Position numbers and translations under genes: made by a program
Shown here: in pieces, positions 1-64,000 of the stretch
Position numbering within the stretch: the first letter of the stretch is position 1
How the letters are laid out: every line of letters begins with the position of its first letter
Notes under the pieces: generated by a model
The model's database searches: none
What the model saw: only the letters and a program-made list of their open reading frames with translations
What the model was told of the DNA's origin: nothing
From: Halobacteriales archaeon QS_1_68_17
GTDB taxonomy: Archaea > Halobacteriota > Halobacteria > Halobacteriales > Haloarculaceae
DNA: 64,000 nucleotides
Direction: 5' to 3'
Assembly: GCA_003021105.1 (NCBI GenBank)
Contig: PXRG01000022.1
Location: 9,044 to 73,043, forward strand

Positions 1-95
1 GGGGTGGCATCCCCGCGGAAACGCGGGAATTTCCACGTCCCCGGGGAGTGGACACCCGCGGAAAGGTACAAGCCGCTGGGGTTCGTCCGGCCCGT

Positions 96-1247
96 ATGCG
101 CGTCACGGAATACGAGCTGTTCCGGGTGCCCCCGCGGTGGGTATTCCTGAAACTCACCACCGCCGACGGCACCGTCGGCTGGGGGGAGCCGACCCTCGAA
201 GGGCACGGGCGGACGGTGTCGGCCGCGGTCGAGGAGATCATCGACAACTACCTCATCGGCGAGACGCCGATGGACATCGAGCGACACTGGCAGGCGATGT
301 ACCGCGGGCGGCACTTCCGTGGCGGGCCGATCCTGATGAGCGCCATCGCGGGCATCGACCAGGCGCTGTGGGACATCAAGGGCAAACAGTACGGCGCGCC
401 GGTCTACGAGTTGCTCGGGGGGCGGGCGCGCGACCGCATCCAGGTCTACCAGTGGATCGGGGGCGACACCCCCGCGGAGTTCGCCGAGGCGGCCGAGACC
501 GCCGTCGACGACGGCTACGACGCGGTGAAGCTGACGCCGGTCTCGAAGGTCCGCCGGCTCGACGCGCCCGAGGTCGTCGAGCGGGCGAGCGAGCGCATCG
601 CGGCCGTCCGGGCCGCCGTCGGCGAGTCGGTCGACGTGGGCGTCGACTTCCGCGGGCGCGTGACCCGGAGCATGGTCCGGTGGCTGGGGGACGAACTCGA
701 TCAGTACGGGCTGATGTTCATCGAGGAACCGCTGTTGCCGGAGCACGTCGAACTGCTGCCGACGCTGAAGACCCACCTGCGGACGCCGATTGCCTCGGGC
801 GGCCGGTTCCACTCCCGGTTCCAGTTCAAGCGGGCGCTCGACCGGGGCGGTCTCGACATCGTCCAGCCCGATCCCTCCCACGCCGGCGGGATCACAGAGG
901 TCGCCAAGATCGCCGCGCTGGCCGAATCCTACAACGCCCTGCTGTCGCTCCAGTGTCCGATCGGCCCCGTCGCCTTCGCCACCTGCCTCCAGCTCGACGC
1001 CGCCCTCCACAACGCCACCGTCCAGGCCCAGAATCTCGACGTCCACGACCCCGAGGACAACGACCTCCTCTCGTACCTCCGGGACCCGACCGTCTTCGAG
1101 TTCGCCGACGGCCACGTCCGACCGCCGGACGAACCCGGCCTCGGGATCGAGATCGACGAGGACCGCGTCCGCCGCGAGGCGGCCACCCAGACCGGCTGGC
1201 AGAACCCGATCTGGTACCACGAGGACGGCAGCATCGCGGAGTGGTGA
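96..1247 (+). CDS. dgoD: D-galactonate dehydratase-like enolase-superfamily enzyme (mandelate racemase/muconate lactonizing family)
   Basis: ORF 48..1247 (GTG) trimmed to ATG 96. N-terminus MRVTEYELFRVPPRWVFLKLTTADGTVGWGEP and length fit galactonate dehydratase; motif memory, not alignment. Confidence 0.8.
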   Translation: MRVTEYELFRVPPRWVFLKLTTADGTVGWGEPTLEGHGRTVSAAVEEIIDNYLIGETPMDIERHWQAMYRGRHFRGGPILMSAIAGIDQALWDIKGKQYGAPVYELLGGRARDRIQVYQWIGGDTPAEFAEAAETAVDDGYDAVKLTPVSKVRRLDAPEVVERASERIAAVRAAVGESVDVGVDFRGRVTRSMVRWLGDELDQYGLMFIEEPLLPEHVELLPTLKTHLRTPIASGGRFHSRFQFKRALDRGGLDIVQPDPSHAGGITEVAKIAALAESYNALLSLQCPIGPVAFATCLQLDAALHNATVQAQNLDVHDPEDNDLLSYLRDPTVFEFADGHVRPPDEPGLGIEIDEDRVRREAATQTGWQNPIWYHEDGSIAEW

Positions 1248-1284
1248 CCGTCCCGACACCGCCCGGCACCGTCCCGCGGAAAGC

Positions 1285-1303
1285 CGTTCGGTATCGAGGA
1301 ACG
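1285..1303. promoter_or_regulatory. Palindrome CGTTCGGTATCGAGGAACG (CGTTC-N9-GAACG), candidate operator upstream of IclR-1
   Basis: Read directly; position anchored on the dgoD frame. A near-identical copy lies at 2334..2352. Confidence 0.45.
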
Positions 1304-1461
1304 ACCGACGGGGACGAGCGCGCGGTCGGCCCGGATGCGCGGCGAGAACCCGTAGAACCCCGGGCACACCGCCAATCCGTCGGTGGACGCGACGGCAGCG
1401 GCGACTCGGCGTTCGGTAGTGGGGAACAAGAATTTAGTATCGCGGGTCCGAAGCGTGGGCA

Positions 1462-2220
1462 ATGAACACACGCGACAGGGTGAAGGCGACCGCGACCAGT
1501 TTCGAGGTGCTCGAGGCGCTCATCGAGGCCGACGGGGCCGGCGTGACCGAGTGTGCGGAACGGGTCGACCTGTCGAAAAGTTCGGCCTACAGCCACCTCG
1601 CCACGCTGGAGGAACTGGGCTACGTGGTCGAGGAGGGCGGCACCTACCGGGTCGGGATGGGGTTTCTCGACCTGGGTCACCGCGCACGCGAAGGGAACAC
1701 CCTCTACCGGAACGCGGTCCCCGAGATCCAGAAACTCGCGTACGCGTCGGGGCTCCCGTCCAGCGTGCTGGTCGCCGAGCGGGGAGTGGGCATCCCCCTC
1801 AAGACGGTGCCGGGGAACAAGACCGAGGAGATCGTCTGCGAAACGGGCGTAGAGACGCCGCTACACGCGACGGCGGCCGGGAAGGCCATCCTGGCGGAAC
1901 TGGACCACGAGGAGGTCGAGGGGATCGCCGACCGGCAGGGACTGGAACAGGCAACCCCGAACACCATCGACGACACGGCGGACCTGTTCGACGAACTGCG
2001 GACGATCCGCGACCAGGGCCTCGCGTACGACCGCGAGGAGTACCGCGAGGGGTTCCGCGGCGTCGGCGCGGCGGTGACCGACCCGAGAGACCGGGTCGTC
2101 GGGGCGGTCACGGTCATGGGGCCGGTCGACCTGCTGAGCGGCAAGCGCTTCCAGCAGGACATTCCCGGACTGATCATCAGTACGACGAACCGCATCGGCA
2201 ACCGGGTCGCGTCGCCCTGA
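1462..2220 (+). CDS. IclR-family transcriptional regulator
   Basis: 252-aa ORF with an N-terminal winged helix (LSKSSAYSHLATLEELGYV) and a C-terminal IclR-type effector domain pattern. Confidence 0.85.
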   Translation: MNTRDRVKATATSFEVLEALIEADGAGVTECAERVDLSKSSAYSHLATLEELGYVVEEGGTYRVGMGFLDLGHRAREGNTLYRNAVPEIQKLAYASGLPSSVLVAERGVGIPLKTVPGNKTEEIVCETGVETPLHATAAGKAILAELDHEEVEGIADRQGLEQATPNTIDDTADLFDELRTIRDQGLAYDREEYREGFRGVGAAVTDPRDRVVGAVTVMGPVDLLSGKRFQQDIPGLIISTTNRIGNRVASP

Positions 2221-2333
2221 CCGGCCGGGCGTTCTCTGACACAGAACGGACGCCCAGTCCGTCGTGTGTGTTACCGGGACACATGGTGCGCAGAGCGCCG
2301 AATGCCCCCCAACCGCCGGCGGCCGTGAAAATA

Positions 2334-2352
2334 CGTTCGGTATCAGGGAACG
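2334..2352. promoter_or_regulatory. Palindrome CGTTCGGTATCAGGGAACG, second copy of the 1285 site
   Basis: 17 of 19 positions identical to 1285..1303; lies 114 nt after the IclR-1 stop. Confidence 0.45.
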
Positions 2353-2852
2353 AGCCGGGGAGTGCCGGAGCGTCGTGCCCCCATTACACAACTATGTCTG
2401 TCATCTCCCGGATACCCACGGGCCGGGTGCGGTGTGACAGACCTATGTCTGTAATGGATGTCGGAGGACGGAAGTCGGAGGTTCGGGTCCAAAGATACAG
2501 AAGTATCTGTAACAACTGCGACTGACTCCGCAATTCGTCTTTGCGACGGATCTCGGACGCGAAACGGACAGATCGCCGCCGGATACGCCGGCGATCGGCG
2601 AGGTATTCGCGTCGGCGACGGGAGTGGGGACGGCCGACCGATCCGCGTCCAGTAAGCCGGTCTCACGCTCGGTCGGGCGCGAGCGCGAAGGTCCTCGGTA
2701 ATTCAAACACTTCTATTCGATATGGGGTAGCAGCGGCGACCGGGCGGCGGAGACGGACGTCCCCGGTACGGTCGGTGACGCCGGGTGCACTCGACGGTCG
2801 ATGCGGGACGTTGGCGTGTGACTTTTGTACCCCGTGAGCGAAACGGTCCCCA

Positions 2853-4073
2853 GTGGCTGGGGACTCACCCGACAGGCCGGCGGACTCGGCCCTCGAGGAG
2901 CTGTTCTACCACACCGACAGTGTCCCCTTCGTGTACTGGCGCGAGTTCACGGGAGCGAAGACGACGGTCCTGCTGACCGCGACGATCGCGGTACTGTCGT
3001 TTATCGTCGGGCTGTCGGACTTGAGCCAGCAGTCGGTCCAGCTCGACGGCCCGCTGGCCGTCTTCCTGCCGGGGTCGACCGAACTGATCCGGCTGTACGG
3101 CGTGTTCTTCGCGTTCCTGATCGCCGGCCTGACCGTCGGATTGCAACGGCAGAAACGCGTCGCCTGGTACACTACCATGATCGCACTCCCGCTGGTGGCG
3201 CTGTTGCCCCTGCTGACCGCCGACGCGACCGACGTCCCGCTGTTTTTGTTCGTGGGGCTGACCTATCCGCTCTTGCTCTGGAACCGGTCGAAGTTCGACG
3301 AATCGGTCGACCTGTCGGCATTCCAGCTCGCCGCGCTGGCGTCGTTCGTGGGCGTCCAGGTCTACGGGACGGTGGGGGCCTACGTCATGCAGGAGAACTA
3401 CACCGGGATCAAAACCTGGACGGACGCCTTCTACTACATCATCGTGACGGGGACGACCGTCGGCTACGGCGACGCGACGCCGACCGGCCAGGTGACGAAA
3501 CTGTTCACCCTCTCGGTGATCGTCCTCGGGACGGCGGCCTTTACGATCGCCTCCGGGTCGCTGCTCATCCCCGCGATCGAATCCCGCATCTCCAACGCCT
3601 TCGGAAACATGACCGCATCGGAACTCACACTGCTCGAGGACCACGTGCTGGTCCTGGGATACGGCGACGTGACGGAACCGCTTCTCGACGAACTCGAACC
3701 GAAGACCGACCTGGTGGTGGTGACGACCGACTCGGACACGGCCACGGAACTCAAAGACGAGGGGGTCAACGTCGTGACCGACGACCCGACGGACACGGAG
3801 ACGCTCCGGGAGGCGCGGATCGACACCGCCAGGGGCGTCGTCATCGCCACGGAGGACGACGCCCAGGACGTGATGGCGATCCTGGCGGCCAAGCAGGCGA
3901 ACCCGGACATCCGGGTCGTGGCGGCCGCCAACGACCAGCAACACATCGACAAACTCGAAGGGGTCGGGGCCGACGCGGTCATCAGCCCCACCGTCATCGG
4001 CGGCAGGATGCTCGGCCGCTCGGTGCTCGGAGAGGCCGAGTCGCTGCTCGACGACGCCGACGACGTCGAGTGA
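2853..4073 (+). CDS. Potassium channel with C-terminal RCK/TrkA-N domain
   Basis: 406 aa. TM helices plus the canonical selectivity filter TTVGYGD (3453..3473), followed by a Rossmann-like VLVLGYGDV domain. GTG start. Confidence 0.85.
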   Translation: MAGDSPDRPADSALEELFYHTDSVPFVYWREFTGAKTTVLLTATIAVLSFIVGLSDLSQQSVQLDGPLAVFLPGSTELIRLYGVFFAFLIAGLTVGLQRQKRVAWYTTMIALPLVALLPLLTADATDVPLFLFVGLTYPLLLWNRSKFDESVDLSAFQLAALASFVGVQVYGTVGAYVMQENYTGIKTWTDAFYYIIVTGTTVGYGDATPTGQVTKLFTLSVIVLGTAAFTIASGSLLIPAIESRISNAFGNMTASELTLLEDHVLVLGYGDVTEPLLDELEPKTDLVVVTTDSDTATELKDEGVNVVTDDPTDTETLREARIDTARGVVIATEDDAQDVMAILAAKQANPDIRVVAAANDQQHIDKLEGVGADAVISPTVIGGRMLGRSVLGEAESLLDDADDVE

Positions 4074-4165
4074 CTCCCGTCCGCGACCGCGGGAGCGCGG
4101 GCACGGTCCCCCGCGGGTGATCCGGCCCGCCGAACGTGACAGTCAGGGTACTGTTCGGTAGGACT

Positions 4166-6067
4166 ATGGGGCGTCGTGACGATGTCCGGACGATGGCAAC
4201 GCAAGGGGTCAGTGCCGCCGAACGGATACTCCGGAAGGGGTTGCTCCCGGTGTGTGTGATCGCCGGAGCGGCGGTGATTGCCGGGTTTTTCTTCCCGCAG
4301 TTCGTCGGGGACGTGGTGACGGGACAGGGATGGCTCGTCCTCGCGCTCCTGTTTTTCGGTGCCGGGCTGGGGTACATCGCGCTGTTGCCGGTCGAGACCG
4401 GCGAACCCGAGGAGAACAGGATCGAACGCGGTGCGACGTACCTGCTCCGCGTCCGGCGGCTCACCTGGATCGACAGCGTCAAACACTTCCTCTCCCGGCA
4501 GGACCCGCTCACGTTCGGCGCGCCGGTGCTCGTACTCGCGGTCTTTTTCGCCGCATTCCTGATCCTCCCCGAGGGCACCGTCGCCGCCACCAACGCGGTC
4601 CGTGACTTCCTGCTCCGGGAACTGGGGCTGCTGTTCCTCGGGGTGATGTTCCTGTCGGTGCTGTACTGCCTGTTCCTGCTGGTGGGGCCGTGGGGCGATG
4701 TCAGGCTGGGCGGGTCGGACGCGGAGCCGACCTACACCTACCCCACGTACTTCTCGATGGTGTTCACCGCGGGCATCGCGGCGGGCATCGTCTTCTGGGG
4801 GCCCGCCGAGGCCATCTTCCACTACCAGTCGCCGCCGCCGTACTTCGGTGCGGACCCCCAGTCCGGGGGCGCGATCCTCTTCGGGCTGACCTACGCGCTG
4901 TTCCACTGGGGGTTCTCGGCCTGGAGCGCCTACACCGTCATCGGCGTGCCGATCGCCTACTTCATGTACCAGCGCGGCGCGCCGCTCCGGGTGTCGACCG
5001 TCCTGACGCCGTTTCTGGGCGTCGACGGCCTCGACTCGCTGCCCGGCCGGATCGTCGACACGCTGGCGATTTTCGCCACCATCGGCGGCATCGCCACCTC
5101 CGTCGCGTTCGTCAGCCGGCAGTTCCTCACCGGCATCAACTTCCAGTGGGGCGTGACCTACGGCGACCTCGGGCCGGTGCTGTTCGTCGGGATGCTGACG
5201 CTGATCTACGTCCTGTCGGCCGCCAGCGGCGTCCACCGCGGCATCCGCCGCATCGCCGCGGTCAACGTCGTCCTCTTCGGGCTGTTCGCGCTGTTGCTGG
5301 TGGCGGTCGGGCCGCGCTCGTTCGTCCTCGACCGCGGGATGGCCGCGCTCGGCAACTACGCCGCCCACTTCGTGCAGATGAGTTTCTACACCGGCGGCGA
5401 GTGGGTCGCGGGCTGGACGGTCTGGAACTGGTCGTGGTGGTTCTCCTGGGCGCCGTTCGCCGGCCTGTTTCTCGCCGCGCTCTCCCGGGGCCGGACGGTG
5501 CGGACGGTCGTCCTGACGGGCGTCGTCGCCACGTCGGGCGCGACTATCGTCTGGTTTCTCCTGATGGGCGGCCCCTCGCTGTACCTCCAGCACACCGGCG
5601 CGGCCGACATCCTCGCCTCGATCTCGGCCTACGGCGGCTCCGAGGCCGTCGCCGGGTTCCCCATGTTCGCGGCGCTGCCGTTCAGCCAGCTGCTTATGTT
5701 CCTGTTTCTGGCGCTGATCGTCGTCTTCATCGTCACCTCCGCGGACACCTCGACGCTGGTGGTCTCGATCCTGGCGACGAAACGCGAACTGGCCCCCTCG
5801 ACGGGGAGCCTCGTCTTCTGGGGGATCTTCCAGGGCACGGTCGCCGTGACGGTCCTGCTGATCGGCGGCGGCGAGACCCTCCAGGCCGTGGCAGTGCTGA
5901 CCGGCGGTCCGTTCGCCGTCATCTCGCTGGTCGCGCTGCTGGGTCTGACCGTGTCGTTCCGGCGCAACGAACGGGGTCACTCCTCCCTGCCCGGCAAGCT
6001 CTGGCGGCGGCTCCCCACCGTCGAGACGCCGGATAGACTGGATACCGGTCCCGGCAAAGACGACTGA
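4166..6067 (+). CDS. BCCT-family (betaine/carnitine/choline) transporter
   Basis: Polytopic membrane protein with the BCCT signature region WTVWNWSWWFSWAPFAGLFLAALSRGRTVR. Start is ambiguous (GTG 4136, ATG 4166, ATG 4193). Confidence 0.85.
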   Translation: MGRRDDVRTMATQGVSAAERILRKGLLPVCVIAGAAVIAGFFFPQFVGDVVTGQGWLVLALLFFGAGLGYIALLPVETGEPEENRIERGATYLLRVRRLTWIDSVKHFLSRQDPLTFGAPVLVLAVFFAAFLILPEGTVAATNAVRDFLLRELGLLFLGVMFLSVLYCLFLLVGPWGDVRLGGSDAEPTYTYPTYFSMVFTAGIAAGIVFWGPAEAIFHYQSPPPYFGADPQSGGAILFGLTYALFHWGFSAWSAYTVIGVPIAYFMYQRGAPLRVSTVLTPFLGVDGLDSLPGRIVDTLAIFATIGGIATSVAFVSRQFLTGINFQWGVTYGDLGPVLFVGMLTLIYVLSAASGVHRGIRRIAAVNVVLFGLFALLLVAVGPRSFVLDRGMAALGNYAAHFVQMSFYTGGEWVAGWTVWNWSWWFSWAPFAGLFLAALSRGRTVRTVVLTGVVATSGATIVWFLLMGGPSLYLQHTGAADILASISAYGGSEAVAGFPMFAALPFSQLLMFLFLALIVVFIVTSADTSTLVVSILATKRELAPSTGSLVFWGIFQGTVAVTVLLIGGGETLQAVAVLTGGPFAVISLVALLGLTVSFRRNERGHSSLPGKLWRRLPTVETPDRLDTGPGKDD

Positions 6068-6137
6068 TACTGGCGGCGCTCCCGCCGTGCATTCGGTACC
6101 CCCCGGAGTCGACCCCGAATGGCGTCGCGGACACCGG

Positions 6138-6422
6138 TTAGCCGGGGCGCAGGAAGCGCGTCCGCCGCGACCCCGTCATGTCGGCCGCGCAGTTCCGACA
6201 GTAGTCGAAGGTCGCGTCGTTGTCGGTCCCGCACTCCGGACAGGTGCGTGCCTGCTCCGGGTTTGGATCGGCCTCCTCCGTGTCCGCCTCCCACTTCTCG
6301 GGCCGGTGGAGGTAGGCCCGCTCGTTGCCCCGGGTGTCCCGGTCCGGGCCGCGGTAGACGATGAGCACCTCGACCACCAACAGCACTACCACCCCGAGCA
6401 CGAGCCAGACGAGGATGCTCAT
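6138..6422 (-). CDS. Small membrane-anchored zinc-ribbon protein
   Basis: 94 aa, MSILVWLVLGVVVLLVVEVLIVY TM helix, then CPECG..CRNC. It is the only protein-like part of a 343-aa antisense ORF. Confidence 0.6.
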   Translation of the reverse strand: MSILVWLVLGVVVLLVVEVLIVYRGPDRDTRGNERAYLHRPEKWEADTEEADPNPEQARTCPECGTDNDATFDYCRNCAADMTGSRRTRFLRPG

Positions 6423-6609
6423 GCTGTGCGCTACGGTACCAAGTACCTTAATTTCCGCGCCGGGAACGCACCAACGCCAGGTGTGCACCGCGTGCGCGGC
6501 GCACAGCTCGGCGTGCCCGGACGATCCAAAGCGGCGCACGGAGCGGCCGGACTGCCCACGGACCGCGCGTGCGAGCAGTATAACTCGGTGGCCTCCCAAC
6601 GGAGGGTCG

Positions 6610-7086
6610 ATGGACCGACGGCGTCTCCTCCGGCGTGCCGGCGTCGCGGCCGTGGCGGTGCTGGCCGGCTGTGCCGAGGGCGAAAGCGGGGACGACGGGA
6701 ACGGGACCGACCTCTCGGCCGGCCTCGGGCAGGGGTCGGACGTGCGCCTCTCCTCGCGCGAGGAGACGACGGTGCTCCACGCCGTCCAGAAGGCCGGCCA
6801 GCACGAGGCTGTCACCGTCGAGCGGGCCGGAATCGACGACGGCGCGGTGTACGTCGTGCTCCAGGCGGGACCGACCGACGAAATCGAGCGGGCCGTCCGG
6901 CTGGTGATCGACGCCCACCTCGGGACCGTACCGGAACCGCGGACGGCAGGGCTGGCGGTGTACACCACCGACGGCGAGAGCCGGACGCTCCGGGCCCGAC
7001 TGGCGCACGCGGTCGCAAAGCGGGCCGTCTCGGGTGACCTTTCGCGGTCGGAACTGTACGAACGGGCGCGCACGGCCGCGGAGTGA
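6610..7086 (+). CDS. Tat-signal lipoprotein, function unknown
   Basis: MDRRRLLRRAGVAAVAVLAGC twin-arginine motif plus lipobox, from an internal ATG of ORF 6361..7086. Confidence 0.65.
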   Translation: MDRRRLLRRAGVAAVAVLAGCAEGESGDDGNGTDLSAGLGQGSDVRLSSREETTVLHAVQKAGQHEAVTVERAGIDDGAVYVVLQAGPTDEIERAVRLVIDAHLGTVPEPRTAGLAVYTTDGESRTLRARLAHAVAKRAVSGDLSRSELYERARTAAE

Positions 7087-7129
7087 CGAGAACGCAATCC
7101 TGAAAGTCCGCGGTGCGAAGAGTTCACGC

Positions 7130-7894
7130 ATGAGGTCCCCGCAGGCGATCGAGGCGGACGGGCTGACAAAGCGGTACGGCGACGCGACGGCGGTCGACGG
7201 GGTCGACCTCTCGATCCCGCCGGGCACCGTGTACGGCTTCCTCGGCCCGAACGGGGCGGGGAAGACGACGACGATCAGGATGCTCGCGACGTTGCTCCGG
7301 CCGACCGCGGGCACCGCGCGGATCGCCGGCCAGCCGGTCACCGACCGGGCGGCTGTGGCACCACACGTCGGCTACCTGCCCGAGTCGCCGCCGCTGTTCG
7401 ACGAACTGACCGCCCGCGAACAGCTCCAGTACCACGCCGGCCTCCAGGACCTCCCCGGCGACGAGGCGGCCGACCGGATCGAGCGGCTGCTCGACCGGTT
7501 CGACCTGGCGGCCGACGCCGACGACCGGATCGGCACCTACTCGAAGGGGATGCAACAGAAGACGGCGCTCGTTCAGGCGCTCCTCCACGATCCGGACGTG
7601 GTGTTGCTCGACGAGCCGACCAGCGGGCTCGACCCGCGGGCCGCCCGGACGGTCAGGGACCTGCTCGCCGAACTCGCGGCCGGCGAGACGACCGTCTTTC
7701 TCTCGACGCACATCCTCCCGGTCGTCGACGAACTCGCGGACGTGGTGGGGGTGCTCTCGGACGGCCGCCTCGTCGCGGAGGGCGACCCGGACGCGCTGAA
7801 AGGGCGCGCCGAGGGGGGTGGCACCCTCGAAGACGTCTTCCTCGACGTGACCGGCGACGCGGACCTCGCGGCCGCCCGCCCCGAGGAACCATGA
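7130..7894 (+). CDS. ABC transporter ATP-binding protein (ABC-2/exporter type)
   Basis: Walker A GPNGAGKTT, signature YSKGMQQK, Walker B LLDEPTSGLD. ATG 7130 chosen inside ORF 7034..7894. Confidence 0.9.
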   Translation: MRSPQAIEADGLTKRYGDATAVDGVDLSIPPGTVYGFLGPNGAGKTTTIRMLATLLRPTAGTARIAGQPVTDRAAVAPHVGYLPESPPLFDELTAREQLQYHAGLQDLPGDEAADRIERLLDRFDLAADADDRIGTYSKGMQQKTALVQALLHDPDVVLLDEPTSGLDPRAARTVRDLLAELAAGETTVFLSTHILPVVDELADVVGVLSDGRLVAEGDPDALKGRAEGGGTLEDVFLDVTGDADLAAARPEEP

Positions 7895-9492
7895 TCGGCG
7901 GGCGGGTCCCCGCCATCGTGGCGACGGAAGCCCGCCACCGGCTCCGCGCGGTGGGAAACAGCGGCGGACAGGCCGTCGCGCTAGCGATCGGTGGGCTGTT
8001 CGGTGTGGTGTTCGCCCTCGGGGTCGCGGCCGGGGCCTTCTTCGCCGGGGAGCTGGTCGCCGACGGCTCGATCGCGGACCCGCTGGCTCCCCTCGGCCGG
8101 ACGGTCGGGTTCGCGGTCCTGTTCCCGGCCGCGCTGACCGCGATCCGGACGGCACAGGGTGCGGCGGGGCCGACCTGTCCCGACCACGTCCTGCTGGCCG
8201 CGCGCCACCGGGAGGTAGTCGCCGGGACTCTCGGGGTCGAGTGGCTCGTCCAGTCGACGATGCTCGGGGTCGCGGGGCTGGTGGCGGGCGTCGCGTTCGC
8301 GGCCGGGGCCGGGTCGCCCGCCAGCGCGGTGCTGGTCGCGGTCGCGGTCGCGGCGCTGCTCTCGGCGGGCGTGGCGGTCGGCCTCGCGGTCGGCCTCGGG
8401 GTCAGGCTGGCGATCGCCCGGTCCCGGCTGCTCGCGCGGTTCAAGACCGCCGTCGGGGTCGCGGTCCTGCTGGCGTACCTGGCCGTTGCCGCGAGCGGCG
8501 ACCAGGCACGGGTGTTCGCGCCGGCGGCGAACGCGCTCGCAGCCACGCCGGTCGGCTGGATCGCGGACCTCGCGTTGCTGGCGGTGGCCCCCGGCGCGAG
8601 CGTCCTCCGGGCCGGGGGAGCGCTCCTGGCCGCGTCGGGGACCGTTCTCGCGGCCGGCGGGGCGGCGTCGTGGCTGGCCGACCGACTGTGGTACGAGACG
8701 CCGGTCGACCCGCACGGCACGGACACGGACACAGACACCGGCAGGACCGGGTCCGGATCGGGGATGCAGCCGGTGCCGGGCGTGGCCCGGCAGACCGGAT
8801 TCGTCGCCCGGAAGGCGCTGCTCCGGGCGGTCCGGTCGCCGATCCGCCTGCTGTACGTCGTCTACCCGCTGTTCGCGCTCGCGGGGCCGCTCTCGAACGC
8901 CCTGGGGGGCGGGTCCGTCCCGGGGGCGGCTGTCCCCGGGGTGGCGCTGTACCTGGCCTGGGCGGCCGGCGCGGCGTTCACGCTGAACCCGCTGGGCGAC
9001 GAGACGCCCGTCCTCCCGACGACGCTGGTCGCGCCGATCACCGGCGGCCGGTTCGTCCGCGGGCTCTGGGTCGCCGCGTCCGGGATCGGCGTGCCGGTCG
9101 CGCTGGCAGCCGTCGCGGTGATCGGCGTCGCCGTCGGCCTGCCGCCGGTCGACCTGGTGCTGGTCGTCGCGCTGGCCGCGGGGCTGACCGCGCTCGCCCC
9201 CGGGCTGGCGCTCGGGGTCGGGGCCGCGTTCCCCCGGACGGAGCCGGCCCGCGTCACCCGCTCCCGGCGCGCGGTCGTCCCCAGCCTGTTCGCGTTCGCG
9301 CTCTACTCGCTGCCGCTGTTCGTGCTCTCGGCCCCCGCGGTGGCGCTGTCGGTCGGACCGGGACGGGCGACGGTCGCGTCGCTGGCGGGCGTTCCGGCGC
9401 CGCTGCTCGGCGGCGCGGGCGTCGCCGGTCGCCGACGGTTGAGGATCGAGTCCGGAGACCGACGGCCAGGAGTCGCCGACGGCCGAAAGTAA
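7891..9492 (+). CDS. Polytopic membrane protein, probable permease partner of the preceding ABC ATPase
   Basis: 533 aa, Ala/Gly/Leu/Val-rich with many predicted TM segments. Its start overlaps the ATPase stop (ATGA). Confidence 0.6.
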   Translation: MIGGRVPAIVATEARHRLRAVGNSGGQAVALAIGGLFGVVFALGVAAGAFFAGELVADGSIADPLAPLGRTVGFAVLFPAALTAIRTAQGAAGPTCPDHVLLAARHREVVAGTLGVEWLVQSTMLGVAGLVAGVAFAAGAGSPASAVLVAVAVAALLSAGVAVGLAVGLGVRLAIARSRLLARFKTAVGVAVLLAYLAVAASGDQARVFAPAANALAATPVGWIADLALLAVAPGASVLRAGGALLAASGTVLAAGGAASWLADRLWYETPVDPHGTDTDTDTGRTGSGSGMQPVPGVARQTGFVARKALLRAVRSPIRLLYVVYPLFALAGPLSNALGGGSVPGAAVPGVALYLAWAAGAAFTLNPLGDETPVLPTTLVAPITGGRFVRGLWVAASGIGVPVALAAVAVIGVAVGLPPVDLVLVVALAAGLTALAPGLALGVGAAFPRTEPARVTRSRRAVVPSLFAFALYSLPLFVLSAPAVALSVGPGRATVASLAGVPAPLLGGAGVAGRRRLRIESGDRRPGVADGRK

Positions 9493-9507
9493 GTAGGAGA
9501 CCGACAG

Positions 9508-10311
9508 CTACGCGTCGTCGACGGCCCCGCGGATCGGGCCCACGAGTTCCGACCGGTAGCCCAGGATCGTCTCGTGGCCGTCGCCGGACATGAGCACCGG
9601 CCAGAACGGTCCCTCAACCCGGACGGGGTCGCCGTCGGCGGTGGCGTACGGCTCGCCCGCCGGGACCCGCTCGAAGTTGTCGGCGACGACCCGGTACTCC
9701 CGTCCCGGTTCCTTCTCGACGACGTCGGAGACGGCGTACAGGCGCGTCTCCGTCGGCTCCGGGTCGCCCGGGAGGACGCCGCTCGCGCGCAGGAAGGCCA
9801 GAATACACTCGTGTGCCTGGTCGACGGCTCGCTCGGTGCCCTGGGGGGCCGCCTCGACGTTGAAAAAGTCCGGGAGGTTGACGCTCCGGCCGGAGACGGC
9901 CCCGGTGAAGTCGGCCGCGTGGGCCACCGGCATCGCGCGCATCGCCTCGGCTTTCGTCCGGTCGACGTTCGCCAGCGTCCCGAACGGCTCGTCGGTCGAG
10001 ACCGTCGAGTGGATGCCCAGGGTCGTACACCCCTCGATCTCGGCCAGCAGCCGGTGGGCCAGTCGCTTTTCGTGGGCCCCGCTCTCGGGATCGCCGGGGA
10101 ACACGCGGTTGAGATCCGCGTCGACGTAGCGTCGGCCCCGGTCCAGCGCCCGCTCGTTGGCGACGATCAGTTTCGCCGGCTCCACGACCGCGGGCGGGTC
10201 GGCCAGGAGCCGCTCGATCGCCCGCGCGCCGCAGGGTTCGTCGCCGTGGACGGCCCCCACCACGGCCACCGACGGCTCCCCGTCCTCGTCGCCGAGTGTC
10301 TCTATCCGCAT
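9508..10311 (-). CDS. Succinylglutamate desuccinylase/aspartoacylase-family zinc deacylase
   Basis: MRIETLGDEDGEPSVAVVGAVHGDEPCG N-terminus is typical of the AstE/AspA family. ATG 10311 lies one codon inside TTG 10314. Confidence 0.75.
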   Translation of the reverse strand: MRIETLGDEDGEPSVAVVGAVHGDEPCGARAIERLLADPPAVVEPAKLIVANERALDRGRRYVDADLNRVFPGDPESGAHEKRLAHRLLAEIEGCTTLGIHSTVSTDEPFGTLANVDRTKAEAMRAMPVAHAADFTGAVSGRSVNLPDFFNVEAAPQGTERAVDQAHECILAFLRASGVLPGDPEPTETRLYAVSDVVEKEPGREYRVVADNFERVPAGEPYATADGDPVRVEGPFWPVLMSGDGHETILGYRSELVGPIRGAVDDA

Positions 10312-10439
10312 CAACCCGGCATAGACCGCGTAGCGGCAAAAATCCGCCGACTCGCCGCGCCGGGGCCGGAGAACCTCGCCACCGGTTTCACCGCGGGAGG
10401 GCCGGAGGGGCTAACCGTCTGGACGGCGTATCCCGTCGC

Positions 10440-10859
10440 ATGGAAGACGTCGAACTCGGCCAGGCGACGATCGTCTACGAAGACCCCGAGGAAGGACGCA
10501 CCGAACTGACAGTCCCGAACGAAAAGCTGGTGTACGCCCGGGATCACTGGATGGTCCGGTCGGGAACCGACGAGGCGGGCAACGACCTGCTCCGCCAGAT
10601 CCCGCGCGACCGCGTCCACCGCGTCGACCGGACCGTCGAACAGTTCGAAGACGAGGTCGGGACGGTCAAGCGGCGCGTCGAGTCGCTGGCGACGGACCTC
10701 CGCCGAAAGCTGCCCGTCGACCTCGGCGAACGGCGGGGGCGCGAACGCGGCCGGACCGGCCCGGAGACCCCGGTCACCATCCCCATCGACGAGGAAGAGC
10801 ACAGCGCCGCGGACCGGGAAGACACGGGCGACGGCGAGGACGGGAAACGAAAGGAGTGA
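10440..10859 (+). CDS. Hypothetical protein with acidic C-terminal tail
   Basis: Internal ATG of ORF 10296..10859; protein-like composition from MEDVELGQATIVYEDPEEG onward. Confidence 0.55.
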   Translation: MEDVELGQATIVYEDPEEGRTELTVPNEKLVYARDHWMVRSGTDEAGNDLLRQIPRDRVHRVDRTVEQFEDEVGTVKRRVESLATDLRRKLPVDLGERRGRERGRTGPETPVTIPIDEEEHSAADREDTGDGEDGKRKE

Positions 10860-10872
10860 CCGTCCGGGCGAC

Positions 10873-11178
10873 TCACCGCCGGTTCTCGACGTGCTCGCTG
10901 GTCTCGACCCGGATGTGGAGCGCGTCGGTCGAGCGGATCCAGTCGAGGTAGTCCGCGAGGCGGTCGGCCGCCCGGAGCTTCTCTGTCGTGTCGTACGACT
11001 CGCGGAGTTCCTCGTTCGTGAAGAGAGCGTGGACCTGTTCGTGACAGGGCCGACACAGCGTCGCCGTCGGACTCTCGGCGCGCCGTTCCGGGCGGAGGTG
11101 GTGTTCCTGGACGGCCGCCGGATCATCGATCCGCTCGACGGGAATCCGCCGGAAACATAGCTCGCAGGTCGTCGGCAT
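10873..11178 (-). CDS. Small HNH endonuclease-domain protein
   Basis: 101 aa from MPTTCELCFRR. CxxC...HH...CRPCH arrangement of an HNH/zinc-finger nuclease fold. Confidence 0.7.
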   Translation of the reverse strand: MPTTCELCFRRIPVERIDDPAAVQEHHLRPERRAESPTATLCRPCHEQVHALFTNEELRESYDTTEKLRAADRLADYLDWIRSTDALHIRVETSEHVENRR

Positions 11179-11240
11179 CGGCCGCTCTTGGGACCGGACC
11201 CTAATGAGTATTCGCGACGGCGGACCGCCGGTGGCCGTCG

Positions 11241-11312
11241 GTGGCTCCGATGCCCGCGGTGGCTTTGATGCCCGCGATGGCTCTGATGCCCGCGATGGCT
11301 TCGATGGTCGCC
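11241..11312. repeat. 4 x 18-bp tandem repeat (GTGGCTCCGATGCCCGCG-like units)
   Basis: Units at 11241, 11259, 11277 and 11295, read directly and anchored on ORF 11241. Confidence 0.85.
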
Positions 11313-11529
11313 GGAGGATTTCGGTACGCCGGGTACGCCGGGAGCCGAGAACGCGGGAGCGATCCGGCGTCCGGGTGTCGCGGTGCCGGTGACAGTCGCT
11401 GTGATGGTGTGACGGTCGCTGTCGGGTGCCGGTGCCAGTGCCCGTCACGGGCCGGCACTGGTGGTGTGCCGGTGACAGTGGTGCGATCCCCTCACAAACA
11501 GCTAAACCCGTGGGGTCGGGAGAGGTGGT

Positions 11530-12267
11530 ATGCCGACGGTCACACCGCTTTGCTGTGGGTCGCTCTCACTCGACAAGAGCGTCCTGGTTTCCACGCGGCC
11601 GGGCGAGCGGGTCACGATCCCTTCGACGGTCTACCTGATCGAGGCCGAGGAGACGGTGCTCGTCGACACCGGGTTCGGCGACCTCGACCTGATGGACGAG
11701 CGCCATCCCGAATTCGACTGTCACCGCGAGGACGGACAGACGCTCGCGGGGGCGCTCGGACGCGCCGGCTGCGAGCCGGCGGACGTCGACACGGTCGTTT
11801 TCACGCACCTCCACTGGGACCACTGTTACAACCTCGACCCGCTGACCCATGCCGAAATGTACGTCCAGCGGCTGGAACTGGAGTATGCCATCGCGCCCTA
11901 CCCGATGCACGCCGACGGGTTCGACGCCAAGTCCCTGGGGATGGAACCGCCGTGGCTCCGCCACGACCTCACGCCGATCGAGGGCGAGACGACCGTCTGC
12001 GAGGGCGTGACCGCGTTCCCGACGCCGGGCCACACCGTCGGCCACCAGTCGGTCGCCGTCGAGACCGACGCGGGGACCGTCGTCGCGGCGGGCGACGCCA
12101 TCGAGACGTTCGAGAACCTCCGGGGCACCGACGAGAAGCCGTTCCTGCGGGGACTCGCGGTGAACGACTTCGACTGGTGGGAGAGCGCCCACGAAATCGC
12201 GGCCCGGGCCGACCGCGTGCTCCCGGGCCACGAGTGGGCGATCCTCGACGCCGATCCGCCCGCGTGA
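11530..12267 (+). CDS. MBL-fold metallo-hydrolase (N-acyl-homoserine-lactonase-like)
   Basis: 245 aa with the HxHxDH motif as THLHWDHCYN. Confidence 0.8.
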   Translation: MPTVTPLCCGSLSLDKSVLVSTRPGERVTIPSTVYLIEAEETVLVDTGFGDLDLMDERHPEFDCHREDGQTLAGALGRAGCEPADVDTVVFTHLHWDHCYNLDPLTHAEMYVQRLELEYAIAPYPMHADGFDAKSLGMEPPWLRHDLTPIEGETTVCEGVTAFPTPGHTVGHQSVAVETDAGTVVAAGDAIETFENLRGTDEKPFLRGLAVNDFDWWESAHEIAARADRVLPGHEWAILDADPPA

Positions 12268-12490
12268 CGGCGGGGCGATAGCGAGCGTCGATACGGAGTC
12301 CCGTCGAGGGCACCGGTCGCCAGCGACGGGTGCCGGGTCGCCGACCGGTCGCGGGGGACTGCCGGCCACGACGGTGGAAACGTCCGCGCTGCGCGGGCCG
12401 ACCGCGGGTCCGGTCGGATCGCTGCTCGGCCCCTGCAATTAATACCGGTGGCTGCGATAGGCCGGCGAGATCAGGGATGAGGCGTGTTCG

Positions 12491-13132
12491 GTGGGGGATG
12501 CGGTCGTCGTCGGGGCGGCGGCACTGGTCGCCGGCGCGGGAGTGACGCCGGCGGCCGCGCCGGGAGTTGGGGGCCCGTCACCAGCGGATACGACGATCAT
12601 CAGGATCACGGTCCGGCCGGACGGCACCGCGGTCTGTACGGTGCAGTACCGGGTCGAACTCGACGGCGACGACGCGTCGTCGCGGTTCGCGTCGGTCAGC
12701 CGGCGCATCGACGCCAGGCCGCTGGAGTACACGGGACCGTTCGCCGGGACGATGCAACGAGCGGCGTCGCTGGCCGCGGACGACACGGACCGCGCGATGG
12801 AGATCAGGAACGTCACGGTGCGGGCGCGGGAACTCCCGACGCGGCGGGGTGCGGTCACCTACCGCTTCGAGTGGACGAACTTCGCGGCGACCGCCGACGG
12901 GGAGGTGGTGATCGGCGACGCGCTCGTGGGGTTCTCGTTGCCCTCCAACCGGACCACGCTGGTGATCCAGTGGCCACGGGGGGACGATCCCGAGCGGATC
13001 GTCCCGGCACCCGGCGACGCCTTCCGCCGCGCGGTCTCGAACGGGAACGTCAGTATCGCCGGCCGCGGGCCGACAAGCAGTGCCGTCTGGGCGGTCCTGA
13101 ACGCCGTCCGTGGGCTCGTCGGGTCATTCTAG
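12491..13132 (+). CDS. Hypothetical protein with signal-like hydrophobic N-terminus
   Basis: 213-aa ORF, GTG start, protein-like composition; family not recognised. Confidence 0.5.
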   Translation: MGDAVVVGAAALVAGAGVTPAAAPGVGGPSPADTTIIRITVRPDGTAVCTVQYRVELDGDDASSRFASVSRRIDARPLEYTGPFAGTMQRAASLAADDTDRAMEIRNVTVRARELPTRRGAVTYRFEWTNFAATADGEVVIGDALVGFSLPSNRTTLVIQWPRGDDPERIVPAPGDAFRRAVSNGNVSIAGRGPTSSAVWAVLNAVRGLVGSF

Positions 13133-13172
13133 CCCGGCTGTCTTTTTGTCCCGCCGGGGTGTAGTGTCGGCC

Positions 13173-13640
13173 ATGGAAGCGAGCAGGATCACCGTGCGCG
13201 GCGAGGAGGCCGACCGCTTCGCCGACGCGCTCGTCGAGTCCAGGGCGGCGGAGGTCAAACACTCGATCAACAAGCGCGGCGTGCGGAACATCCACCGGTA
13301 CGAAGGGGACGGCTTCACACACCTGGCCTACGAACGGGCGGCCGCCTACGAGGACTCGTGGCTGGTGGTCTCGGTACTCGTCGAGCGGGTCGACGAGCGG
13401 ACGAGTACGGTCGCCGTTCTCGTCGGCGGGGGCGGGGAGGGGCCGTTCAAGCTAGAGGAGATCTCGGCGCGGCGGCTCCTCCGCGGGGAAGAGGCGGTCG
13501 GGCAGGCGGGCCGGTTCGCCACGGTACTCCGGGACATCGAGTCGGTGATCGACTCGCTCGACCTCGACGTCGAAACCGAGTGGCAGACCGATACGGAGAG
13601 CCTGACCGGGAAACTCGAACGGAAGATCTTCGATTCCTGA
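13173..13640 (+). CDS. Hypothetical cytosolic protein
   Basis: Internal ATG of ORF 13110..13640 (MEASRITVRGEEADRF...); family not recognised with certainty. Confidence 0.55.
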   Translation: MEASRITVRGEEADRFADALVESRAAEVKHSINKRGVRNIHRYEGDGFTHLAYERAAAYEDSWLVVSVLVERVDERTSTVAVLVGGGGEGPFKLEEISARRLLRGEEAVGQAGRFATVLRDIESVIDSLDLDVETEWQTDTESLTGKLERKIFDS

Positions 13641-13770
13641 TCCCCGGTCCCCGACGCCGAACGACATCGGCCGGGCGAGGGGACCCAGCGGGCCTCGACC
13701 GGCGCGGGTCACCCGGAAAATTTTGCCCCCAGGGTCGCCGGTAAACCGGTGTGCTGTCGAGTGACAGACT

Positions 13771-15126
13771 ATGACGACGGCGCGCGAGGTCATCCAGCGA
13801 GCGGACGCCGAGGACGTGGAACTGATCAGGCTCCTGTTTCTGAACAACAGCGGGGTCCCGCGGGGACGGGTCGTGGACGCCGAGGGGCTCCCGGGGGCGC
13901 TCGACGACGGCGTGAACCTCACACACGCGATGCAGTCGTTCAACGCGCTGGACAGGCTGGTCCCGGGCGGGAAGTACGGGCCGGCCGGCGAGGTGCGGGT
14001 GGTCCCGGACCCGGAAACGTTCACGGTGTTGCCCTACGACGACCGGGCGGCGGCGATGATCGCCGACCTCCACGACCTCGACGGCCGGCCCTGGAGTGCC
14101 GGCCCGCGGGCGCAACTCCGGCGGTACCTCGGGCACCTCCGGGCCGACGGCTACGTCCCGCGGACGGCTTTCGAGAGCGAGTACTACCTCGTCGACGAGA
14201 CCGAGGACGGCGAGCGGGTCCCCTTCGACGAGAGCGCCTGCTTCGGGACCGCGGGCATGCGAAGCGCACACGACGTGATACTGGACACCGTGGACGCGCT
14301 CAAAGACCAGGGGATGGGGCTGGCGGTCTACTATCCCGAGTACGGACCCGGCCAGCAGGAACTGGTCGTCGAACACGCCGACGGCGTGACCGCCGCGGAC
14401 AACCACGTCCTCTACAAGGAGACGGTCGCGGCGGTCGCCGCGGACCACGGGCTCGACGCCTCGTTCCGGCCGAAGCCGTTCCCGCAGTTGCCGGGCACGG
14501 GCTGTCACATCCACTTCTCGCTGTGGCGCGACGGCGAGAACGCCTTCTACGACCCCGACGCGGAGGGGCGGTACGGCCTCAGCGAGACCGGCCGGCAGTT
14601 CGTCGCGGGCGTCCTCGATCACGCGCGGGCGCTGACGGCCCTGACCGCGCCGACCGTCGAGTCCTACGACCGGATCGCCCCGGGGATGTGGTCGTCGGCC
14701 TACACCTGCTGGGGCCGGGACAACCGCGAGGCCGTCGTGCGGGTGCCCTCCGCCGACGCGGGGGACGCGGAGGCGACGACCCGCATCGAGTACAAGCCCG
14801 CGGACAACACCGCCAACCCCTACCTGGCGCTGTTCGGCCTGCTGGCGGCGGGCATGGACGGGATCGAGCGCGGCCTCGAACCCGGCGAACCGCTGGACAC
14901 CGATCCCGACGCGCTCGACGCCGACGAACGGGCCGACCGGGGGATCGAACGCCTCCCCGCGACGCTGGCGGAGGCCGTCGACGCGCTCGAAGCCGACGAC
15001 GCCATCCGGTCGGCGTTCGGGGATGACCTCTTCGAGTCGTACGTCGAGGTCAAACGCAGCGAGTGGGAACAATCGACCGACGAGGACGGCGAGTGGTCCT
15101 CGGACTACCTCTCGCGGGGGTTCTAG
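13771..15126 (+). CDS. Glutamine synthetase-family enzyme (GlnA paralogue / gamma-glutamyl-amine ligase-like)
   Basis: 451 aa. N-terminal beta-grasp (VELIRLLFLNNSGVPRGRVV) and catalytic-domain motifs (CHIHFSLW, NPYLA). Confidence 0.85.
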   Translation: MTTAREVIQRADAEDVELIRLLFLNNSGVPRGRVVDAEGLPGALDDGVNLTHAMQSFNALDRLVPGGKYGPAGEVRVVPDPETFTVLPYDDRAAAMIADLHDLDGRPWSAGPRAQLRRYLGHLRADGYVPRTAFESEYYLVDETEDGERVPFDESACFGTAGMRSAHDVILDTVDALKDQGMGLAVYYPEYGPGQQELVVEHADGVTAADNHVLYKETVAAVAADHGLDASFRPKPFPQLPGTGCHIHFSLWRDGENAFYDPDAEGRYGLSETGRQFVAGVLDHARALTALTAPTVESYDRIAPGMWSSAYTCWGRDNREAVVRVPSADAGDAEATTRIEYKPADNTANPYLALFGLLAAGMDGIERGLEPGEPLDTDPDALDADERADRGIERLPATLAEAVDALEADDAIRSAFGDDLFESYVEVKRSEWEQSTDEDGEWSSDYLSRGF

Positions 15127-15199
15127 CGGCCGCTGTCGGTCGTCTTCCGTGGTGGCGGTGGTCGCCGTCCGTCGCCTTCGGGGACGGCTTCGGCCGCCA

Positions 15200-15658
15200 T
15201 CATTCGCCTTCGGGGGCGGCCTCCTCGCCCTCCATCCGGAGCGTGGTCACGGGAACAGTCGCGGTTCTGACGACCCGTTCGGAGATGCTCCCGAGTAGCC
15301 CGCCGATCGTGCCGCGGTACGTCGAACACATCACGATCAGGTCTATCCCCTCCTCGTCGGCGTAGTCGACGATCTCCTCGTGGATCGACCCGGTCCGCGT
15401 CGCCGCGACGCAGTCGACGCCGGCCGCGGCGGCCTGCTCGCAGAGGTCGCCGGTGACCTCCTGGCCGTGGGCCTCGTACTCCGCCCGCATCTCCTCCCCG
15501 TCGTCCCGGACGTACACCGTCCGCGGTGCCCCGGGGAGTTTGATGACGTACAGCGCGTGGACGGTCGCGTCGAACGCCGCCGCGAGTTCGACGCCGTGCT
15601 CGGCGGCCCGCGCGGCCTCCTTGCTCCCGTCCGTCGGGATCAGAATGGTGTCGTACAT
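15200..15658 (-). CDS. Universal stress protein (UspA family)
   Basis: MYDTILIPTDGSKEAARA start, C-terminal GSISERVVRTATVPV motif. ATG 15658 lies inside ORF 15200..15682. Confidence 0.85.
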   Translation of the reverse strand: MYDTILIPTDGSKEAARAAEHGVELAAAFDATVHALYVIKLPGAPRTVYVRDDGEEMRAEYEAHGQEVTGDLCEQAAAAGVDCVAATRTGSIHEEIVDYADEEGIDLIVMCSTYRGTIGGLLGSISERVVRTATVPVTTLRMEGEEAAPEGE

Positions 15659-15731
15659 ACCCGTGATCCGGTCACCGCCCATGGACAGAAGCGTTCGAGC
15701 AACGGCGGCCGCGGCGACTCGCCGGCGGCCG

Positions 15732-17135
15732 CTACGGGACCAGTTCCGGGAAAAAACGACCGTGGAAGTCGAACGGGATGGCGTGGGGGACCGCGGCGCG
15801 GGCGCGTTCGTCGAACGACTGGCCGTCGAGGACGACCAGCCAGGAGTGTTCGGCCGCGACGTCCAGCATCACCGTCAGGACGACGCCATCGTCTTCCGCG
15901 TCTCCGCCGGGACGGGGCACGAAGAGCGGTTCGCCGAAGTGGTTGTCGCCGTCGGCGAACTCGACGACCCGGCCGGTCTCGACGTCGATTTTCACGACCC
16001 GCTGGGGCCACTCGGTCACCGGCTGCTCTGTCCCCTGGGCGTAGACGTAGCGGTGGCGGCGACACCACCGCGCCGGGGAGACCGTCGGCAGGGCCGTCCC
16101 GCCCTCGTAGACGGTCCGGCGGTCGACCGTCCCCGCGGCGGGGTCGACCCGGAACCGCTCCAGGCGGCCGCCGAACACGTCGAGGTCGCCCGCGCGCAGC
16201 CTGTCTATGTACAGCGTCTCGATTGAGGCCGCGCCGGGGACCGTTTCGAGGTCGACCACGAGGACGTCGCCGTCCTCGTAGGCGTTGGCGTGGTGGAACC
16301 CGAAGAACGCGTCCGTCCGCGGGTCGGCCACCACCTCACCGGCCGTCCGGTCGATCACCAGAAAGCGGGTGCCGCGGTCGGGCTTCCACTCGTAGTGCTG
16401 GACGAACGGGCCACGGGTGCCGGGCTTGAAGAAATCGAGCGGGTCGACGACGAAGGGAAACTCCGTCAGGACGACGTAGTTCGGCGTGAGCCCGAAGCTG
16501 TGCATGTACGCCGGCTCGTCGACCGGGACCGAGGCGACGGGCGTCCGGTTCCGGGGGTCGGTCATCTCGTAGACGTGGTAGTAGTTGGTGCGGCCGAACC
16601 GCGTCTCGAAGTTGACGGCGCGACCATCCGGGTCGCGGTTCAGGTGGGCGCAGGCGAGCTGGCCGGTCGGGGCGTCGCCGTCGTAGCGGACGTGGCCTCG
16701 GGTGGTCAGCGTCTCGGGGTCGAACGCGACCCAGCGGGGCGTCTCGGTCAGCGCCAGGTACTCCCCGCCGATCCGGTCGGCGATGACGTTGGCGTTGTCG
16801 TACGGGTCGTCGAGGAGGAACCGCTTGAGCCGGGCGAGCAGGCCCGCCTCCCCGGTGGCGAAGCCGCCGTCGAACCGGCCCGCCCGGGCGGCCGCGTAGG
16901 CGTCGGTCCGAAGAAACCGGTTCCGGTAGGCGACGCCGTCGTCGCCGAACGTAAAGCGGTGGAGCATCGCCAGGCCGTCGAACCAGTGGTCGACCGCGGC
17001 CTCGCCCATCTCGAACGCGCCCGGGCCGTTCCGGAGCAGGCTCCCCGAGAGCCACCCCGGAACCTCGCCCTCGACCCGGAGGTCGCAGGCTCGCTCTTCG
17101 CGTAGCGAGTGGAACCCGAGATTGCCAGGCGGCAT
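15732..17135 (-). CDS. Carotenoid oxygenase-family (RPE65/CCD) dioxygenase
   Basis: 467 aa; typical N-terminus (EGEVPGWLSGSLLRNGPG) and conserved His-containing blocks. Confidence 0.8.
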   Translation of the reverse strand: MPPGNLGFHSLREERACDLRVEGEVPGWLSGSLLRNGPGAFEMGEAAVDHWFDGLAMLHRFTFGDDGVAYRNRFLRTDAYAAARAGRFDGGFATGEAGLLARLKRFLLDDPYDNANVIADRIGGEYLALTETPRWVAFDPETLTTRGHVRYDGDAPTGQLACAHLNRDPDGRAVNFETRFGRTNYYHVYEMTDPRNRTPVASVPVDEPAYMHSFGLTPNYVVLTEFPFVVDPLDFFKPGTRGPFVQHYEWKPDRGTRFLVIDRTAGEVVADPRTDAFFGFHHANAYEDGDVLVVDLETVPGAASIETLYIDRLRAGDLDVFGGRLERFRVDPAAGTVDRRTVYEGGTALPTVSPARWCRRHRYVYAQGTEQPVTEWPQRVVKIDVETGRVVEFADGDNHFGEPLFVPRPGGDAEDDGVVLTVMLDVAAEHSWLVVLDGQSFDERARAAVPHAIPFDFHGRFFPELVP

Positions 17136-17232
17136 CGTCCGTACCTGTGGCTACAGCCGCCTAACGCTTCCGGGCAACGGTGCCGGCTCGGACCGACAGT
17201 CCGGGCTGTGACGGTCGGTGGAGCGCGAACGG

Positions 17233-17344
17233 CGGTCGTCGCCGGCATCCACGGGCGACAGACGCGTGCCAGTCGTCGCCGACACTTGGAGACAACGGAC
17301 GACTGCCGGTCGTCGCCGGTACCCACGGGCGACAGACACATGCC
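17233..17344. repeat. 37/74-bp tandem repeat with internal hairpins, abutting the RNA ligase start
   Basis: 17233..17270 and 17307..17344 match at 34 of 38 positions. Diverged 37-bp units lie between and after them. Confidence 0.8.
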
Positions 17345-17370
17345 GGTCGGCGTCGACAGTCGGGACCTGG

Positions 17371-18231
17371 ATGAAGACCTACCCCTCGATTCCGCGCGTG
17401 GAGAACGCGCCCCCGGAGCTGTTCGCGTCGGGGCACCTCTGGATACAGGAGAAGATAGACGGCGCGAATTTCCGGTTCCAGCTTCGGGAGTCGGGGGTCG
17501 TGCGGTTCGGCGGCCGGAACCGGACCTTCGACCCCGACGACGTGCCCACGCCCTACAGGCACGCCGTCCGGCACGTCCGCGAGCGGCTAGACCGGTCGGC
17601 GCTCCGGGCGGCCGTCGACGATGTCGAGTCGGTCGTCTTCTTCGGGGAGGCGACCCACCGGCACGCCGTCGACTACGACTGGGACCGGCTTCCGTCGGTT
17701 CTCGGCTTCGACGTCTGGGACGGCGCGGCCGGGCAGTTCCTCCCGCCGGACGCCGTCGAGGGCGTCTTCGAACGGCTCGGTCTCGAACCGGTCAACGCCG
17801 TCGAAAAGGAGGTCCGGGCGACCGACTTCGACCCAGAGAGCTACGAGATACCGGCGTCGGCGTGGTACGACGGCCCCGCGGAGGGCGTCGTCGTCCGCGA
17901 CAAGACCGGCCACCGGGCCAAACTCCACCATCCCACCTTCCGCGAGGTCGACGAGACGGTCCCCGTCGACGGGACGCCCGCGGAACTCGCCCGGCGGTAC
18001 GTCACCGACCGCAGGCTGGAGAAACTCGCGGCGAAACTCGAACGAGGGGGCCGACCGGTCACCGTCGACGCGCTGTTCGAGCGGGCGCTGGCGGACGTCG
18101 TCCGCGAGGAACACAAGCAACTGTTCCACGGGGACAGCGCCGTGGACATGCGGGCGTTCCGCTCGGCGGTGGCCGCCCGGACCCGCGAGTTTCTCGACGA
18201 GCGGGGTCGGGACACGGGGCGCGAAACGTAG
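17371..18231 (+). CDS. ATP-dependent RNA ligase-family protein
   Basis: MKTYPSIPRVENAPPELF... with nucleotidyltransferase motif I as EKIDGAN. ATG 17371 lies inside ORF 17218..18231. Confidence 0.75.
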   Translation: MKTYPSIPRVENAPPELFASGHLWIQEKIDGANFRFQLRESGVVRFGGRNRTFDPDDVPTPYRHAVRHVRERLDRSALRAAVDDVESVVFFGEATHRHAVDYDWDRLPSVLGFDVWDGAAGQFLPPDAVEGVFERLGLEPVNAVEKEVRATDFDPESYEIPASAWYDGPAEGVVVRDKTGHRAKLHHPTFREVDETVPVDGTPAELARRYVTDRRLEKLAAKLERGGRPVTVDALFERALADVVREEHKQLFHGDSAVDMRAFRSAVAARTREFLDERGRDTGRET

Positions 18232-18467
18232 TCTGTAGAGACCGGGAATAGCTACACCTATACCTGTCTCCCGTCGATATATCAGTCATGCCGAAAGTTA
18301 AAACACGGGATTCATCGCTGTAAGTTACTTTTTCGTATAATGTTGCTAACCGAACTCCGTTCGTCCCGCGCTCCGTGGTAGCGACGTGATGCATTCTTCG
18401 AGTGGATTGGGGGTGTCGTGAACTGTTGGCACGGGGCTTTATTCTGGCTCCTGTCCACTGTCCTGTC

Positions 18468-20117
18468 ATGGCAGGCTACGACCAGACCCTGCGACCGTTC
18501 CTGTGGCGCGCCGAGAAACTCTACCCCGACCGGGAGATCGTCGCCCGGACCCACGAGGGAATGGTCCGGACGACATACGCCGGCTACGCGGACGACGTCC
18601 GGCGGCTGGCGGGCGCGCTGGAAGCGGCCGGCGTCGGGCGGGGCGACCGCGTCGGGACGGTCTGCTGGAACCACGACCGGCACTTCGAGACCTACTTCGC
18701 TGCCCCGAACATGGGGGCGCAACTCCACACCATCAATCCGCTCCTCCCCGACAAGCAAATCCAGTACATCGTCGAGGACGCGGCCGACACGGTGGTGTTC
18801 GTTGACCCGTCGCTGGCCGAGAAGCTCGCCAGCGCATACGACCCCGACGCCTTCGGGAGCGTCGAGCGGATCGTCGTCGTCGGGTCGTCGGTGCCCGACC
18901 TGGACCTGCCGGGCGCGGTCGACTACGAGTCGTTCGTCGCGGGCCGGGACGCCGACTACGAGTGGCCGGAACTGCCCGGCGACCAGCCCGCGGGCATGTG
19001 CTACACCTCGGGCACGACGGGGAGGCCGAAGGGCGTCGAGTACACCCAGCAGATGCTCTGGAGCCACACGATGGCCGAGTGTACCGAGATGGGGCTGGGG
19101 CTGGACAGCTCGGACGTGGTGATGCCGGTCGTGCCGATGTTCCACGTCAACGCCTGGGGACTTCCCTTTGCGACGACGGCCGTGGGCGGGAAACACGTCT
19201 ACCCCGGCCCCTCGCCGGACCCGTCGGACCTCGCCCGCCTCATCGAGGCGGAGGGCGTCACGGTGACCGCCGGCGTCCCCACGGTCTGGCTGGGCCTGCT
19301 CGAATACATCGAGGACAACGACGTGGACCTCTCGGCGCTCGACCGGATCGTCATCGGCGGCGCGGCCGCGCCCGAGAGCGTGATCCGGCAGTTCGACGAC
19401 CTCGGGGTCGAGGTGCTCCACGCCTGGGGAATGACCGAGACCGCACCCATCGGCACCGTCGGCCACCTCAAGCCGGACCTGGAAGACACCGACTACGACG
19501 CACAGGTTGAGAAACGCGAAAAGCAGGGGCTGGTCGTCCCCGGCCTGGAGTTCAAGGTCGTCGACGACGACGGCGAGGAAACCCCGTGGGACGGCGAGGC
19601 GTTCGGCGAACTGCTGATCCGCGGTCCCTGGGTGACCGACGGCTACCACGGGCGGCCGGAGGCCAACGAGAGCGACTTCGAGGGCTCGTGGCTCCGGACC
19701 GGCGACATCGTCACGGTCGACCGGGACGGCTACGTCGAGATCGTCGACCGCGCCGACGACGTGATCAAGTCGGGCGGCGAGTGGATCTCCTCCCAGGAAC
19801 TGGAAAACGTCATCATGGCCCACGACGAGGTCAGCGAGGCCGCCGTCGTCGGCGTCCCCCACGAGAAGTGGGGGGAACGACCCGTCGCCTTCGTCGTCGC
19901 CGCGGAGGGGGCAGACAGGGACCGCCTGGTCGAGGAGGTGCTGGCGATGCTAGACGAGGAGTACCCCGACTGGTGGCTGCCCGACGAGGTGGAGTTCGTC
20001 GACGCGATCCCGAAGACCGCCACCGGGAAGTTCTCGAAGAAGGACATCCGCGAGGAACACGCCGACCCGTCGCTGGTCGAGAACAGCGCCCCCGAGCGCC
20101 GCGAGTCCGGGGACTGA
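18468..20117 (+). CDS. AMP-dependent acyl-CoA synthetase (fatty-acid--CoA ligase family)
   Basis: AMP-binding motif YTSGTTGRPKGV and C-terminal PKTATGKFSKK. ATG 18468 lies inside ORF 18402..20117. Confidence 0.9.
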   Translation: MAGYDQTLRPFLWRAEKLYPDREIVARTHEGMVRTTYAGYADDVRRLAGALEAAGVGRGDRVGTVCWNHDRHFETYFAAPNMGAQLHTINPLLPDKQIQYIVEDAADTVVFVDPSLAEKLASAYDPDAFGSVERIVVVGSSVPDLDLPGAVDYESFVAGRDADYEWPELPGDQPAGMCYTSGTTGRPKGVEYTQQMLWSHTMAECTEMGLGLDSSDVVMPVVPMFHVNAWGLPFATTAVGGKHVYPGPSPDPSDLARLIEAEGVTVTAGVPTVWLGLLEYIEDNDVDLSALDRIVIGGAAAPESVIRQFDDLGVEVLHAWGMTETAPIGTVGHLKPDLEDTDYDAQVEKREKQGLVVPGLEFKVVDDDGEETPWDGEAFGELLIRGPWVTDGYHGRPEANESDFEGSWLRTGDIVTVDRDGYVEIVDRADDVIKSGGEWISSQELENVIMAHDEVSEAAVVGVPHEKWGERPVAFVVAAEGADRDRLVEEVLAMLDEEYPDWWLPDEVEFVDAIPKTATGKFSKKDIREEHADPSLVENSAPERRESGD

Positions 20118-20226
20118 TAGTGATTGTTGCCATTAGTTTTGCGATCACGTCACGTGAACGGTTGGTTCGTGGGCTGAAGCCCACGAATTGTGACTTCTCG
20201 GCGGTAAAGAGTCGCAACAATCACTA
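20118..20226 (+). mobile_element. MITE-like element family 1, copy A (109 bp)
   Basis: 13-bp TIR TAGTGATTGTTGC/GCAACAATCACTA. Internal hairpin CGTGGGCtgaaGCCCACG. Flanked by TGA 20115..20117 and TGA 20227..20229. Confidence 0.8.
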
Positions 20227-20478
20227 TGACACCGCCAGCGCCCGACGTACCTCGCGGGGCTGTCGGTCGTCCAGCCGGGTGGACGGGCACGCCGGGGATG
20301 CGACAGCGGCGACGGACAGCGCGGACGGCTGGGCGGCCGCTCAGCGATCCGACCGGGGCTCCGTCCGGCCGGACAGGTCGTCGGGATCGAGCCGGAAGAA
20401 CCGGAACGTCACTTCGCTGGTGGGGCGGTCGAAGGCGTCGACGAGCGGAATGTCGACCGCGCGCATCCGCTGGATCGC

Positions 20479-20806
20479 CTCGGACTGGGTGTGCTGGTCC
20501 GGTTCAGCGCCTTCTGGGGCGCGGTGCTCATGATGCTGTACTGGGCGGCCAGCCTCCAAGTGGCCTGCTGGCGGGCCTCCCGCTGGCCCACGGCTGGGTG
20601 ATCGACGACCACGTCGTCTACGCGATGTTGCTGTTCGGCCTCGGGGCCTTCGGCGCGGGCCGCGTCCTCGGCCTCGACGCCTACATCGAGGACACGGACC
20701 CGTCCCCGCGCCGGTAGGGGCGACCATCACCGAAGCCCTCGACGCCTACATCGAGGACACGGACCTGGTCAGGAACAACGGCTGGCTCCGCCTGCTACTG
20801 GGGTAG
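20479..20806 (+). pseudogene. DoxX-family membrane protein relic (C-terminal part only, frameshifted, with an internal duplication)
   Basis: LGLGVLVRFSAFWGAVLMMLYWAAS in one frame, then LLAGLPLAHGWVIDDHVVYAMLLFGLGAFGAGRVLGLDAYIEDTD in another. Frame switch near 20556..20563. A 29-bp direct repeat (20672..20700 and 20737..20765) splits the natural C-terminus. Confidence 0.6.
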
Positions 20807-20943
20807 CCGGAGCCGCCGGACGGACACACGCGGGGCCGTCGGCCGGTTTTACTTTCACCGCGCGTGGCTGGCACCTATATCGAGGGCGGTCGTAGGGCCG
20901 GGTGCGGGCGGAATCGCCCGCGGTCACACGCACGTTCCCACCC

Positions 20944-21093
20944 ATGTCACAGACCGCCAGCGCGCTGGGTCGCTGTCCCGACTGCGGGGCGTCGATCCCG
21001 GCCGGCCGGCTGCTGATCGCGTACGAGCGGGCCGACGGGACGGCCGTCTACGCCGACTGTCCCGGCTGCCGGGACGTCGTCCACCCCGCCTGA
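20944..21093 (+). CDS. Small zinc-finger protein (two CPxCG-like knuckles)
   Basis: 49 aa, MSQTASALGRCPDCG...CPGCR. Its stop lies 1 nt before the next start. Confidence 0.65.
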   Translation: MSQTASALGRCPDCGASIPAGRLLIAYERADGTAVYADCPGCRDVVHPA

Positions 21094-21094
21094 A

Positions 21095-21496
21095 ATGCCC
21101 ACGTTCGACGCCGATCCCGAGCGGATCACCGCCTTCCGGGTCGACGACCGCTACCTCTTCGCCCACTACTTCGAGCGCGAGGACCTCTTCGACCGCCTCC
21201 GGGAGTACTACGACGGGGAGCAGTACCGCTTCGCGGTTCCCGCCGACGAGTTCCCGACGGTGCGGGCCGACCTCGCGGAGGAGTACGTCGAGTTCGAGGT
21301 CGTCGAGGACCTCGAACCCTACTGTGTCGTCAAAGAGCAGTACACCGAACACGCCGACATCCTTCGGGACTCGGTGGCCCACTGGGAGCGCCGCGGCCAC
21401 CTGTTTTTCCTGCTGGAGAGCGAACTCGCCGTCCGCGAGGCCGTCGAGCGCGGCGCGACGCCGGTTGCCGAGACCGACTTCGTCGTCGGGCTGTAG
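21095..21496 (+). CDS. Hypothetical protein
   Basis: 133-aa ORF with acidic, protein-like composition and tight spacing to the upstream zinc-finger gene. Confidence 0.6.
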   Translation: MPTFDADPERITAFRVDDRYLFAHYFEREDLFDRLREYYDGEQYRFAVPADEFPTVRADLAEEYVEFEVVEDLEPYCVVKEQYTEHADILRDSVAHWERRGHLFFLLESELAVREAVERGATPVAETDFVVGL

Positions 21497-21570
21497 GTGT
21501 CCTGGACCGGCCACGCCGCCGGTCGCCGTCAGTCTGTGGGACCCGCCGGGTCGCCGGACCGCCAACGCCG

Positions 21571-22104
21571 CTAGTCGCCGCCGGTCCCGATGTCGAGTTC
21601 GTCGAGCCGGTCGTTGAGTGCCGCCACCGGATCGGGGTTCCAGTCGTCCCAGTTCCCGTCGGCGACCCACGCGAATTCGACGCGCTCGTCGGGCGAGATC
21701 AGAAAGAGCGAGCGCTTCGGGACGCGGCTGAATCCGTCGCGGGTCCCCTCGTGGAGGACGCCGTACCGTTCGCAAAGTTTCTCGGCGGTGTCACACAGCA
21801 GCGGGTATCCGATCCCGTGGTCCTCGGCGAACTCCATGTGGGCGTACGGCCCGTCGCCGGAGACGCCGACCACCTGCACGTCGTCCCGGAGCGTCAGCCA
21901 CTCGTAGTCGGCGATGTCACAGACCTGGGCGGTACACACCGGCGAATAGTCGTAGACGTACACGCCCAGCACGAGCGCCTGTCCGTCGGTCAACTCCGAC
22001 AGCGTGTAGGTCCGGATCTCCCCGTCGTGAACTCCCGGGAGGGTGAACTCGGGCGCTCGCTCTCCCCGGGAAATCGGCTCGTCGCGCGACAGCGTCTGGG
22101 TCAT
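21571..22104 (-). CDS. Peroxiredoxin (AhpC/TSA-Bcp family)
   Basis: 177 aa with a redox-active SPVCTAQVC motif. Confidence 0.85.
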   Translation of the reverse strand: MTQTLSRDEPISRGERAPEFTLPGVHDGEIRTYTLSELTDGQALVLGVYVYDYSPVCTAQVCDIADYEWLTLRDDVQVVGVSGDGPYAHMEFAEDHGIGYPLLCDTAEKLCERYGVLHEGTRDGFSRVPKRSLFLISPDERVEFAWVADGNWDDWNPDPVAALNDRLDELDIGTGGD

Positions 22105-22256
22105 GTTATTCTCATCGAACGCCGTGGGAATTAATTACTCCCCTGACTAGTTGGGGACTCCCGGCGAGTGGGGCCCGGCGGACGCCCGGCTCCGGTCGGC
22201 GCGGGCGGCGGTCGTCTCGACGGCGCGGGACGGGATCGGAGCCGGAGGGACGCGGC

Positions 22257-22613
22257 TCACGCCTCGTCGGGCGCGTAGTCCTCGTGGATGCGGTCCATCC
22301 GGGCGGCCATCACGAAGTCGGTCTTGTGGAGGCCGTCGATCTTGTGGGTCCACAATTCGACGACGACCTCGCCCCACGCGAGGTGGAGGTCGGGATGGTG
22401 CCACTCCTCCTCGGCGAGTTCGCCGATCTCGTAGGTGAACTCCAGGGCGTCCCGGAAGTCGTCGAACTCGTAGGTGCCCTCCAGGTGGTGGTCGTCGACG
22501 ACCGTCCAGACGTCGCCGTCGAGTTCGTCGAGGTAGTCGGCGTACTCGTCGGGGCCGAGCGGTTCGTCGTCGCTGGTGCACGCTTCGCAGGGTTCGTCGG
22601 CGAGTGTCGCCAT
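22257..22613 (-). CDS. Pterin-4-alpha-carbinolamine dehydratase
   Basis: [33 protein letters not shown] is the PCD core motif. ATG 22613 lies inside ORF 22257..22658. Confidence 0.85.
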
Positions 22614-22657
22614 ACCCGCCTGTACACCCGGGAACTGCCTATACGTTCCGCCTTTCA

Positions 22658-22766
22658 TAGTGATTGTTGTGACTCTTTACCGCCGAGAAGTCACAATTCG
22701 TGGGCTTCAGCCCGCGAACCAACCGTTCACGTGACGTGGTCACGAAAATAATCGCAACAATCACTA
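22658..22766 (-). mobile_element. MITE-like element family 1, copy B (109 bp, inverted relative to copy A)
   Basis: The reverse complement aligns with copy A over its whole length with a handful of substitutions. Flanked by TCA 22655..22657 and TCA 22767..22769. Confidence 0.8.
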
Positions 22767-23390
22767 TCAGGTGCCCTCGACCAGCCGCTCGAGCTGCTCG
22801 GGCGGGACGGCCCCGCGGGCGGCGTGGTCGCCGTAGACGAACGTCGGAACGCCAGTGATACCCTGGCGGCGCGCCGCCTCGAACAGTTCCGAGACCCGCT
22901 CGCGTCGCCGGTCGTCGGCGACCGCCGTCCGGATCGCCGCCCCGTCGAGACCGACGTCGCCGGCGAGGCCGGCGAGTAGGTCCGCGTCGCCGATGTCCGC
23001 GCCGTCCTGCCAGATGGCATCGAAGACGGCCTCGTCGAAGTCCTCCCAGGCGTCGCGGTGCTCCTCCTTGACGTAGTGGGAGGCGACCTGCGCGGGCAGG
23101 GAATCGATGTCCGTGGCGATCCCGAGTGTCATCTCGACGTCGTACCGCTCCTGGAGCCGCCGGACGTTCGCCCTGGCCTGTTCGTAGTAATCCTCGTCCT
23201 TGCCGTCGTCGACGGCGTGGTCGATCTCGCCGTCGGGGCCGCGCTTGCGCGCCCGGAGGTCGAACGGGTGCCAGTCGACCGCGAGCGGGTCAGCGCGGCG
23301 CTGCCGGTACCGCTCCAGCGACCGCCGGCCGAGGTAACAGAACGGACACACGTAGTCCGAGTAAACGCGGATCGTCTCGGTGTTGCTCAT
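22767..23390 (-). CDS. DsbA-family thiol:disulfide oxidoreductase
   Basis: MSNTETIRVYSDYVCPFCYLG with a CPFC active site. ATG 23390 lies inside ORF 22767..23399. Confidence 0.85.
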   Translation of the reverse strand: MSNTETIRVYSDYVCPFCYLGRRSLERYRQRRADPLAVDWHPFDLRARKRGPDGEIDHAVDDGKDEDYYEQARANVRRLQERYDVEMTLGIATDIDSLPAQVASHYVKEEHRDAWEDFDEAVFDAIWQDGADIGDADLLAGLAGDVGLDGAAIRTAVADDRRRERVSELFEAARRQGITGVPTFVYGDHAARGAVPPEQLERLVEGT

Positions 23391-23518
23391 GCCCCCCATA
23401 CGCCCACGACGGACAAAAAGCGTTGTTTCCCGGCGGACAGTCCATATAAACCACCGCCGGCGGTCGACGAAAGCGCGGGGACGGCACTGTTTTGCGGGCC
23501 CGACCGGAAAGGGCCGTC

Positions 23519-24538
23519 ATGGACTGGACGCCACCCGACGACTGGCCACTGATCGAGACGGTCGAGTCACACGCCGGCGGCGAACCGCTCCGGACCGTCG
23601 TCGGGGGGTTCCCGGACCTCGACGGCGAGACCATCCTGGAGAAGCGCCGGGTAGCCCGCGAGCAGTACGACCACCTCCGCACCGCGCTGATGTGGGAACC
23701 GCGCGGCCACGCCGACATGTACGGGGCGATCCTCACCGACCCCGCGACCGACGCGGGCGACGTGGGCGTGCTGTTCACTCACAACGAGGGCTACAGCACG
23801 ATGTGCGGCCACGGCGTGATCGCGCTCGGGGCCGTCCTGCCGGAACTCGGGATCGTCGAATTGGACGCGGACGACCCGGTCGTCCGTCTCGACACGCCGG
23901 CCGGACTCGTGACCGCCCGGCCCCGGAGTAGCGACGGGCGGGTCCGCCGCGTGGCCTTCGAGAACGTGCCCGCCTACGTGGTCGCGCTCGACGAGACCGT
24001 CGGCGTGCCCGGCTACGGCACGGTCACCTACGACCTGGCCTTCGGCGGTGCGTACTACGCCTACTGCGACGCCGCGGAACTGGGCCTCTCGCTCGACGCA
24101 GACGGCGTCGACGAACTGATCGACGCCGGGCGGGCGATCAAGGCGGCCATCGCCGACGAGCGCACGATCGACCACCCGGCCGACGACGACCTCGGGTTCC
24201 TCTACGGCGTCATCTTCGCCGGCGATCCACGGGACGGGGGGGACTGCCGCAACGTCTGTGTCTTTGCCGACGGCGAGATCGACCGCAGCCCCACGGGGAC
24301 CGGCGTCAGCGGCCACCTCGCGCGCCGGCACGCCCGCGGCCGCCTCGCCCCCGGCGACGCCTACACCGTCGAGAGCATTGTCGGGTCGACCCTCACCGGC
24401 CGCGTCGCCGGGACCGTCGACTACCACGGCCGCGACGCCGTCGTGCCCGAGATCGAGGGACAGGCACACGTCGTCGGTACCGGCCAGTTCACGGTCGACC
24501 CGGAGGACCCGTTCGGCGAGGGGTTCCTGCTCCGGTGA
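23519..24538 (+). CDS. Proline-racemase-superfamily enzyme, predicted trans-3-hydroxy-L-proline dehydratase (Cys/Thr catalytic pair)
   Basis: First catalytic position STMCGH (Cys codon 23804..23806). Second position DRSPTGTG, with Thr (24293..24295) where racemases and epimerases have Cys. Confidence 0.75.
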   Translation: MDWTPPDDWPLIETVESHAGGEPLRTVVGGFPDLDGETILEKRRVAREQYDHLRTALMWEPRGHADMYGAILTDPATDAGDVGVLFTHNEGYSTMCGHGVIALGAVLPELGIVELDADDPVVRLDTPAGLVTARPRSSDGRVRRVAFENVPAYVVALDETVGVPGYGTVTYDLAFGGAYYAYCDAAELGLSLDADGVDELIDAGRAIKAAIADERTIDHPADDDLGFLYGVIFAGDPRDGGDCRNVCVFADGEIDRSPTGTGVSGHLARRHARGRLAPGDAYTVESIVGSTLTGRVAGTVDYHGRDAVVPEIEGQAHVVGTGQFTVDPEDPFGEGFLLR

Positions 24539-24996
24539 CGACCGCCGCGCTCGACGTGTCGGTTCAATTACTGGTGCGAAAAAAAGACAGCAGTATTTAA
24601 TTCCGTCGCCGGAGAGAGGGAACCCCGGCGAATCCGACCCGAATCCCCACAGTATCGGCACCGCAAACGCTGGACTGCTCGGTTTCGACGATCAGTCGCC
24701 GACGAAAGCCGCCGGACGGAATCGCCCGCGAAGTTCGGACGGCGACCGCAAAAAGACGACGGGCGCACCTGGCGACCAAACGACGGAGAAGGCCGGTGGT
24801 CGAAAGGTATCGGAAATAAATATATATAATTGTTCGTATAATTCGGTTCCAGGGACGCGGCCCTCGGACGGCAGCGATCCCGACACCGGCGCGGTGTGCC
24901 GGTCGTCTGCGGCCGGGATCGCCTTACACTACTATGCCTGTAATTCGACTGCCAGGCGTTCGCTGCGGACGTTCCCGTCTCGCGGGAGAAGATCTT

Positions 24997-25015
24997 CGTT
25001 TGTTCACGACAAACG
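24997..25015. promoter_or_regulatory. Palindrome CGTTTGTTCACGACAAACG (site A), 5 nt beyond the IclR-2 stop
   Basis: Perfect 7-bp arms with a 5-nt centre; anchored on the IclR-2 stop at 25020. Confidence 0.5.
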
Positions 25016-25019
25016 CGGT

Positions 25020-25814
25020 TCAGAGTTCGGGGCGGGCCTGTCCGTCCCGGGTTTCGAGGGTCACCTCAATCACGTTGGTCAGTTGCGTGACCAGGCGGGG
25101 ATACGTCTCGTGGAACTTCTCGTCGTCGATCCGGCTGGTCGGTCCCGAGACGCTGATCGACCCGAGCACTTCGTCCCGGTGGGTTACGGCGCTCCCGACC
25201 GCCCGCGCTCCCCGGATCTGCTCCTCGTCGTTCTGCGCGTACCCCTGCTCGCGCACCTCGGCCAGTTCCCCCAGCAGTTCGTCGACGTCGGTGATCGTGT
25301 GGTCGGTCATCCGCGGCAGGCCGTGCTCGGCCGCGATCTCGCGGACCCGCTCCTCGGGGAGTTCCGCCAGCAGCGCCTTCCCGCTGGAACTCCAGTGGAG
25401 GTGGTCGGGTTCCTCCAGCAGTTCGATGTGGTACTCCTGGGCGATGCCCTCGCCGCCGATGGCCTTGTGGTAGTAGATCCCCCGGCCGAACTGCTCGACC
25501 ATCAGGTGGGCACACTCCCCGGTTTCCTCTGCCAGTTTCTCGACCTCGGATTTTGCCACGTTGTACAGCCGGCTCCGGTGTTTGACGAACTGCCCGACGT
25601 TGAACAGTTTGGCCCCCAGTTCGTACCCCTCGTCGGTCCGCACGACGAACTGGTGTTCGTGCAACGTCGCCAGGTGGTTGTAGACACCGCCCTTCGACAT
25701 TCCGAGGTGGTCCGCCAGTTCGCTCACCCCTGCACCCTCCAGTTCCTTGAGGGTGTCGAGGAGCCGGCAGGTCCGCTCGACGGTCGTCAGCGTTCGCGGG
25801 CCGTCCTCCGCCAT
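25020..25814 (-). CDS. IclR-family transcriptional regulator
   Basis: 264 aa from MAEDGPRTLTTVERTCRLLDTLKEL. wHTH plus IclR effector domain. ATG 25814 lies inside ORF 25020..26114. Confidence 0.85.
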   Translation of the reverse strand: MAEDGPRTLTTVERTCRLLDTLKELEGAGVSELADHLGMSKGGVYNHLATLHEHQFVVRTDEGYELGAKLFNVGQFVKHRSRLYNVAKSEVEKLAEETGECAHLMVEQFGRGIYYHKAIGGEGIAQEYHIELLEEPDHLHWSSSGKALLAELPEERVREIAAEHGLPRMTDHTITDVDELLGELAEVREQGYAQNDEEQIRGARAVGSAVTHRDEVLGSISVSGPTSRIDDEKFHETYPRLVTQLTNVIEVTLETRDGQARPEL

Positions 25815-25845
25815 ACCCCCCCGGACGACCTCGTCCCACTTATGT

Positions 25846-25862
25846 GTTTGCATACAGCAAAC
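25846..25862. promoter_or_regulatory. Palindrome GTTTGCATACAGCAAAC (site F), 32 nt upstream of the IclR-2 ATG
   Basis: Perfect 6-bp arms; anchored on the IclR-2 reading frame. Confidence 0.5.
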
Positions 25863-25925
25863 CGCGTACTCGTCGCTGCCGTCGCAGTGGCCGGATCTCG
25901 CTCGCCGACCGTCGCTGACGCGCAC

Positions 25926-25948
25926 CGTTTGTTTGTCGTGAACAAACG
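25926..25948. promoter_or_regulatory. Palindrome CGTTTGTTTGTCGTGAACAAACG (site B), about 40 nt upstream of the cyclase ATG
   Basis: The inner 19 nt (25930..25948) equal the reverse complement of site A at 18 of 19 positions, including the asymmetric centre. Confidence 0.5.
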
Positions 25949-25986
25949 TCGACCACTTTTTTGTGGCGGTCGACCGACGGGGTAGT

Positions 25987-26634
25987 ATGCTCGTCGACAT
26001 GACCCTGCCGTTGGAGGAGGGGATGCAGTTGTTCCCGGGGTTGCCGAGTTTCGAGTCCGAACGGTCCGTCTCCGACGAGACGGGCGCGATCACCCGCCGG
26101 TTCGCGTCGAGCACGCACCAGGGGACCCACGTCGATGCGCCGCGCCACTACGTCCCCGACGGGCCGACGCTCGGGGACCTGGGACTCGACCGGTGGTTCG
26201 GGGCGGCGACGGTGGTCGACCTCCGGGATCGCCGCGGGGAGCCGATCGACGCCGAAGCGCTGGCGGCCAGCGGCGTCGACACCGAACCCGGCGACCGGCT
26301 CCTGCTGTTGACCGGTGACGTCGACCACCGGTTCGGCGATCGGGACTTCTTCGAGGAGGCGGCCCACCTCACCGTCTCGGGCGCGGAGTGGCTGGTCGAC
26401 CGCGAGCCGGCGCTCGTGGGCAACGACTTCCTGACGGAGGCGCTGACCGACCCCGAACGACCCGTCCACCACACGCTCCTGGAGGCGGGCGTTCCGGTCG
26501 TGGAGTACCTCTGTGAGGCCGACGCCGTGGCTGACCACGACAGCGTCGAGTTCACCTGCCTCCCGCTGAACGCGCCGGCCTTCGAGGCGTCGCCGGTCCG
26601 GGCGGTGGCACGGACTGACGGGGGCGACCCCTGA
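25987..26634 (+). CDS. Cyclase-family protein (kynurenine/aryl formamidase-like)
   Basis: HQGTHVDAPRHY metal-binding motif. ATG 25987 lies inside ORF 25963..26634. Confidence 0.8.
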   Translation: MLVDMTLPLEEGMQLFPGLPSFESERSVSDETGAITRRFASSTHQGTHVDAPRHYVPDGPTLGDLGLDRWFGAATVVDLRDRRGEPIDAEALAASGVDTEPGDRLLLLTGDVDHRFGDRDFFEEAAHLTVSGAEWLVDREPALVGNDFLTEALTDPERPVHHTLLEAGVPVVEYLCEADAVADHDSVEFTCLPLNAPAFEASPVRAVARTDGGDP

Positions 26635-26768
26635 CGAGCCGGGGGGTGGTACGGACCGACGGCGGGCGATTCCCGAGGGCCTGGCAGTGGCACGGACCGA
26701 CGAGGACGACTTCCGACCGGGCAGGCGGTGGCGCGGACCGACCGGTCGGCTCCTCGCCGCCACGATCA
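26605..26768. repeat. 4 x 41-bp degenerate tandem repeat
   Basis: Units start at 26605, 26646, 26687 and 26728, each opening with GTGGYRCGGACYGAC. The first unit encodes the cyclase C-terminus. Confidence 0.85.
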
Positions 26769-27764
26769 GACCGGGTCGAACCCCTCGCTCCGCGGCGTCA
26801 CCGCGAGGGCCGTCCCCCGGTCGCGTTCCCGGGCGTGCTCGACGACCATCGCCGTCGCGGCGAGGGTTTCGACGCCCGTCCCGCCCATGTCGAAGACCGT
26901 CACCTGGTCGGGGTCGGTCCGGCCCGGCGCGTTCCCGGCGAGGACCGCCCCGAGGTCGGCGTGGACGTGGGACTCGTCGACGGCCCCGGCCGCGATCGCG
27001 CCCCGGAGTTCGCCCGAGGCGTCCAGCGCCCGTTCCCGGAGGTCGGGCACGTACAGGCTGTTGGCAACCGTCTCGGCGTCGAGTTCGCGCCGGTCGGGGT
27101 GGGACTGCCCCATCGCGGTAATGTGGGTCCCCGGCTCGATGTCCGCCGCGTCGATCACCGGATCGTGGGACGACGTCGCCGTGACGACGACGTCGGCCCC
27201 CCGGAGGGCAGCGCCCGCGCTCCCGACCGCGCGCACGTCGGCGTCGAACCGGTCGTCCATCCGCCGGGCGAACGCCTCGCGGCTGGCCGGCGTCGGCGAG
27301 TACGCCCGGACGTCGGTCAGCTCTCGGACGCCGTCGACGGCCAGCAGCTGGTAGGCGGCCTGCGGGCCAGTGCCGACCAGCGCGAGTTCAGCGGCGTCCG
27401 GCCGGGCGAGCGCGTCGGTTCCGACGCCGCCGGTCGCGCCGGTCTTGTAGGGGTTGATCCCCGGGCTGTCGACCAGCGCCAGCGGCGCGCCCGTCTCGGC
27501 GTCGCAAAGCGCCGTCAGGAACCACGCCCCGTCGGCCCCGAACCCGCCCGCGTAGAGGAACGTCCCCATGACGCCGCTCGCCGGGAGGATCGCACCGTAG
27601 TACATGAGCATCCCGTCCGGCGAGTCCCGGAACAGTTTCACCTCCGCGCCGAGGCGGCCGCCGTCGCCGAACTGGCGGTAGGCGTCCCGGACGGCCGCCA
27701 CGTAGTCGGGCATGTCGGCCAGGTCGGCGACCTCCCCGCTCGACAGGTACAGCATCTCGGCCAT
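26766..27764 (-). CDS. Ornithine cyclodeaminase/mu-crystallin-family protein (possible delta1-pyrroline-2-carboxylate reductase)
   Basis: 332 aa with OCD-family length and Rossmann region (LALVGTGPQAAYQL). Confidence 0.8.
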   Translation of the reverse strand: MAEMLYLSSGEVADLADMPDYVAAVRDAYRQFGDGGRLGAEVKLFRDSPDGMLMYYGAILPASGVMGTFLYAGGFGADGAWFLTALCDAETGAPLALVDSPGINPYKTGATGGVGTDALARPDAAELALVGTGPQAAYQLLAVDGVRELTDVRAYSPTPASREAFARRMDDRFDADVRAVGSAGAALRGADVVVTATSSHDPVIDAADIEPGTHITAMGQSHPDRRELDAETVANSLYVPDLRERALDASGELRGAIAAGAVDESHVHADLGAVLAGNAPGRTDPDQVTVFDMGGTGVETLAATAMVVEHARERDRGTALAVTPRSEGFDPV

Positions 27765-27864
27765 GCGGGTTCGTGACCGGGCAGGCTAATAACGGTTGGC
27801 GCGTCCGCCCGCTCCCGCGAGCGGCGATACGCTTATTTCGTCGCTCGCAGACGTCCGACCAACG

Positions 27865-29541
27865 ATGCCGAACGGAGCAACCCAGCTAGTCGCCAGCCTC
27901 GAAGCCCACGGCGTGGAGTACGTCTTCGGCGTCTGTGGCGACACCAGCGTCGGGCTCTACCGGACCCTGGCCGAGGCCGACACGCCAGTCACGCACGTCC
28001 TCGCGCGCGACGAGCGGAGCGCGTCGTTCATGGCCGACGCCTACGCCCGCGTCTCGGGACGGCCCGGCGTCTGCGAAGGACCCAGCGGCGGCGGCGCGAC
28101 CTACCTGCTGCCCGGTCTCTCGGAGGCGAACGACTCCTGTGTGCCCGTGGTCGGGCTCAACACCACGACGCCGGTCCGCTACCGCGGCCGGGGCGTGCTC
28201 ACGGAACTCGACCAGGCCGACCTCTTCGACACCGTGACCAAGTGGAACGCCTCGGTGGACCACCCCGACCAGGTCCCGGGGAAGGTCCGCGAGGCGTTCC
28301 GGCAGGCCACCGCCGGCCGGCCGGGCGCGACCCACCTCTCCTTGCCGATGGACACGCTGGCTGGCGAGTCCGACGGCGAGGTCTACGCCCCCGAGCGGAC
28401 GACCCGGTGTCCGGCCGACCGGCCCCGCCCCGACCCGTCGGCGTTGGACCGCGCGGCCGACCGGCTCCGGGCGGCCGAGGCCCCGCTGATCGTCGCCGGC
28501 GGCGGCGTCCACACCTCCCGGGCCTGGACGGAACTCCGCGAGTTCGCCGAGACCGCGGGCGTCCCCGTCGCGGGGACGCTGACCAGCGCGGGCTGTCTCG
28601 GCGACTCGCCGTACTGGGTGGGCGTCCTCGGCGAGAACGGCAGCCGCGAGTACGCGAACGACCTCCGCGACGAGGCCGACCTGCTGGTGCTGGCCGGGAC
28701 GGCCGTCGAGAGCGTCTGGACCGAGAAGTGGTCCCGCCCGCCGGACCGCCGAACCGAGATCGTCCACGTCGACGTCGCGCCGGAGTCCATCGGCAAAAAC
28801 TACGAGACCGCGGTGGCCGTCCCCGCGGACCTCCGGGTCGCCCTGTCGGGGCTACGAGAGCGCGTCGACGGCCGCCTCGACGGCGGGCGCGACCCCGCGG
28901 CGCTCCGGCGGCACCACGAGGCCTGGGTCGAGCCCTACGCCGCCCGGTTCGACGCCGACGACTTCCCGGTCCGGCCCGAGCGGATGGTCGCCGGCGCGAA
29001 CGAGGTGCTCGACGACGACGCCGTCATCGTCTCCGACCCCGGCACGTCCTGCCCGTACCTCGCGGCGCTGTACGAGTTCGCAGAGCCGGGCCGCCACTGG
29101 CTCACGCCCCGGGCCCACGGGGCGCTGGGCTACGCGCTCCCGGGCATCGTCGGCGCACACTACGCCCGCCCCGACGCCCAGGTGGTCGGGTTCACCGGCG
29201 ACGGGAGCCTCGGCACCTGCATGGGCGAACTCGAGACCCTGGCGCGGCTGGACCTGCCCGTAACGCTGGTCGTCGTCAACAACGACGCCTTCTCGTGGAT
29301 CGAGGCCGGCCAGCGGAGCTTCGCCGACTTCGCGTTCGGCGTCGAGTTCGGGAGCGCGAACTACGCGGCCGTCGCCGAGCAACTCGGCCTGGCGGGCTTC
29401 CGCGTCGAGAGCGCCGACGACTACGAGGCGACGCTGGCGGCCGCCGTCGAAACCGACGGCCCGGCGCTGGTCGACCTGCCGACGACGCCGCTGCCCGACC
29501 TCGACGACGTGCCCGTCGACTGGCTCGAACCCGACGAGTGA
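27865..29541 (+). CDS. Thiamine-diphosphate-dependent enzyme (acetolactate-synthase-like fold)
   Basis: N-terminal QLVASLEAHGVEYVFGVCGD. TPP motif GDGS...NN as GFTGDGSLGTCMGELETLARLDLPVTLVVVNND. Confidence 0.85.
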   Translation: MPNGATQLVASLEAHGVEYVFGVCGDTSVGLYRTLAEADTPVTHVLARDERSASFMADAYARVSGRPGVCEGPSGGGATYLLPGLSEANDSCVPVVGLNTTTPVRYRGRGVLTELDQADLFDTVTKWNASVDHPDQVPGKVREAFRQATAGRPGATHLSLPMDTLAGESDGEVYAPERTTRCPADRPRPDPSALDRAADRLRAAEAPLIVAGGGVHTSRAWTELREFAETAGVPVAGTLTSAGCLGDSPYWVGVLGENGSREYANDLRDEADLLVLAGTAVESVWTEKWSRPPDRRTEIVHVDVAPESIGKNYETAVAVPADLRVALSGLRERVDGRLDGGRDPAALRRHHEAWVEPYAARFDADDFPVRPERMVAGANEVLDDDAVIVSDPGTSCPYLAALYEFAEPGRHWLTPRAHGALGYALPGIVGAHYARPDAQVVGFTGDGSLGTCMGELETLARLDLPVTLVVVNNDAFSWIEAGQRSFADFAFGVEFGSANYAAVAEQLGLAGFRVESADDYEATLAAAVETDGPALVDLPTTPLPDLDDVPVDWLEPDE

Positions 29542-29755
29542 GCGCCCGGGACCCCCGGTGAGCCGGCGAAACTGCGCACGGGATTCCCGACGACGCGCCG
29601 GCCAGAGACCGCCGGGACACGGCCGACGGCGGGCCCGCCAGCGAGTGCCCGGATGGACCCGACCGCGGCGGCAAGACCGACCGGAAACCCGGCCGGAGTG
29701 GTGCGGTCGCGGGGGCGGGGAAAGCTATACGGTCGCGCCCACTGGAAAGGCCCAC

Positions 29756-30208
29756 ATGGCCGACGAGATCACCGTCGCGGACCCCGAGGCGGCCGTCCGC
29801 GAGTGGTTCGACGCGCTCGGGACGTACTGTGCGAACGTCGACTACGAGTCCGCCCGCGACATCTTCGCCGACGACGTCCGGTCGTTCGGGACGAAAGCCG
29901 AGATCGTCAGCGGCCTCGACCGCCTGCAGGAGAACCAGTGGACCGGCATCTGGCCATACATCGAGGGGTTCGGCTTCGACCTCGAGGAGGTGATCGCCTT
30001 CGGCGACGACGACCTGGCGTGGGGAGCGGCCCCGTGGTCGTCGACCGGCTTCGACGAGGACGGCGAACCGTTCCACCGCCCCGGCCGCGCGACGGTCGTG
30101 CTGGAGCGCCGGGACGGCGTCTGGCTGGCGGTCCACACGCACTTCTCGCTGTACCCGGGCACGCCACAGTTGACCTACGGCCCCGACGGTCGCGGGGAGC
30201 GAGACTGA
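29756..30208 (+). CDS. SnoaL/NTF2-like small protein
   Basis: 150 aa from MADEITVADPEAAVREWFDAL. Internal ATG of ORF 29558..30208. Fold call is tentative. Confidence 0.55.
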   Translation: MADEITVADPEAAVREWFDALGTYCANVDYESARDIFADDVRSFGTKAEIVSGLDRLQENQWTGIWPYIEGFGFDLEEVIAFGDDDLAWGAAPWSSTGFDEDGEPFHRPGRATVVLERRDGVWLAVHTHFSLYPGTPQLTYGPDGRGERD

Positions 30209-30316
30209 TACTGGTGGCTGTAATTCTTTTACTCACCAGTCTCTGCTATCTGCGGAGACAGACTCTTTCCGCCTGGATTCTCAATTCGAGTTTTCACGTA
30301 CTTACAGCCACCAGTA
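30209..30316 (+). mobile_element. MITE-like element family 2, copy 1 (108 bp)
   Basis: 15-bp TIR TACTGGTGGCTGTAA/TTACAGCCACCAGTA. Flanked by TGA 30206..30208 and TGA 30317..30319. Confidence 0.85.
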
Positions 30317-30694
30317 TGACGGCCCGCGGGACACCGCGGCCCACCGGGACGAACGGCGCTCGACGCCCGCGACGGTTCCGGGCGGACGTCCGTGTGACGG
30401 AATACCACGGCGTGCGTCCGGCGACCGGAGACGCCGCCCGAACCGCGGAGCGAGCACCCGTCCCCGCGACCGGCCGCCGCATCGTTTTCCCGTCACGTGA
30501 AACAGTTGTCCCGACGACAGGACGGGGAGCGGTCGGTCACTCGCGGCCGGTTTTCGACGATCCCGACGCCGACGGCGACCGGAACCACACGACAGGGAGT
30601 CGACGGTCGGACACCCGCGAGACGAATCGGGTCGTAGCGGTCCCCAGACGGGTGTGGCGCAAGGCTTTTGCCGGACTACTCTTCATAATTTAAC

Positions 30695-32032
30695 ATGAAC
30701 CGGGAGACGGCAGAGCCGGAGGTAACCGAGTTGCCGGGCCCGAGAGCCCGGGACCGCGTCGCCTACCACTCGTCGGTCGCGGCGGATACGACGTACGTCT
30801 ACGACTTCGTCTGGGACGTCACGGAGCCCGCGACCGGTCCCTTCTGCACCGACGCCGACGGGAACGTCCTCATGGACTTCACGGGGCAGGTGGGGGCCGC
30901 CCCGCTCGGGTACAATCACCCGGACCTCGAAGCGCGGATGGCCGCGTTCGACCTCCCCGACCCGGGGAAGATCGCCGGCCAGGACTTCTACACGACCGCC
31001 GGCGACCCGCTCGACCCCGAGGTGCCGGGGCCGGCGGAGCTGATGGACCGGCTGACCGAAATATCCGACCACTACGGGCTCGACACCGTCTTCCTCTCGA
31101 ACTCGGGGGCCGAGGCCGTCGAGAACGCGCTGAAGATCTGTTACGACGCCGCCGGGGGCGGGTACGCCGTCACGTTCGAGGGGGCGTTCCACGGCCGGAC
31201 GCTGGGCGCGCTGTCGCTGAACCGGTCGAAAGCGAAGTACCGCCGGGACTACCCGGAGATCGCCGGCGTCCACGACGCGCCGTACTGCCGGGACGCGGGC
31301 TGTGATCCAGCGAGTTGCGAGTGTGGCTTTTTCGCCGGCGGGACCTCGCTGCTCCGGCGGATGCTCGACCCCGAAACGGGCCACGTCGACCCCGACGAGG
31401 TCGCGTACCTGATCCTCGAACCGGTCCAGGGCGAGGGCGGCTACCACGTGCCGAGCGACGCCTTCGCCGGGGAGGTGGCGGCCGTCTGCGACCGCCACGA
31501 CTTGCGGGTGATCGCCGACGAGATCCAGTCGGGGATGGGCCGGACCGGGGAGTGGTGGGCGTCCGACCACCTCCCGGTCGACCCGGACGTAATCTGTGCG
31601 GCCAAGGCGGCCCGCGTCGGCGCGACGATCGCCGACCGGGACCTGTTCCCGGACGAGCGCGGCCGCATCTCCTCGACCTGGGGGGCGGGCGACCTCGTGG
31701 CGTCGATGCAGGGCGCGCTCACGATCGAAGTCATCCGCGAGCGGAACCTGCTGGACAACGCCGCCGAACGCGGGGCGCAGACGATGGAGGTGCTGGCCGA
31801 TGCCGACGTCCCGAACGTCGTCGACCGCCGGGGCCGGGGGCTGATGCTCGCCGTCGAGTTCGACACCGAGGCCCGCAGGGACGACGTCCAGGCGGCGGCG
31901 CTCCGACGCGGGCTGTTGACCCTGGGCTGCGGGCAGAAGTCCCTCCGGCTGTTGCCGCCGCTGGACGTCCGCGAGCGGGAGATCGACATGGGCGTCGAGT
32001 TGCTCGCCGATGCCGCCGTGGCGGTCGCCTGA
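30695..32032 (+). CDS. Class-III (omega) aminotransferase
   Basis: 445 aa with typical blocks: SNSGAEAVENALK, FHGRTLGALS, and the ADEIQSGMGRTGEWWA PLP region. Confidence 0.85.
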   Translation: MNRETAEPEVTELPGPRARDRVAYHSSVAADTTYVYDFVWDVTEPATGPFCTDADGNVLMDFTGQVGAAPLGYNHPDLEARMAAFDLPDPGKIAGQDFYTTAGDPLDPEVPGPAELMDRLTEISDHYGLDTVFLSNSGAEAVENALKICYDAAGGGYAVTFEGAFHGRTLGALSLNRSKAKYRRDYPEIAGVHDAPYCRDAGCDPASCECGFFAGGTSLLRRMLDPETGHVDPDEVAYLILEPVQGEGGYHVPSDAFAGEVAAVCDRHDLRVIADEIQSGMGRTGEWWASDHLPVDPDVICAAKAARVGATIADRDLFPDERGRISSTWGAGDLVASMQGALTIEVIRERNLLDNAAERGAQTMEVLADADVPNVVDRRGRGLMLAVEFDTEARRDDVQAAALRRGLLTLGCGQKSLRLLPPLDVREREIDMGVELLADAAVAVA

Positions 32033-32150
32033 CGCCCCCCGGCGACCGGGCTGGCCGGACGACGACGGCGGTCGTGCCGGCAGGCGGAGCCCGGACGACG
32101 ACAGCGCTTCGGCCGGCAGACGGAGCCTGACCGGGAAACCGGGCGGCCCG

Positions 32151-33338
32151 TCACCGGCTGGCGAGCGCGACGCTGACGGCCCCGACCAGAAGCGCCGCGA
32201 GGCCGGTCAGGAGCAACAACAGCGGGTAGCCCAAAAGCACCGCGGCCATCGGGAACACCACCGGGCCGACGGTCTGGCCGACCTTCTTGACGCTGATCCG
32301 GAGGCTCGTCACGCCGCCCCGGAGCTGGTCGGAGGCCAGCCCGCTGATCTCGGTGTCGACCGGCGGGATGAGCAGCCCGTGGCCGGCCCCGAGCAGGAGC
32401 AGCGTCGCCGTAACGCCGGCCGGGGAGCCGGCCAGCCAGGTGCCCGCCAGGCCGAGGCCGTAGCCGACGATGCCCAGCCCGATGAGCTGGCGGTTCGAGG
32501 CGTACCGGGCGAGCCGGCCGTTCAGGAGGGCCACGACCGAACTCGTCAGCAGCGGGAGGCTCAGGATGACGCCGATCCACAGCGACGCCAGCGCGTAGGA
32601 CTGGTCGAGCAGGAACGGGACCGAGGTGTTCAGCGCCCCGAAGTACACCAGGAAGGTGACGAAGACGGCCCCGTAGAGGGTCAGTCCCGCGAACGAGGAG
32701 ACGGCGGCCACCCCGTCCCGGAGGTACGCCATGTCGAGGCGACCGCGGACGGTGAGCGACTCCTCCAGCGTGAGAAAGGCGAACGCGCCCACGAGCACGC
32801 TCGCGGTGTAGACGACGAACGGCAGGTTCCACCGGACGTCAGCGAGATACCCCCCCAGGATCGGGAACACCGAGACGCCCAGCGTCGTGGTCGCGGTGTT
32901 GACGCCCATGACGGCGTTGCGCCGCGGGCCGTCGAAGTAGTCGCCGACCAGCGTCAGCGAGAGCATGATCAGGCCGCTGGCCGCACAGCCCTGGAGGAAG
33001 CGCAGTCCGACCAGGACCGCGAACGACCCGGTGACGGTGATGGCCCCGCCGGCCAGCCCGTAGCCGACCAGACACGGAACGAGGACGACCCGGCGGCCGA
33101 ACCGGTCGGCGAGCACGCCCATCACCGGCGCGAGCACGATGCCGGGCAGCGAGAACACCGTCAATACCAGGCCGGCCTGGGCGTCGGACACCGCCAGCGC
33201 GTTCTTGATCGCCGGGAGCCCGGGGCTCACCAGCCCGACGCCCATCGACGCCATCAGCGACGTCCCGAGGACGACGTGCAACGCCGGCGACCGCCACGGG
33301 ACGGTCGCCGGGTCGGCCTGCTCGACGGCGCCGGTCAT
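32151..33338 (-). CDS. MFS transporter
   Basis: 395 aa, 12-TM-like profile, with the MFS loop motif GVLADRFGRR. Confidence 0.85.
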   Translation of the reverse strand: MTGAVEQADPATVPWRSPALHVVLGTSLMASMGVGLVSPGLPAIKNALAVSDAQAGLVLTVFSLPGIVLAPVMGVLADRFGRRVVLVPCLVGYGLAGGAITVTGSFAVLVGLRFLQGCAASGLIMLSLTLVGDYFDGPRRNAVMGVNTATTTLGVSVFPILGGYLADVRWNLPFVVYTASVLVGAFAFLTLEESLTVRGRLDMAYLRDGVAAVSSFAGLTLYGAVFVTFLVYFGALNTSVPFLLDQSYALASLWIGVILSLPLLTSSVVALLNGRLARYASNRQLIGLGIVGYGLGLAGTWLAGSPAGVTATLLLLGAGHGLLIPPVDTEISGLASDQLRGGVTSLRISVKKVGQTVGPVVFPMAAVLLGYPLLLLLTGLAALLVGAVSVALASR

Positions 33339-33395
33339 CTGTCTTTTCGAACCGCGTCCGGCGGTAAAATCGTTGCGTCTCGGCGGCGACGCGGC

Positions 33396-34505
33396 TCACT
33401 CGGTACTGACGAGCGACGCGTCCCCCGGGTCGACGACGACGGTGACGTCCTCGCCTTCCTCGAGGATCGGCGCGTCGGTCTTGATCATAAACCGGACGTC
33501 GCCGACGTTGACCATGTTCTGGGTGAAACTCCCGCGGTAGAACTGGTGGGCGACGGTGCCTGACCAGCGGTTGGTCTCCTGTCTGACCGTCGACCCGTCG
33601 GTCTGGGCCTCCGGGTAGACGTCCTCCGGACGGACGACGGCGGTCGGGTTGCTCAGCACCGACTCGTCGGTGTAGGTACACACCATCTCGACGGTCGTCG
33701 ACCCCTCGGAGATCTCACAGCGCGCGCGGCCGTTCGCGCGATCGGTTTCCACGACCGAGGCCGAAAAGAGGTTCGCCTCGCCCAGGAAGTTCGCCACGAA
33801 CGGCGTCCGCGGGTCGTTGTACAGTTCCTGGGGCGTCCCCTGCTGGGCCTCCCGGCCCCCGTTCAACACGAGCGTCTCGTCGGAGATCTCGAAGGCCTCC
33901 TCCTGGTCGTGGGTGACGTAGACCGTGGTGATGCCGACCTCCTCTAACATCTCCAGCAGCAGGCGGCGCATCCGGCGGCGCTGCTTGAAATCGAGGTTGC
34001 TCAGCGGTTCGTCCATCAACAGCACCGACGGTTCGTAGGCGACCGCGCGGGCGAAGGCGATCCGCTGTTGCTGGCCGCCGGACAGTTCCGAGGGGTACCG
34101 GTCGCCCATGCCGGGCATCCCGACGAGTTCGAGGACTTCCTCGATCCGGCTCTCCCGGTCGCCTTTCGGCCACCCGCGGGCTTTCAGCGCGTAGAGGATG
34201 TTCTCCCGGGCGGTCATGTGGGGCCACAGCGCGTACGACTGGAACACCAGCCCGATGTCGCGGTGCTCGGGTTTGACGGACTTGTCGGGAGTGGCGACCA
34301 CCTCGCCGCCGATCGAAACCGTTCCCCCGTTGATCCGCTCTAACCCCGCGAGCGACCGCAGGGTGGTCGTCTTCCCGCAACCGCTGGGCCCGAGCAGCGT
34401 GAACAGTTTGCCCTGGCCGACCTCGAAACTGACGTCGTCGACCGCGACGACTTCCTCCTGGCCGCTCGTGTACTTCTTGGTGAGGTTCTCGACGGTTACT
34501 GTCAT
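33396..34505 (-). CDS. ABC importer ATP-binding protein (PotA/FbpC/ThiQ-like, with C-terminal regulatory domain)
   Basis: Walker A GPSGCGKTT, LSGGQQQR, LLMDEPLSNLD. ATG 34505 lies inside ORF 33396..34556. Confidence 0.9.
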   Translation of the reverse strand: MTVTVENLTKKYTSGQEEVVAVDDVSFEVGQGKLFTLLGPSGCGKTTTLRSLAGLERINGGTVSIGGEVVATPDKSVKPEHRDIGLVFQSYALWPHMTARENILYALKARGWPKGDRESRIEEVLELVGMPGMGDRYPSELSGGQQQRIAFARAVAYEPSVLLMDEPLSNLDFKQRRRMRRLLLEMLEEVGITTVYVTHDQEEAFEISDETLVLNGGREAQQGTPQELYNDPRTPFVANFLGEANLFSASVVETDRANGRARCEISEGSTTVEMVCTYTDESVLSNPTAVVRPEDVYPEAQTDGSTVRQETNRWSGTVAHQFYRGSFTQNMVNVGDVRFMIKTDAPILEEGEDVTVVVDPGDASLVSTE

Positions 34506-34595
34506 AGTTGTCTCGCGTGCGGCGTGATTACGGATGACATGCGTTCGTTGTCTCAAAAGACGTGTTCGGTCCGATTTATAACTTTTCCTGTGGGG

Positions 34596-36332
34596 TCAGG
34601 CACCGGCGGTGTACTTGCCCGCACCGACGAACTCGTATGCGAGCACGAACACCAGGATCATCAGGAACAGCACCATCGATCCGGCGGCGACGATCGGGAG
34701 CGCCCCGGCGTCCTGGCTGTACATCTGGAGCAACAGGTTCGTCAGGACGTTGTTCCCGGCGGTAATCAACAACACGACCGCGCCGAGTTCCCGCATCGAC
34801 CCGATGAAGGAGTAGAGAAAGGTGTTCGTGACCCCGCCCTTGATCAGCGGGATCACCACCTTCCGGAAGGTCGTCGACCAGGACGCGCCGCTGATCGAGG
34901 ACGCCTCCTCGAGTTCGTCGGAGATCTGGATGAGGTTGCTCGTGATCATCCGGGTGCCGTGTGGCAGGCGGGTGAACACGAGCGCCAGCACCAGGGGCGC
35001 GAGCGTGCCGTAGAGGTCGTTGACGCCGGGCAGCATCAACACCAGCCAGAAGATCGCCAGCCCGTAGACGATCGGCGGGAAGCCGAGCGGGATCGTCGAG
35101 ACGTAGTCGCCGAAGCCCGTGAAGCGGTCGTACTTGAGGCTGGTGTAGGCGATGAAGGTCGCAAAGACCGCGGTCAGCAGGCCGGCGAAGAAGCCGGCCG
35201 CGACGGTGTTGAACACGATGTCGAACAGTGACGGGATGCTGAACAGTTCGGCGTAGTTGGCGAGCGTGAACTCCAGGCTGAACAGCGCCCCGATCCGCGG
35301 GGTCAGGGACATGAACAGCATGCCGACGAAGGGGGCGACGAAGGACATCCCCCACAGGAACAGACAGATCGCGACCGCCAGCCACTTCCACCGGCCGAGC
35401 TGGTGGACGGTCTGGCGTGCCCCGCCCGAGATGGTCTGGTACTTGTGGGTCTTCCGGGTGGTCAGCCAGTAGATCGTGATGGCGGTGAAGGCGATGGCGA
35501 CGTAGAGGATGCTGTAGATGCCCGCGACGTCGTACTTGGGGATGGGGCTGCCGCGAATCACCTGGAAAATCTCGGTCGCCAGGGTGTCGATCCCGCCCTG
35601 GGCGGCCCCCAGCAGGAACGGGTAGTCGAAGTTGCCCAGCGCGAAGATCATCACCAGCATGAACACCGAGAACATCGCCGGGAACAGCAGGGGCAGGGTC
35701 ACCCGGAAGAACGTCCCGAGCAGTCCCCGGCCGGCGATCCGCGACCCCTCTTCGAGGCTCGGGTCGATCGAGCGGACGGCGGGTTCGGTGACGAGGAAGG
35801 ACAGCGGCAGTCCCCCGAACCCGATCGCCATGATGATCCCCCAGATCGAGTAGATGTCGAACAGTATGAACCCGAAGGTGTTCTTGAAGAAGACGTTGAC
35901 GATGCCGAACCCCGGGGCCAGCACGGAGATCCAGCCGATCCCCTTCACGATAAAGGGCATCGCCAGCGGCAGGATGACGATGACCCTGAACAGGCGCTTG
36001 AACGGCATGTCGGTCCGGATGAGCAGCCACGCGTAGATCGCGCCGATCATCGCCGAGATCGCGCCCGCACCGACGCCGATCGCGATCGTGTCGAAGACGA
36101 TGCGGGCCAGTTCCCACTGGAACAGGACCTCCTGGATCTGTGCTAGCGTGATTCCCGTGTCGTCGCCAATGCCGAACACCGTCGTCCCCAGAAACAGTGC
36201 CGCGACCGTCGCCAGAAAGATCCCCAGGAACAACAGCGTCACGTAAAACGGGATCCACCGGGGATCGGTCGCGTCGCCGAGCCGGGATCGGATCTTCCCT
36301 CCGTAGTCGGATCGATAGCTCACGACATCCAC
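34596..36332 (-). CDS. Fused two-domain ABC importer permease (FbpB/ThiP-like)
   Basis: 578 aa, two tandem permease halves. GTG start sits 27 nt from the TATA-like AACTATCTATAGTT (36354..36367), so it may be leaderless. Confidence 0.85.
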   Translation of the reverse strand: MDVVSYRSDYGGKIRSRLGDATDPRWIPFYVTLLFLGIFLATVAALFLGTTVFGIGDDTGITLAQIQEVLFQWELARIVFDTIAIGVGAGAISAMIGAIYAWLLIRTDMPFKRLFRVIVILPLAMPFIVKGIGWISVLAPGFGIVNVFFKNTFGFILFDIYSIWGIIMAIGFGGLPLSFLVTEPAVRSIDPSLEEGSRIAGRGLLGTFFRVTLPLLFPAMFSVFMLVMIFALGNFDYPFLLGAAQGGIDTLATEIFQVIRGSPIPKYDVAGIYSILYVAIAFTAITIYWLTTRKTHKYQTISGGARQTVHQLGRWKWLAVAICLFLWGMSFVAPFVGMLFMSLTPRIGALFSLEFTLANYAELFSIPSLFDIVFNTVAAGFFAGLLTAVFATFIAYTSLKYDRFTGFGDYVSTIPLGFPPIVYGLAIFWLVLMLPGVNDLYGTLAPLVLALVFTRLPHGTRMITSNLIQISDELEEASSISGASWSTTFRKVVIPLIKGGVTNTFLYSFIGSMRELGAVVLLITAGNNVLTNLLLQMYSQDAGALPIVAAGSMVLFLMILVFVLAYEFVGAGKYTAGA

Positions 36333-36578
36333 CTACTCGACCGGTCTTGTCTGAACTATCTATAGTTGGCGGATGTTTCCACTACAGTATGGACGAAACA
36401 TACTCCGGAGACGGCCGGGGTGGGATCGCCGAAACCCGACGAAAGCGGACGGCCGGACCGTCTCCGGACGCATTCTACGGGCGCGAGTAACGCGGACCGG
36501 CCGGCAAAATAATGTCACGCGGGAGAATGAAAAACGAGAATATTTATGTGTGATCCTTCGGAATGGTGAGACTGACGC

Positions 36579-37721
36579 ATGTCACCAATCAACAGGCGAA
36601 AGCTCCTCTCATCGACAGGTGCCGCTCTCGGCATGACGGTCATCGCCGGCTGTAGCGGCGGCGGTGACGACGGCGGCGACGGCGGCGGCGACACGATGAC
36701 CGAGGGCGACGGCGGCGGTGGCGACGGCGGCGGGGAAACGACCACCAGCGACTCCAGCCTGGAGGCCCAGGCGCGGGAGGAAGGGCAGATGACCTTCTAC
36801 TCGGTCATCGACGAGGAGGGGATGCGAAACACCATCCTGCCGCCCTTTCAGGAGCAGTACGGGTGGATGGACTTCAACCTGGTCTCCCAGGGCGTCTCGG
36901 AGATCGCCTCGACGATGTCGACGGAGTACCAGACGGGCAACGTCGAGTCCGACGCCGCCATCAACACCAAGGGGACGATGTCCCCGCTCGGCGGGGAGGG
37001 GGTGTTCCGGGAGCCGGATCCCGACGGCGAGTTGATGCAGTTCATCGAGGAGAATTACTCCGAGGACCTCTACACCCTGCCCGCGGTACCGGGCTACCTG
37101 TTCCCCATCCAGGTGATGTACCACACCGACCGGGTCAGCGACGACGAAGTGCCCGAGAGTTTCGAGGACTTCGCCAGTTCCGAACTCGAAGGGCGGATCG
37201 CGTTCGACGACCCGACGATCCTCAACACGGCCGGCGGCCAGTTCGCGACCCTCCGGGAGATCTGGGGGCCCGAAAAGTGGCGGAGCACGCTGACCGACAT
37301 CGCCAACAACGGCCCGACGCTCACCGACAGTTCCAGCGAGTCCGCGCGGCTGCTCGCCCAGGGTGGGGCCGACGTCGTGATCGGGTCGCTCAACGACACC
37401 CTCAGCCTGCAGGACGACGGCGAACCGGTCGAGGGACTGTGGCTCGACCCGGCCGTCGCGCTCAACCTCCCGATCTACTTCAGCGCCGAGAGCGAGCACC
37501 CCAAGGCGGCCGAACTGTTCGCCAAGTGGTTCCTGAGCGAGGAGGGCCAGCGCGCGCTAGCCCAGACCGGCCGGGTCCCGGTCGATTCGGACATCGCCGC
37601 CGAGGAGTTCGAGGGGACGATCCCCTCGGACGTCCAGATCAGGCCGGTCGCGTTCAACGACCAGTCCTACTACAACGACCCCGAGAAGTGGATCGACCGG
37701 TACGAGGAGATCTTCGGCTGA
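36579..37721 (+). CDS. ABC importer substrate-binding lipoprotein (Fe3+/polyamine/thiamine-type fold)
   Basis: MSPINRRKLLSSTGAALGMTVIAGCSGGGDDGGDGGGD Tat-lipobox leader with a Gly/Asp linker. Confidence 0.8.
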   Translation: MSPINRRKLLSSTGAALGMTVIAGCSGGGDDGGDGGGDTMTEGDGGGGDGGGETTTSDSSLEAQAREEGQMTFYSVIDEEGMRNTILPPFQEQYGWMDFNLVSQGVSEIASTMSTEYQTGNVESDAAINTKGTMSPLGGEGVFREPDPDGELMQFIEENYSEDLYTLPAVPGYLFPIQVMYHTDRVSDDEVPESFEDFASSELEGRIAFDDPTILNTAGGQFATLREIWGPEKWRSTLTDIANNGPTLTDSSSESARLLAQGGADVVIGSLNDTLSLQDDGEPVEGLWLDPAVALNLPIYFSAESEHPKAAELFAKWFLSEEGQRALAQTGRVPVDSDIAAEEFEGTIPSDVQIRPVAFNDQSYYNDPEKWIDRYEEIFG

Positions 37722-37839
37722 CCGGGCGCGTCGGCCGTCGCCCGATCGACTACCAATCATCGGCCGTCGACTATCGATCATCGCCGTCGATCACCGACCG
37801 GCCCTCCCGTCGCTGCCGGCGGTATCGACCCCTCCCGTC

Positions 37840-38628
37840 CTACAGCGTCGAGCGGCAGGACCCGCCCTCGACGAGCAGCGCCTCGCCGGTGACGAACCCC
37901 GCCCGCTCGGAACAGAGGAAGGCGACGACGTTGCCGAACTCCTCGGGGTCGCCCGCCCGCCCCAGCGGCACGTCGGCGGTCAGTTCCTCGATGCCCGCGT
38001 CGTAGGAGTCGTACGCGCCGCGCTCGACCCCCTCCTCGACGTGCTTCCGGATGCCCGGCGTCTCGTGTGGACCGGGCAGGACGACGTTCGCGCGCACGTC
38101 GGGCGCGAGTTCCCGCGAGAGGGTCTTGGTCAACCCGGCCACGCAGGGCCGGACGGCGCTCGACAGCACCAGCGACTCGTGGGGTTCCTTCACGCTCCGG
38201 GAGGCCAGCGTCGTGATCGTGCCGCCGCCGTCTTCGAGGTGGGGGATCGCCGCCCGGACGAGTCGGACGACGCTCATCACCAGGCTGTCGAAGGCCGCCT
38301 GCCACTCCGCGTCGGTGAGCGCGGCGAACGACCCCGACGGGACGCCGCCGCTGTTCGTCACCAGGTGATCGACGCCGCCGAACCGCTCGACCGCGGCCTC
38401 GACGGGGTCGGTGACCGCGTCGGGATCGGTCAGGTCGGCCGCCGCGGCCGCGACGGCCCCGCTCCCGACCGATTCGAGGTCGTCGCGGGCCTCCCGGAGG
38501 CGCGTTCCGTCCCGGCCGTTTATCACCACGTTCGCTCCCTCGGCCGCGAACGCCCGCGCGACCCCGTAGCCGAGGCCGCTCGTCGATGCCGTCACGACGG
38601 CCGTATCGCCGTCCAGGTCGAGGTCCAT
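37840..38628 (-). CDS. SDR-family oxidoreductase
   Basis: TASTSGLGYGVA (TGxxxGxG) cofactor motif. ATG 38628 lies inside ORF 37840..38694. Confidence 0.85.
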   Translation of the reverse strand: MDLDLDGDTAVVTASTSGLGYGVARAFAAEGANVVINGRDGTRLREARDDLESVGSGAVAAAAADLTDPDAVTDPVEAAVERFGGVDHLVTNSGGVPSGSFAALTDAEWQAAFDSLVMSVVRLVRAAIPHLEDGGGTITTLASRSVKEPHESLVLSSAVRPCVAGLTKTLSRELAPDVRANVVLPGPHETPGIRKHVEEGVERGAYDSYDAGIEELTADVPLGRAGDPEEFGNVVAFLCSERAGFVTGEALLVEGGSCRSTL

Positions 38629-38818
38629 GACAGTCTCCTCCGCGCCCGGGATGAAGATTCTTTGGCAGCGTGGCGCGACCGAAGGGAGCGCCACGAGCAG
38701 AGCGAGCGGCGACGGCGGAGCCGCGAGCAGCGTGCCCCGAGCGGAGCGAGGGGCACGAACGAGCGAGCGTCACGAGGGCGACCGGAACGAGGTGTAGGAA
38801 CAGCCGAACGATCCGGCG

Positions 38819-39973
38819 TCACCGGTCGTCGAGCCAGGCCTCCAGGCGGTCGAAGGCCTCGTCGATCCGGTCGATGGAGTTCGAGTAGGCGATCCGGACC
38901 CGGCCCTCGCCGACCGCGCCGAAGACGGAGCCGGGGACGAGCGCGACGCCGGTGTCTTCGAGCAGCGACCTGACGAACGGCCAGCCGTCGTCGACGCCCG
39001 CGGGGAGCGTCGGGAAGGCGTAGAGCGCGCCGCCGGGCGTCGGGGCGTCCATGCCGGGGACGTCCGCCAGCCGTTCGAGGACGCGCTCGCGGCGGGCGGC
39101 GAAGGCCTCGACCATCGGCTCGTGGAGGTCGCTCCCGACCGCCCGGACGGCGGCGTGCTGGGAGAGCGTCGGCGCACACAGCGTCGTGTACTGGCGGATC
39201 CGGAGGAGGCTATCGATCAGGTGGGCGGGCGCGCCGAGATAGCCCAGCCGCCAGCCGGTCATCGAGTAGGCCTTCGAGCAGCCGTTGGCGGTGATCGTCC
39301 GGTCGTACATCCCGTCGAGGGCGGCCAGCGAGTGGTGGGTGCCCTCGTAGATGATCTTCTCGTAGATCTCGTCGGAGAGCACGAGCAGGTCGTGTTCGAC
39401 CGCGAAGTCCCGGATCGCGGCGGCCGTCTCCGCGTCGAGGACGCCCCCGGTGGGGTTGTTGGGGCTGTTGACGATCAACAGCGTCGTCCGGTCGGAGACC
39501 CCGGCGGCCAGCGAGTCGAGGTCGGGCTGGAACCCGGTCGCCGGATCGAGGTCGTAGGCGACCGGCTCCGCGCCGGCGATCCGGACGCTGGCGTGGTATG
39601 TCCAGGCCGGGTCGGGGACCAGCACCTCGTCGCCGGGGCCGGCAAACGCGAGCACCGCCGCGAAGACCGCCTCGGTCACGCCGGCCGTGACGACGACCTC
39701 CCCGTCCGGGTCGTAGTCGAGGCCGTTGTCGGCCCGGAACTTCGCGGCGACGGCCTCGCGGAGCGGCGCGATCCCGTAGTTCGACGTGTAGTGGACAGCG
39801 CCGTCGTCCAGCGCCTCGACGGCGGCCTGCTTGATCGGTTCCGGCGTATCGAAGTCCGGCCGGCCGATCTCCAGGTGGATCACGTCCTCGCCGGCGGCCT
39901 CCAGCCGGTCGCACATCTCGAACACCTCGCGGATGCCGGAGAACGGCACCTGCTCCATCCGCTGTGCGGGCAT
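38819..39973 (-). CDS. Class-I/II pyridoxal-phosphate aminotransferase (aspartate-aminotransferase-like)
   Basis: NSPNNPTGGV and CSKAYSMTGWRLGY (PLP lysine) motifs. ATG 39973 lies inside ORF 38819..40018. Confidence 0.85.
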   Translation of the reverse strand: MPAQRMEQVPFSGIREVFEMCDRLEAAGEDVIHLEIGRPDFDTPEPIKQAAVEALDDGAVHYTSNYGIAPLREAVAAKFRADNGLDYDPDGEVVVTAGVTEAVFAAVLAFAGPGDEVLVPDPAWTYHASVRIAGAEPVAYDLDPATGFQPDLDSLAAGVSDRTTLLIVNSPNNPTGGVLDAETAAAIRDFAVEHDLLVLSDEIYEKIIYEGTHHSLAALDGMYDRTITANGCSKAYSMTGWRLGYLGAPAHLIDSLLRIRQYTTLCAPTLSQHAAVRAVGSDLHEPMVEAFAARRERVLERLADVPGMDAPTPGGALYAFPTLPAGVDDGWPFVRSLLEDTGVALVPGSVFGAVGEGRVRIAYSNSIDRIDEAFDRLEAWLDDR

Positions 39974-40073
39974 TGTCGCCACGGTGGCTCCGGCGCGGCA
40001 TAATACTGCCGGACGCACACCCGGACGGACCGAGACGGTGTCGTTATTACCGCCCCCCTCGACGCCGACGGTA

Positions 40074-41318
40074 ATGACGGACGGACCGGGCGTCCCCCGG
40101 AGCAGTTACGGCGTCGTCGTCCTCGGCGGCCTGGGGTACACCTGCATGATGTTCTCGTGGTTCTCCCACGCCGCGTTCCTGACGCCCATCGTCGAGACGC
40201 TGGACCTGACGGGGACCCAGTCGGGACTGCTCGTGGGCGCGATCCCGCTGGTGTACGTGCCGTTCTCGATCGTGACCGGCGTCGTCACCGACCGCGTCGG
40301 GGCCCGGCGGGCGCTGTTCGGGGCGCTCGCTCTCATCGGGGTCGCGCAGGTCGGCCGGGGGCTCGCCGGCGGGTACCCGGCGCTGCTCGGCGCGACGGTC
40401 CTCCTGGGGATCGGCGCGACCGGCATCACGCTCGGCCTGCCGAAACTGGTGGCCGACCTGTTTCCCTCGCGGCTGCTGGGGACGATGTCGACGGTCTACG
40501 TCCTGGGGTCGTACGCCGGCACCGCGCTGGTGTTCACCGCCAAGCCGGCGCTCGGGGCGGCTGCGGGGGGCTGGCGGCCGGTCTTCGTCTGGACGGGGGT
40601 CGCGGTCCTGGCCTTCGCGGGCCTCTGGCTGGCGGTCGTGACCGTCCACGCCCGCCGGTACCCCGCCCGCTACGGCGGGGACACGGGACAGACGTTCACC
40701 CCGGGGTCGATCCGTCACGACCTCGGGCTGGTGTTCCGCCACCGCGGGATGCGCCTGCTGGTCGTGATCGGGGCGGCCTACCTGCTGGTGTTGCACGGCC
40801 TCCAGGGGTGGCTGCCCCGGATGCTCGAACTCCGGGGGCTGTCCGCTGACGCCGCGGGGTGGTCGGCCACGTCGTTCGTCGCCGGGCAGGCCGTCGGCAC
40901 GATCGTCGTTCCCCCGGCCTCGGATCGGCTCGGCCGGCGGCGAGCGGCGGTCGCCGTCTGCGGGGCGACGGCCGTCGGCGGGATCGCACTCCTGGCGCTG
41001 GTCGGGACCGTCCCGCCGACGGTCCTGGCGGGCGTCGCCGTCGGGATCGGGATCGGCGGCGTCGCGCCGCTGCTCCGCGCGCTCCCGACGGAGTTCGAGG
41101 AGATCGGGCCCGGCCTGACCGCGACGGCCGTCAGCCTCGTGTTCGCCGTCGGCGAGTTCGGTGGCTTCGCCGGCCCGTTCCTCGTCGGGAGCCTCCGGGA
41201 CCTCACGGGATCGTTCGTCGCCGGGCTCGCGGTGCTGGCGCTCGGGGGCGTCGCCATCTTCGCGGCGGCGCTGGCGCTGCCGGAAACGCGTGCTCCCGTC
41301 GCTGATCGCGCGACATAG
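40074..41318 (+). CDS. MFS transporter
   Basis: From MTDGPGVPRSSYGVVVLGGLGY, with motif GVVTDRVGARR. Internal ATG of ORF 39831..41318. Confidence 0.8.
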   Translation: MTDGPGVPRSSYGVVVLGGLGYTCMMFSWFSHAAFLTPIVETLDLTGTQSGLLVGAIPLVYVPFSIVTGVVTDRVGARRALFGALALIGVAQVGRGLAGGYPALLGATVLLGIGATGITLGLPKLVADLFPSRLLGTMSTVYVLGSYAGTALVFTAKPALGAAAGGWRPVFVWTGVAVLAFAGLWLAVVTVHARRYPARYGGDTGQTFTPGSIRHDLGLVFRHRGMRLLVVIGAAYLLVLHGLQGWLPRMLELRGLSADAAGWSATSFVAGQAVGTIVVPPASDRLGRRRAAVAVCGATAVGGIALLALVGTVPPTVLAGVAVGIGIGGVAPLLRALPTEFEEIGPGLTATAVSLVFAVGEFGGFAGPFLVGSLRDLTGSFVAGLAVLALGGVAIFAAALALPETRAPVADRAT

Positions 41319-41351
41319 GCTCCGGCTACGGGGTGCAGGTCGACGGGGTAC

Positions 41352-41741
41352 CTACTCGACGGCCTCGCGGACCAGCCGCTCGAACTCGTCGGCGCTGATC
41401 GAGTAGACCGACCGGCCCTCCTCCGTCCGGACCCGGTCGACGCCGGTCACGGGCTCGTCGTCGACGACGACCGTCCACCCCTCCTCTTGCTCGTCGGGCC
41501 CGATCCGCTTTTGGAGACGGATCTCGACGTCCAGTTCCGATTCGAGTTCCCGCACCCGGCCGGGGAGCACCGTCCCGTCGGCGAACGCCGGCGGACGGTA
41601 GGGGCGCATCCGGTGGGCCCGGAACCGCTCGACGTTCTCCCGCCACCAGTCGGGCAGCGTCTCGACGTCGACGTCCGCGTAGGGGTCTTCCTCGTCGTGG
41701 CCGGGCGGGAGATCGCCCGACCGCGGGACGCCGTCCGTCAT
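41352..41741 (-). CDS. Hypothetical protein
   Basis: 129 aa from MTDGVPRSGDLPPGHDEEDPY. Its ATG overlaps the Rieske gene stop (ATGA). Confidence 0.6.
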   Translation of the reverse strand: MTDGVPRSGDLPPGHDEEDPYADVDVETLPDWWRENVERFRAHRMRPYRPPAFADGTVLPGRVRELESELDVEIRLQKRIGPDEQEEGWTVVVDDEPVTGVDRVRTEEGRSVYSISADEFERLVREAVE

Positions 41742-42094
41742 CCCCGGATCACGTAGACCTCGTCGTCCTCGACCTCCGTCTCGAAGGTCGGGACGGTGTA
41801 GGTGCTGTCCCGGACGTTCTCGCCGGTCTGGATGTCGAACTTCCAGTTGTGCCACGGGCAGGTAACCACGCGGGGTTCGTCGTCGTAGTCCCAGGTGAAA
41901 TCCGGCGGGTCCGCGACCAGCTTGCCCGACAGCGGCCCCTCGCACAGCGGCCCGGACTGGTGGACACAGTAGTTCAGGACGGCGTGGTAGTCGCCGTCCG
42001 TGTGGAACACGGCGATCTCTGCACCCTGGACCTCGACGATGATCCGCTCGTTCTCGTCCAGGTCCTCGGTCGACGCGACTCTGTGCCTGGCCAT
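41738..42094 (-). CDS. Rieske [2Fe-2S] domain protein
   Basis: 118 aa with CVH...CPWH cluster ligands (YCVHQSG, TCPWHNWKF). Confidence 0.85.
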   Translation of the reverse strand: MARHRVASTEDLDENERIIVEVQGAEIAVFHTDGDYHAVLNYCVHQSGPLCEGPLSGKLVADPPDFTWDYDDEPRVVTCPWHNWKFDIQTGENVRDSTYTVPTFETEVEDDEVYVIRG

Positions 42095-42096
42095 CG

Positions 42097-43236
42097 CTAC
42101 AGGTCGAAGACCTCCATGGCCGTCTCGCCCATCATCCCGCGGATCTGGTCGTCGGGCAGGCTCCCGCGGATCGGGTTGAACAGTTCCTCGGGCGTGTCGA
42201 AGTCGGTGTGGGGGATGTCGGCCGCATACATCAGGTTCTGCGGGCCGGCCATCTTCGCCAGTTCGGCGACGTGTTCCATCTCGCGGTCGGTGTGGCCGAC
42301 CGGCTGGGTGGTGAAGTAGAACTGGTCGTCGATGTACTTGCTGGGGAGCTTGTCCAGCATCGGCATCTCCGACCCGAGCCCGAGGTGGTACCGGTCGAGG
42401 CGCATCTTCCAGTAGGGGATCCAGCCGATCCCGGACTCCTGGATGACGAAGGTCAGGTCGGGGTATTTCACCGGGATGCCCTCGTAAACCAGCTTCAGGA
42501 CGTTCCACATTTGCGAGAACGGATGCGAGAGTACCTTGTCCTGGGCGAACAGTTCGTGCCAGCGGTGCTGGAGCGGGAAGCCGTGCCCGATGGCGGGAAA
42601 CGAGCTGTGGTACTTGACCGGCAGGCCCGCCTCCTCGGCGGCCTCGTAGACCGGGGCCCACCAGTCGTGGCTGACCGGGATCTTGTGGCCCGTCGCGCCG
42701 AGCTGGACGGCGACGATGCCGTCCTTGTCGGCGTACTTTCTGATCTCGCGAGCGCCCATCTCGGGGTCCTGGCCCGGGACGACGATGGCCCCGTACAGCC
42801 GGTCGCTCCCGGCGACGAACTCCTCGTAGAGCCAGGCGTTGTACCCCTGGGTCAGCGCCGCGGCCGCCTGCCGGTTGTTCACCGTCGGCAGCGCCACCAT
42901 CAGCGTCGGGTTGAGGATGCCGTAGTCGATGTCGAACTCGTCTAACCGGAGGAGTTTCGTCTCCAGTTTGTCCTCGCCTTCCTGCATCACGCCGTCCGCG
43001 CCGCCGTAGTTCGAGGCCATCGCGGTGTTCGAGAACGGCGGTAGCGCCGTCGTCACCGAGAACACCTCCCGCCACGGGTCGCCCGACTGCTCGATGATCC
43101 GCTTGATGCCGTTGTACCGGTCCTCGTCGATGTACGGCAGGAAATCCTCGACCGCCTCGCTGACGTGCTCGTCGGCACTCACGATGACGTCTAAGTCGCT
43201 AACCTGCTTCAGGGAGTGCTCGCCTGACAGGGACAT
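42097..43236 (-). CDS. Amidohydrolase-2-family metal-dependent hydrolase/decarboxylase (ACMSD/LigW-like)
   Basis: About 380 aa. SADEHV N-terminal metal motif and family-like length. ATG 43236 preferred over GTG 43263. Confidence 0.75.
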   Translation of the reverse strand: MSLSGEHSLKQVSDLDVIVSADEHVSEAVEDFLPYIDEDRYNGIKRIIEQSGDPWREVFSVTTALPPFSNTAMASNYGGADGVMQEGEDKLETKLLRLDEFDIDYGILNPTLMVALPTVNNRQAAAALTQGYNAWLYEEFVAGSDRLYGAIVVPGQDPEMGAREIRKYADKDGIVAVQLGATGHKIPVSHDWWAPVYEAAEEAGLPVKYHSSFPAIGHGFPLQHRWHELFAQDKVLSHPFSQMWNVLKLVYEGIPVKYPDLTFVIQESGIGWIPYWKMRLDRYHLGLGSEMPMLDKLPSKYIDDQFYFTTQPVGHTDREMEHVAELAKMAGPQNLMYAADIPHTDFDTPEELFNPIRGSLPDDQIRGMMGETAMEVFDL

Positions 43237-43389
43237 ATGTGCGTGAGATGTGTTCACGCTCACTTATACCCTCTGGGGATTAGCATTTCGTTGACAGTTC
43301 CCCTCCGGCCGGCACCGGGGCGTCGCTGGGGGAGCGTTGCCGGGAGCCGCCGGCTCGATGACAGAGGCATTTTCATGACACCTTCCTCA

Positions 43390-43497
43390 TACTGGTGGCT
43401 GTCATTCTTTTACTCACCAGTCTCTGCTATCTGCGGAGACAGACTCTTTCCGCCTGGATTCTCAATTCGAGTTCTCACGTACTTACAGCCACCAGTA
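43390..43497 (+). mobile_element. MITE-like element family 2, copy 2 (108 bp)
   Basis: Differs from copy 1 at 2 positions. Flanked by TCA 43387..43389 and TCA 43498..43500. Confidence 0.85.
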
Positions 43498-43773
43498 TCA
43501 CTTCTGTCGCAGTCGCGGGGTGTGCGGCGAGAACACAGTCTCTCGATAGTCCTGACCTCGACGGAAGACCGTCCGTGAAGCCGTGATCGTGGAATTACAT
43601 TTCCTTCGGGGGTACCGGGCGGCAGCGTCGAAACTATAGCGAACCGGAATTATAAGCGAGCGTTTCGAACGGGCGAAATGTGTTTTAGATTATATTCCCC
43701 GGCGGGAACGTTCCGCCACGGATGAAATGACGACATTCGAATAGGTAGATCCGGGAACGATATTCGGGAGTCG

Positions 43774-43932
43774 TTACAGGGAGCCGCCCGCGATGGCCGT
43801 CATGCGCAGGTGGTCGTCGTCGGCCTGCTCGACCCACCCGCGGCGCGGCCCCGAGGGCCGTCCCCGTCGTTTCTCCGCCGTCCAGCGGGCGAGGTCCTGT
43901 GCGAACAGCCTGGCGTTCGATCTTTTACTCAT
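43774..43932 (-). CDS. Orphan small basic protein (52 aa)
   Basis: MSKRSNARLFAQDLARWTAEKRRGRPSGPRRGWVEQADDDHLRMTAIAGGSL. Third-codon positions are mostly G/C, and it sits in an otherwise AT-rich spacer. Confidence 0.45.
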   Translation of the reverse strand: MSKRSNARLFAQDLARWTAEKRRGRPSGPRRGWVEQADDDHLRMTAIAGGSL

Positions 43933-44082
43933 ATGCGAATAAATATTTGAGCCGCCCGGGTAAAGCTCTTGCGGTCGGAACGGCGGGACGCGGACACGTA
44001 CCGGGGACGGTACCGCCCGAGTTCGTGCCGGGGGCGATCGCGTCCGAACTTTTATGGAGTCCCGAGATTCCAAAATCAGCGT

Positions 44083-44512
44083 ATGAAACGACGCAAACTA
44101 CTCTCTGGGATCGCCTCGGCCGGGTGCGCCGGCACCGAGTCGACGGACGGCGGGACGCCGACACCCGCGCCCACCGACACGACGACGCCCATACCGACGC
44201 CCACGCCAGAACCAGTGGCGCTGATTGACGTCGGTCCGGTAGCCACGTGGGAGGAGTACGGGGACCTAGAGGAACAGGCGACCACTGCGTTCGGCCGCGG
44301 TGCCCCGGCTATCTTCACCCTCCGGATGCGGACCGCGCTCGGTGACGACGGCCGTGGTGCCGCCGAGGGGACGGCGGTCGTCTACGACAGCGCCGGCTCG
44401 CAGTACGCCAAACGGGAGTTTTCCGGGGAGACCCCCCCCGACGACGTGGTCGGGACGGTCAGGTGGGAGACCGCGTTCCAAGGTGACGTTCCAGGTCGAG
44501 GTGGTCGAGTGA
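44083..44512 (+). pseudogene. Small lipoprotein gene needing a 1-nt frameshift near its 3-prime end
   Basis: MKRRKLLSGIASAGC lipobox. Coding-like GC3 stays in the ORF 43969 frame to about 44478, then moves to the ORF 44300 frame (KVTFQVEVVE, stop 44510..44512). The uncorrected frame runs antisense through folA and thyA. Confidence 0.55.
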
Positions 44513-44541
44513 CGTCGGGCGCTGGTCCCGCCGGTGGCCAC

Positions 44542-45030
44542 CTACCGTTCGTACCTGACGACGGTCAGTTCCTCGGAGATGGACCGTTCCTCGACGACCG
44601 TCCACTCCACGTCGTCGAACTCGGGGAAGTGCGTGTCGCCCTCGACGCGTCCCGGGACGCGCGTGACCAGCATCGCGTCCGCCCGTGGGAGGAACGCCTC
44701 GTAGACGGCCGCCCCGCCGATCACGTACGCGCGGTCCGCGCCGGTCTCCGCGGCCGCCGCGACGGCCGCCTCGGGGTCGCGGACGACGACGACGACGTCC
44801 CCGGGCTGGTCGGCGTCGAGGGTCGTCGAGAGGACGACGTTCGTCCGGTCGGGGAGCGGCCCGCCCTGGAAGTCGAGGATGCTCCGGTAGGTGTGCCGGC
44901 CCATGATCACCGGGTGGCCGACGGTCGTCTCCTTGAAGTGCTCGAGGTCGGCCGGGTAGTGCCACGGCATTTCCCCGTCGACGCCGATGACGCCGTTTGC
45001 CGCGACCGCGGCGATCAAACAGAGTTCCAT
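44542..45030 (-). CDS. folA: Dihydrofolate reductase
   Basis: MELCLIAAVAANGVIGVDGEMPWHYPADLEHFKETTVGHPVIMGRHTYRSI is a textbook DHFR N-terminus. Confidence 0.9.
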   Translation of the reverse strand: MELCLIAAVAANGVIGVDGEMPWHYPADLEHFKETTVGHPVIMGRHTYRSILDFQGGPLPDRTNVVLSTTLDADQPGDVVVVVRDPEAAVAAAAETGADRAYVIGGAAVYEAFLPRADAMLVTRVPGRVEGDTHFPEFDDVEWTVVEERSISEELTVVRYER

Positions 45031-45031
45031 G

Positions 45032-46060
45032 TCAGACCGCGATCCCGAACGAAAGGGGGCCGTGGCTCTCGTAGTCTCGGAGCGCGATGTCCTCGTAGGC
45101 CAGGTCGTCGATGGGGACGTCGGCCACCTCGACAGTCGGCGGGTCGAGTGGCTCCCGGGTCAACTGGGTCAGCAGGTTCGGGACGTGGTCTTTCCCGTCC
45201 GCGTTGTCGCCCGGGGCCTCGCGCTCGACGAACGCGCGTACCTCGTCGTAGTGCTCGCGGTCGGTCTCCCGGAGCCGTCGCTGGAGTTCGGGCAGGTGGT
45301 CGGCGTACCACGCGCCGCGCTCGCCGCCGCCACAGTAGACGTGGGCGTTGCGCAGGAAGTGGCTGAACGTCCCCACCTCGTAGTCGGTCTGGGCGGCGAC
45401 GACGTGGGCCAGCAGGGCGTAGGCGGCGATGTTGAACGGGACGCCGAGCGCCACGTCGGCCGAGCGCTGGTCGAGAATGGTGTGCAGGCGGCCGTTCTGG
45501 ACGCTAAACGAGAAGGTGTAGTGACACGGCGGGAGTTTGCTCAGGGCGGCGTTGGCCGGGTGCCAGGCGACGACGATGATCCGCCGGGAATGGGGCCGCT
45601 CGGCGAGCATGTCGAGGACGTACTGGATCTGATCGAAGGTGCCCTCCTCGTTGAGCCACCGCGAGGGGTCCACGTCGTCGGCGTCGGTCCAGCGGTTGTC
45701 GGTCCCCGGCCAGGCCTCCCCCGGGAGTCGCTGGTCGTCGCCGGGCACCGGGAACCGCCGCCAGAACCGGCCGTAGGCGGTCTGGAGGTGCCCCTCCTCG
45801 GTCGCCCAGTCGTCCCAGATGCCGGTCTTCTCGCGCAGGTTCCGGACGTGCTCCTCGCCCGAGAAGTACCAGAGCAGTTCGTGGATCATCGAGTCCCACC
45901 GCGACTCGGACATCCGTTTGGTCGTCAACAGCGGATACCCCTCCTGGAGGTCGTAGGTGTAGTGGTAGGAGAGTTCCGCGATGGTGTCGACGGCCGTCCG
46001 GTTCGGCTCGTGGCTGCCGTTCGTCAGGACGTGGTCGACCAGGTCGAGGTAGCCCTTCAC
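45032..46060 (-). CDS. thyA: Thymidylate synthase (ThyA type)
   Basis: 342 aa with ThyA motifs (RRIIVVAWHPA, LPPCH). GTG start; its stop abuts the folA start. Confidence 0.9.
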   Translation of the reverse strand: MKGYLDLVDHVLTNGSHEPNRTAVDTIAELSYHYTYDLQEGYPLLTTKRMSESRWDSMIHELLWYFSGEEHVRNLREKTGIWDDWATEEGHLQTAYGRFWRRFPVPGDDQRLPGEAWPGTDNRWTDADDVDPSRWLNEEGTFDQIQYVLDMLAERPHSRRIIVVAWHPANAALSKLPPCHYTFSFSVQNGRLHTILDQRSADVALGVPFNIAAYALLAHVVAAQTDYEVGTFSHFLRNAHVYCGGGERGAWYADHLPELQRRLRETDREHYDEVRAFVEREAPGDNADGKDHVPNLLTQLTREPLDPPTVEVADVPIDDLAYEDIALRDYESHGPLSFGIAV

Positions 46061-46268
46061 GTGTCACCGCCTCCCGTCCGTCCGGCCGAGACGCCGGCCG
46101 CCGGACCGTTCGCGCCCTGCTGGCGTGGCCGTGACTGTGACCGTCACCGCGACCCGCCCCGGGTCCGTCGCGCGTGCTGTGTCCATCCGTACCCGGCCCT
46201 GGCGCGGGCCAGTCACATCTACTTTGCGCCGGCAGTGGAATTTTTGCCCTCCCGTCCGTCCGACCGGT

Positions 46269-46658
46269 ATGCCCGAACGGAACGTCCGGGGGGACCCGCT
46301 CGAACCGTGCAGCACCGATCCGATGACGGGGTTCGACCGCGACGGCCACTGTCGCTGTGACGAGCGGGACCACGGCCGCCACGAACTCTGTGCGGTGATG
46401 ACCGACGAGTTCCTCGCGTTCAGCCGCGAGCGGGGTAACGACCTCGTGACGCCGCGGCCGGGGCTCCGGTTCCCGGGGCTGGAACCCGGCGACCGGTGGT
46501 GTCTCTGCGTGCCGCGGTGGGTGGAGGCCCTGGCGGCGACCCGCGAGGAGCGCCTCCCCGAGACGACCGTCCCGCCGGTCGTCCTCCGGGCGACCAACGA
46601 GGCCGTCCTCGACACCGTCGCTCTGGAGACGCTGGAGGCCCACGCCTACGACGGGTAG
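46269..46658 (+). CDS. DUF2237-family protein
   Basis: LEPCSTDPMTGFDRDGHCRC...HELCAVMTDEFLAFSRERGNDLVTP...PGDRWCLC matches the DUF2237 pattern from memory. ATG 46269 lies inside ORF 46125..46658. Confidence 0.75.
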   Translation: MPERNVRGDPLEPCSTDPMTGFDRDGHCRCDERDHGRHELCAVMTDEFLAFSRERGNDLVTPRPGLRFPGLEPGDRWCLCVPRWVEALAATREERLPETTVPPVVLRATNEAVLDTVALETLEAHAYDG

Positions 46659-47081
46659 CGTCCTCCCCCCGCGGGACCGCCAGCCCAACTTGAACGGATC
46701 GCGGCCCGAAAATATCAAACATATACATAAGGCAGGAAAATAATATATTTGCCGCGTTTCCCGGGTCGAACCGCGGGTTCGCACCGGACCAGACCGCCTA
46801 TTTGAGACCGCCTGACTGCAGGTACGGGCGAAAGAGACGGTTGGACGGCCCCCACGGTGGGTACGGTGACGCTGAATCGGAATGGCCGGCTCGATTGGCC
46901 GGATCGGATCGCTGCTGGCGGATGGGCGCTACGGAATGACGAGTGGCCGTCGACGACTACCGGCAGGCAGCCAAGTAAAATATTTATTATATTAGTTAGT
47001 AAAGGACGGATATTTTATTTTTCTGTCCGGGGCCCGGCCGTTCGGGCAGGTCGGCCGGTGTCGCCGGGGGAGCCACAGCGG

Positions 47082-48116
47082 TCAGAGGTCCGAGAGGAGC
47101 CGCTCCCGGTACCGCTGGACGAAGGTGTACAGCAGGATGGCGGCGAACAGGACGATGCCGTTGACCGTCTGGATGATCTGGGGGTCGATGTTGAGCATGA
47201 CGAGTCCCGCCCCGATGGTCCCGAGCAGCAGGACGCCGCCGAGGGAGTTGAGCACGTTCCCGCGGCCGCCAAAGAGGCTAATGCCGCCGATGACAGCGGC
47301 AGTGAACGCGGGGAACAGTTGCGAGGTGCCGAGGGTGGGTGTCGCGCCGCCGTTGAACCCCGTGAGGAGCAACCCGCCGATAGCCGAGAGGACCCCGGAG
47401 ATGACGAATGTGAGGATGACGACTCGGTTGGTGTCGATGCCGGCCTCGGCAGCCGAGTCCTCGTCCCCGCCGACGGCGTAGACCGCCCGCCCGAACCGCG
47501 TCTTCGTCAGGATGAACCACATCCCGAGAAACAGCGCGAACATGGCGAAAATAGCGAGCGGGATCGGCCGGAACAGGGGGAGATCGATGTCCTCGCCGCC
47601 GATCCAGAGGTAACTCGCCGGGAGCCCGTACACCGACTGCGTCGACAGCACGAGGATGCCGCCCTCGAAGATGATAAGCGTCGAGAGCGTCTGCAAAAAC
47701 GGGTTGACGCCGAACTTGGCGATGGAGACGCCGTTCAGGAGGCCGATCGACCCCCCGACGAGCAGCAGGACCGCGATGCCCGCCACGCCCGGCATGCCGG
47801 GGAACCACTCCGTGAGAAACAGTGCTGCGGCCATCGCCGAGAAGCCGGCGACCGACCCGACCGAGAGGTCGAAGTTGCCGCTGATGAGACAGATACCCTC
47901 GGCCAGCGTGATCGCGCCCAGTCCCGCGCTCGTGTACAGGAGGAACCGGATGTTCCGGTACTGGGTGAAAATCTCCGGCAGGAGCAGCGAGAACAGGACG
48001 AACGTCACCAGCAGAATCGGCCAGATGAGGTTGTCCAGCGCGAACAACATCATCCGCGTCCGGTCGGCCTCGCGGAGGTCGTCGACCGACGATCGGAGAG
48101 AGGATATCGTGCTCAT
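47082..48116 (-). CDS. Sugar ABC transporter permease (RbsC/AraH type)
   Basis: 344-aa polytopic membrane protein with a typical branched sugar permease profile. Confidence 0.85.
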   Translation of the reverse strand: MSTISSLRSSVDDLREADRTRMMLFALDNLIWPILLVTFVLFSLLLPEIFTQYRNIRFLLYTSAGLGAITLAEGICLISGNFDLSVGSVAGFSAMAAALFLTEWFPGMPGVAGIAVLLLVGGSIGLLNGVSIAKFGVNPFLQTLSTLIIFEGGILVLSTQSVYGLPASYLWIGGEDIDLPLFRPIPLAIFAMFALFLGMWFILTKTRFGRAVYAVGGDEDSAAEAGIDTNRVVILTFVISGVLSAIGGLLLTGFNGGATPTLGTSQLFPAFTAAVIGGISLFGGRGNVLNSLGGVLLLGTIGAGLVMLNIDPQIIQTVNGIVLFAAILLYTFVQRYRERLLSDL

Positions 48117-48188
48117 CTTCGGCGGATCACCCGGTGTTGTCTGTCACCGATAAACGGGGCGGGATGTTAGTTCTTCTGTTCGGCCGGA

Positions 48189-49393
48189 TCAGTTCTGTTC
48201 CTCGTAGACCCGGGCGACGTTCCCGTAGAGGTAGGATGCGTCGGCGTTTTCCTGGGTGATCATCGCGTGGTTGCACTTCATCCAGGGCCACCAGGTCTGG
48301 TCCTGGGCCTCGTACTCGACCATCTCGGCCGGGCCCCAGAACTGGTTACTCCACGGTTCGATCCCGAAGACCTCCTTGTTCTCGATGCTGAGGTCATCGC
48401 CGGGCTCGACGGTGTCGCCGACCTGCGGGAGCGTGTCCTCCCCACCCTCGAGGTAATCCCACATCAGTTCGAGCGTCAGCGGCGCGTACATGTGGAGTGG
48501 CTGGTCGACAGTTCCGGCCCGCCGTCGATGCCGAACGCCATGACGTGCCCCTCCTCGTCTTTGGGGTAGTACTCGCCGAACTGTTCGAGAGCGGTCAGTG
48601 CACCCATTCCGCTCCCGACGTTGTTCGAGTAGATGGCGTCGACGTCCGGGTTCGCCTGGAGGGCGCTCTGGGTCTTCGGGGCCGAATCCTCGGGCGTCCC
48701 GTCGCTCTCGATTCGCGCGACGACCTCGACGCTGTCGGGGACGTTCTCGGTGAACCCGAAGAGACGCTGCTGGCTCGTCGTCGACTCGAAGTTGAAGACG
48801 CTCGTGATCACCTTCGCGCTGTCCATCCCCTGGTCCTCCATCATCTGGGTGAACCGTTCGGCCGCCACCCGGCCACCCCGATACTGGCCGAACAGCGCGC
48901 CGATGAGGATGTCCTCGGACAGCGTCGCCGTGTCGAAGTTCATCACCGGGATGTTCTCCTCCGTGGCCGCCTCGACGATCTGGACCGACGCCTCCGCGTC
49001 GTAGGGGTTCAGCAGGATGCCGTCGACTCCCCGGTTGATCACGTTGCGCGCGTCCTGGGTCTGCTTGGTGGCGTCGAACTCGGCGTCGAGGATGGTGATC
49101 TCGACGTCGTCCATGTCCTGCGTGTACCACTTGGCCGCCTGCCCCTGCACGAACAGGCCGGCCTGCCCCATCGACTTCATCGAAACCGCGAAGTGCTGGG
49201 AGTCACTCCCCGCGGTCTCCGTCTCGCCCATCGTGGTACCGCCGTCGCCACCGTCGCCGCCGTCACCGCCGTCACCACCACTGCCGTCACCGTCACCGCC
49301 ACCGCTGTCGCCGCCGCCACTCTCGAGACAGCCGGCCAGCCCGATGCCACTCGCCAAGCCGATCCCTCTCAGGAAGAGTCTCCTGCTTGTCAT
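48189..49393 (-). pseudogene. Periplasmic-binding-protein-type sugar-binding lipoprotein, interrupted by a 1-nt frameshift
   Basis: N-part is ORF 48476..49393 (Tat/lipobox MTSRRLFLRGIGLASGIGLAGC, RbsB-like core). C-part is ORF 48189..49130 (...VDQPLHMYAPLTLELMWDY...). Frames switch near 48510..48517. Confidence 0.7.
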
Positions 49394-49571
49394 TTGTATC
49401 GTGGGGGTGAATTCCCGGATACAAAGTTCCGAGTTCGATAGTTAATTCTTACGGTTTTTAATTACTGTTTGCCGAGCGGCGGGACGACAGTCACGAGCGC
49501 GCCGGTTTCAGCTCCCGGGGTCCCGTCCCGCCGCGGGCGTCCTCTCGGGGTCGACGGTGCCCCCGCGGGCA

Positions 49572-50381
49572 TCAGGCGGTCGGCGAACTCGCGGAGTCGC
49601 TCTCGCCGACCGATTCCGTGGCCCCCATCGGCTGGCCGGAAACCATCATGGCGACGATCGCGTCGCGCGTCACCTCGTCGCTGTCGACGACGTCGACGAC
49701 GCGTCCCTGGAAGAGGACGGCGATCCGGTCGGTCATCGACAGCACCTCCTCGAGGTTGTGGTCGATGATGACGATGGTGTGGCCGGTGTTTTGCAGCTCC
49801 TCGACGAGGCGCTCGACGTGGTCGACGGCCGCCTTCGAGAGCGCCGACGTCGGCTCGTCGAGGAAGACGATGTCGGGATCGCTGACCAGTGCGCGCCCGA
49901 TGGCGATGGCCTGGCGCTCGCCGCCCGAGAGGTACTCGACCGGCGTCTCCGGGTCGAGGTGGATGTCCAGCCGCTCGCTGAGGATGCGCTCGGCCTCCTC
50001 CTGCATCCGCTCCGTGTCGATGACAGGGAGAATGCCGCCGAGTTTCTTCACCGGGTTCCGACCCAGAAACATGTTCTCGGCGACCGAGAGCTGGTCGACC
50101 AGCGCGAGGTCCTGGTAGACCGTGCCGATGCCGAGCTTCCGTGCGTGTTTGGGTCCGTCGATAGTCACCGGCTTGCCGTCGATCAGGATCTCCCCTTCGT
50201 CGGGCTGGTGGAGGCCCACGAGCGTCCGGATGAGCGTCGACTTGCCAGCGCCGTTGTCGCCGACCAGCCCCAGGATTTCGTTGTCGCGGAGTTCGAGGTT
50301 CACGTCCGAGAGCGCCTCGACGGTCCCGAACCGTTTCTGGAGATTCCTGACCTCGATCCGCGCTGGGCCGTCGTCGGTCAT
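49572..50381 (-). CDS. Sugar ABC transporter ATP-binding protein (single NBD)
   Basis: GDNGAGKSTL, LSGGERQ, FLDEPTSAL. ATG 50381 lies inside ORF 49572..50579. Confidence 0.9.
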   Translation of the reverse strand: MTDDGPARIEVRNLQKRFGTVEALSDVNLELRDNEILGLVGDNGAGKSTLIRTLVGLHQPDEGEILIDGKPVTIDGPKHARKLGIGTVYQDLALVDQLSVAENMFLGRNPVKKLGGILPVIDTERMQEEAERILSERLDIHLDPETPVEYLSGGERQAIAIGRALVSDPDIVFLDEPTSALSKAAVDHVERLVEELQNTGHTIVIIDHNLEEVLSMTDRIAVLFQGRVVDVVDSDEVTRDAIVAMMVSGQPMGATESVGESDSASSPTA

Positions 50382-50520
50382 GCTACCACCTATGGGCGAC
50401 ACCGCGTAAAAAAACACCCGGTCGCCCAGGGCGATGGGTCGCCTTCGCGGAACCCACGCCGCGGCGGCCAGCGCGGCCCCGCCCGCGTCATTTAATTGTC
50501 GCCCCGTCGATGCGTCGTCC

Positions 50521-51726
50521 GTGTCCGACCACTCCACCGTCCGCGATCCGAAGTGGCTCCACCAGCACGTCCGGGGCATCCTGAACTTCTACTACCCGAC
50601 ATGCGTCGATCACCGGTTCGGCGGGTACGTCCCGCAGATGAGCGACCGCGACGGCCACGTCTACGACGGACTGCACAAGTCCGTCGTCGCGACGGCGCGG
50701 TTCGTCTATAACTTCAGCGTCGGGGAACTGCTCGACGGACCGGACTGGTGTCGCTCCGTCGCACACCACGGCGTCGACTTCCTGCTCGACGCCCACCGCC
50801 GGGCCGACGGCGGCTACCCGTGGCTGCTCGCGGGCCGCGAAGTCGAGGATTCCGCGCGAACCTGCTACGCCCACGCGTTCGTCCTCCTGGCGTTCGCCAC
50901 CGCCGCCAAGGCGGGCGTCCCGCGGGCCCGCGACCACGTCGCCGAGACGGCCGACTGCATCGACGAGCGGTTCTGGGAAAGCGACCACGGCCTCTGTCGG
51001 GGCAAACTCGACGCGGACTGGCATCCGACCGAGCGCTACCGCGGGCAGAACGCGAACATGCACGTCTGCGAGGCGATGCTGGCTGCCCACGAGGCCACCG
51101 GGGAGGAGCGCTACCTCGACCGCGCCGCGACGATCGCGGAACGGCTGGCCCGCGACCTCGCCGACGCGGGCGATGGCCTGGTCTGGGAACACTACACGGC
51201 CGACTGGGAGTTCGACTGGGAGTACAACCGCGACCAGCCCGAACACCTGTTCCGGCCGTGGGGGTACCAGCCCGGCCACCTCCTCGAGTGGGCGAAACTG
51301 CTGGTCCGCCTCGACGGCCACCGCGAGCGCGGGTGGCACCTCGACCGCGCCCGGCGATTCTTCGACGCCGCGGTCGAGCAGGGGTGGGACGCGGACGGCG
51401 GCGGCTTCGTCTACACCGTCGACCGCGAGGGCGATCCCGTGGTCGAGGATAAGTACTACTGGCCGCTCGCCGAGGGGTTCGCGGCGGCCGCCCGCCTGGC
51501 GGCGGTAACCGACGAGGACCGCTACCGGGAGTGGTACGACCGCATCTGGGCATACGCCTGGGAGCACGTCATCAACCGACGCTACGGCAACTGGTACGGC
51601 AGGCTCACCCCCGACAACCGACTCCACGACGGCATCGACGCGACGCCGAAAGTAAAGACCGACTACCACCCGGTCGGGTGCTGTTACGACGTGCTCCGGA
51701 CGCTCGGTGGGGACGGCCGATCCTGA
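50521..51726 (+). CDS. AGE-superfamily (N-acylglucosamine 2-epimerase-like) sugar isomerase/epimerase
   Basis: (alpha/alpha)6-type repeats with aromatic-rich motifs. GTG 50521 is preferred because TTTAAT (50491..50496) sits about 27 nt upstream; the alternative start is ATG 50434. Confidence 0.75.
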   Translation: MSDHSTVRDPKWLHQHVRGILNFYYPTCVDHRFGGYVPQMSDRDGHVYDGLHKSVVATARFVYNFSVGELLDGPDWCRSVAHHGVDFLLDAHRRADGGYPWLLAGREVEDSARTCYAHAFVLLAFATAAKAGVPRARDHVAETADCIDERFWESDHGLCRGKLDADWHPTERYRGQNANMHVCEAMLAAHEATGEERYLDRAATIAERLARDLADAGDGLVWEHYTADWEFDWEYNRDQPEHLFRPWGYQPGHLLEWAKLLVRLDGHRERGWHLDRARRFFDAAVEQGWDADGGGFVYTVDREGDPVVEDKYYWPLAEGFAAAARLAAVTDEDRYREWYDRIWAYAWEHVINRRYGNWYGRLTPDNRLHDGIDATPKVKTDYHPVGCCYDVLRTLGGDGRS

Positions 51727-51834
51727 TACTGGTGGCTGTAAGTACGTGAAAACTCGAATTGAGAATCCAGGCGGAAAGGGTCTGTATCCGCAAATAGCAG
51801 AGACTGGTGAGTAAAAGAATTACAGCCACCAGTA
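51727..51834 (-). mobile_element. MITE-like element family 2, copy 3 (108 bp, inverted)
   Basis: The reverse complement differs from copy 1 at 3 positions. Flanked by TGA 51724..51726 and TGA 51835..51837. Confidence 0.85.
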
Positions 51835-51876
51835 TGAACCGCGGGCGCACGTCGACGCCTCGGGGATGGGACGCCC

Positions 51877-52647
51877 TCACCAGCGGGTCTCCTCGGCGAA
51901 TTCGGTCGCCGGGAAGAGGTCGCGGAACTCGTCGGGCACCCGGTCGTCGGTGACCAGGAGGTCGATCTCGTCGACGGTTGCGAACTCGCGGAACTGCTGG
52001 CGGCCGAACTTCTCGACGACCGTGACGACCACCGACCGCGTGGCGTTGTCCATGACGTGTCGTTTGACGCTGGCTTCCTCCTCGTTGGGGCACGTCAGGC
52101 CGCCGGTCCGCCTGATACCGTTGACCCCGAGGAAGGCCAGGTCGAAGTTCGACGAGCGGATGTACGACTCGGCCTGCGGCCCCACGAGCGCCTTCGTCTC
52201 GGGACGGAAGCCGCCGCCGGTCGACTTGACGCTCCCGGCGTGGTCGCCCAGTTCCAGCGCCAGCAGCGGCGAGTTCGTCACGGCGACGAACGACCCGTCG
52301 GTCGGGGCGGCCCGCGCGACCTGCATCGTCGTCGTTCCGGAATCGAAGAAGACGATCTGGCCCTCGCGGATCTCCTCGACGGCGCGGTCGGCGATCGCGC
52401 GCTTCTCGTCGAGTTGCTGGACGACTCGCTGGTCGAACGACGGCTCGCCGCCGACGTTCGTCGCGGGGACGGCCCCGCCGTGTGCTCGCTCGATTAGTTC
52501 CCGGTCGGCGAGTTCGCGGAGGTCGCGGCGGATCGTCGACGCGGAGACGTCGAGCAGGTCCGCCAGCCGCTCGACCGAGAGCCCGTCGTGTTTCGTCACC
52601 AGTTCGACGATGTCCCGCCGGCGCTTCTCCGGCGGCGTCACTGGCAC
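51877..52647 (-). CDS. DeoR/GlpR-family transcriptional regulator
   Basis: HTH (LSVERLADLLDVSASTIRRDLRELA) plus a sugar-binding domain. GTG 52647 chosen inside ORF 51877..52824; start uncertain. Confidence 0.8.
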   Translation of the reverse strand: MPVTPPEKRRRDIVELVTKHDGLSVERLADLLDVSASTIRRDLRELADRELIERAHGGAVPATNVGGEPSFDQRVVQQLDEKRAIADRAVEEIREGQIVFFDSGTTTMQVARAAPTDGSFVAVTNSPLLALELGDHAGSVKSTGGGFRPETKALVGPQAESYIRSSNFDLAFLGVNGIRRTGGLTCPNEEEASVKRHVMDNATRSVVVTVVEKFGRQQFREFATVDEIDLLVTDDRVPDEFRDLFPATEFAEETRW

Positions 52648-53618
52648 CCACCCCGTCTGATTGCCGGGCCTGGCGTCGCCGTCATACCTGCCCGGACGCC
52701 CCGTGTCGGGATATATCCCTGTGTTTCCCGGGAACCGCCTGGCCTGCAATCCCCCGCCGGCACTGCCACGTTCCGTGACGGTGCGCCGTGCCGCGAAGTC
52801 TCCGGACGGCAACCGGCACCCCACGCCGGCGTCCGAGAATCTCGCGCCCGGGATCGATAGTTACTCACCACAAGTAGATAATAATATGTAGCTGATATAA
52901 ATAGTAACAAACCACATTGTGTACAATTTGAACCCCGCTGTCAGAGACGTGCTACACTGATAGCTGGCGCGGAGTGGGCAGTAACAACCATTGCGTGTTT
53001 ATCTTTTCAACTATCTAATTACGAGCAGCAATTAATTTGATACGCCAGCGACCAGTCGGTCACGGGCAGGGCGACCACCGGCAGATACGGGCCCGGCGGG
53101 TGCCGCGTCGTCGGTGAGAGGCGGGAGAGCATCGACGGCCGTCGGCGACTGCCACGCGGCCGCACATCCAGCGCCCGCGGCCCGGCATACTGCCCACTTT
53201 GTGCCGTGCCGGGGGTGTGTCCGACACTGATCGGGGTAGGGGGATTACAGGTATAGAGCTGTAAATACCGGTTCGACCGGCGGTGACCCGTCACTCCGTT
53301 TGCCAGGGACAAAGCGGCCGTCTTCCAGGCCCCGTGCGACCGCGGTCGGTCGGCCGACAGTCGGTCGCGGACCCGCGGTGTCGTGCGAAACAGCCGGCGT
53401 TCGTCGTCGACAGACCCGGGCGGATCGCGTCCCCGCGGCTGTCCGGGGCGTCCAGCCCGGCGACGCCGGGTTCCGTGCGCCGTCCCGACCTGCAGGGACA
53501 GTCGGACCCGTCAAGCCCACCGTGACATTCCAACACAACCGGGCGAACCGGAGGGTGTCAGATAAGCGGCGTCTCCGCGCGCCCCTTACTCGCGGCACGC
53601 CAGCGCGACGCCCGTGTT

Positions 53619-53636
53619 GTTTTGTGGATCACAAAC
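53619..53636. promoter_or_regulatory. Palindrome GTTTTGTGGATCACAAAC (site E)
   Basis: About 150 nt upstream of the racemase-like gene. Related to sites A, B, C, D and F. Confidence 0.4.
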
Positions 53637-53696
53637 ACCGCCGTGGGGCGGGTCGAGCGGCGGGTGGGACTGGGAACAGCCGGCGAATCCGGTGCG

Positions 53697-53719
53697 GGCG
53701 TTTGTCCGGTGCAAACGCC
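53697..53719. promoter_or_regulatory. Palindrome GGCGTTTGTCCGGTGCAAACGCC (site C)
   Basis: 8-bp arms. The core CGTTTG-N7-CAAACG at 53699..53717 lies 61 nt upstream of ATG 53778. Confidence 0.5.
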
Positions 53720-53777
53720 GCGACCCGGCGGGCGACCGGGCCAAACGTTCATTAGCGAGCGGAGGAAACCGGGGCGC

Positions 53778-54500
53778 ATGGCTGACCAGACGGGAACGAG
53801 CGGGTCCTCCGCCGGTGGCGACTGTCTGGGCGTGGTGATGCTGGACACGACCTTCCCGCGGCCACCCGGTGACGTCGGCAACGCCCGCTCCTACGACTAT
53901 CCGGTCGCGTTCGCGGTCGCCGAGGGAGCGGGTCCCGTCGACGTGGTCCGGGAACAGGAGGTCGCCATCGAGCCCTTCGCGGACGCGGCGCGGACGCTGG
54001 TCGACCGCGGGGCCGTGGCGATCACCACGAGTTGCGGGTTCCTGTTGTCACACCAGGACCTGCTGAGCGAGCAGGTCCCCGAGGTACCGGTGTTCACGAG
54101 CAGCCTGCTCCAGATTCCGGTCGTCGCGTCGATGCTCGCCCCGGACGAGCGGATCGGCGTCATCTCGGCCGACGAGCAGGCGCTGGACCGGCTCGACCAC
54201 CCGGTACTCGACGAGTACGCGGACCGGCTGGTCGTCGGGGGGCTGTCCGACGGCGACAGCTTCCAGGCGACGATCGTCGAGGAGAGCGCGCCGACGCTCG
54301 ACCGGGAGGCGGTCGGGGAGGAGGTGGTCGCGGCGGCCGAGGCGGTGGTCGACCGCGGACACGTGGGGGCGATCCTCTTCGAGTGTACGAACCTCCGGCC
54401 GTACGTCGACGAGGTCCGCGCCGGGACCGGCCTGCCGGTGTTCGACTACCTCACGTTCGCGGACATGGCCTGGCGGGCCGGCCGGGGAACCCGGCAGTGA
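53778..54500 (+). CDS. Asp/Glu/hydantoin-racemase-superfamily protein
   Basis: 240 aa from MADQTGTSGSS. Has the VVMLDTTFPRPPGDVGNA block and a second half-domain (ILFECTNLRPYV). ATG lies inside ORF 53622..54500. Confidence 0.7.
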   Translation: MADQTGTSGSSAGGDCLGVVMLDTTFPRPPGDVGNARSYDYPVAFAVAEGAGPVDVVREQEVAIEPFADAARTLVDRGAVAITTSCGFLLSHQDLLSEQVPEVPVFTSSLLQIPVVASMLAPDERIGVISADEQALDRLDHPVLDEYADRLVVGGLSDGDSFQATIVEESAPTLDREAVGEEVVAAAEAVVDRGHVGAILFECTNLRPYVDEVRAGTGLPVFDYLTFADMAWRAGRGTRQ

Positions 54501-54521
54501 GCGCCGCGGGACGCCCGCTCA

Positions 54522-54598
54522 TACTGTCGGCTACAATCCCTCGAAGAATTTCGCCCCCCGCGGTGCCGAATATCTTCACGAAGTTATAGCCGACAGTA
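54522..54598. mobile_element. MITE-like element family 3 (77 bp)
   Basis: TIR TACTGTCGGCTACAA/TTATAGCCGACAGTA (14 of 15). Flanked by TCA 54519..54521 and TCA 54599..54601. Confidence 0.7.
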
Positions 54599-55762
54599 TC
54601 AGGCCATCCCCTCGCTCTCGACGGGGTCGCCGCCGGCGAACCGGTCGAGCGAGAGTTTCCCGACGTCGAACCGGTCGGTCTCCCCGGCGACGAGGAGGTC
54701 GGCCATCGCGCCGCCGACGACCGGGGCCTGCTGGACCCCGTGCCCGGAGAAGCCGCAGGCGAGGTAGAACCCGTCGACGTCGGCCGGGCCGACGATGGCG
54801 TTTCCGTCGTCCGTGTGGGACTGGAGGCCGCTCCAGCCGTTGCGGACCTCCAGGTCCGCGAGCGCGGGGACCAGTCGCTGGACCTTCTCGGTCGTCCGGA
54901 GGTAGTAGTCGTACCCGACCTGGCCGTCGGTGGCCCCGTCGGGGTCTCCGACGTCGTGGATGTCCTGTCCGGTGTCACAGACCAGCATCGAGCCGCTGGA
55001 CTCGACCTTGAAGTAACACTCCCGCTCGGGGTCGATCACCAGCGGGCCGGTGGTCTGGTCGATCGTGCTCGTGACCATGATCCGCCGGATCAGCAGTTCG
55101 ATCGGGACGTCGACCCCGGCCATCGCCCCGACGCGGGCGGCCCAGGGGCCGGCGGCGTTGAGCACCGCGTCGACCTCGTAGGTCCCGGCCTGGGTCTCGA
55201 CGGCCGCGACCGCGCCGTCCTCGACGACGACGTCGGTGACGGCGGTCCCGGTGTGGATCATCGCCCCGCGGTCGACGGCCGCGCGGCCGAACGCCTGCGT
55301 CAGCGAGTGGGGATCGACGTGGCCGCAGTCGGGGGCGTACATCGCCCCCCGGATCTCGGTTGCGTCCAGCGAGGGGAACGCGCGGGCCGCCTCTTCCGGG
55401 GAGTGCATCTCGGTCGTGACGTCGAACGCATGGAGGTGCTGTGCGCGTTCCCGCCACTCGATCTCCGCCTCGCGGGAGTGGTAGAGATACATGTACCCCG
55501 TCTGTTCGAACGCCAGATCCTCGCCGACGTTGTCCGCGAAGTTCTGGAAGTACTCGATCGCGCGGTTCCCGATCTCGATGTTGACGGGGGTCGTGTAGGT
55601 GTTCCGGACCCCGCCGGCCGCCTTGCCCGTCGATCCCTCTCCGAGCTGTCCCCGCTCGAAGAGCACACCCCTCGCGTCGTACTCGTCGGCCAGGTGAAAG
55701 AGAGTACTCGTGCCGACAGCACCGCCGCCGATCACGGCGACGTCGAATGACGTCTCTGACAT
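54599..55762 (-). CDS. FAD-dependent oxidoreductase (DAO / sarcosine-oxidase-beta-like)
   Basis: MSETSFDVAVIGGGAVGTSTLFHLA dinucleotide-binding motif. ATG 55762 lies inside ORF 54599..55921. Confidence 0.85.
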   Translation of the reverse strand: MSETSFDVAVIGGGAVGTSTLFHLADEYDARGVLFERGQLGEGSTGKAAGGVRNTYTTPVNIEIGNRAIEYFQNFADNVGEDLAFEQTGYMYLYHSREAEIEWRERAQHLHAFDVTTEMHSPEEAARAFPSLDATEIRGAMYAPDCGHVDPHSLTQAFGRAAVDRGAMIHTGTAVTDVVVEDGAVAAVETQAGTYEVDAVLNAAGPWAARVGAMAGVDVPIELLIRRIMVTSTIDQTTGPLVIDPERECYFKVESSGSMLVCDTGQDIHDVGDPDGATDGQVGYDYYLRTTEKVQRLVPALADLEVRNGWSGLQSHTDDGNAIVGPADVDGFYLACGFSGHGVQQAPVVGGAMADLLVAGETDRFDVGKLSLDRFAGGDPVESEGMA

Positions 55763-55954
55763 GTGGTTGCTGGAGCAACGGGGAGCTAGGTAAAGATAGT
55801 TTTCCCGCCGAGACGAGCCTCCCGGAAAGGGTGCGGCGGCAACACTCGGCCGCCGGGCAGTGCCCGGAGCGTGGCGGCCCCCCAGGACCGCCGGCCAGCG
55901 CCGGAAGCGTGGCGACACCACCGAAACGCAAAAGAGCGCGAACAGGGCGCGCGG

Positions 55955-57151
55955 TCAGCCCAGGTAGAGGTCCTCGTGGCGGTCGGGGACGACCCGGGCG
56001 AGCCGTTCGGTCCCCTCGTCGGTCACCACCACCGGTTCGCCGATGCGGACTCCGCCGCGGGACGGTTCGTCGGTGGCGTACACGCCGGGTTCGGGGACGA
56101 TCACGTGTCCCGGTTCGAGGGTGTGGTCGGGGTCGTCCCGCCCGGCGTCGGGCGCGAACGGCGGTTCGTAGACGTTCATCCCGAGCCCGTGGAAGATGGG
56201 CTGGTAGTCGGTAAAGGAGATGTCGGCGAAGCCCCGCTCGTCGATCACGTCCGCGGCCGCGTCGCGCACGGCCCGGGCGCTGACCCCGGGGCCGGCGGCC
56301 TCGATGGCGGCTTCGCGGGCGTCCCAGACCGCGGTGTACATCTCCCGCTGGCGCTCCGTGGGCTCGCCGACGACGGTCGTCACCGTGATGTCCATGTTGT
56401 ACCCCGCGTAGACGAAGGCGTAGCCCAGGATCACGAAGTCGCCGTACCGGAGCCGCTTGGCCGAATCGTAGCGGAGGAAGACGCCGGTGTTCGTCCCCGA
56501 GAAGGTGGCCGGCGCCCACGAGACGCCCTGCGCGCCCGCCCGTTTTGCCGCGTACTCGGCCTCCGCGGCGACCTCGTACTCCCGGACGCCCTGCTCGACG
56601 GCGTCGAGCGCCGCCAGCACCGCCTGCTCGCAGACCGCCCCGGCGTCGTCCATGATCGCCACTTCGGCGGGGAGTTTCACTCCCCGGATGCGCGCCAGGT
56701 CGTCGCCGACCGGCACGAGCCCGTCGAGGTCGCCGGCGACGCCGAACCCGAGGGCGTCGACGCCGACGGCGTCCGCGCCGTGGGTCTCGAAGAGGTCGCG
56801 GTACGTCGCCGCCATGTCGCCCCGCGTGGTGGCGACGGCGTCGTCGATCCACGGCATCCGCGTCCGGATCCGGGGCACGTCGCCCGCCGGCGCGAGCATC
56901 ACGACCCGGTCGTCGGTGACCAGCGCCTGGTAGGCGTCCGTGAAGTAGACGCTGTGGACCGGCCGGATGTCGGTCACGTACCGGACGTTCGCCTGATCGG
57001 TCAGAAGCAGCGCGTCCAGGCCCCGGTCGTCCAGCAGATCGCGGAACCGGCGGGTGCGGGACTCGCGGAGCGCCGCCGTGTCGACGGCCTCGACGGCCCT
57101 GTGTGACGGGTACACGTACTCCGGACCCGCGGCTGACTCTCGGAGTTGCAT
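55955..57151 (-). CDS. M24-family metallopeptidase/amidohydrolase (Xaa-Pro peptidase, creatinase or ectoine-hydrolase-like)
   Basis: Creatinase-type N-domain (LDALLLTDQANVRYVTD) plus a pita-bread catalytic domain. ATG 57151 lies inside ORF 55955..57301. Confidence 0.8.
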   Translation of the reverse strand: MQLRESAAGPEYVYPSHRAVEAVDTAALRESRTRRFRDLLDDRGLDALLLTDQANVRYVTDIRPVHSVYFTDAYQALVTDDRVVMLAPAGDVPRIRTRMPWIDDAVATTRGDMAATYRDLFETHGADAVGVDALGFGVAGDLDGLVPVGDDLARIRGVKLPAEVAIMDDAGAVCEQAVLAALDAVEQGVREYEVAAEAEYAAKRAGAQGVSWAPATFSGTNTGVFLRYDSAKRLRYGDFVILGYAFVYAGYNMDITVTTVVGEPTERQREMYTAVWDAREAAIEAAGPGVSARAVRDAAADVIDERGFADISFTDYQPIFHGLGMNVYEPPFAPDAGRDDPDHTLEPGHVIVPEPGVYATDEPSRGGVRIGEPVVVTDEGTERLARVVPDRHEDLYLG

Positions 57152-57285
57152 ACGCCCCAACAAGGCGACGCGGATCACATAATACTTTGCACCAGTCCGG
57201 GCGTCGCGGTGCGGCCCGATCGCCAACGGACGAACGGGGCCGACAGCGGCGAGCGGGTAGTCGTGGAGCGCGTGACTGGCGCGCG

Positions 57286-57304
57286 CGTTTTGTATCGACA
57301 AACG
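57286..57304. promoter_or_regulatory. Near-palindrome CGTTTTGTATCGACAAACG (site D)
   Basis: 15 of 19 positions identical to site A; 135 nt upstream of the M24 start. Confidence 0.4.
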
Positions 57305-57339
57305 GGTACGAACGCTGAAATAACAGTTTCCTTATATAC

Positions 57340-57495
57340 GTGCGCGCATCGAAACGTGCGTTCGGCGAAGTGCTCGCCGACGACCGCGTTGACGTCGAGG
57401 GGTTCGTCGACTTCGAGTCCCCGCTTTCGGACGTCGAAGCCGCCTTCCACCGGGCGATGGAACCCGAGACCGTCAAGGGGATCGTGACCGTCTAA
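57340..57495 (+). pseudogene. C-terminal relic of a zinc-type alcohol/threonine dehydrogenase-like gene
   Basis: Only about 50 codons, ...AFGEVLADDRVDVEGFVDFESPLSDVEAAFHRAMEPETVKGIVTV stop, with no upstream catalytic domain. Family call is tentative. Confidence 0.4.
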
Positions 57496-57598
57496 GCGCC
57501 CAGGCCGAACGCGACCCGATCGCTCTCCCGAACGTGCCGGACCCGACAACGATACGTAACACACCCGATAGCGACCCCGGTGGCTACCAGCCCGTCGG

Positions 57599-58403
57599 TT
57601 AGCCGACAGGGGCCGAATCGACAGTACAGAACGACTCGGGGTGTGGGAGTCGCGTCGAACCGACGTCGGTCACTTCGAACGTATCGTTTTGCGTGACGAG
57701 TGAGACGTTCGACCCGCCGGTGGGTCGGTACGTTTCCCGGTGGACCAGTTTTCGAACGATTCCACGGCGGTCGACGTAGACCGTCGACGTCAGGTCGACG
57801 ACTTCCCGCCGGTAGCGCCTGACGGGGTCGGTGAACTCGACCTCGAAGACCCTGACAGTCCGTCCGTTCCACTCGCGCGTGCCGTTGGGTGCGTACTCGT
57901 AGAGTCCGATCCGACCGGGACTGTACGGTCGCTCCCGAACGGTGTAGATTCCGTTCTCGTCGACCGCGAGACTGTAGAGCGTTCCGTCCACGGCGTAGGC
58001 CTTGACGAATCGGACCCGGAGGAGGCCGACATAGAAGAGGGCGGTCCCGTTCGGGGAGGCCAGCACTTCGATGTTGTCGTCGGCCCGGAGCGTGTAGCTG
58101 TATCGCGAGAGTACCCGGTCGTGCCGCGCGACCAGGCGGTCGCCGTCGACCGTCCCGTTGGTCAGTGCCTATCCGCGATGGCGTCTCCGGCGTCGGGGGT
58201 GGCGTTTCCGTCAGCGTCGGCGGCGGCGGAACGTCACAATTCGGACCTTCCGGGGTCGACGTCGGAGTCGGTGTCGGCGAGGGGGTCGGAACGGGCGCGG
58301 CCGTGATCGTCCCCTCCGGCGTGGGGCCACCGATGAGACCGCCGCTACAGTCGCTGAGAACGAATGCGAGCGCAACGCAGAGCAACGTCCGCGGTCGGTT
58401 CAT
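57599..58403 (-). pseudogene. Secreted lipoprotein gene interrupted by a 1-nt frameshift
   Basis: N-part MNRPRTLLCVALAFVLSDC plus a Pro/Thr linker (frame of ORF 57492..58409). C-part has high GC3 in the frame of ORF 57599..58066, which is closed upstream by TAG at 58169..58171. Confidence 0.6.
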
Positions 58404-58579
58404 CCCCACTTTACGATGACGGCACCGACGACGACGGCGACGGCGAGCGCCGCGAGGATCGTGTCCGACGACAAGACGCGGAGCCAGAGCAGGTGGATGG
58501 CGATCCCGACGGCGACGGCGAAGAAGATGCGGTCGCCGATGGTCATCTCGAACGGGAAGATGCGCGTGAGAAAGCCCAT
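58400..58579 (-). CDS. Small two-TM membrane protein (59 aa)
   Basis: MGFLTRIFPFEMTIGDRIFFAVAVGIAIHLLWLRVLSSDTILAALAVAVVVGAVIVKWG. Almost every codon ends in G/C. Its start overlaps the permease stop (TAATG) and its stop overlaps the next start (ATGA). Confidence 0.7.
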   Translation of the reverse strand: MGFLTRIFPFEMTIGDRIFFAVAVGIAIHLLWLRVLSSDTILAALAVAVVVGAVIVKWG

Positions 58580-59466
58580 TATGCTTTCACCGCCCCGAAG
58601 GTGAGCCCGGTCACGATGTGTTTCTGGACGATGGCCGCGAGAACGAGCCCCGGAAGCATGCTCAGCATGGTGCCCGCGGCCATGAGGTTCCACGACGTCC
58701 CGACCGTCGTGAAGAACTGTGCGATGCCCTGGGTGATGGTCATCGTGCTGTCGTCGGACAGCATGAGCGTGAACGCGTAGTGGTTCCACGCGAACAGCCA
58801 GACCAGAAGGAATGACACTGCTATCCCCGGTTTCGACAGCGGGACGATCACCTCCTTGAGGACTGTGAAGTCGTTGCCACCGTCGACGTAGACGGCCTCG
58901 TCTATCTCTTCGGGGATAGCCTTGATGATCCCGTAGACGAGCCAGATCGCGAGCGGCAGGTTGAAGATGAGATAGACGATGGCCAACCCCCAGTGGGTGC
59001 CGATGATGTTGAGTTCGCTCGTGAGCAGGAACATCGGCAGCAGGAACGCGGCCGGCGGGGCCATCCGGTTGGTGAGGATCCAGAAGAAGATGTGTTTCGA
59101 GTAGCCGACCCCAAGCCGGAACGCATAGGCCGCCGGCACCGCGAGCACCGTCGTGAGCACGGCGTTCAGGGTCGCGATGATTGCCGAGTTGACGATGAAC
59201 CGAGAGAAGTTCGCGACCTGCTGGTCTTCGACCGGCCAGAGGATGCGGTAGTTCTCGAAGTTCAGCGACGCCGGGTTCAAAAGCAGGTCCGGCGACCCGA
59301 AGATCTCCTCGGTGGTCCGCATCGAGATCGCCAGCGTCCAGTACACCGGTAACAGGATCCACAGGAGGACCAGTCCGATCCCGAGGACGACCAGTATCTG
59401 TCGCGGGTTCTCGAGGAAGTGGAACCCGAACCGTTTTGCCAGCGATTCCAAACGTTCGGTACTCAT
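58579..59466 (-). CDS. Carbohydrate ABC transporter permease (MalG/UgpE-like)
   Basis: 295 aa with a 6-TM profile and EAA-like loop (IDEAVYVDGGNDFTVLKEVIVPL). Confidence 0.9.
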   Translation of the reverse strand: MSTERLESLAKRFGFHFLENPRQILVVLGIGLVLLWILLPVYWTLAISMRTTEEIFGSPDLLLNPASLNFENYRILWPVEDQQVANFSRFIVNSAIIATLNAVLTTVLAVPAAYAFRLGVGYSKHIFFWILTNRMAPPAAFLLPMFLLTSELNIIGTHWGLAIVYLIFNLPLAIWLVYGIIKAIPEEIDEAVYVDGGNDFTVLKEVIVPLSKPGIAVSFLLVWLFAWNHYAFTLMLSDDSTMTITQGIAQFFTTVGTSWNLMAAGTMLSMLPGLVLAAIVQKHIVTGLTFGAVKA

Positions 59467-60332
59467 TCAAGGACCTCCCGGTGGAGCATGTTGACCAGCC
59501 CCCAGCTCAAAATGATGATCAGATACAGTGCGAAAAGCGACAACGCGGCACCGATCCCGTACCGTGTCTGCTGGGTCATGATGCGGACGATCTCGAGGTT
59601 CAACAACATCGTATCTTCGCCCGGACCGCCGCTGGTGAGCATCCAGACGTCGTCGAACGACCGGAACAGGTCCATCATCCTGATGAGCAACGCGACGACG
59701 CCGACGGTCTTGAGTTGCGGGAGCTGGACGTGCCAGAATATCTCCCACCGGTTCGCGCCGTCTATCCGTGCGCTCTCGATGAGCGATGGCGGGACGGACG
59801 TCAGCCCTGCAAGGAAGATGAGCGCGATGAGCGGTGTCCAGTGCCAGGCGTCCATCAGGAAGATGGCGACCCAGGCGTCCAACGTGTTCTCCCCGATCTG
59901 GAACGTGATCCCGAAATTCGAGAGCATCTTCGGCACGAGCCCGGTGTCGGTGCGCAGTAACAACAGCCAGTTCGCACCGACCGAGATGGGGGGGATCGTG
60001 AGTGGTAACACCAGCAACGTCCGGACGACGCTGTCCCCCCGGAATTCCCGGTCCAGGAGCAAGGCGATCGCCAGCCCGAGACCCATCTGAATCACAAGCG
60101 ACACCCCGACGAAAAGCAGTGTCCGTCCGGTCGCGGACATGTACTGGGCGCTGTTCATCAGTTGCTCGAAGTTGTCGAGGCCGATAAACCGGGGCCCGGT
60201 CGCCGCGAACGCCTCCCAGTACATGAAGCTGGTGCGGATCACGAGCACCACCGGGACGATCCCGAAGACGATGAAGGCGATCACCGACGGAACGAGGTAC
60301 TTCTCGCCATCATAGATGCGGGTTTCGCTCAT
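59463..60332 (-). CDS. Carbohydrate ABC transporter permease (MalF/UgpA-like)
   Basis: 289 aa with EAA loop (IESARIDGANRWEIFWHVQLPQL). ATGA overlap with the next gene. Confidence 0.9.
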   Translation of the reverse strand: MSETRIYDGEKYLVPSVIAFIVFGIVPVVLVIRTSFMYWEAFAATGPRFIGLDNFEQLMNSAQYMSATGRTLLFVGVSLVIQMGLGLAIALLLDREFRGDSVVRTLLVLPLTIPPISVGANWLLLLRTDTGLVPKMLSNFGITFQIGENTLDAWVAIFLMDAWHWTPLIALIFLAGLTSVPPSLIESARIDGANRWEIFWHVQLPQLKTVGVVALLIRMMDLFRSFDDVWMLTSGGPGEDTMLLNLEIVRIMTQQTRYGIGAALSLFALYLIIILSWGLVNMLHREVLE

Positions 60333-60398
60333 CGGACGTCGTCACCTCCCGCTTCGTGGTCGTCCGGATCACCCCATCCCCTTGCGGCTCCCGGGAAC

Positions 60399-61574
60399 TC
60401 ACGTGTCACCATCCTTGCGGACCTCCTCGACGTGCTTGTCGGTCACCTCGACCGCCTCGACGACGTCGCCCTCGGCCGACGAGACGGTCGCCAGCTGGTC
60501 CGCCTCGTCGTAGTAGTAGGTCTTCTGTGGGTGGACCGAGATGGTCTCGCCCTGCATGCCCATGAACTCACGTGGCTCGGTCTCGATTTTAATCTCGCGG
60601 CCGTCGACCTCGGCGGTCAGGATGCTGCGTTCGCCGGTCGGTTCCACCGTCAGGACGGTCGCCGGGAAGGTATCCTGGCCCGGGTCCTCGACGACTTCGA
60701 GGTCGCGCGGTCGGATGCCCAGTGTGACGTCCTCGGCGACCTCCCGGGCGTCCAGTTCCTCGACGACATCCGGGGGAACCCGGTACCGGAACGCATCGCC
60801 GGCGACGAACACTTCGCCGTCGGACCGCTCCAGTAGCCCGTGCAGGAAGTTCATCGGCGGGTCGCCGATGAACCCCGCGATCCAGGTGTTGCGCGGGCGG
60901 CTGAACACCTCGTGTGGCGTGCCGACCTGCTGGACTCGGCCGTCGTTGAGCACACAGATCCGGTCGGCCAGCGACATCGCCTCCGTCTGGTCGTGAGTCA
61001 CGTACACCGTCGTGACCCCGAGCTTGCGGTGGAGACGTTTGAGCTCCGAACGCATCTGGATGCGGAGTTTGGCGTCGAGGTTCGAGAGGGGCTCGTCCAT
61101 CAGGAACGCCATCGGTTCACGAATCATCGCGCGCCCGAGCGCGACCCGCTGTTGTTGACCACCCGAGAGGTTCTTCGGGTGTTTGTCGAGCTGGTCGGTG
61201 ATCTCGAGCAACTCCGCGACCCGCTCGGTCTCGGAGTCGATCTCCTCGCTGGAATAATCCCGGCGAGAAAGCGAGAGTGGAAACGCGAGGTTCTCCCTGA
61301 CAGTCTTGTGTGGGTACAGCGCGTAGTTCTGGAACACCATCGAGATGTCGCGTTCGGCCGGCTCGTCGTCGGTGACGTCTGCGTCGTCGAAGTAAATGGT
61401 GCCCTCGCTGGGCCGTTCTAACCCGGCGATCATCCGGAGAGTGGTCGTCTTCCCGCACCCGGACGGGCCCAGCAAGACGAAAAACTCACCGTCCTCTACC
61501 GTCAGGTCGACGTCCGAGACGGCCTCGATGTCTCCGAAAGACTTGGATACACCCTCGAGACGCACTTGTGCCAC
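60399..61574 (-). CDS. Carbohydrate ABC transporter ATP-binding protein (MalK/UgpC-like)
   Basis: GPSGCGKTT, LSGGQQQR, FLMDEPLSNLD and a C-terminal TOBE-like domain. Confidence 0.9.
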   Translation of the reverse strand: MAQVRLEGVSKSFGDIEAVSDVDLTVEDGEFFVLLGPSGCGKTTTLRMIAGLERPSEGTIYFDDADVTDDEPAERDISMVFQNYALYPHKTVRENLAFPLSLSRRDYSSEEIDSETERVAELLEITDQLDKHPKNLSGGQQQRVALGRAMIREPMAFLMDEPLSNLDAKLRIQMRSELKRLHRKLGVTTVYVTHDQTEAMSLADRICVLNDGRVQQVGTPHEVFSRPRNTWIAGFIGDPPMNFLHGLLERSDGEVFVAGDAFRYRVPPDVVEELDAREVAEDVTLGIRPRDLEVVEDPGQDTFPATVLTVEPTGERSILTAEVDGREIKIETEPREFMGMQGETISVHPQKTYYYDEADQLATVSSAEGDVVEAVEVTDKHVEEVRKDGDT

Positions 61575-61812
61575 GTCTCGTCACCTCTGGGGGTCTCGCC
61601 TCGTTCGGTACGGTACCGATCGACGCCTCTCTCCCGGCCGGACACGTCTCCCTCTCAACCGACCGTCGGCCCGTCGTTTGGTGTGTTTGTCCATATTACT
61701 GGCACCAGTCGTATAGGGGTGACACGCTCATATCTAAAGTAACCATCGGTCACGACAACCGATCCGACACCTGGAAAGCACCCTCTGGCGGTCGTGGGGC
61801 CCCACCGTTTTG

Positions 61813-61829
61813 AAATCGATTTGGTGGTG
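61813..61829. promoter_or_regulatory. AAATCGATTTGGTGGTG, left copy of an inverted pair in the divergent promoter region
   Basis: The core AAATCGATTT is itself palindromic; anchored on the ORF 61568..61813 stop. Confidence 0.4.
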
Positions 61830-61953
61830 AGAAGTACGCGGATGAATATTTTGTTTATGACTGGTTGGGTTTGAGTACAGAGGTAACGGAGATCTCTCCG
61901 AATTTGTTTCACATAGATAACAGCTGAAACTCAATCTTCACTCCTACTCTAGA

Positions 61954-61970
61954 CACCACCAATCGATTTT
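61954..61970. promoter_or_regulatory. CACCACCAATCGATTTT, right copy (inverted)
   Basis: The reverse complement matches the left copy apart from one missing T. Lies immediately upstream of TATA-like TTAAATA (61982..61988). Confidence 0.4.
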
Positions 61971-62012
61971 TGGGAAAAAGATTAAATACTGTAAATGTGT
62001 AACAAGGAAACG

Positions 62013-63590
<1,578 letters not shown>

Positions 63591-63736
63591 ACGTCCCGGG
63601 GCCCCCTATCCCGGACCACGCTCGTCCGGACCGCCAAGACACCACCGCCGGTCGGGCGCTCGAACCGTTCGCGAGCCACCGTGTGTCTGTCCCACACGCC
63701 CCTACCTTTTATGTAATCACACGTCGAGCTACCAGT

Positions 63737-64000
63737 ATGCGCTATCGATCCGGAATAGACGTGGGTTCCAACGGTGGCACCGTCTAGGTCGGCGGTCCGG
63801 ACGGCGGTGACCTGGTGGTCGAAGAGGTCTATCGGTTCGACAACGGCCCACTCGAGCGCGACGAGCGGTACGTCTGGGACGTCGACGGGATCTTGGGCGA
63901 GATACGGGAGGGGCTCGGGCTGGCAGACGAACGCGGCGAACTCGAGTCGGTTGCCGTCGACACGACCGGCCTCGATTTCGGCTTCTACGCCGACGGGGGG
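63737..64000 (+). pseudogene. FGGY-family sugar kinase (rhamnulokinase-like) N-terminus with in-frame TAG; runs off the window
   Basis: MRYRSGIDVGSNGGTV-TAG(63785..63787)-VGGPDGGDLVVEEVYRFDNGPLERDERYVWDVDGIL...AVDTTGLDFGFYADGG. The stop falls right after the phosphate-1 motif. Confidence 0.6.

Follow-up and report, generated by a model that had tools for sequence, protein, structure and literature searches.

The window, a 64,000-nucleotide stretch of DNA from Halobacteriales archaeon QS_1_68_17 (assembly GCA_003021105.1, contig PXRG01000022.1, positions 9,044 to 73,043), contains six small elements with terminal inverted repeats, each flanked by two direct copies of one trinucleotide. In five cases, one of these copies is the stop codon of a neighboring gene. 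This arrangement raises the question of whether the elements are aimed at stop codons or whether strong purifying selection has left only such copies, the two possibilities put forward in an earlier, sequence-only reading of this DNA.

Six small elements in the window

Our sequence check bore out the element coordinates of that reading, with TA at the start and end of all six. Family 1 copy A (20118..20226; 109 bp, non-coding) has 13-bp terminal inverted repeats (TAGTGATTGTTGC) and lies between TGA at 20115-20117, the stop of an acyl-CoA ligase gene (18402-20117, plus strand), and TGA at 20227-20229. Copy B of this family (22658..22766; 109 bp) is inverted with respect to copy A, with which it shares 94% identity; its flanks are TCA at 22655-22657 and TCA at 22767-22769, the latter being the stop of a minus-strand DsbA-like gene (22767-23399). 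A pterin-4a-carbinolamine dehydratase gene has its likely start 45 nt downstream of copy B. The ATG formed at the TA|TGA junction was considered as a gene start and rejected, given that a separate start for the dehydratase, and a TATA-like box, lie downstream of the junction.

Family 2 is represented by three elements of 108 bp. Copy 2-1 (30209..30316), with 15-bp terminal inverted repeats (TACTGGTGGCTGTAA), follows the TGA at 30206-30208 that ends a SnoaL-like gene (29558-30208, plus strand) and precedes a TGA at 30317-30319. Copy 2-2 (43390..43497), in direct orientation relative to copy 2-1, is intergenic: it is flanked by TCA at 43387-43389 and 43498-43500, none of the ORFs of 20 aa or more terminates at either triplet, and the element is upstream of a minus-strand gene start ~130-150 bp away. 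Copy 2-3 (51727..51834), inverted relative to the other two, lies between TGA at 51724-51726, the stop of an AGE-family epimerase gene (50434-51726, plus strand), and TGA at 51835-51837. The single family 3 element (54522..54598; 77 bp) is an imperfect palindrome over its whole length and belongs to a widespread 78-bp family. It is bounded by TCA at 54519-54521 and by TCA at 54599-54601, the stop of an FAD oxidoreductase gene (54599-55921, minus strand), and is also found in the related strain L115.

The perfect terminal inverted repeats of the six elements are 12 to 15 bp long. Terminal matches to them in the window numbered 8 and 4, compared to chance expectations of 0.16 and 0.55, and a terminal-repeat scan found no further copies within the window. 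The elements are crossed by chance ORFs only, and scanning the window against Rfam and for tRNAs gave no match. Direct TGA/TGA flanks (copies 1A, 2-1, and 2-3) or TCA/TCA flanks (copies 1B, 2-2, and 3) were confirmed for all six elements. ORFs terminate exactly on the triplet in five of the six, placing these stops in frame as proposed, and the Pfam families of the five ORFs (AMP-binding, DSBA, SnoaL_3, GlcNAc_2-epimerase, and DAO) match the gene names assigned from sequence.

The elements duplicate a 3-bp TNA target

The elements insert at T-N-A and duplicate that 3-bp triplet. A metagenome contig with 98% nucleotide identity (L115) carries an empty allele of copy 2-3 with a single TAA stop (...GGCCGACCC TAA ACCGCGGGC...), where the window has the filled site (...GGCCGATCC TGA [108 bp] TGA ACCGCGGGC...). 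Filled and empty alleles therefore coexist in strains that are 98% identical. Across many haloarchaeal genera, 101 of 122 further copies among the matches listed are flanked left and right by the same TNA, mostly TGA/TCA and in some cases TAA/TTA. For families 2 and 3, a scan of a genome collection gave 86 such copies out of 107 among the matches listed (43 TGA, 35 TCA, 5 TTA, and 3 TAA); the flanks of the remaining copies of this listed set mostly differ by one base. Further family 1 copies had TNA/TNA flanks in 15 of 15 cases. The middle base is G or C in 90% of copies, which fits GC-rich genomes. The orientation of an element does not depend on that of its triplet (counts of 22, 21, 19, and 16; family 2 and 3 copies among the matches listed). 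Thus, the proposed 3-bp duplication of TGA stands as a duplication, on the strength of the empty site sought for it and of the 101 flanked copies, but not as one specific to TGA: the empty site is TAA, and the target is TNA in general.

A TGA that was in frame before insertion must already have been the stop of the gene, and the point that insertion on a stop regenerates it was upheld. No other locus supplied a clean empty site: L133 lacks element 1A together with the adjoining 861 bp, and the DsbA gene is on record from the source MAG alone.

A widespread group with a palindromic target

The elements are part of a broad group across Halobacteria that falls into two size classes, ~78-80 bp and 108-109 bp. 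The genome-collection scan yielded more than 114 loci in many genera among the matches listed. Over the group, measured lengths are 77-80 and 107-109 bp. Small non-coding size (77-109 bp), terminal inverted repeats, a fixed 3-bp duplication with an empty site, and dispersed, polymorphic copies are together the features of a MITE. The sizes are sharply conserved between families of unrelated sequence, and simple decay from a parent IS does not account for this.

The 78-bp family is palindromic end to end and shows covariation, with 91% of cells paired and 72 cells changed on both sides; among 39 distinct copies, this was matched by 0 of 500 shuffles. The 77-78-bp elements consist of two 39-bp halves, and the palindrome and its covariation suggest that each half resembles a complete transposon end. 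A directional role in RNA was rejected, since orientation relative to the gene was the same in 12 cases and opposite in 17. A palindromic hairpin would need no orientation relative to the gene.

The target itself is also palindromic, with the symmetric logo K-A-C|T-S-A|G-T-M. Among the matches listed, the base at -1 was C in 57 of 86 copies (66%) and the base at +3 was G in 48 of 84 (57%). The rate of intergenic insertion rose from 0.19% to 1.26% and 6.0% for sites with zero, one, and two matching C/G flanks.

Three other accounts of the ends were weighed against a TNA duplication. The triplets could be part of the element as an extended inverted repeat (T.A), without target duplication. The T and A of the triplet would be compatible with a longer inverted repeat, and Haloquadratum elements of ~80 and ~110 bp with prominent inverted repeats were described in this way, with no target duplication (PMC3119063). 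In such a repeat the middle base would be complementary, an argument already made from the window; instead, it is identical in 6 of 6 window copies and in 101 of 122 others among the matches listed, and for five window copies a conserved gene has its in-frame stop at the triplet. The L115 empty allele, which retains one triplet, refutes this account for copy 2-3, and we regard it as highly improbable overall. Similarly improbable is that these are Stowaway-like MITEs of IS630/Tc1-mariner, with the terminal TA as the duplicated target. Tc1/mariner ends (TA CAGT...) do loosely resemble the TA CTG...CAG TA ends seen here. Nevertheless, this account predicts an empty site of TGA-TA-TGA, where the real one in L115 is a single TAA, and the five stop copies would each need TATGA after the stop.

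A REPIN-like origin, with inverted REP-type doublets moved by a RAYT/IS200-type HUH tyrosine transposase via single-stranded DNA, also appears very unlikely. The REP and REPIN sequences of bacteria are, like these elements, short palindromic doublets that gather just after genes, and the two 39-bp halves with hairpin covariation would suit them. HUH transposition produces no target duplication and has a fixed orientation beside a particular tetra- or pentanucleotide; in these elements, a single TNA is doubled (L115), the middle base varies, and orientation relative to the triplet is random. The GTAG or CGTC tag of REPINs is absent from the elements. In favor of this origin, IS200/IS605-type elements are abundant in haloarchaea (PMC3119063).

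Stop codons and selection

When genes in the window were mapped crudely from GC3, 41 of 182 non-disruptive TGA/TCA triplets were stops, and the probability of finding at least five of six elements at stops was 0.003, or ~0.03 if a preceding C was required. These low values indicate that the window pattern exceeds chance, in a small sample of six elements. Family-wide, about 30-40% of copies (~one third) are on stops. In the youngest burst, in Halobellus salinus (JCM 14359, NZ_BMOC01), 3 copies were at stops, 8 were intergenic, and 4 were within genes (n = 15; 20% on stops). These counts do not support true stop-codon targeting as a rule. A target-motif model of unselected insertions placed ~6% at stops and 60% in coding sequence, compared to 10 of 80 copies (~12%) observed within genes. 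This deficit indicates that purifying selection does most of the sorting, supporting the selective alternative jointly with the palindromic motif.

Among surviving copies, the motif model expects 16-37% at stops, a range set by the share of called-intergenic DNA that is truly available, compared to 40% observed. In equal C/G context, stops exceeded called-intergenic TSA sites 4- to 9-fold in insertions per site, and an 8-position motif model left a residual excess of 1.1- to 2.5-fold. Mean motif weight was 2.0 at stops, 1.0 in intergenic DNA, and 0.75 in coding sequence. Divergent (promoter) spacers were not avoided relative to convergent ones, so promoter avoidance alone cannot account for the excess. 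The gene caller used in this test was crude and GC3-based, labeling 75% of loci as coding; the residual excess may come partly from this caller and may be partly real. Across the family, the enrichment left at stops is at most 2.5-fold, and stops are not obligate targets.

These observations, from the per-site rate and the residual excess to the motif weight at stops and the use of divergent spacers, speak for stop copies being favored for function, either because a hairpin formed by the TIR stem at the mRNA 3' terminus could stabilize the transcript or help to end it, or because the target evolved to mimic the commonest gene end as a safe haven. The elements fold well (z of -4 to -7), and a palindromic hairpin forms in either orientation. 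On the other hand, ~60-70% of copies are off stops, as are all but 3 of the 15 in the youngest burst; stops receive only ~6% of total motif weight; a T-tract does not consistently follow the hairpin; and the excess disappears if only one-third of called-intergenic sites are truly available (P = 0.31). Taken together, we consider functional favoring of stop copies unlikely.

Relation to known mobile elements

Tourist-type MITEs and their PHIS (PIF/Harbinger–IS5) parents share with the elements described here small, non-coding copies, terminal inverted repeats, and a 3-bp T-N-A duplication inside a palindromic target. IS5 and PIF ends are G-rich, and the TA...TA ends here are untypical of known IS5 or PIF elements. 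The hosts here are archaea, and a transposon with these ends and a PHIS/IS5 DDE transposase was not found in the DNA searched; what we propose is the mode of action, not membership. The target has the C|TNA|G signature of PHIS transposases, among which the NuwaII group is described with C|TNA|G and the PIF/Harbinger group with TWA (PMC4482050).

The small mobile repeats (SMR) of Haloquadratum walsbyi (HqIRS41, 42, 43, and 55) measure 79-80 and 103-122 bp and have prominent inverted terminal repeats (PMC3119063). Compared by description, they and the present elements are both haloarchaeal and non-coding, agree in size classes and prominent repeats, and have no matching transposon; in the SMR study, which likewise found no transposon with matching ends, mobilization was called enigmatic (PMC3119063). 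One strain-specific SMR insertion was annotated "in_gene, sequence not affected" (PMC3119063). In contrast to the 3-bp duplication seen here from the L115 empty site, the SMR were described without target duplication, inserting into near-terminal palindromes of IS605-type elements (PATE) (PMC3119063). The Haloquadratum plasmid PL47 had no such elements. As a lead rather than a result, our comparison suggests that these elements may be the Haloquadratum SMR group. The earlier remark that this insertion pattern is undescribed for archaeal MITEs was fair within the literature searched, where such a group is new; already known are the C|TNA|G target, from PHIS transposons (PMC4482050), and the Haloquadratum elements of similar size (PMC3119063).

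Search for an autonomous partner

The partner IS with matching terminal repeats that had been anticipated was not found in ~1 Mb of haloarchaeal DNA, a Halovenus salina plasmid, or viral contigs. An autonomous partner would be expected to carry TACTGTCGGCTATA... or TAGTGATTGTTG... at its ends and to have TNA flanks. Unpaired matches to subterminal motifs were rejected as partner ends because they are degraded MITEs. Pairs of terminal repeats 130-3000 bp apart were likewise rejected, being two neighboring MITEs around ordinary genes; between the paired MITEs were an HTH_10-like gene (L067), an acidic protein (L011), and a second small element (L007). When the ORFs of 180 aa or more from all loci were compared all against all, no repeated transposase emerged. 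The IS5-family element on the H. salina plasmid was rejected for its unrelated ends (ACGGCTCTATTGAATCCGC). Two scans of viral contigs with terminal repeats only gave single chance matches, a scan with subterminal motifs gave none, and a plasmid BLAST with families 1 and 2 gave a single match, a distant copy of family 1. With no partner found, we infer the transposase family from the target signature alone.

Model and implications

The six elements, which duplicate TNA, are probably MITE-type transposable elements, non-coding, palindromic, and non-autonomous, with a stop bias arising mainly from target and selection and not from stop seeking. In this model, a transposase supplied in trans would make cuts staggered by 3 nt (C^TNAG), and the enzyme would most likely be a DDE transposase of the PHIS type. 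Any TNA reads as a stop triplet on one strand or the other (TGA or TAA, or the complements TCA and TTA). In the hosts, with 60-70% GC, TGA is the stop of most genes, frequently in the context ...GAC TGA G..., a good fit to the target. Insertion on a stop rebuilds it and leaves the protein unchanged, whereas the far commoner out-of-frame TNA insertions in genes would be purged by selection. Purging of in-gene copies together with stop-preserving insertions would leave survivors rich in stops, five of six in the gene-dense window and about a third family-wide. A less probable, though not negligible, version is that the stop bias is partly adaptive (through a transposase whose target, KAC|TGA|G, evolved to resemble the most frequent haloarchaeal gene end, with stop codons as a safe harbor, or through an orientation-independent hairpin that shapes mRNA 3' ends) and that the whole group, including the Haloquadratum SMR, is moved by a transposase family unrecognized in archaea.

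These results assign a defined mechanism, duplication of a 3-bp TNA within a palindrome of the C|TNA|G type, to widespread haloarchaeal mini-elements, and they indicate the kind of transposase to seek. They also show how a stop-codon pattern can arise without any sensing of the reading frame, from a TNA target, GC-rich genomes with TGA stops, and selection against in-gene copies, which is a caution for comparable claims of stop-codon insertion elsewhere. For annotation, many haloarchaeal genes have ~110 bp of mobile DNA exactly between the stop codon and the 3' region. The small mobile repeats of Haloquadratum, with their enigmatic mobilization, may be explained in this way as well.

Results

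The window (haloarchaeal DNA with a GC content of 68%) contains six small elements, all with TA at both ends, perfect terminal inverted repeats of 12 to 15 bp, and the same TGA or TCA triplet on both sides; the coordinates, ends, and flanks proposed in the sequence-only reading were correct for all six. The two family 1 copies (109 bp each; 1A, 20118 to 20226, TGA flanks; 1B, 22658 to 22766, TCA flanks) are 94% identical and inverted relative to each other. Family 2 comprises three 108-bp copies (2-1, 30209 to 30316, TGA; 2-2, 43390 to 43497, TCA; 2-3, 51727 to 51834, TGA), and family 3 is a single 77-bp element (54522 to 54598, TCA). At five of the six, the flanking triplet is the exact end of an ORF, and the Pfam families of these genes agree with the stops and gene names of that reading: AMP-binding (acyl-CoA ligase) at 1A, DSBA at 1B, SnoaL_3 at 2-1, GlcNAc 2-epimerase (AGE) at 2-3, and DAO (FAD oxidoreductase) at family 3. 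The DsbA-like protein has a 100% identical counterpart in the MAG Halobacteriales archaeon QS_1_68_17. Before insertion, the triplet at these sites was already in frame with the gene and must therefore have been its stop. No ORF terminates on either triplet flanking copy 2-2, and no further copies of the inverted repeats were found within the window. By a crude gene map based on GC3, the window has 182 TGA/TCA triplets at which no gene would be interrupted, and 41 of these are stops; the chance of five of six elements falling on stops is P = 0.003, or about 0.03 when the triplet must also follow a C.

The junction of the terminal TA with the duplicated TGA always creates an outward-reading ATG (20226 to 20228, 22656 to 22658, and equivalents), and two long ORFs begin on such an ATG (20226 to 20717, plus strand; 22257 to 22658, minus strand). 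The start of the pterin-4a-carbinolamine dehydratase most likely lies at 22613 to 22611, with a TATA-like box about 30 nucleotides upstream, which places MITE 1B just outside that promoter.

An empty allele of the copy 2-3 site was present in a JGI metagenome contig (L115) whose nucleotides are 98% identical to the window and whose AGE epimerase protein (P0001) is 99% identical. The empty allele reads ...GGCCGACCC TAA ACCGCGGGCGCACG... and the filled allele ...GGCCGATCC TGA [108 bp] TGA ACCGCGGGCGCACG..., such that one T-N-A triplet, the gene's stop, is matched by two. A single triplet had been anticipated for an empty site, although here the stop is TAA (L115, 3265 to 3267) rather than the TGA found twice in the filled allele (window, 51724 to 51726), indicating a point change in one lineage besides the insertion. 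Families 2 and 3 have a common subterminal motif, TTCACGNANTTANAGCCNNCAGTA, which was used to scan one genome per prokaryotic species; as with the family 1 scan, no flank sequence was assumed. At least 114 loci were recovered, exclusively from Halobacteria among the matches listed, with hosts including Halobellus, Halomicrobium, Natronomonas, Halapricum, Halovenus, Haloarcula, Halosimplex, Haloplanus, Saliphagus, and many MAGs. Among the matches listed, 71 of 107 two-ended elements were 78 bp and 16 were 108 bp long; 86 of the 107 had identical TNA triplets (N, any base) on both sides (TGA, 43; TCA, 35; TTA, 5; TAA, 3), the remainder mostly having triplets one base apart. All 15 further family 1 copies from a metagenome scan were likewise TNA/TNA. 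About 90% of copies had G or C as the middle base. The orientation of the asymmetric interior was independent of that of the triplet (22/21/19/16; families 2/3, among the matches listed), and the triplet therefore originates from the target. Together, the empty site, the many copies, and the orientations show that the flanking triplet is a 3-bp target duplication. Thus, the duplication proposed in the sequence-only reading holds, but its restriction to TGA does not: the target is TNA generally.

A strain contig 97 to 98% identical to the window (L133, 1 to 3260) is without MITE 1A and the next 861 bp (window, 20118 to 21093), a stretch with gene fragments and a 49-amino-acid CPxCG zinc-ribbon gene (20944 to 21093). 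Its junction, GGGGAC TGA AATGCCC, places both breakpoints on TGA stop codons (20115 to 20117 and 21091 to 21093), and no inverted repeat was found at the right breakpoint. The difference may have arisen by deletion between two TNA targets or by aberrant excision. Within the absent stretch, CCTCGACGCCTACATCGAGGACACGGACC is locally duplicated (20672 to 20700 and 20737 to 20765) inside an apparent C-terminal fragment of a DoxX-like gene. The window also holds imperfect tandem repeats at 17226 to 17363 (37-bp period) and 26595 to 26742 (41-bp period), each with about three copies of 63 to 81% identity.

When families 1 and 2 were queried against a plasmid collection, the sole match was a family 1 relative (71% identical) on Halovenus salina plasmid NZ_CP112975.1 (15238 to 15346; L132, 3001 to 3109). 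It has TGA/TGA flanks in a palindromic site, GTC TGA ... TGA GAC, and a second copy lies in a duplicated segment of the plasmid.

Over its full length, the 78-bp family forms an imperfect palindrome. In each 39-bp half, the terminal repeat is accompanied by a stretch containing CGTGA and by one side of a GC-rich central hairpin (TTCGnCACCCC|GGGGTGnCGAA). Across 39 distinct copies, standard pairs filled 91% of the cells of the palindromic pairing, with both-side changes at ten pairs (72 cells); shuffled and slid controls scored far lower, although kinship among sequences inflates such scores. Two coevolving transposase-binding ends would give this covariation, as would a hairpin that acts in RNA or in single-stranded DNA. 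Folding of the window copies gave a terminal-repeat stem with internal hairpins (z of -4 to -7); none matched Rfam. At stop sites, 12 elements were oriented with the gene and 17 against it, which counts against a directional signal and leaves a symmetric hairpin unaffected. A flank-constrained scan of comparison loci yielded extra TA...TA families with TNA flanks and other ends (TAGTGACTGCTGTA, TACGGACGGTTGTA, TACGGATTATTGTA, TACGGTCGTTCGTG), nearly all 78 to 80 or 108 to 109 bp long (one was 98 bp), at L003, L009, L011, L036, L045, L055, L057, L060, L071, L073, L076, L080, L084, L086, L088, and L112. A single locus often harbors several of them.

With sites oriented as TGA, C occupied position -1 in 57/86 and G position +3 in 48/84 (families 2/3, among the matches listed). 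Insertions per called-intergenic TGA/TCA triplet in the same loci rose from 0.19% where neither flank matched to 1.26% where one did and 6.0% where both did, and the symmetrized logo of nonstop sites was K-A-C|T-S-A|G-T-M.

Any TNA reads as a stop on one of the two strands (TGA or TAA, or the complements TCA and TTA), and TGA ends 43 of the 62 called genes in the window. Sites were classified by excising the elements from their loci and calling genes by the same GC3-based method. Among the matches listed, families 2/3 gave 29 stop sites, 53 intergenic sites, 15 in called genes, and 10 too close to an edge; adding family 1 gave 33, 61, and 16 for the first three classes, the 61 being divergent (18), tandem (halves of 11 and 11), convergent (9), or next to a locus edge (12). 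Since only about one-third of copies lie on stops, the true stop-codon targeting considered in the sequence-only reading is not obligate. Nevertheless, the per-site insertion excess at stops was 4- to 9-fold at equal C/G context. Wider sequence context accounts for part of this excess under a position-weight model (eight flanking positions, trained on nonstop insertions), in which stops averaged a weight of 2.0, compared to 1.0 for triplets between genes and 0.75 for those inside genes, because gene ends often read (G/T)AC TGA G. If insertions were unselected, the model would place 60% of them in genes and about 6% on stops, with about 34% intergenic. Only 10 of 80 copies were in genes, which, set against this forecast, is strong evidence that purifying selection removes in-gene copies, the alternative that the same reading had offered. 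Among surviving nongenic copies, stops made up 40% (28/70), compared to 16, 28, or 37% expected if all, half, or a third of called-intergenic DNA is available (P = 1e-6, 0.016, and 0.31, respectively). Because the caller marks only 75% of loci as coding, much of the "intergenic" class probably consists of genes that it missed. The youngest burst, that of Halobellus salinus (copies with ≤2 mismatches to the master copy; a small sample, n = 15), comprised 3 copies on stops, 8 intergenic copies, and 4 copies inside called genes. This distribution leans the way that would be expected were the stop bias made by selection rather than targeting. Residual enrichment beyond the model, up to about 2.5-fold, may exist. 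We conclude that the stop pattern is mostly a by-product of the TNA target, of GC-rich genomes with a fitting TGA-stop context, and of in-gene loss.

Discussion

These elements meet the definition of MITEs, a known parent excepted. Their target architecture, TNA inside a palindromic C|TNA|G, matches the one reported for the PHIS (PIF/Harbinger-IS5) superfamily, and their mode of integration resembles that of Tourist/PIF-type and NuwaII-type elements. The IS1031 group of IS5 also yields 3-bp duplications. Three-nucleotide insertion sites are mentioned for that group (PMC2516522), and PHIS targets are TWA for PIF/Harbinger and C|TNA|G for the NuwaII group (PMC4482050). By itself, the target signature points to a DDE transposase that would cut with a 3-nucleotide stagger. 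The autonomous partner suggested earlier, with matching ends, was not found among the haloarchaeal loci, the IS5-family element of the Halovenus salina plasmid, or viral contigs, and we therefore do not claim PHIS/IS5 membership; the elements are MITEs with PHIS-like integration.

The closest archaeal description, compared by description, is that of the "small mobile repeats" of Haloquadratum walsbyi (79 to 80 bp and approximately 103 to 122 bp), which share the two size classes, have prominent inverted repeats unlike any transposon, and whose mobilization was called "enigmatic"; one insertion was annotated "in_gene, sequence not affected" (PMC3119063). However, those repeats were reported without a target duplication (PMC3119063), in contrast to the window elements. 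Few archaeal MITEs appear in a 2024 review of the prokaryotic ones (PMC10969869), and none of them shows this pattern, in keeping with the earlier impression that it was undescribed for archaeal MITEs. That no known transposase moves these elements is of some interest, as is their standing as a group widespread in Halobacteria with conserved sizes.
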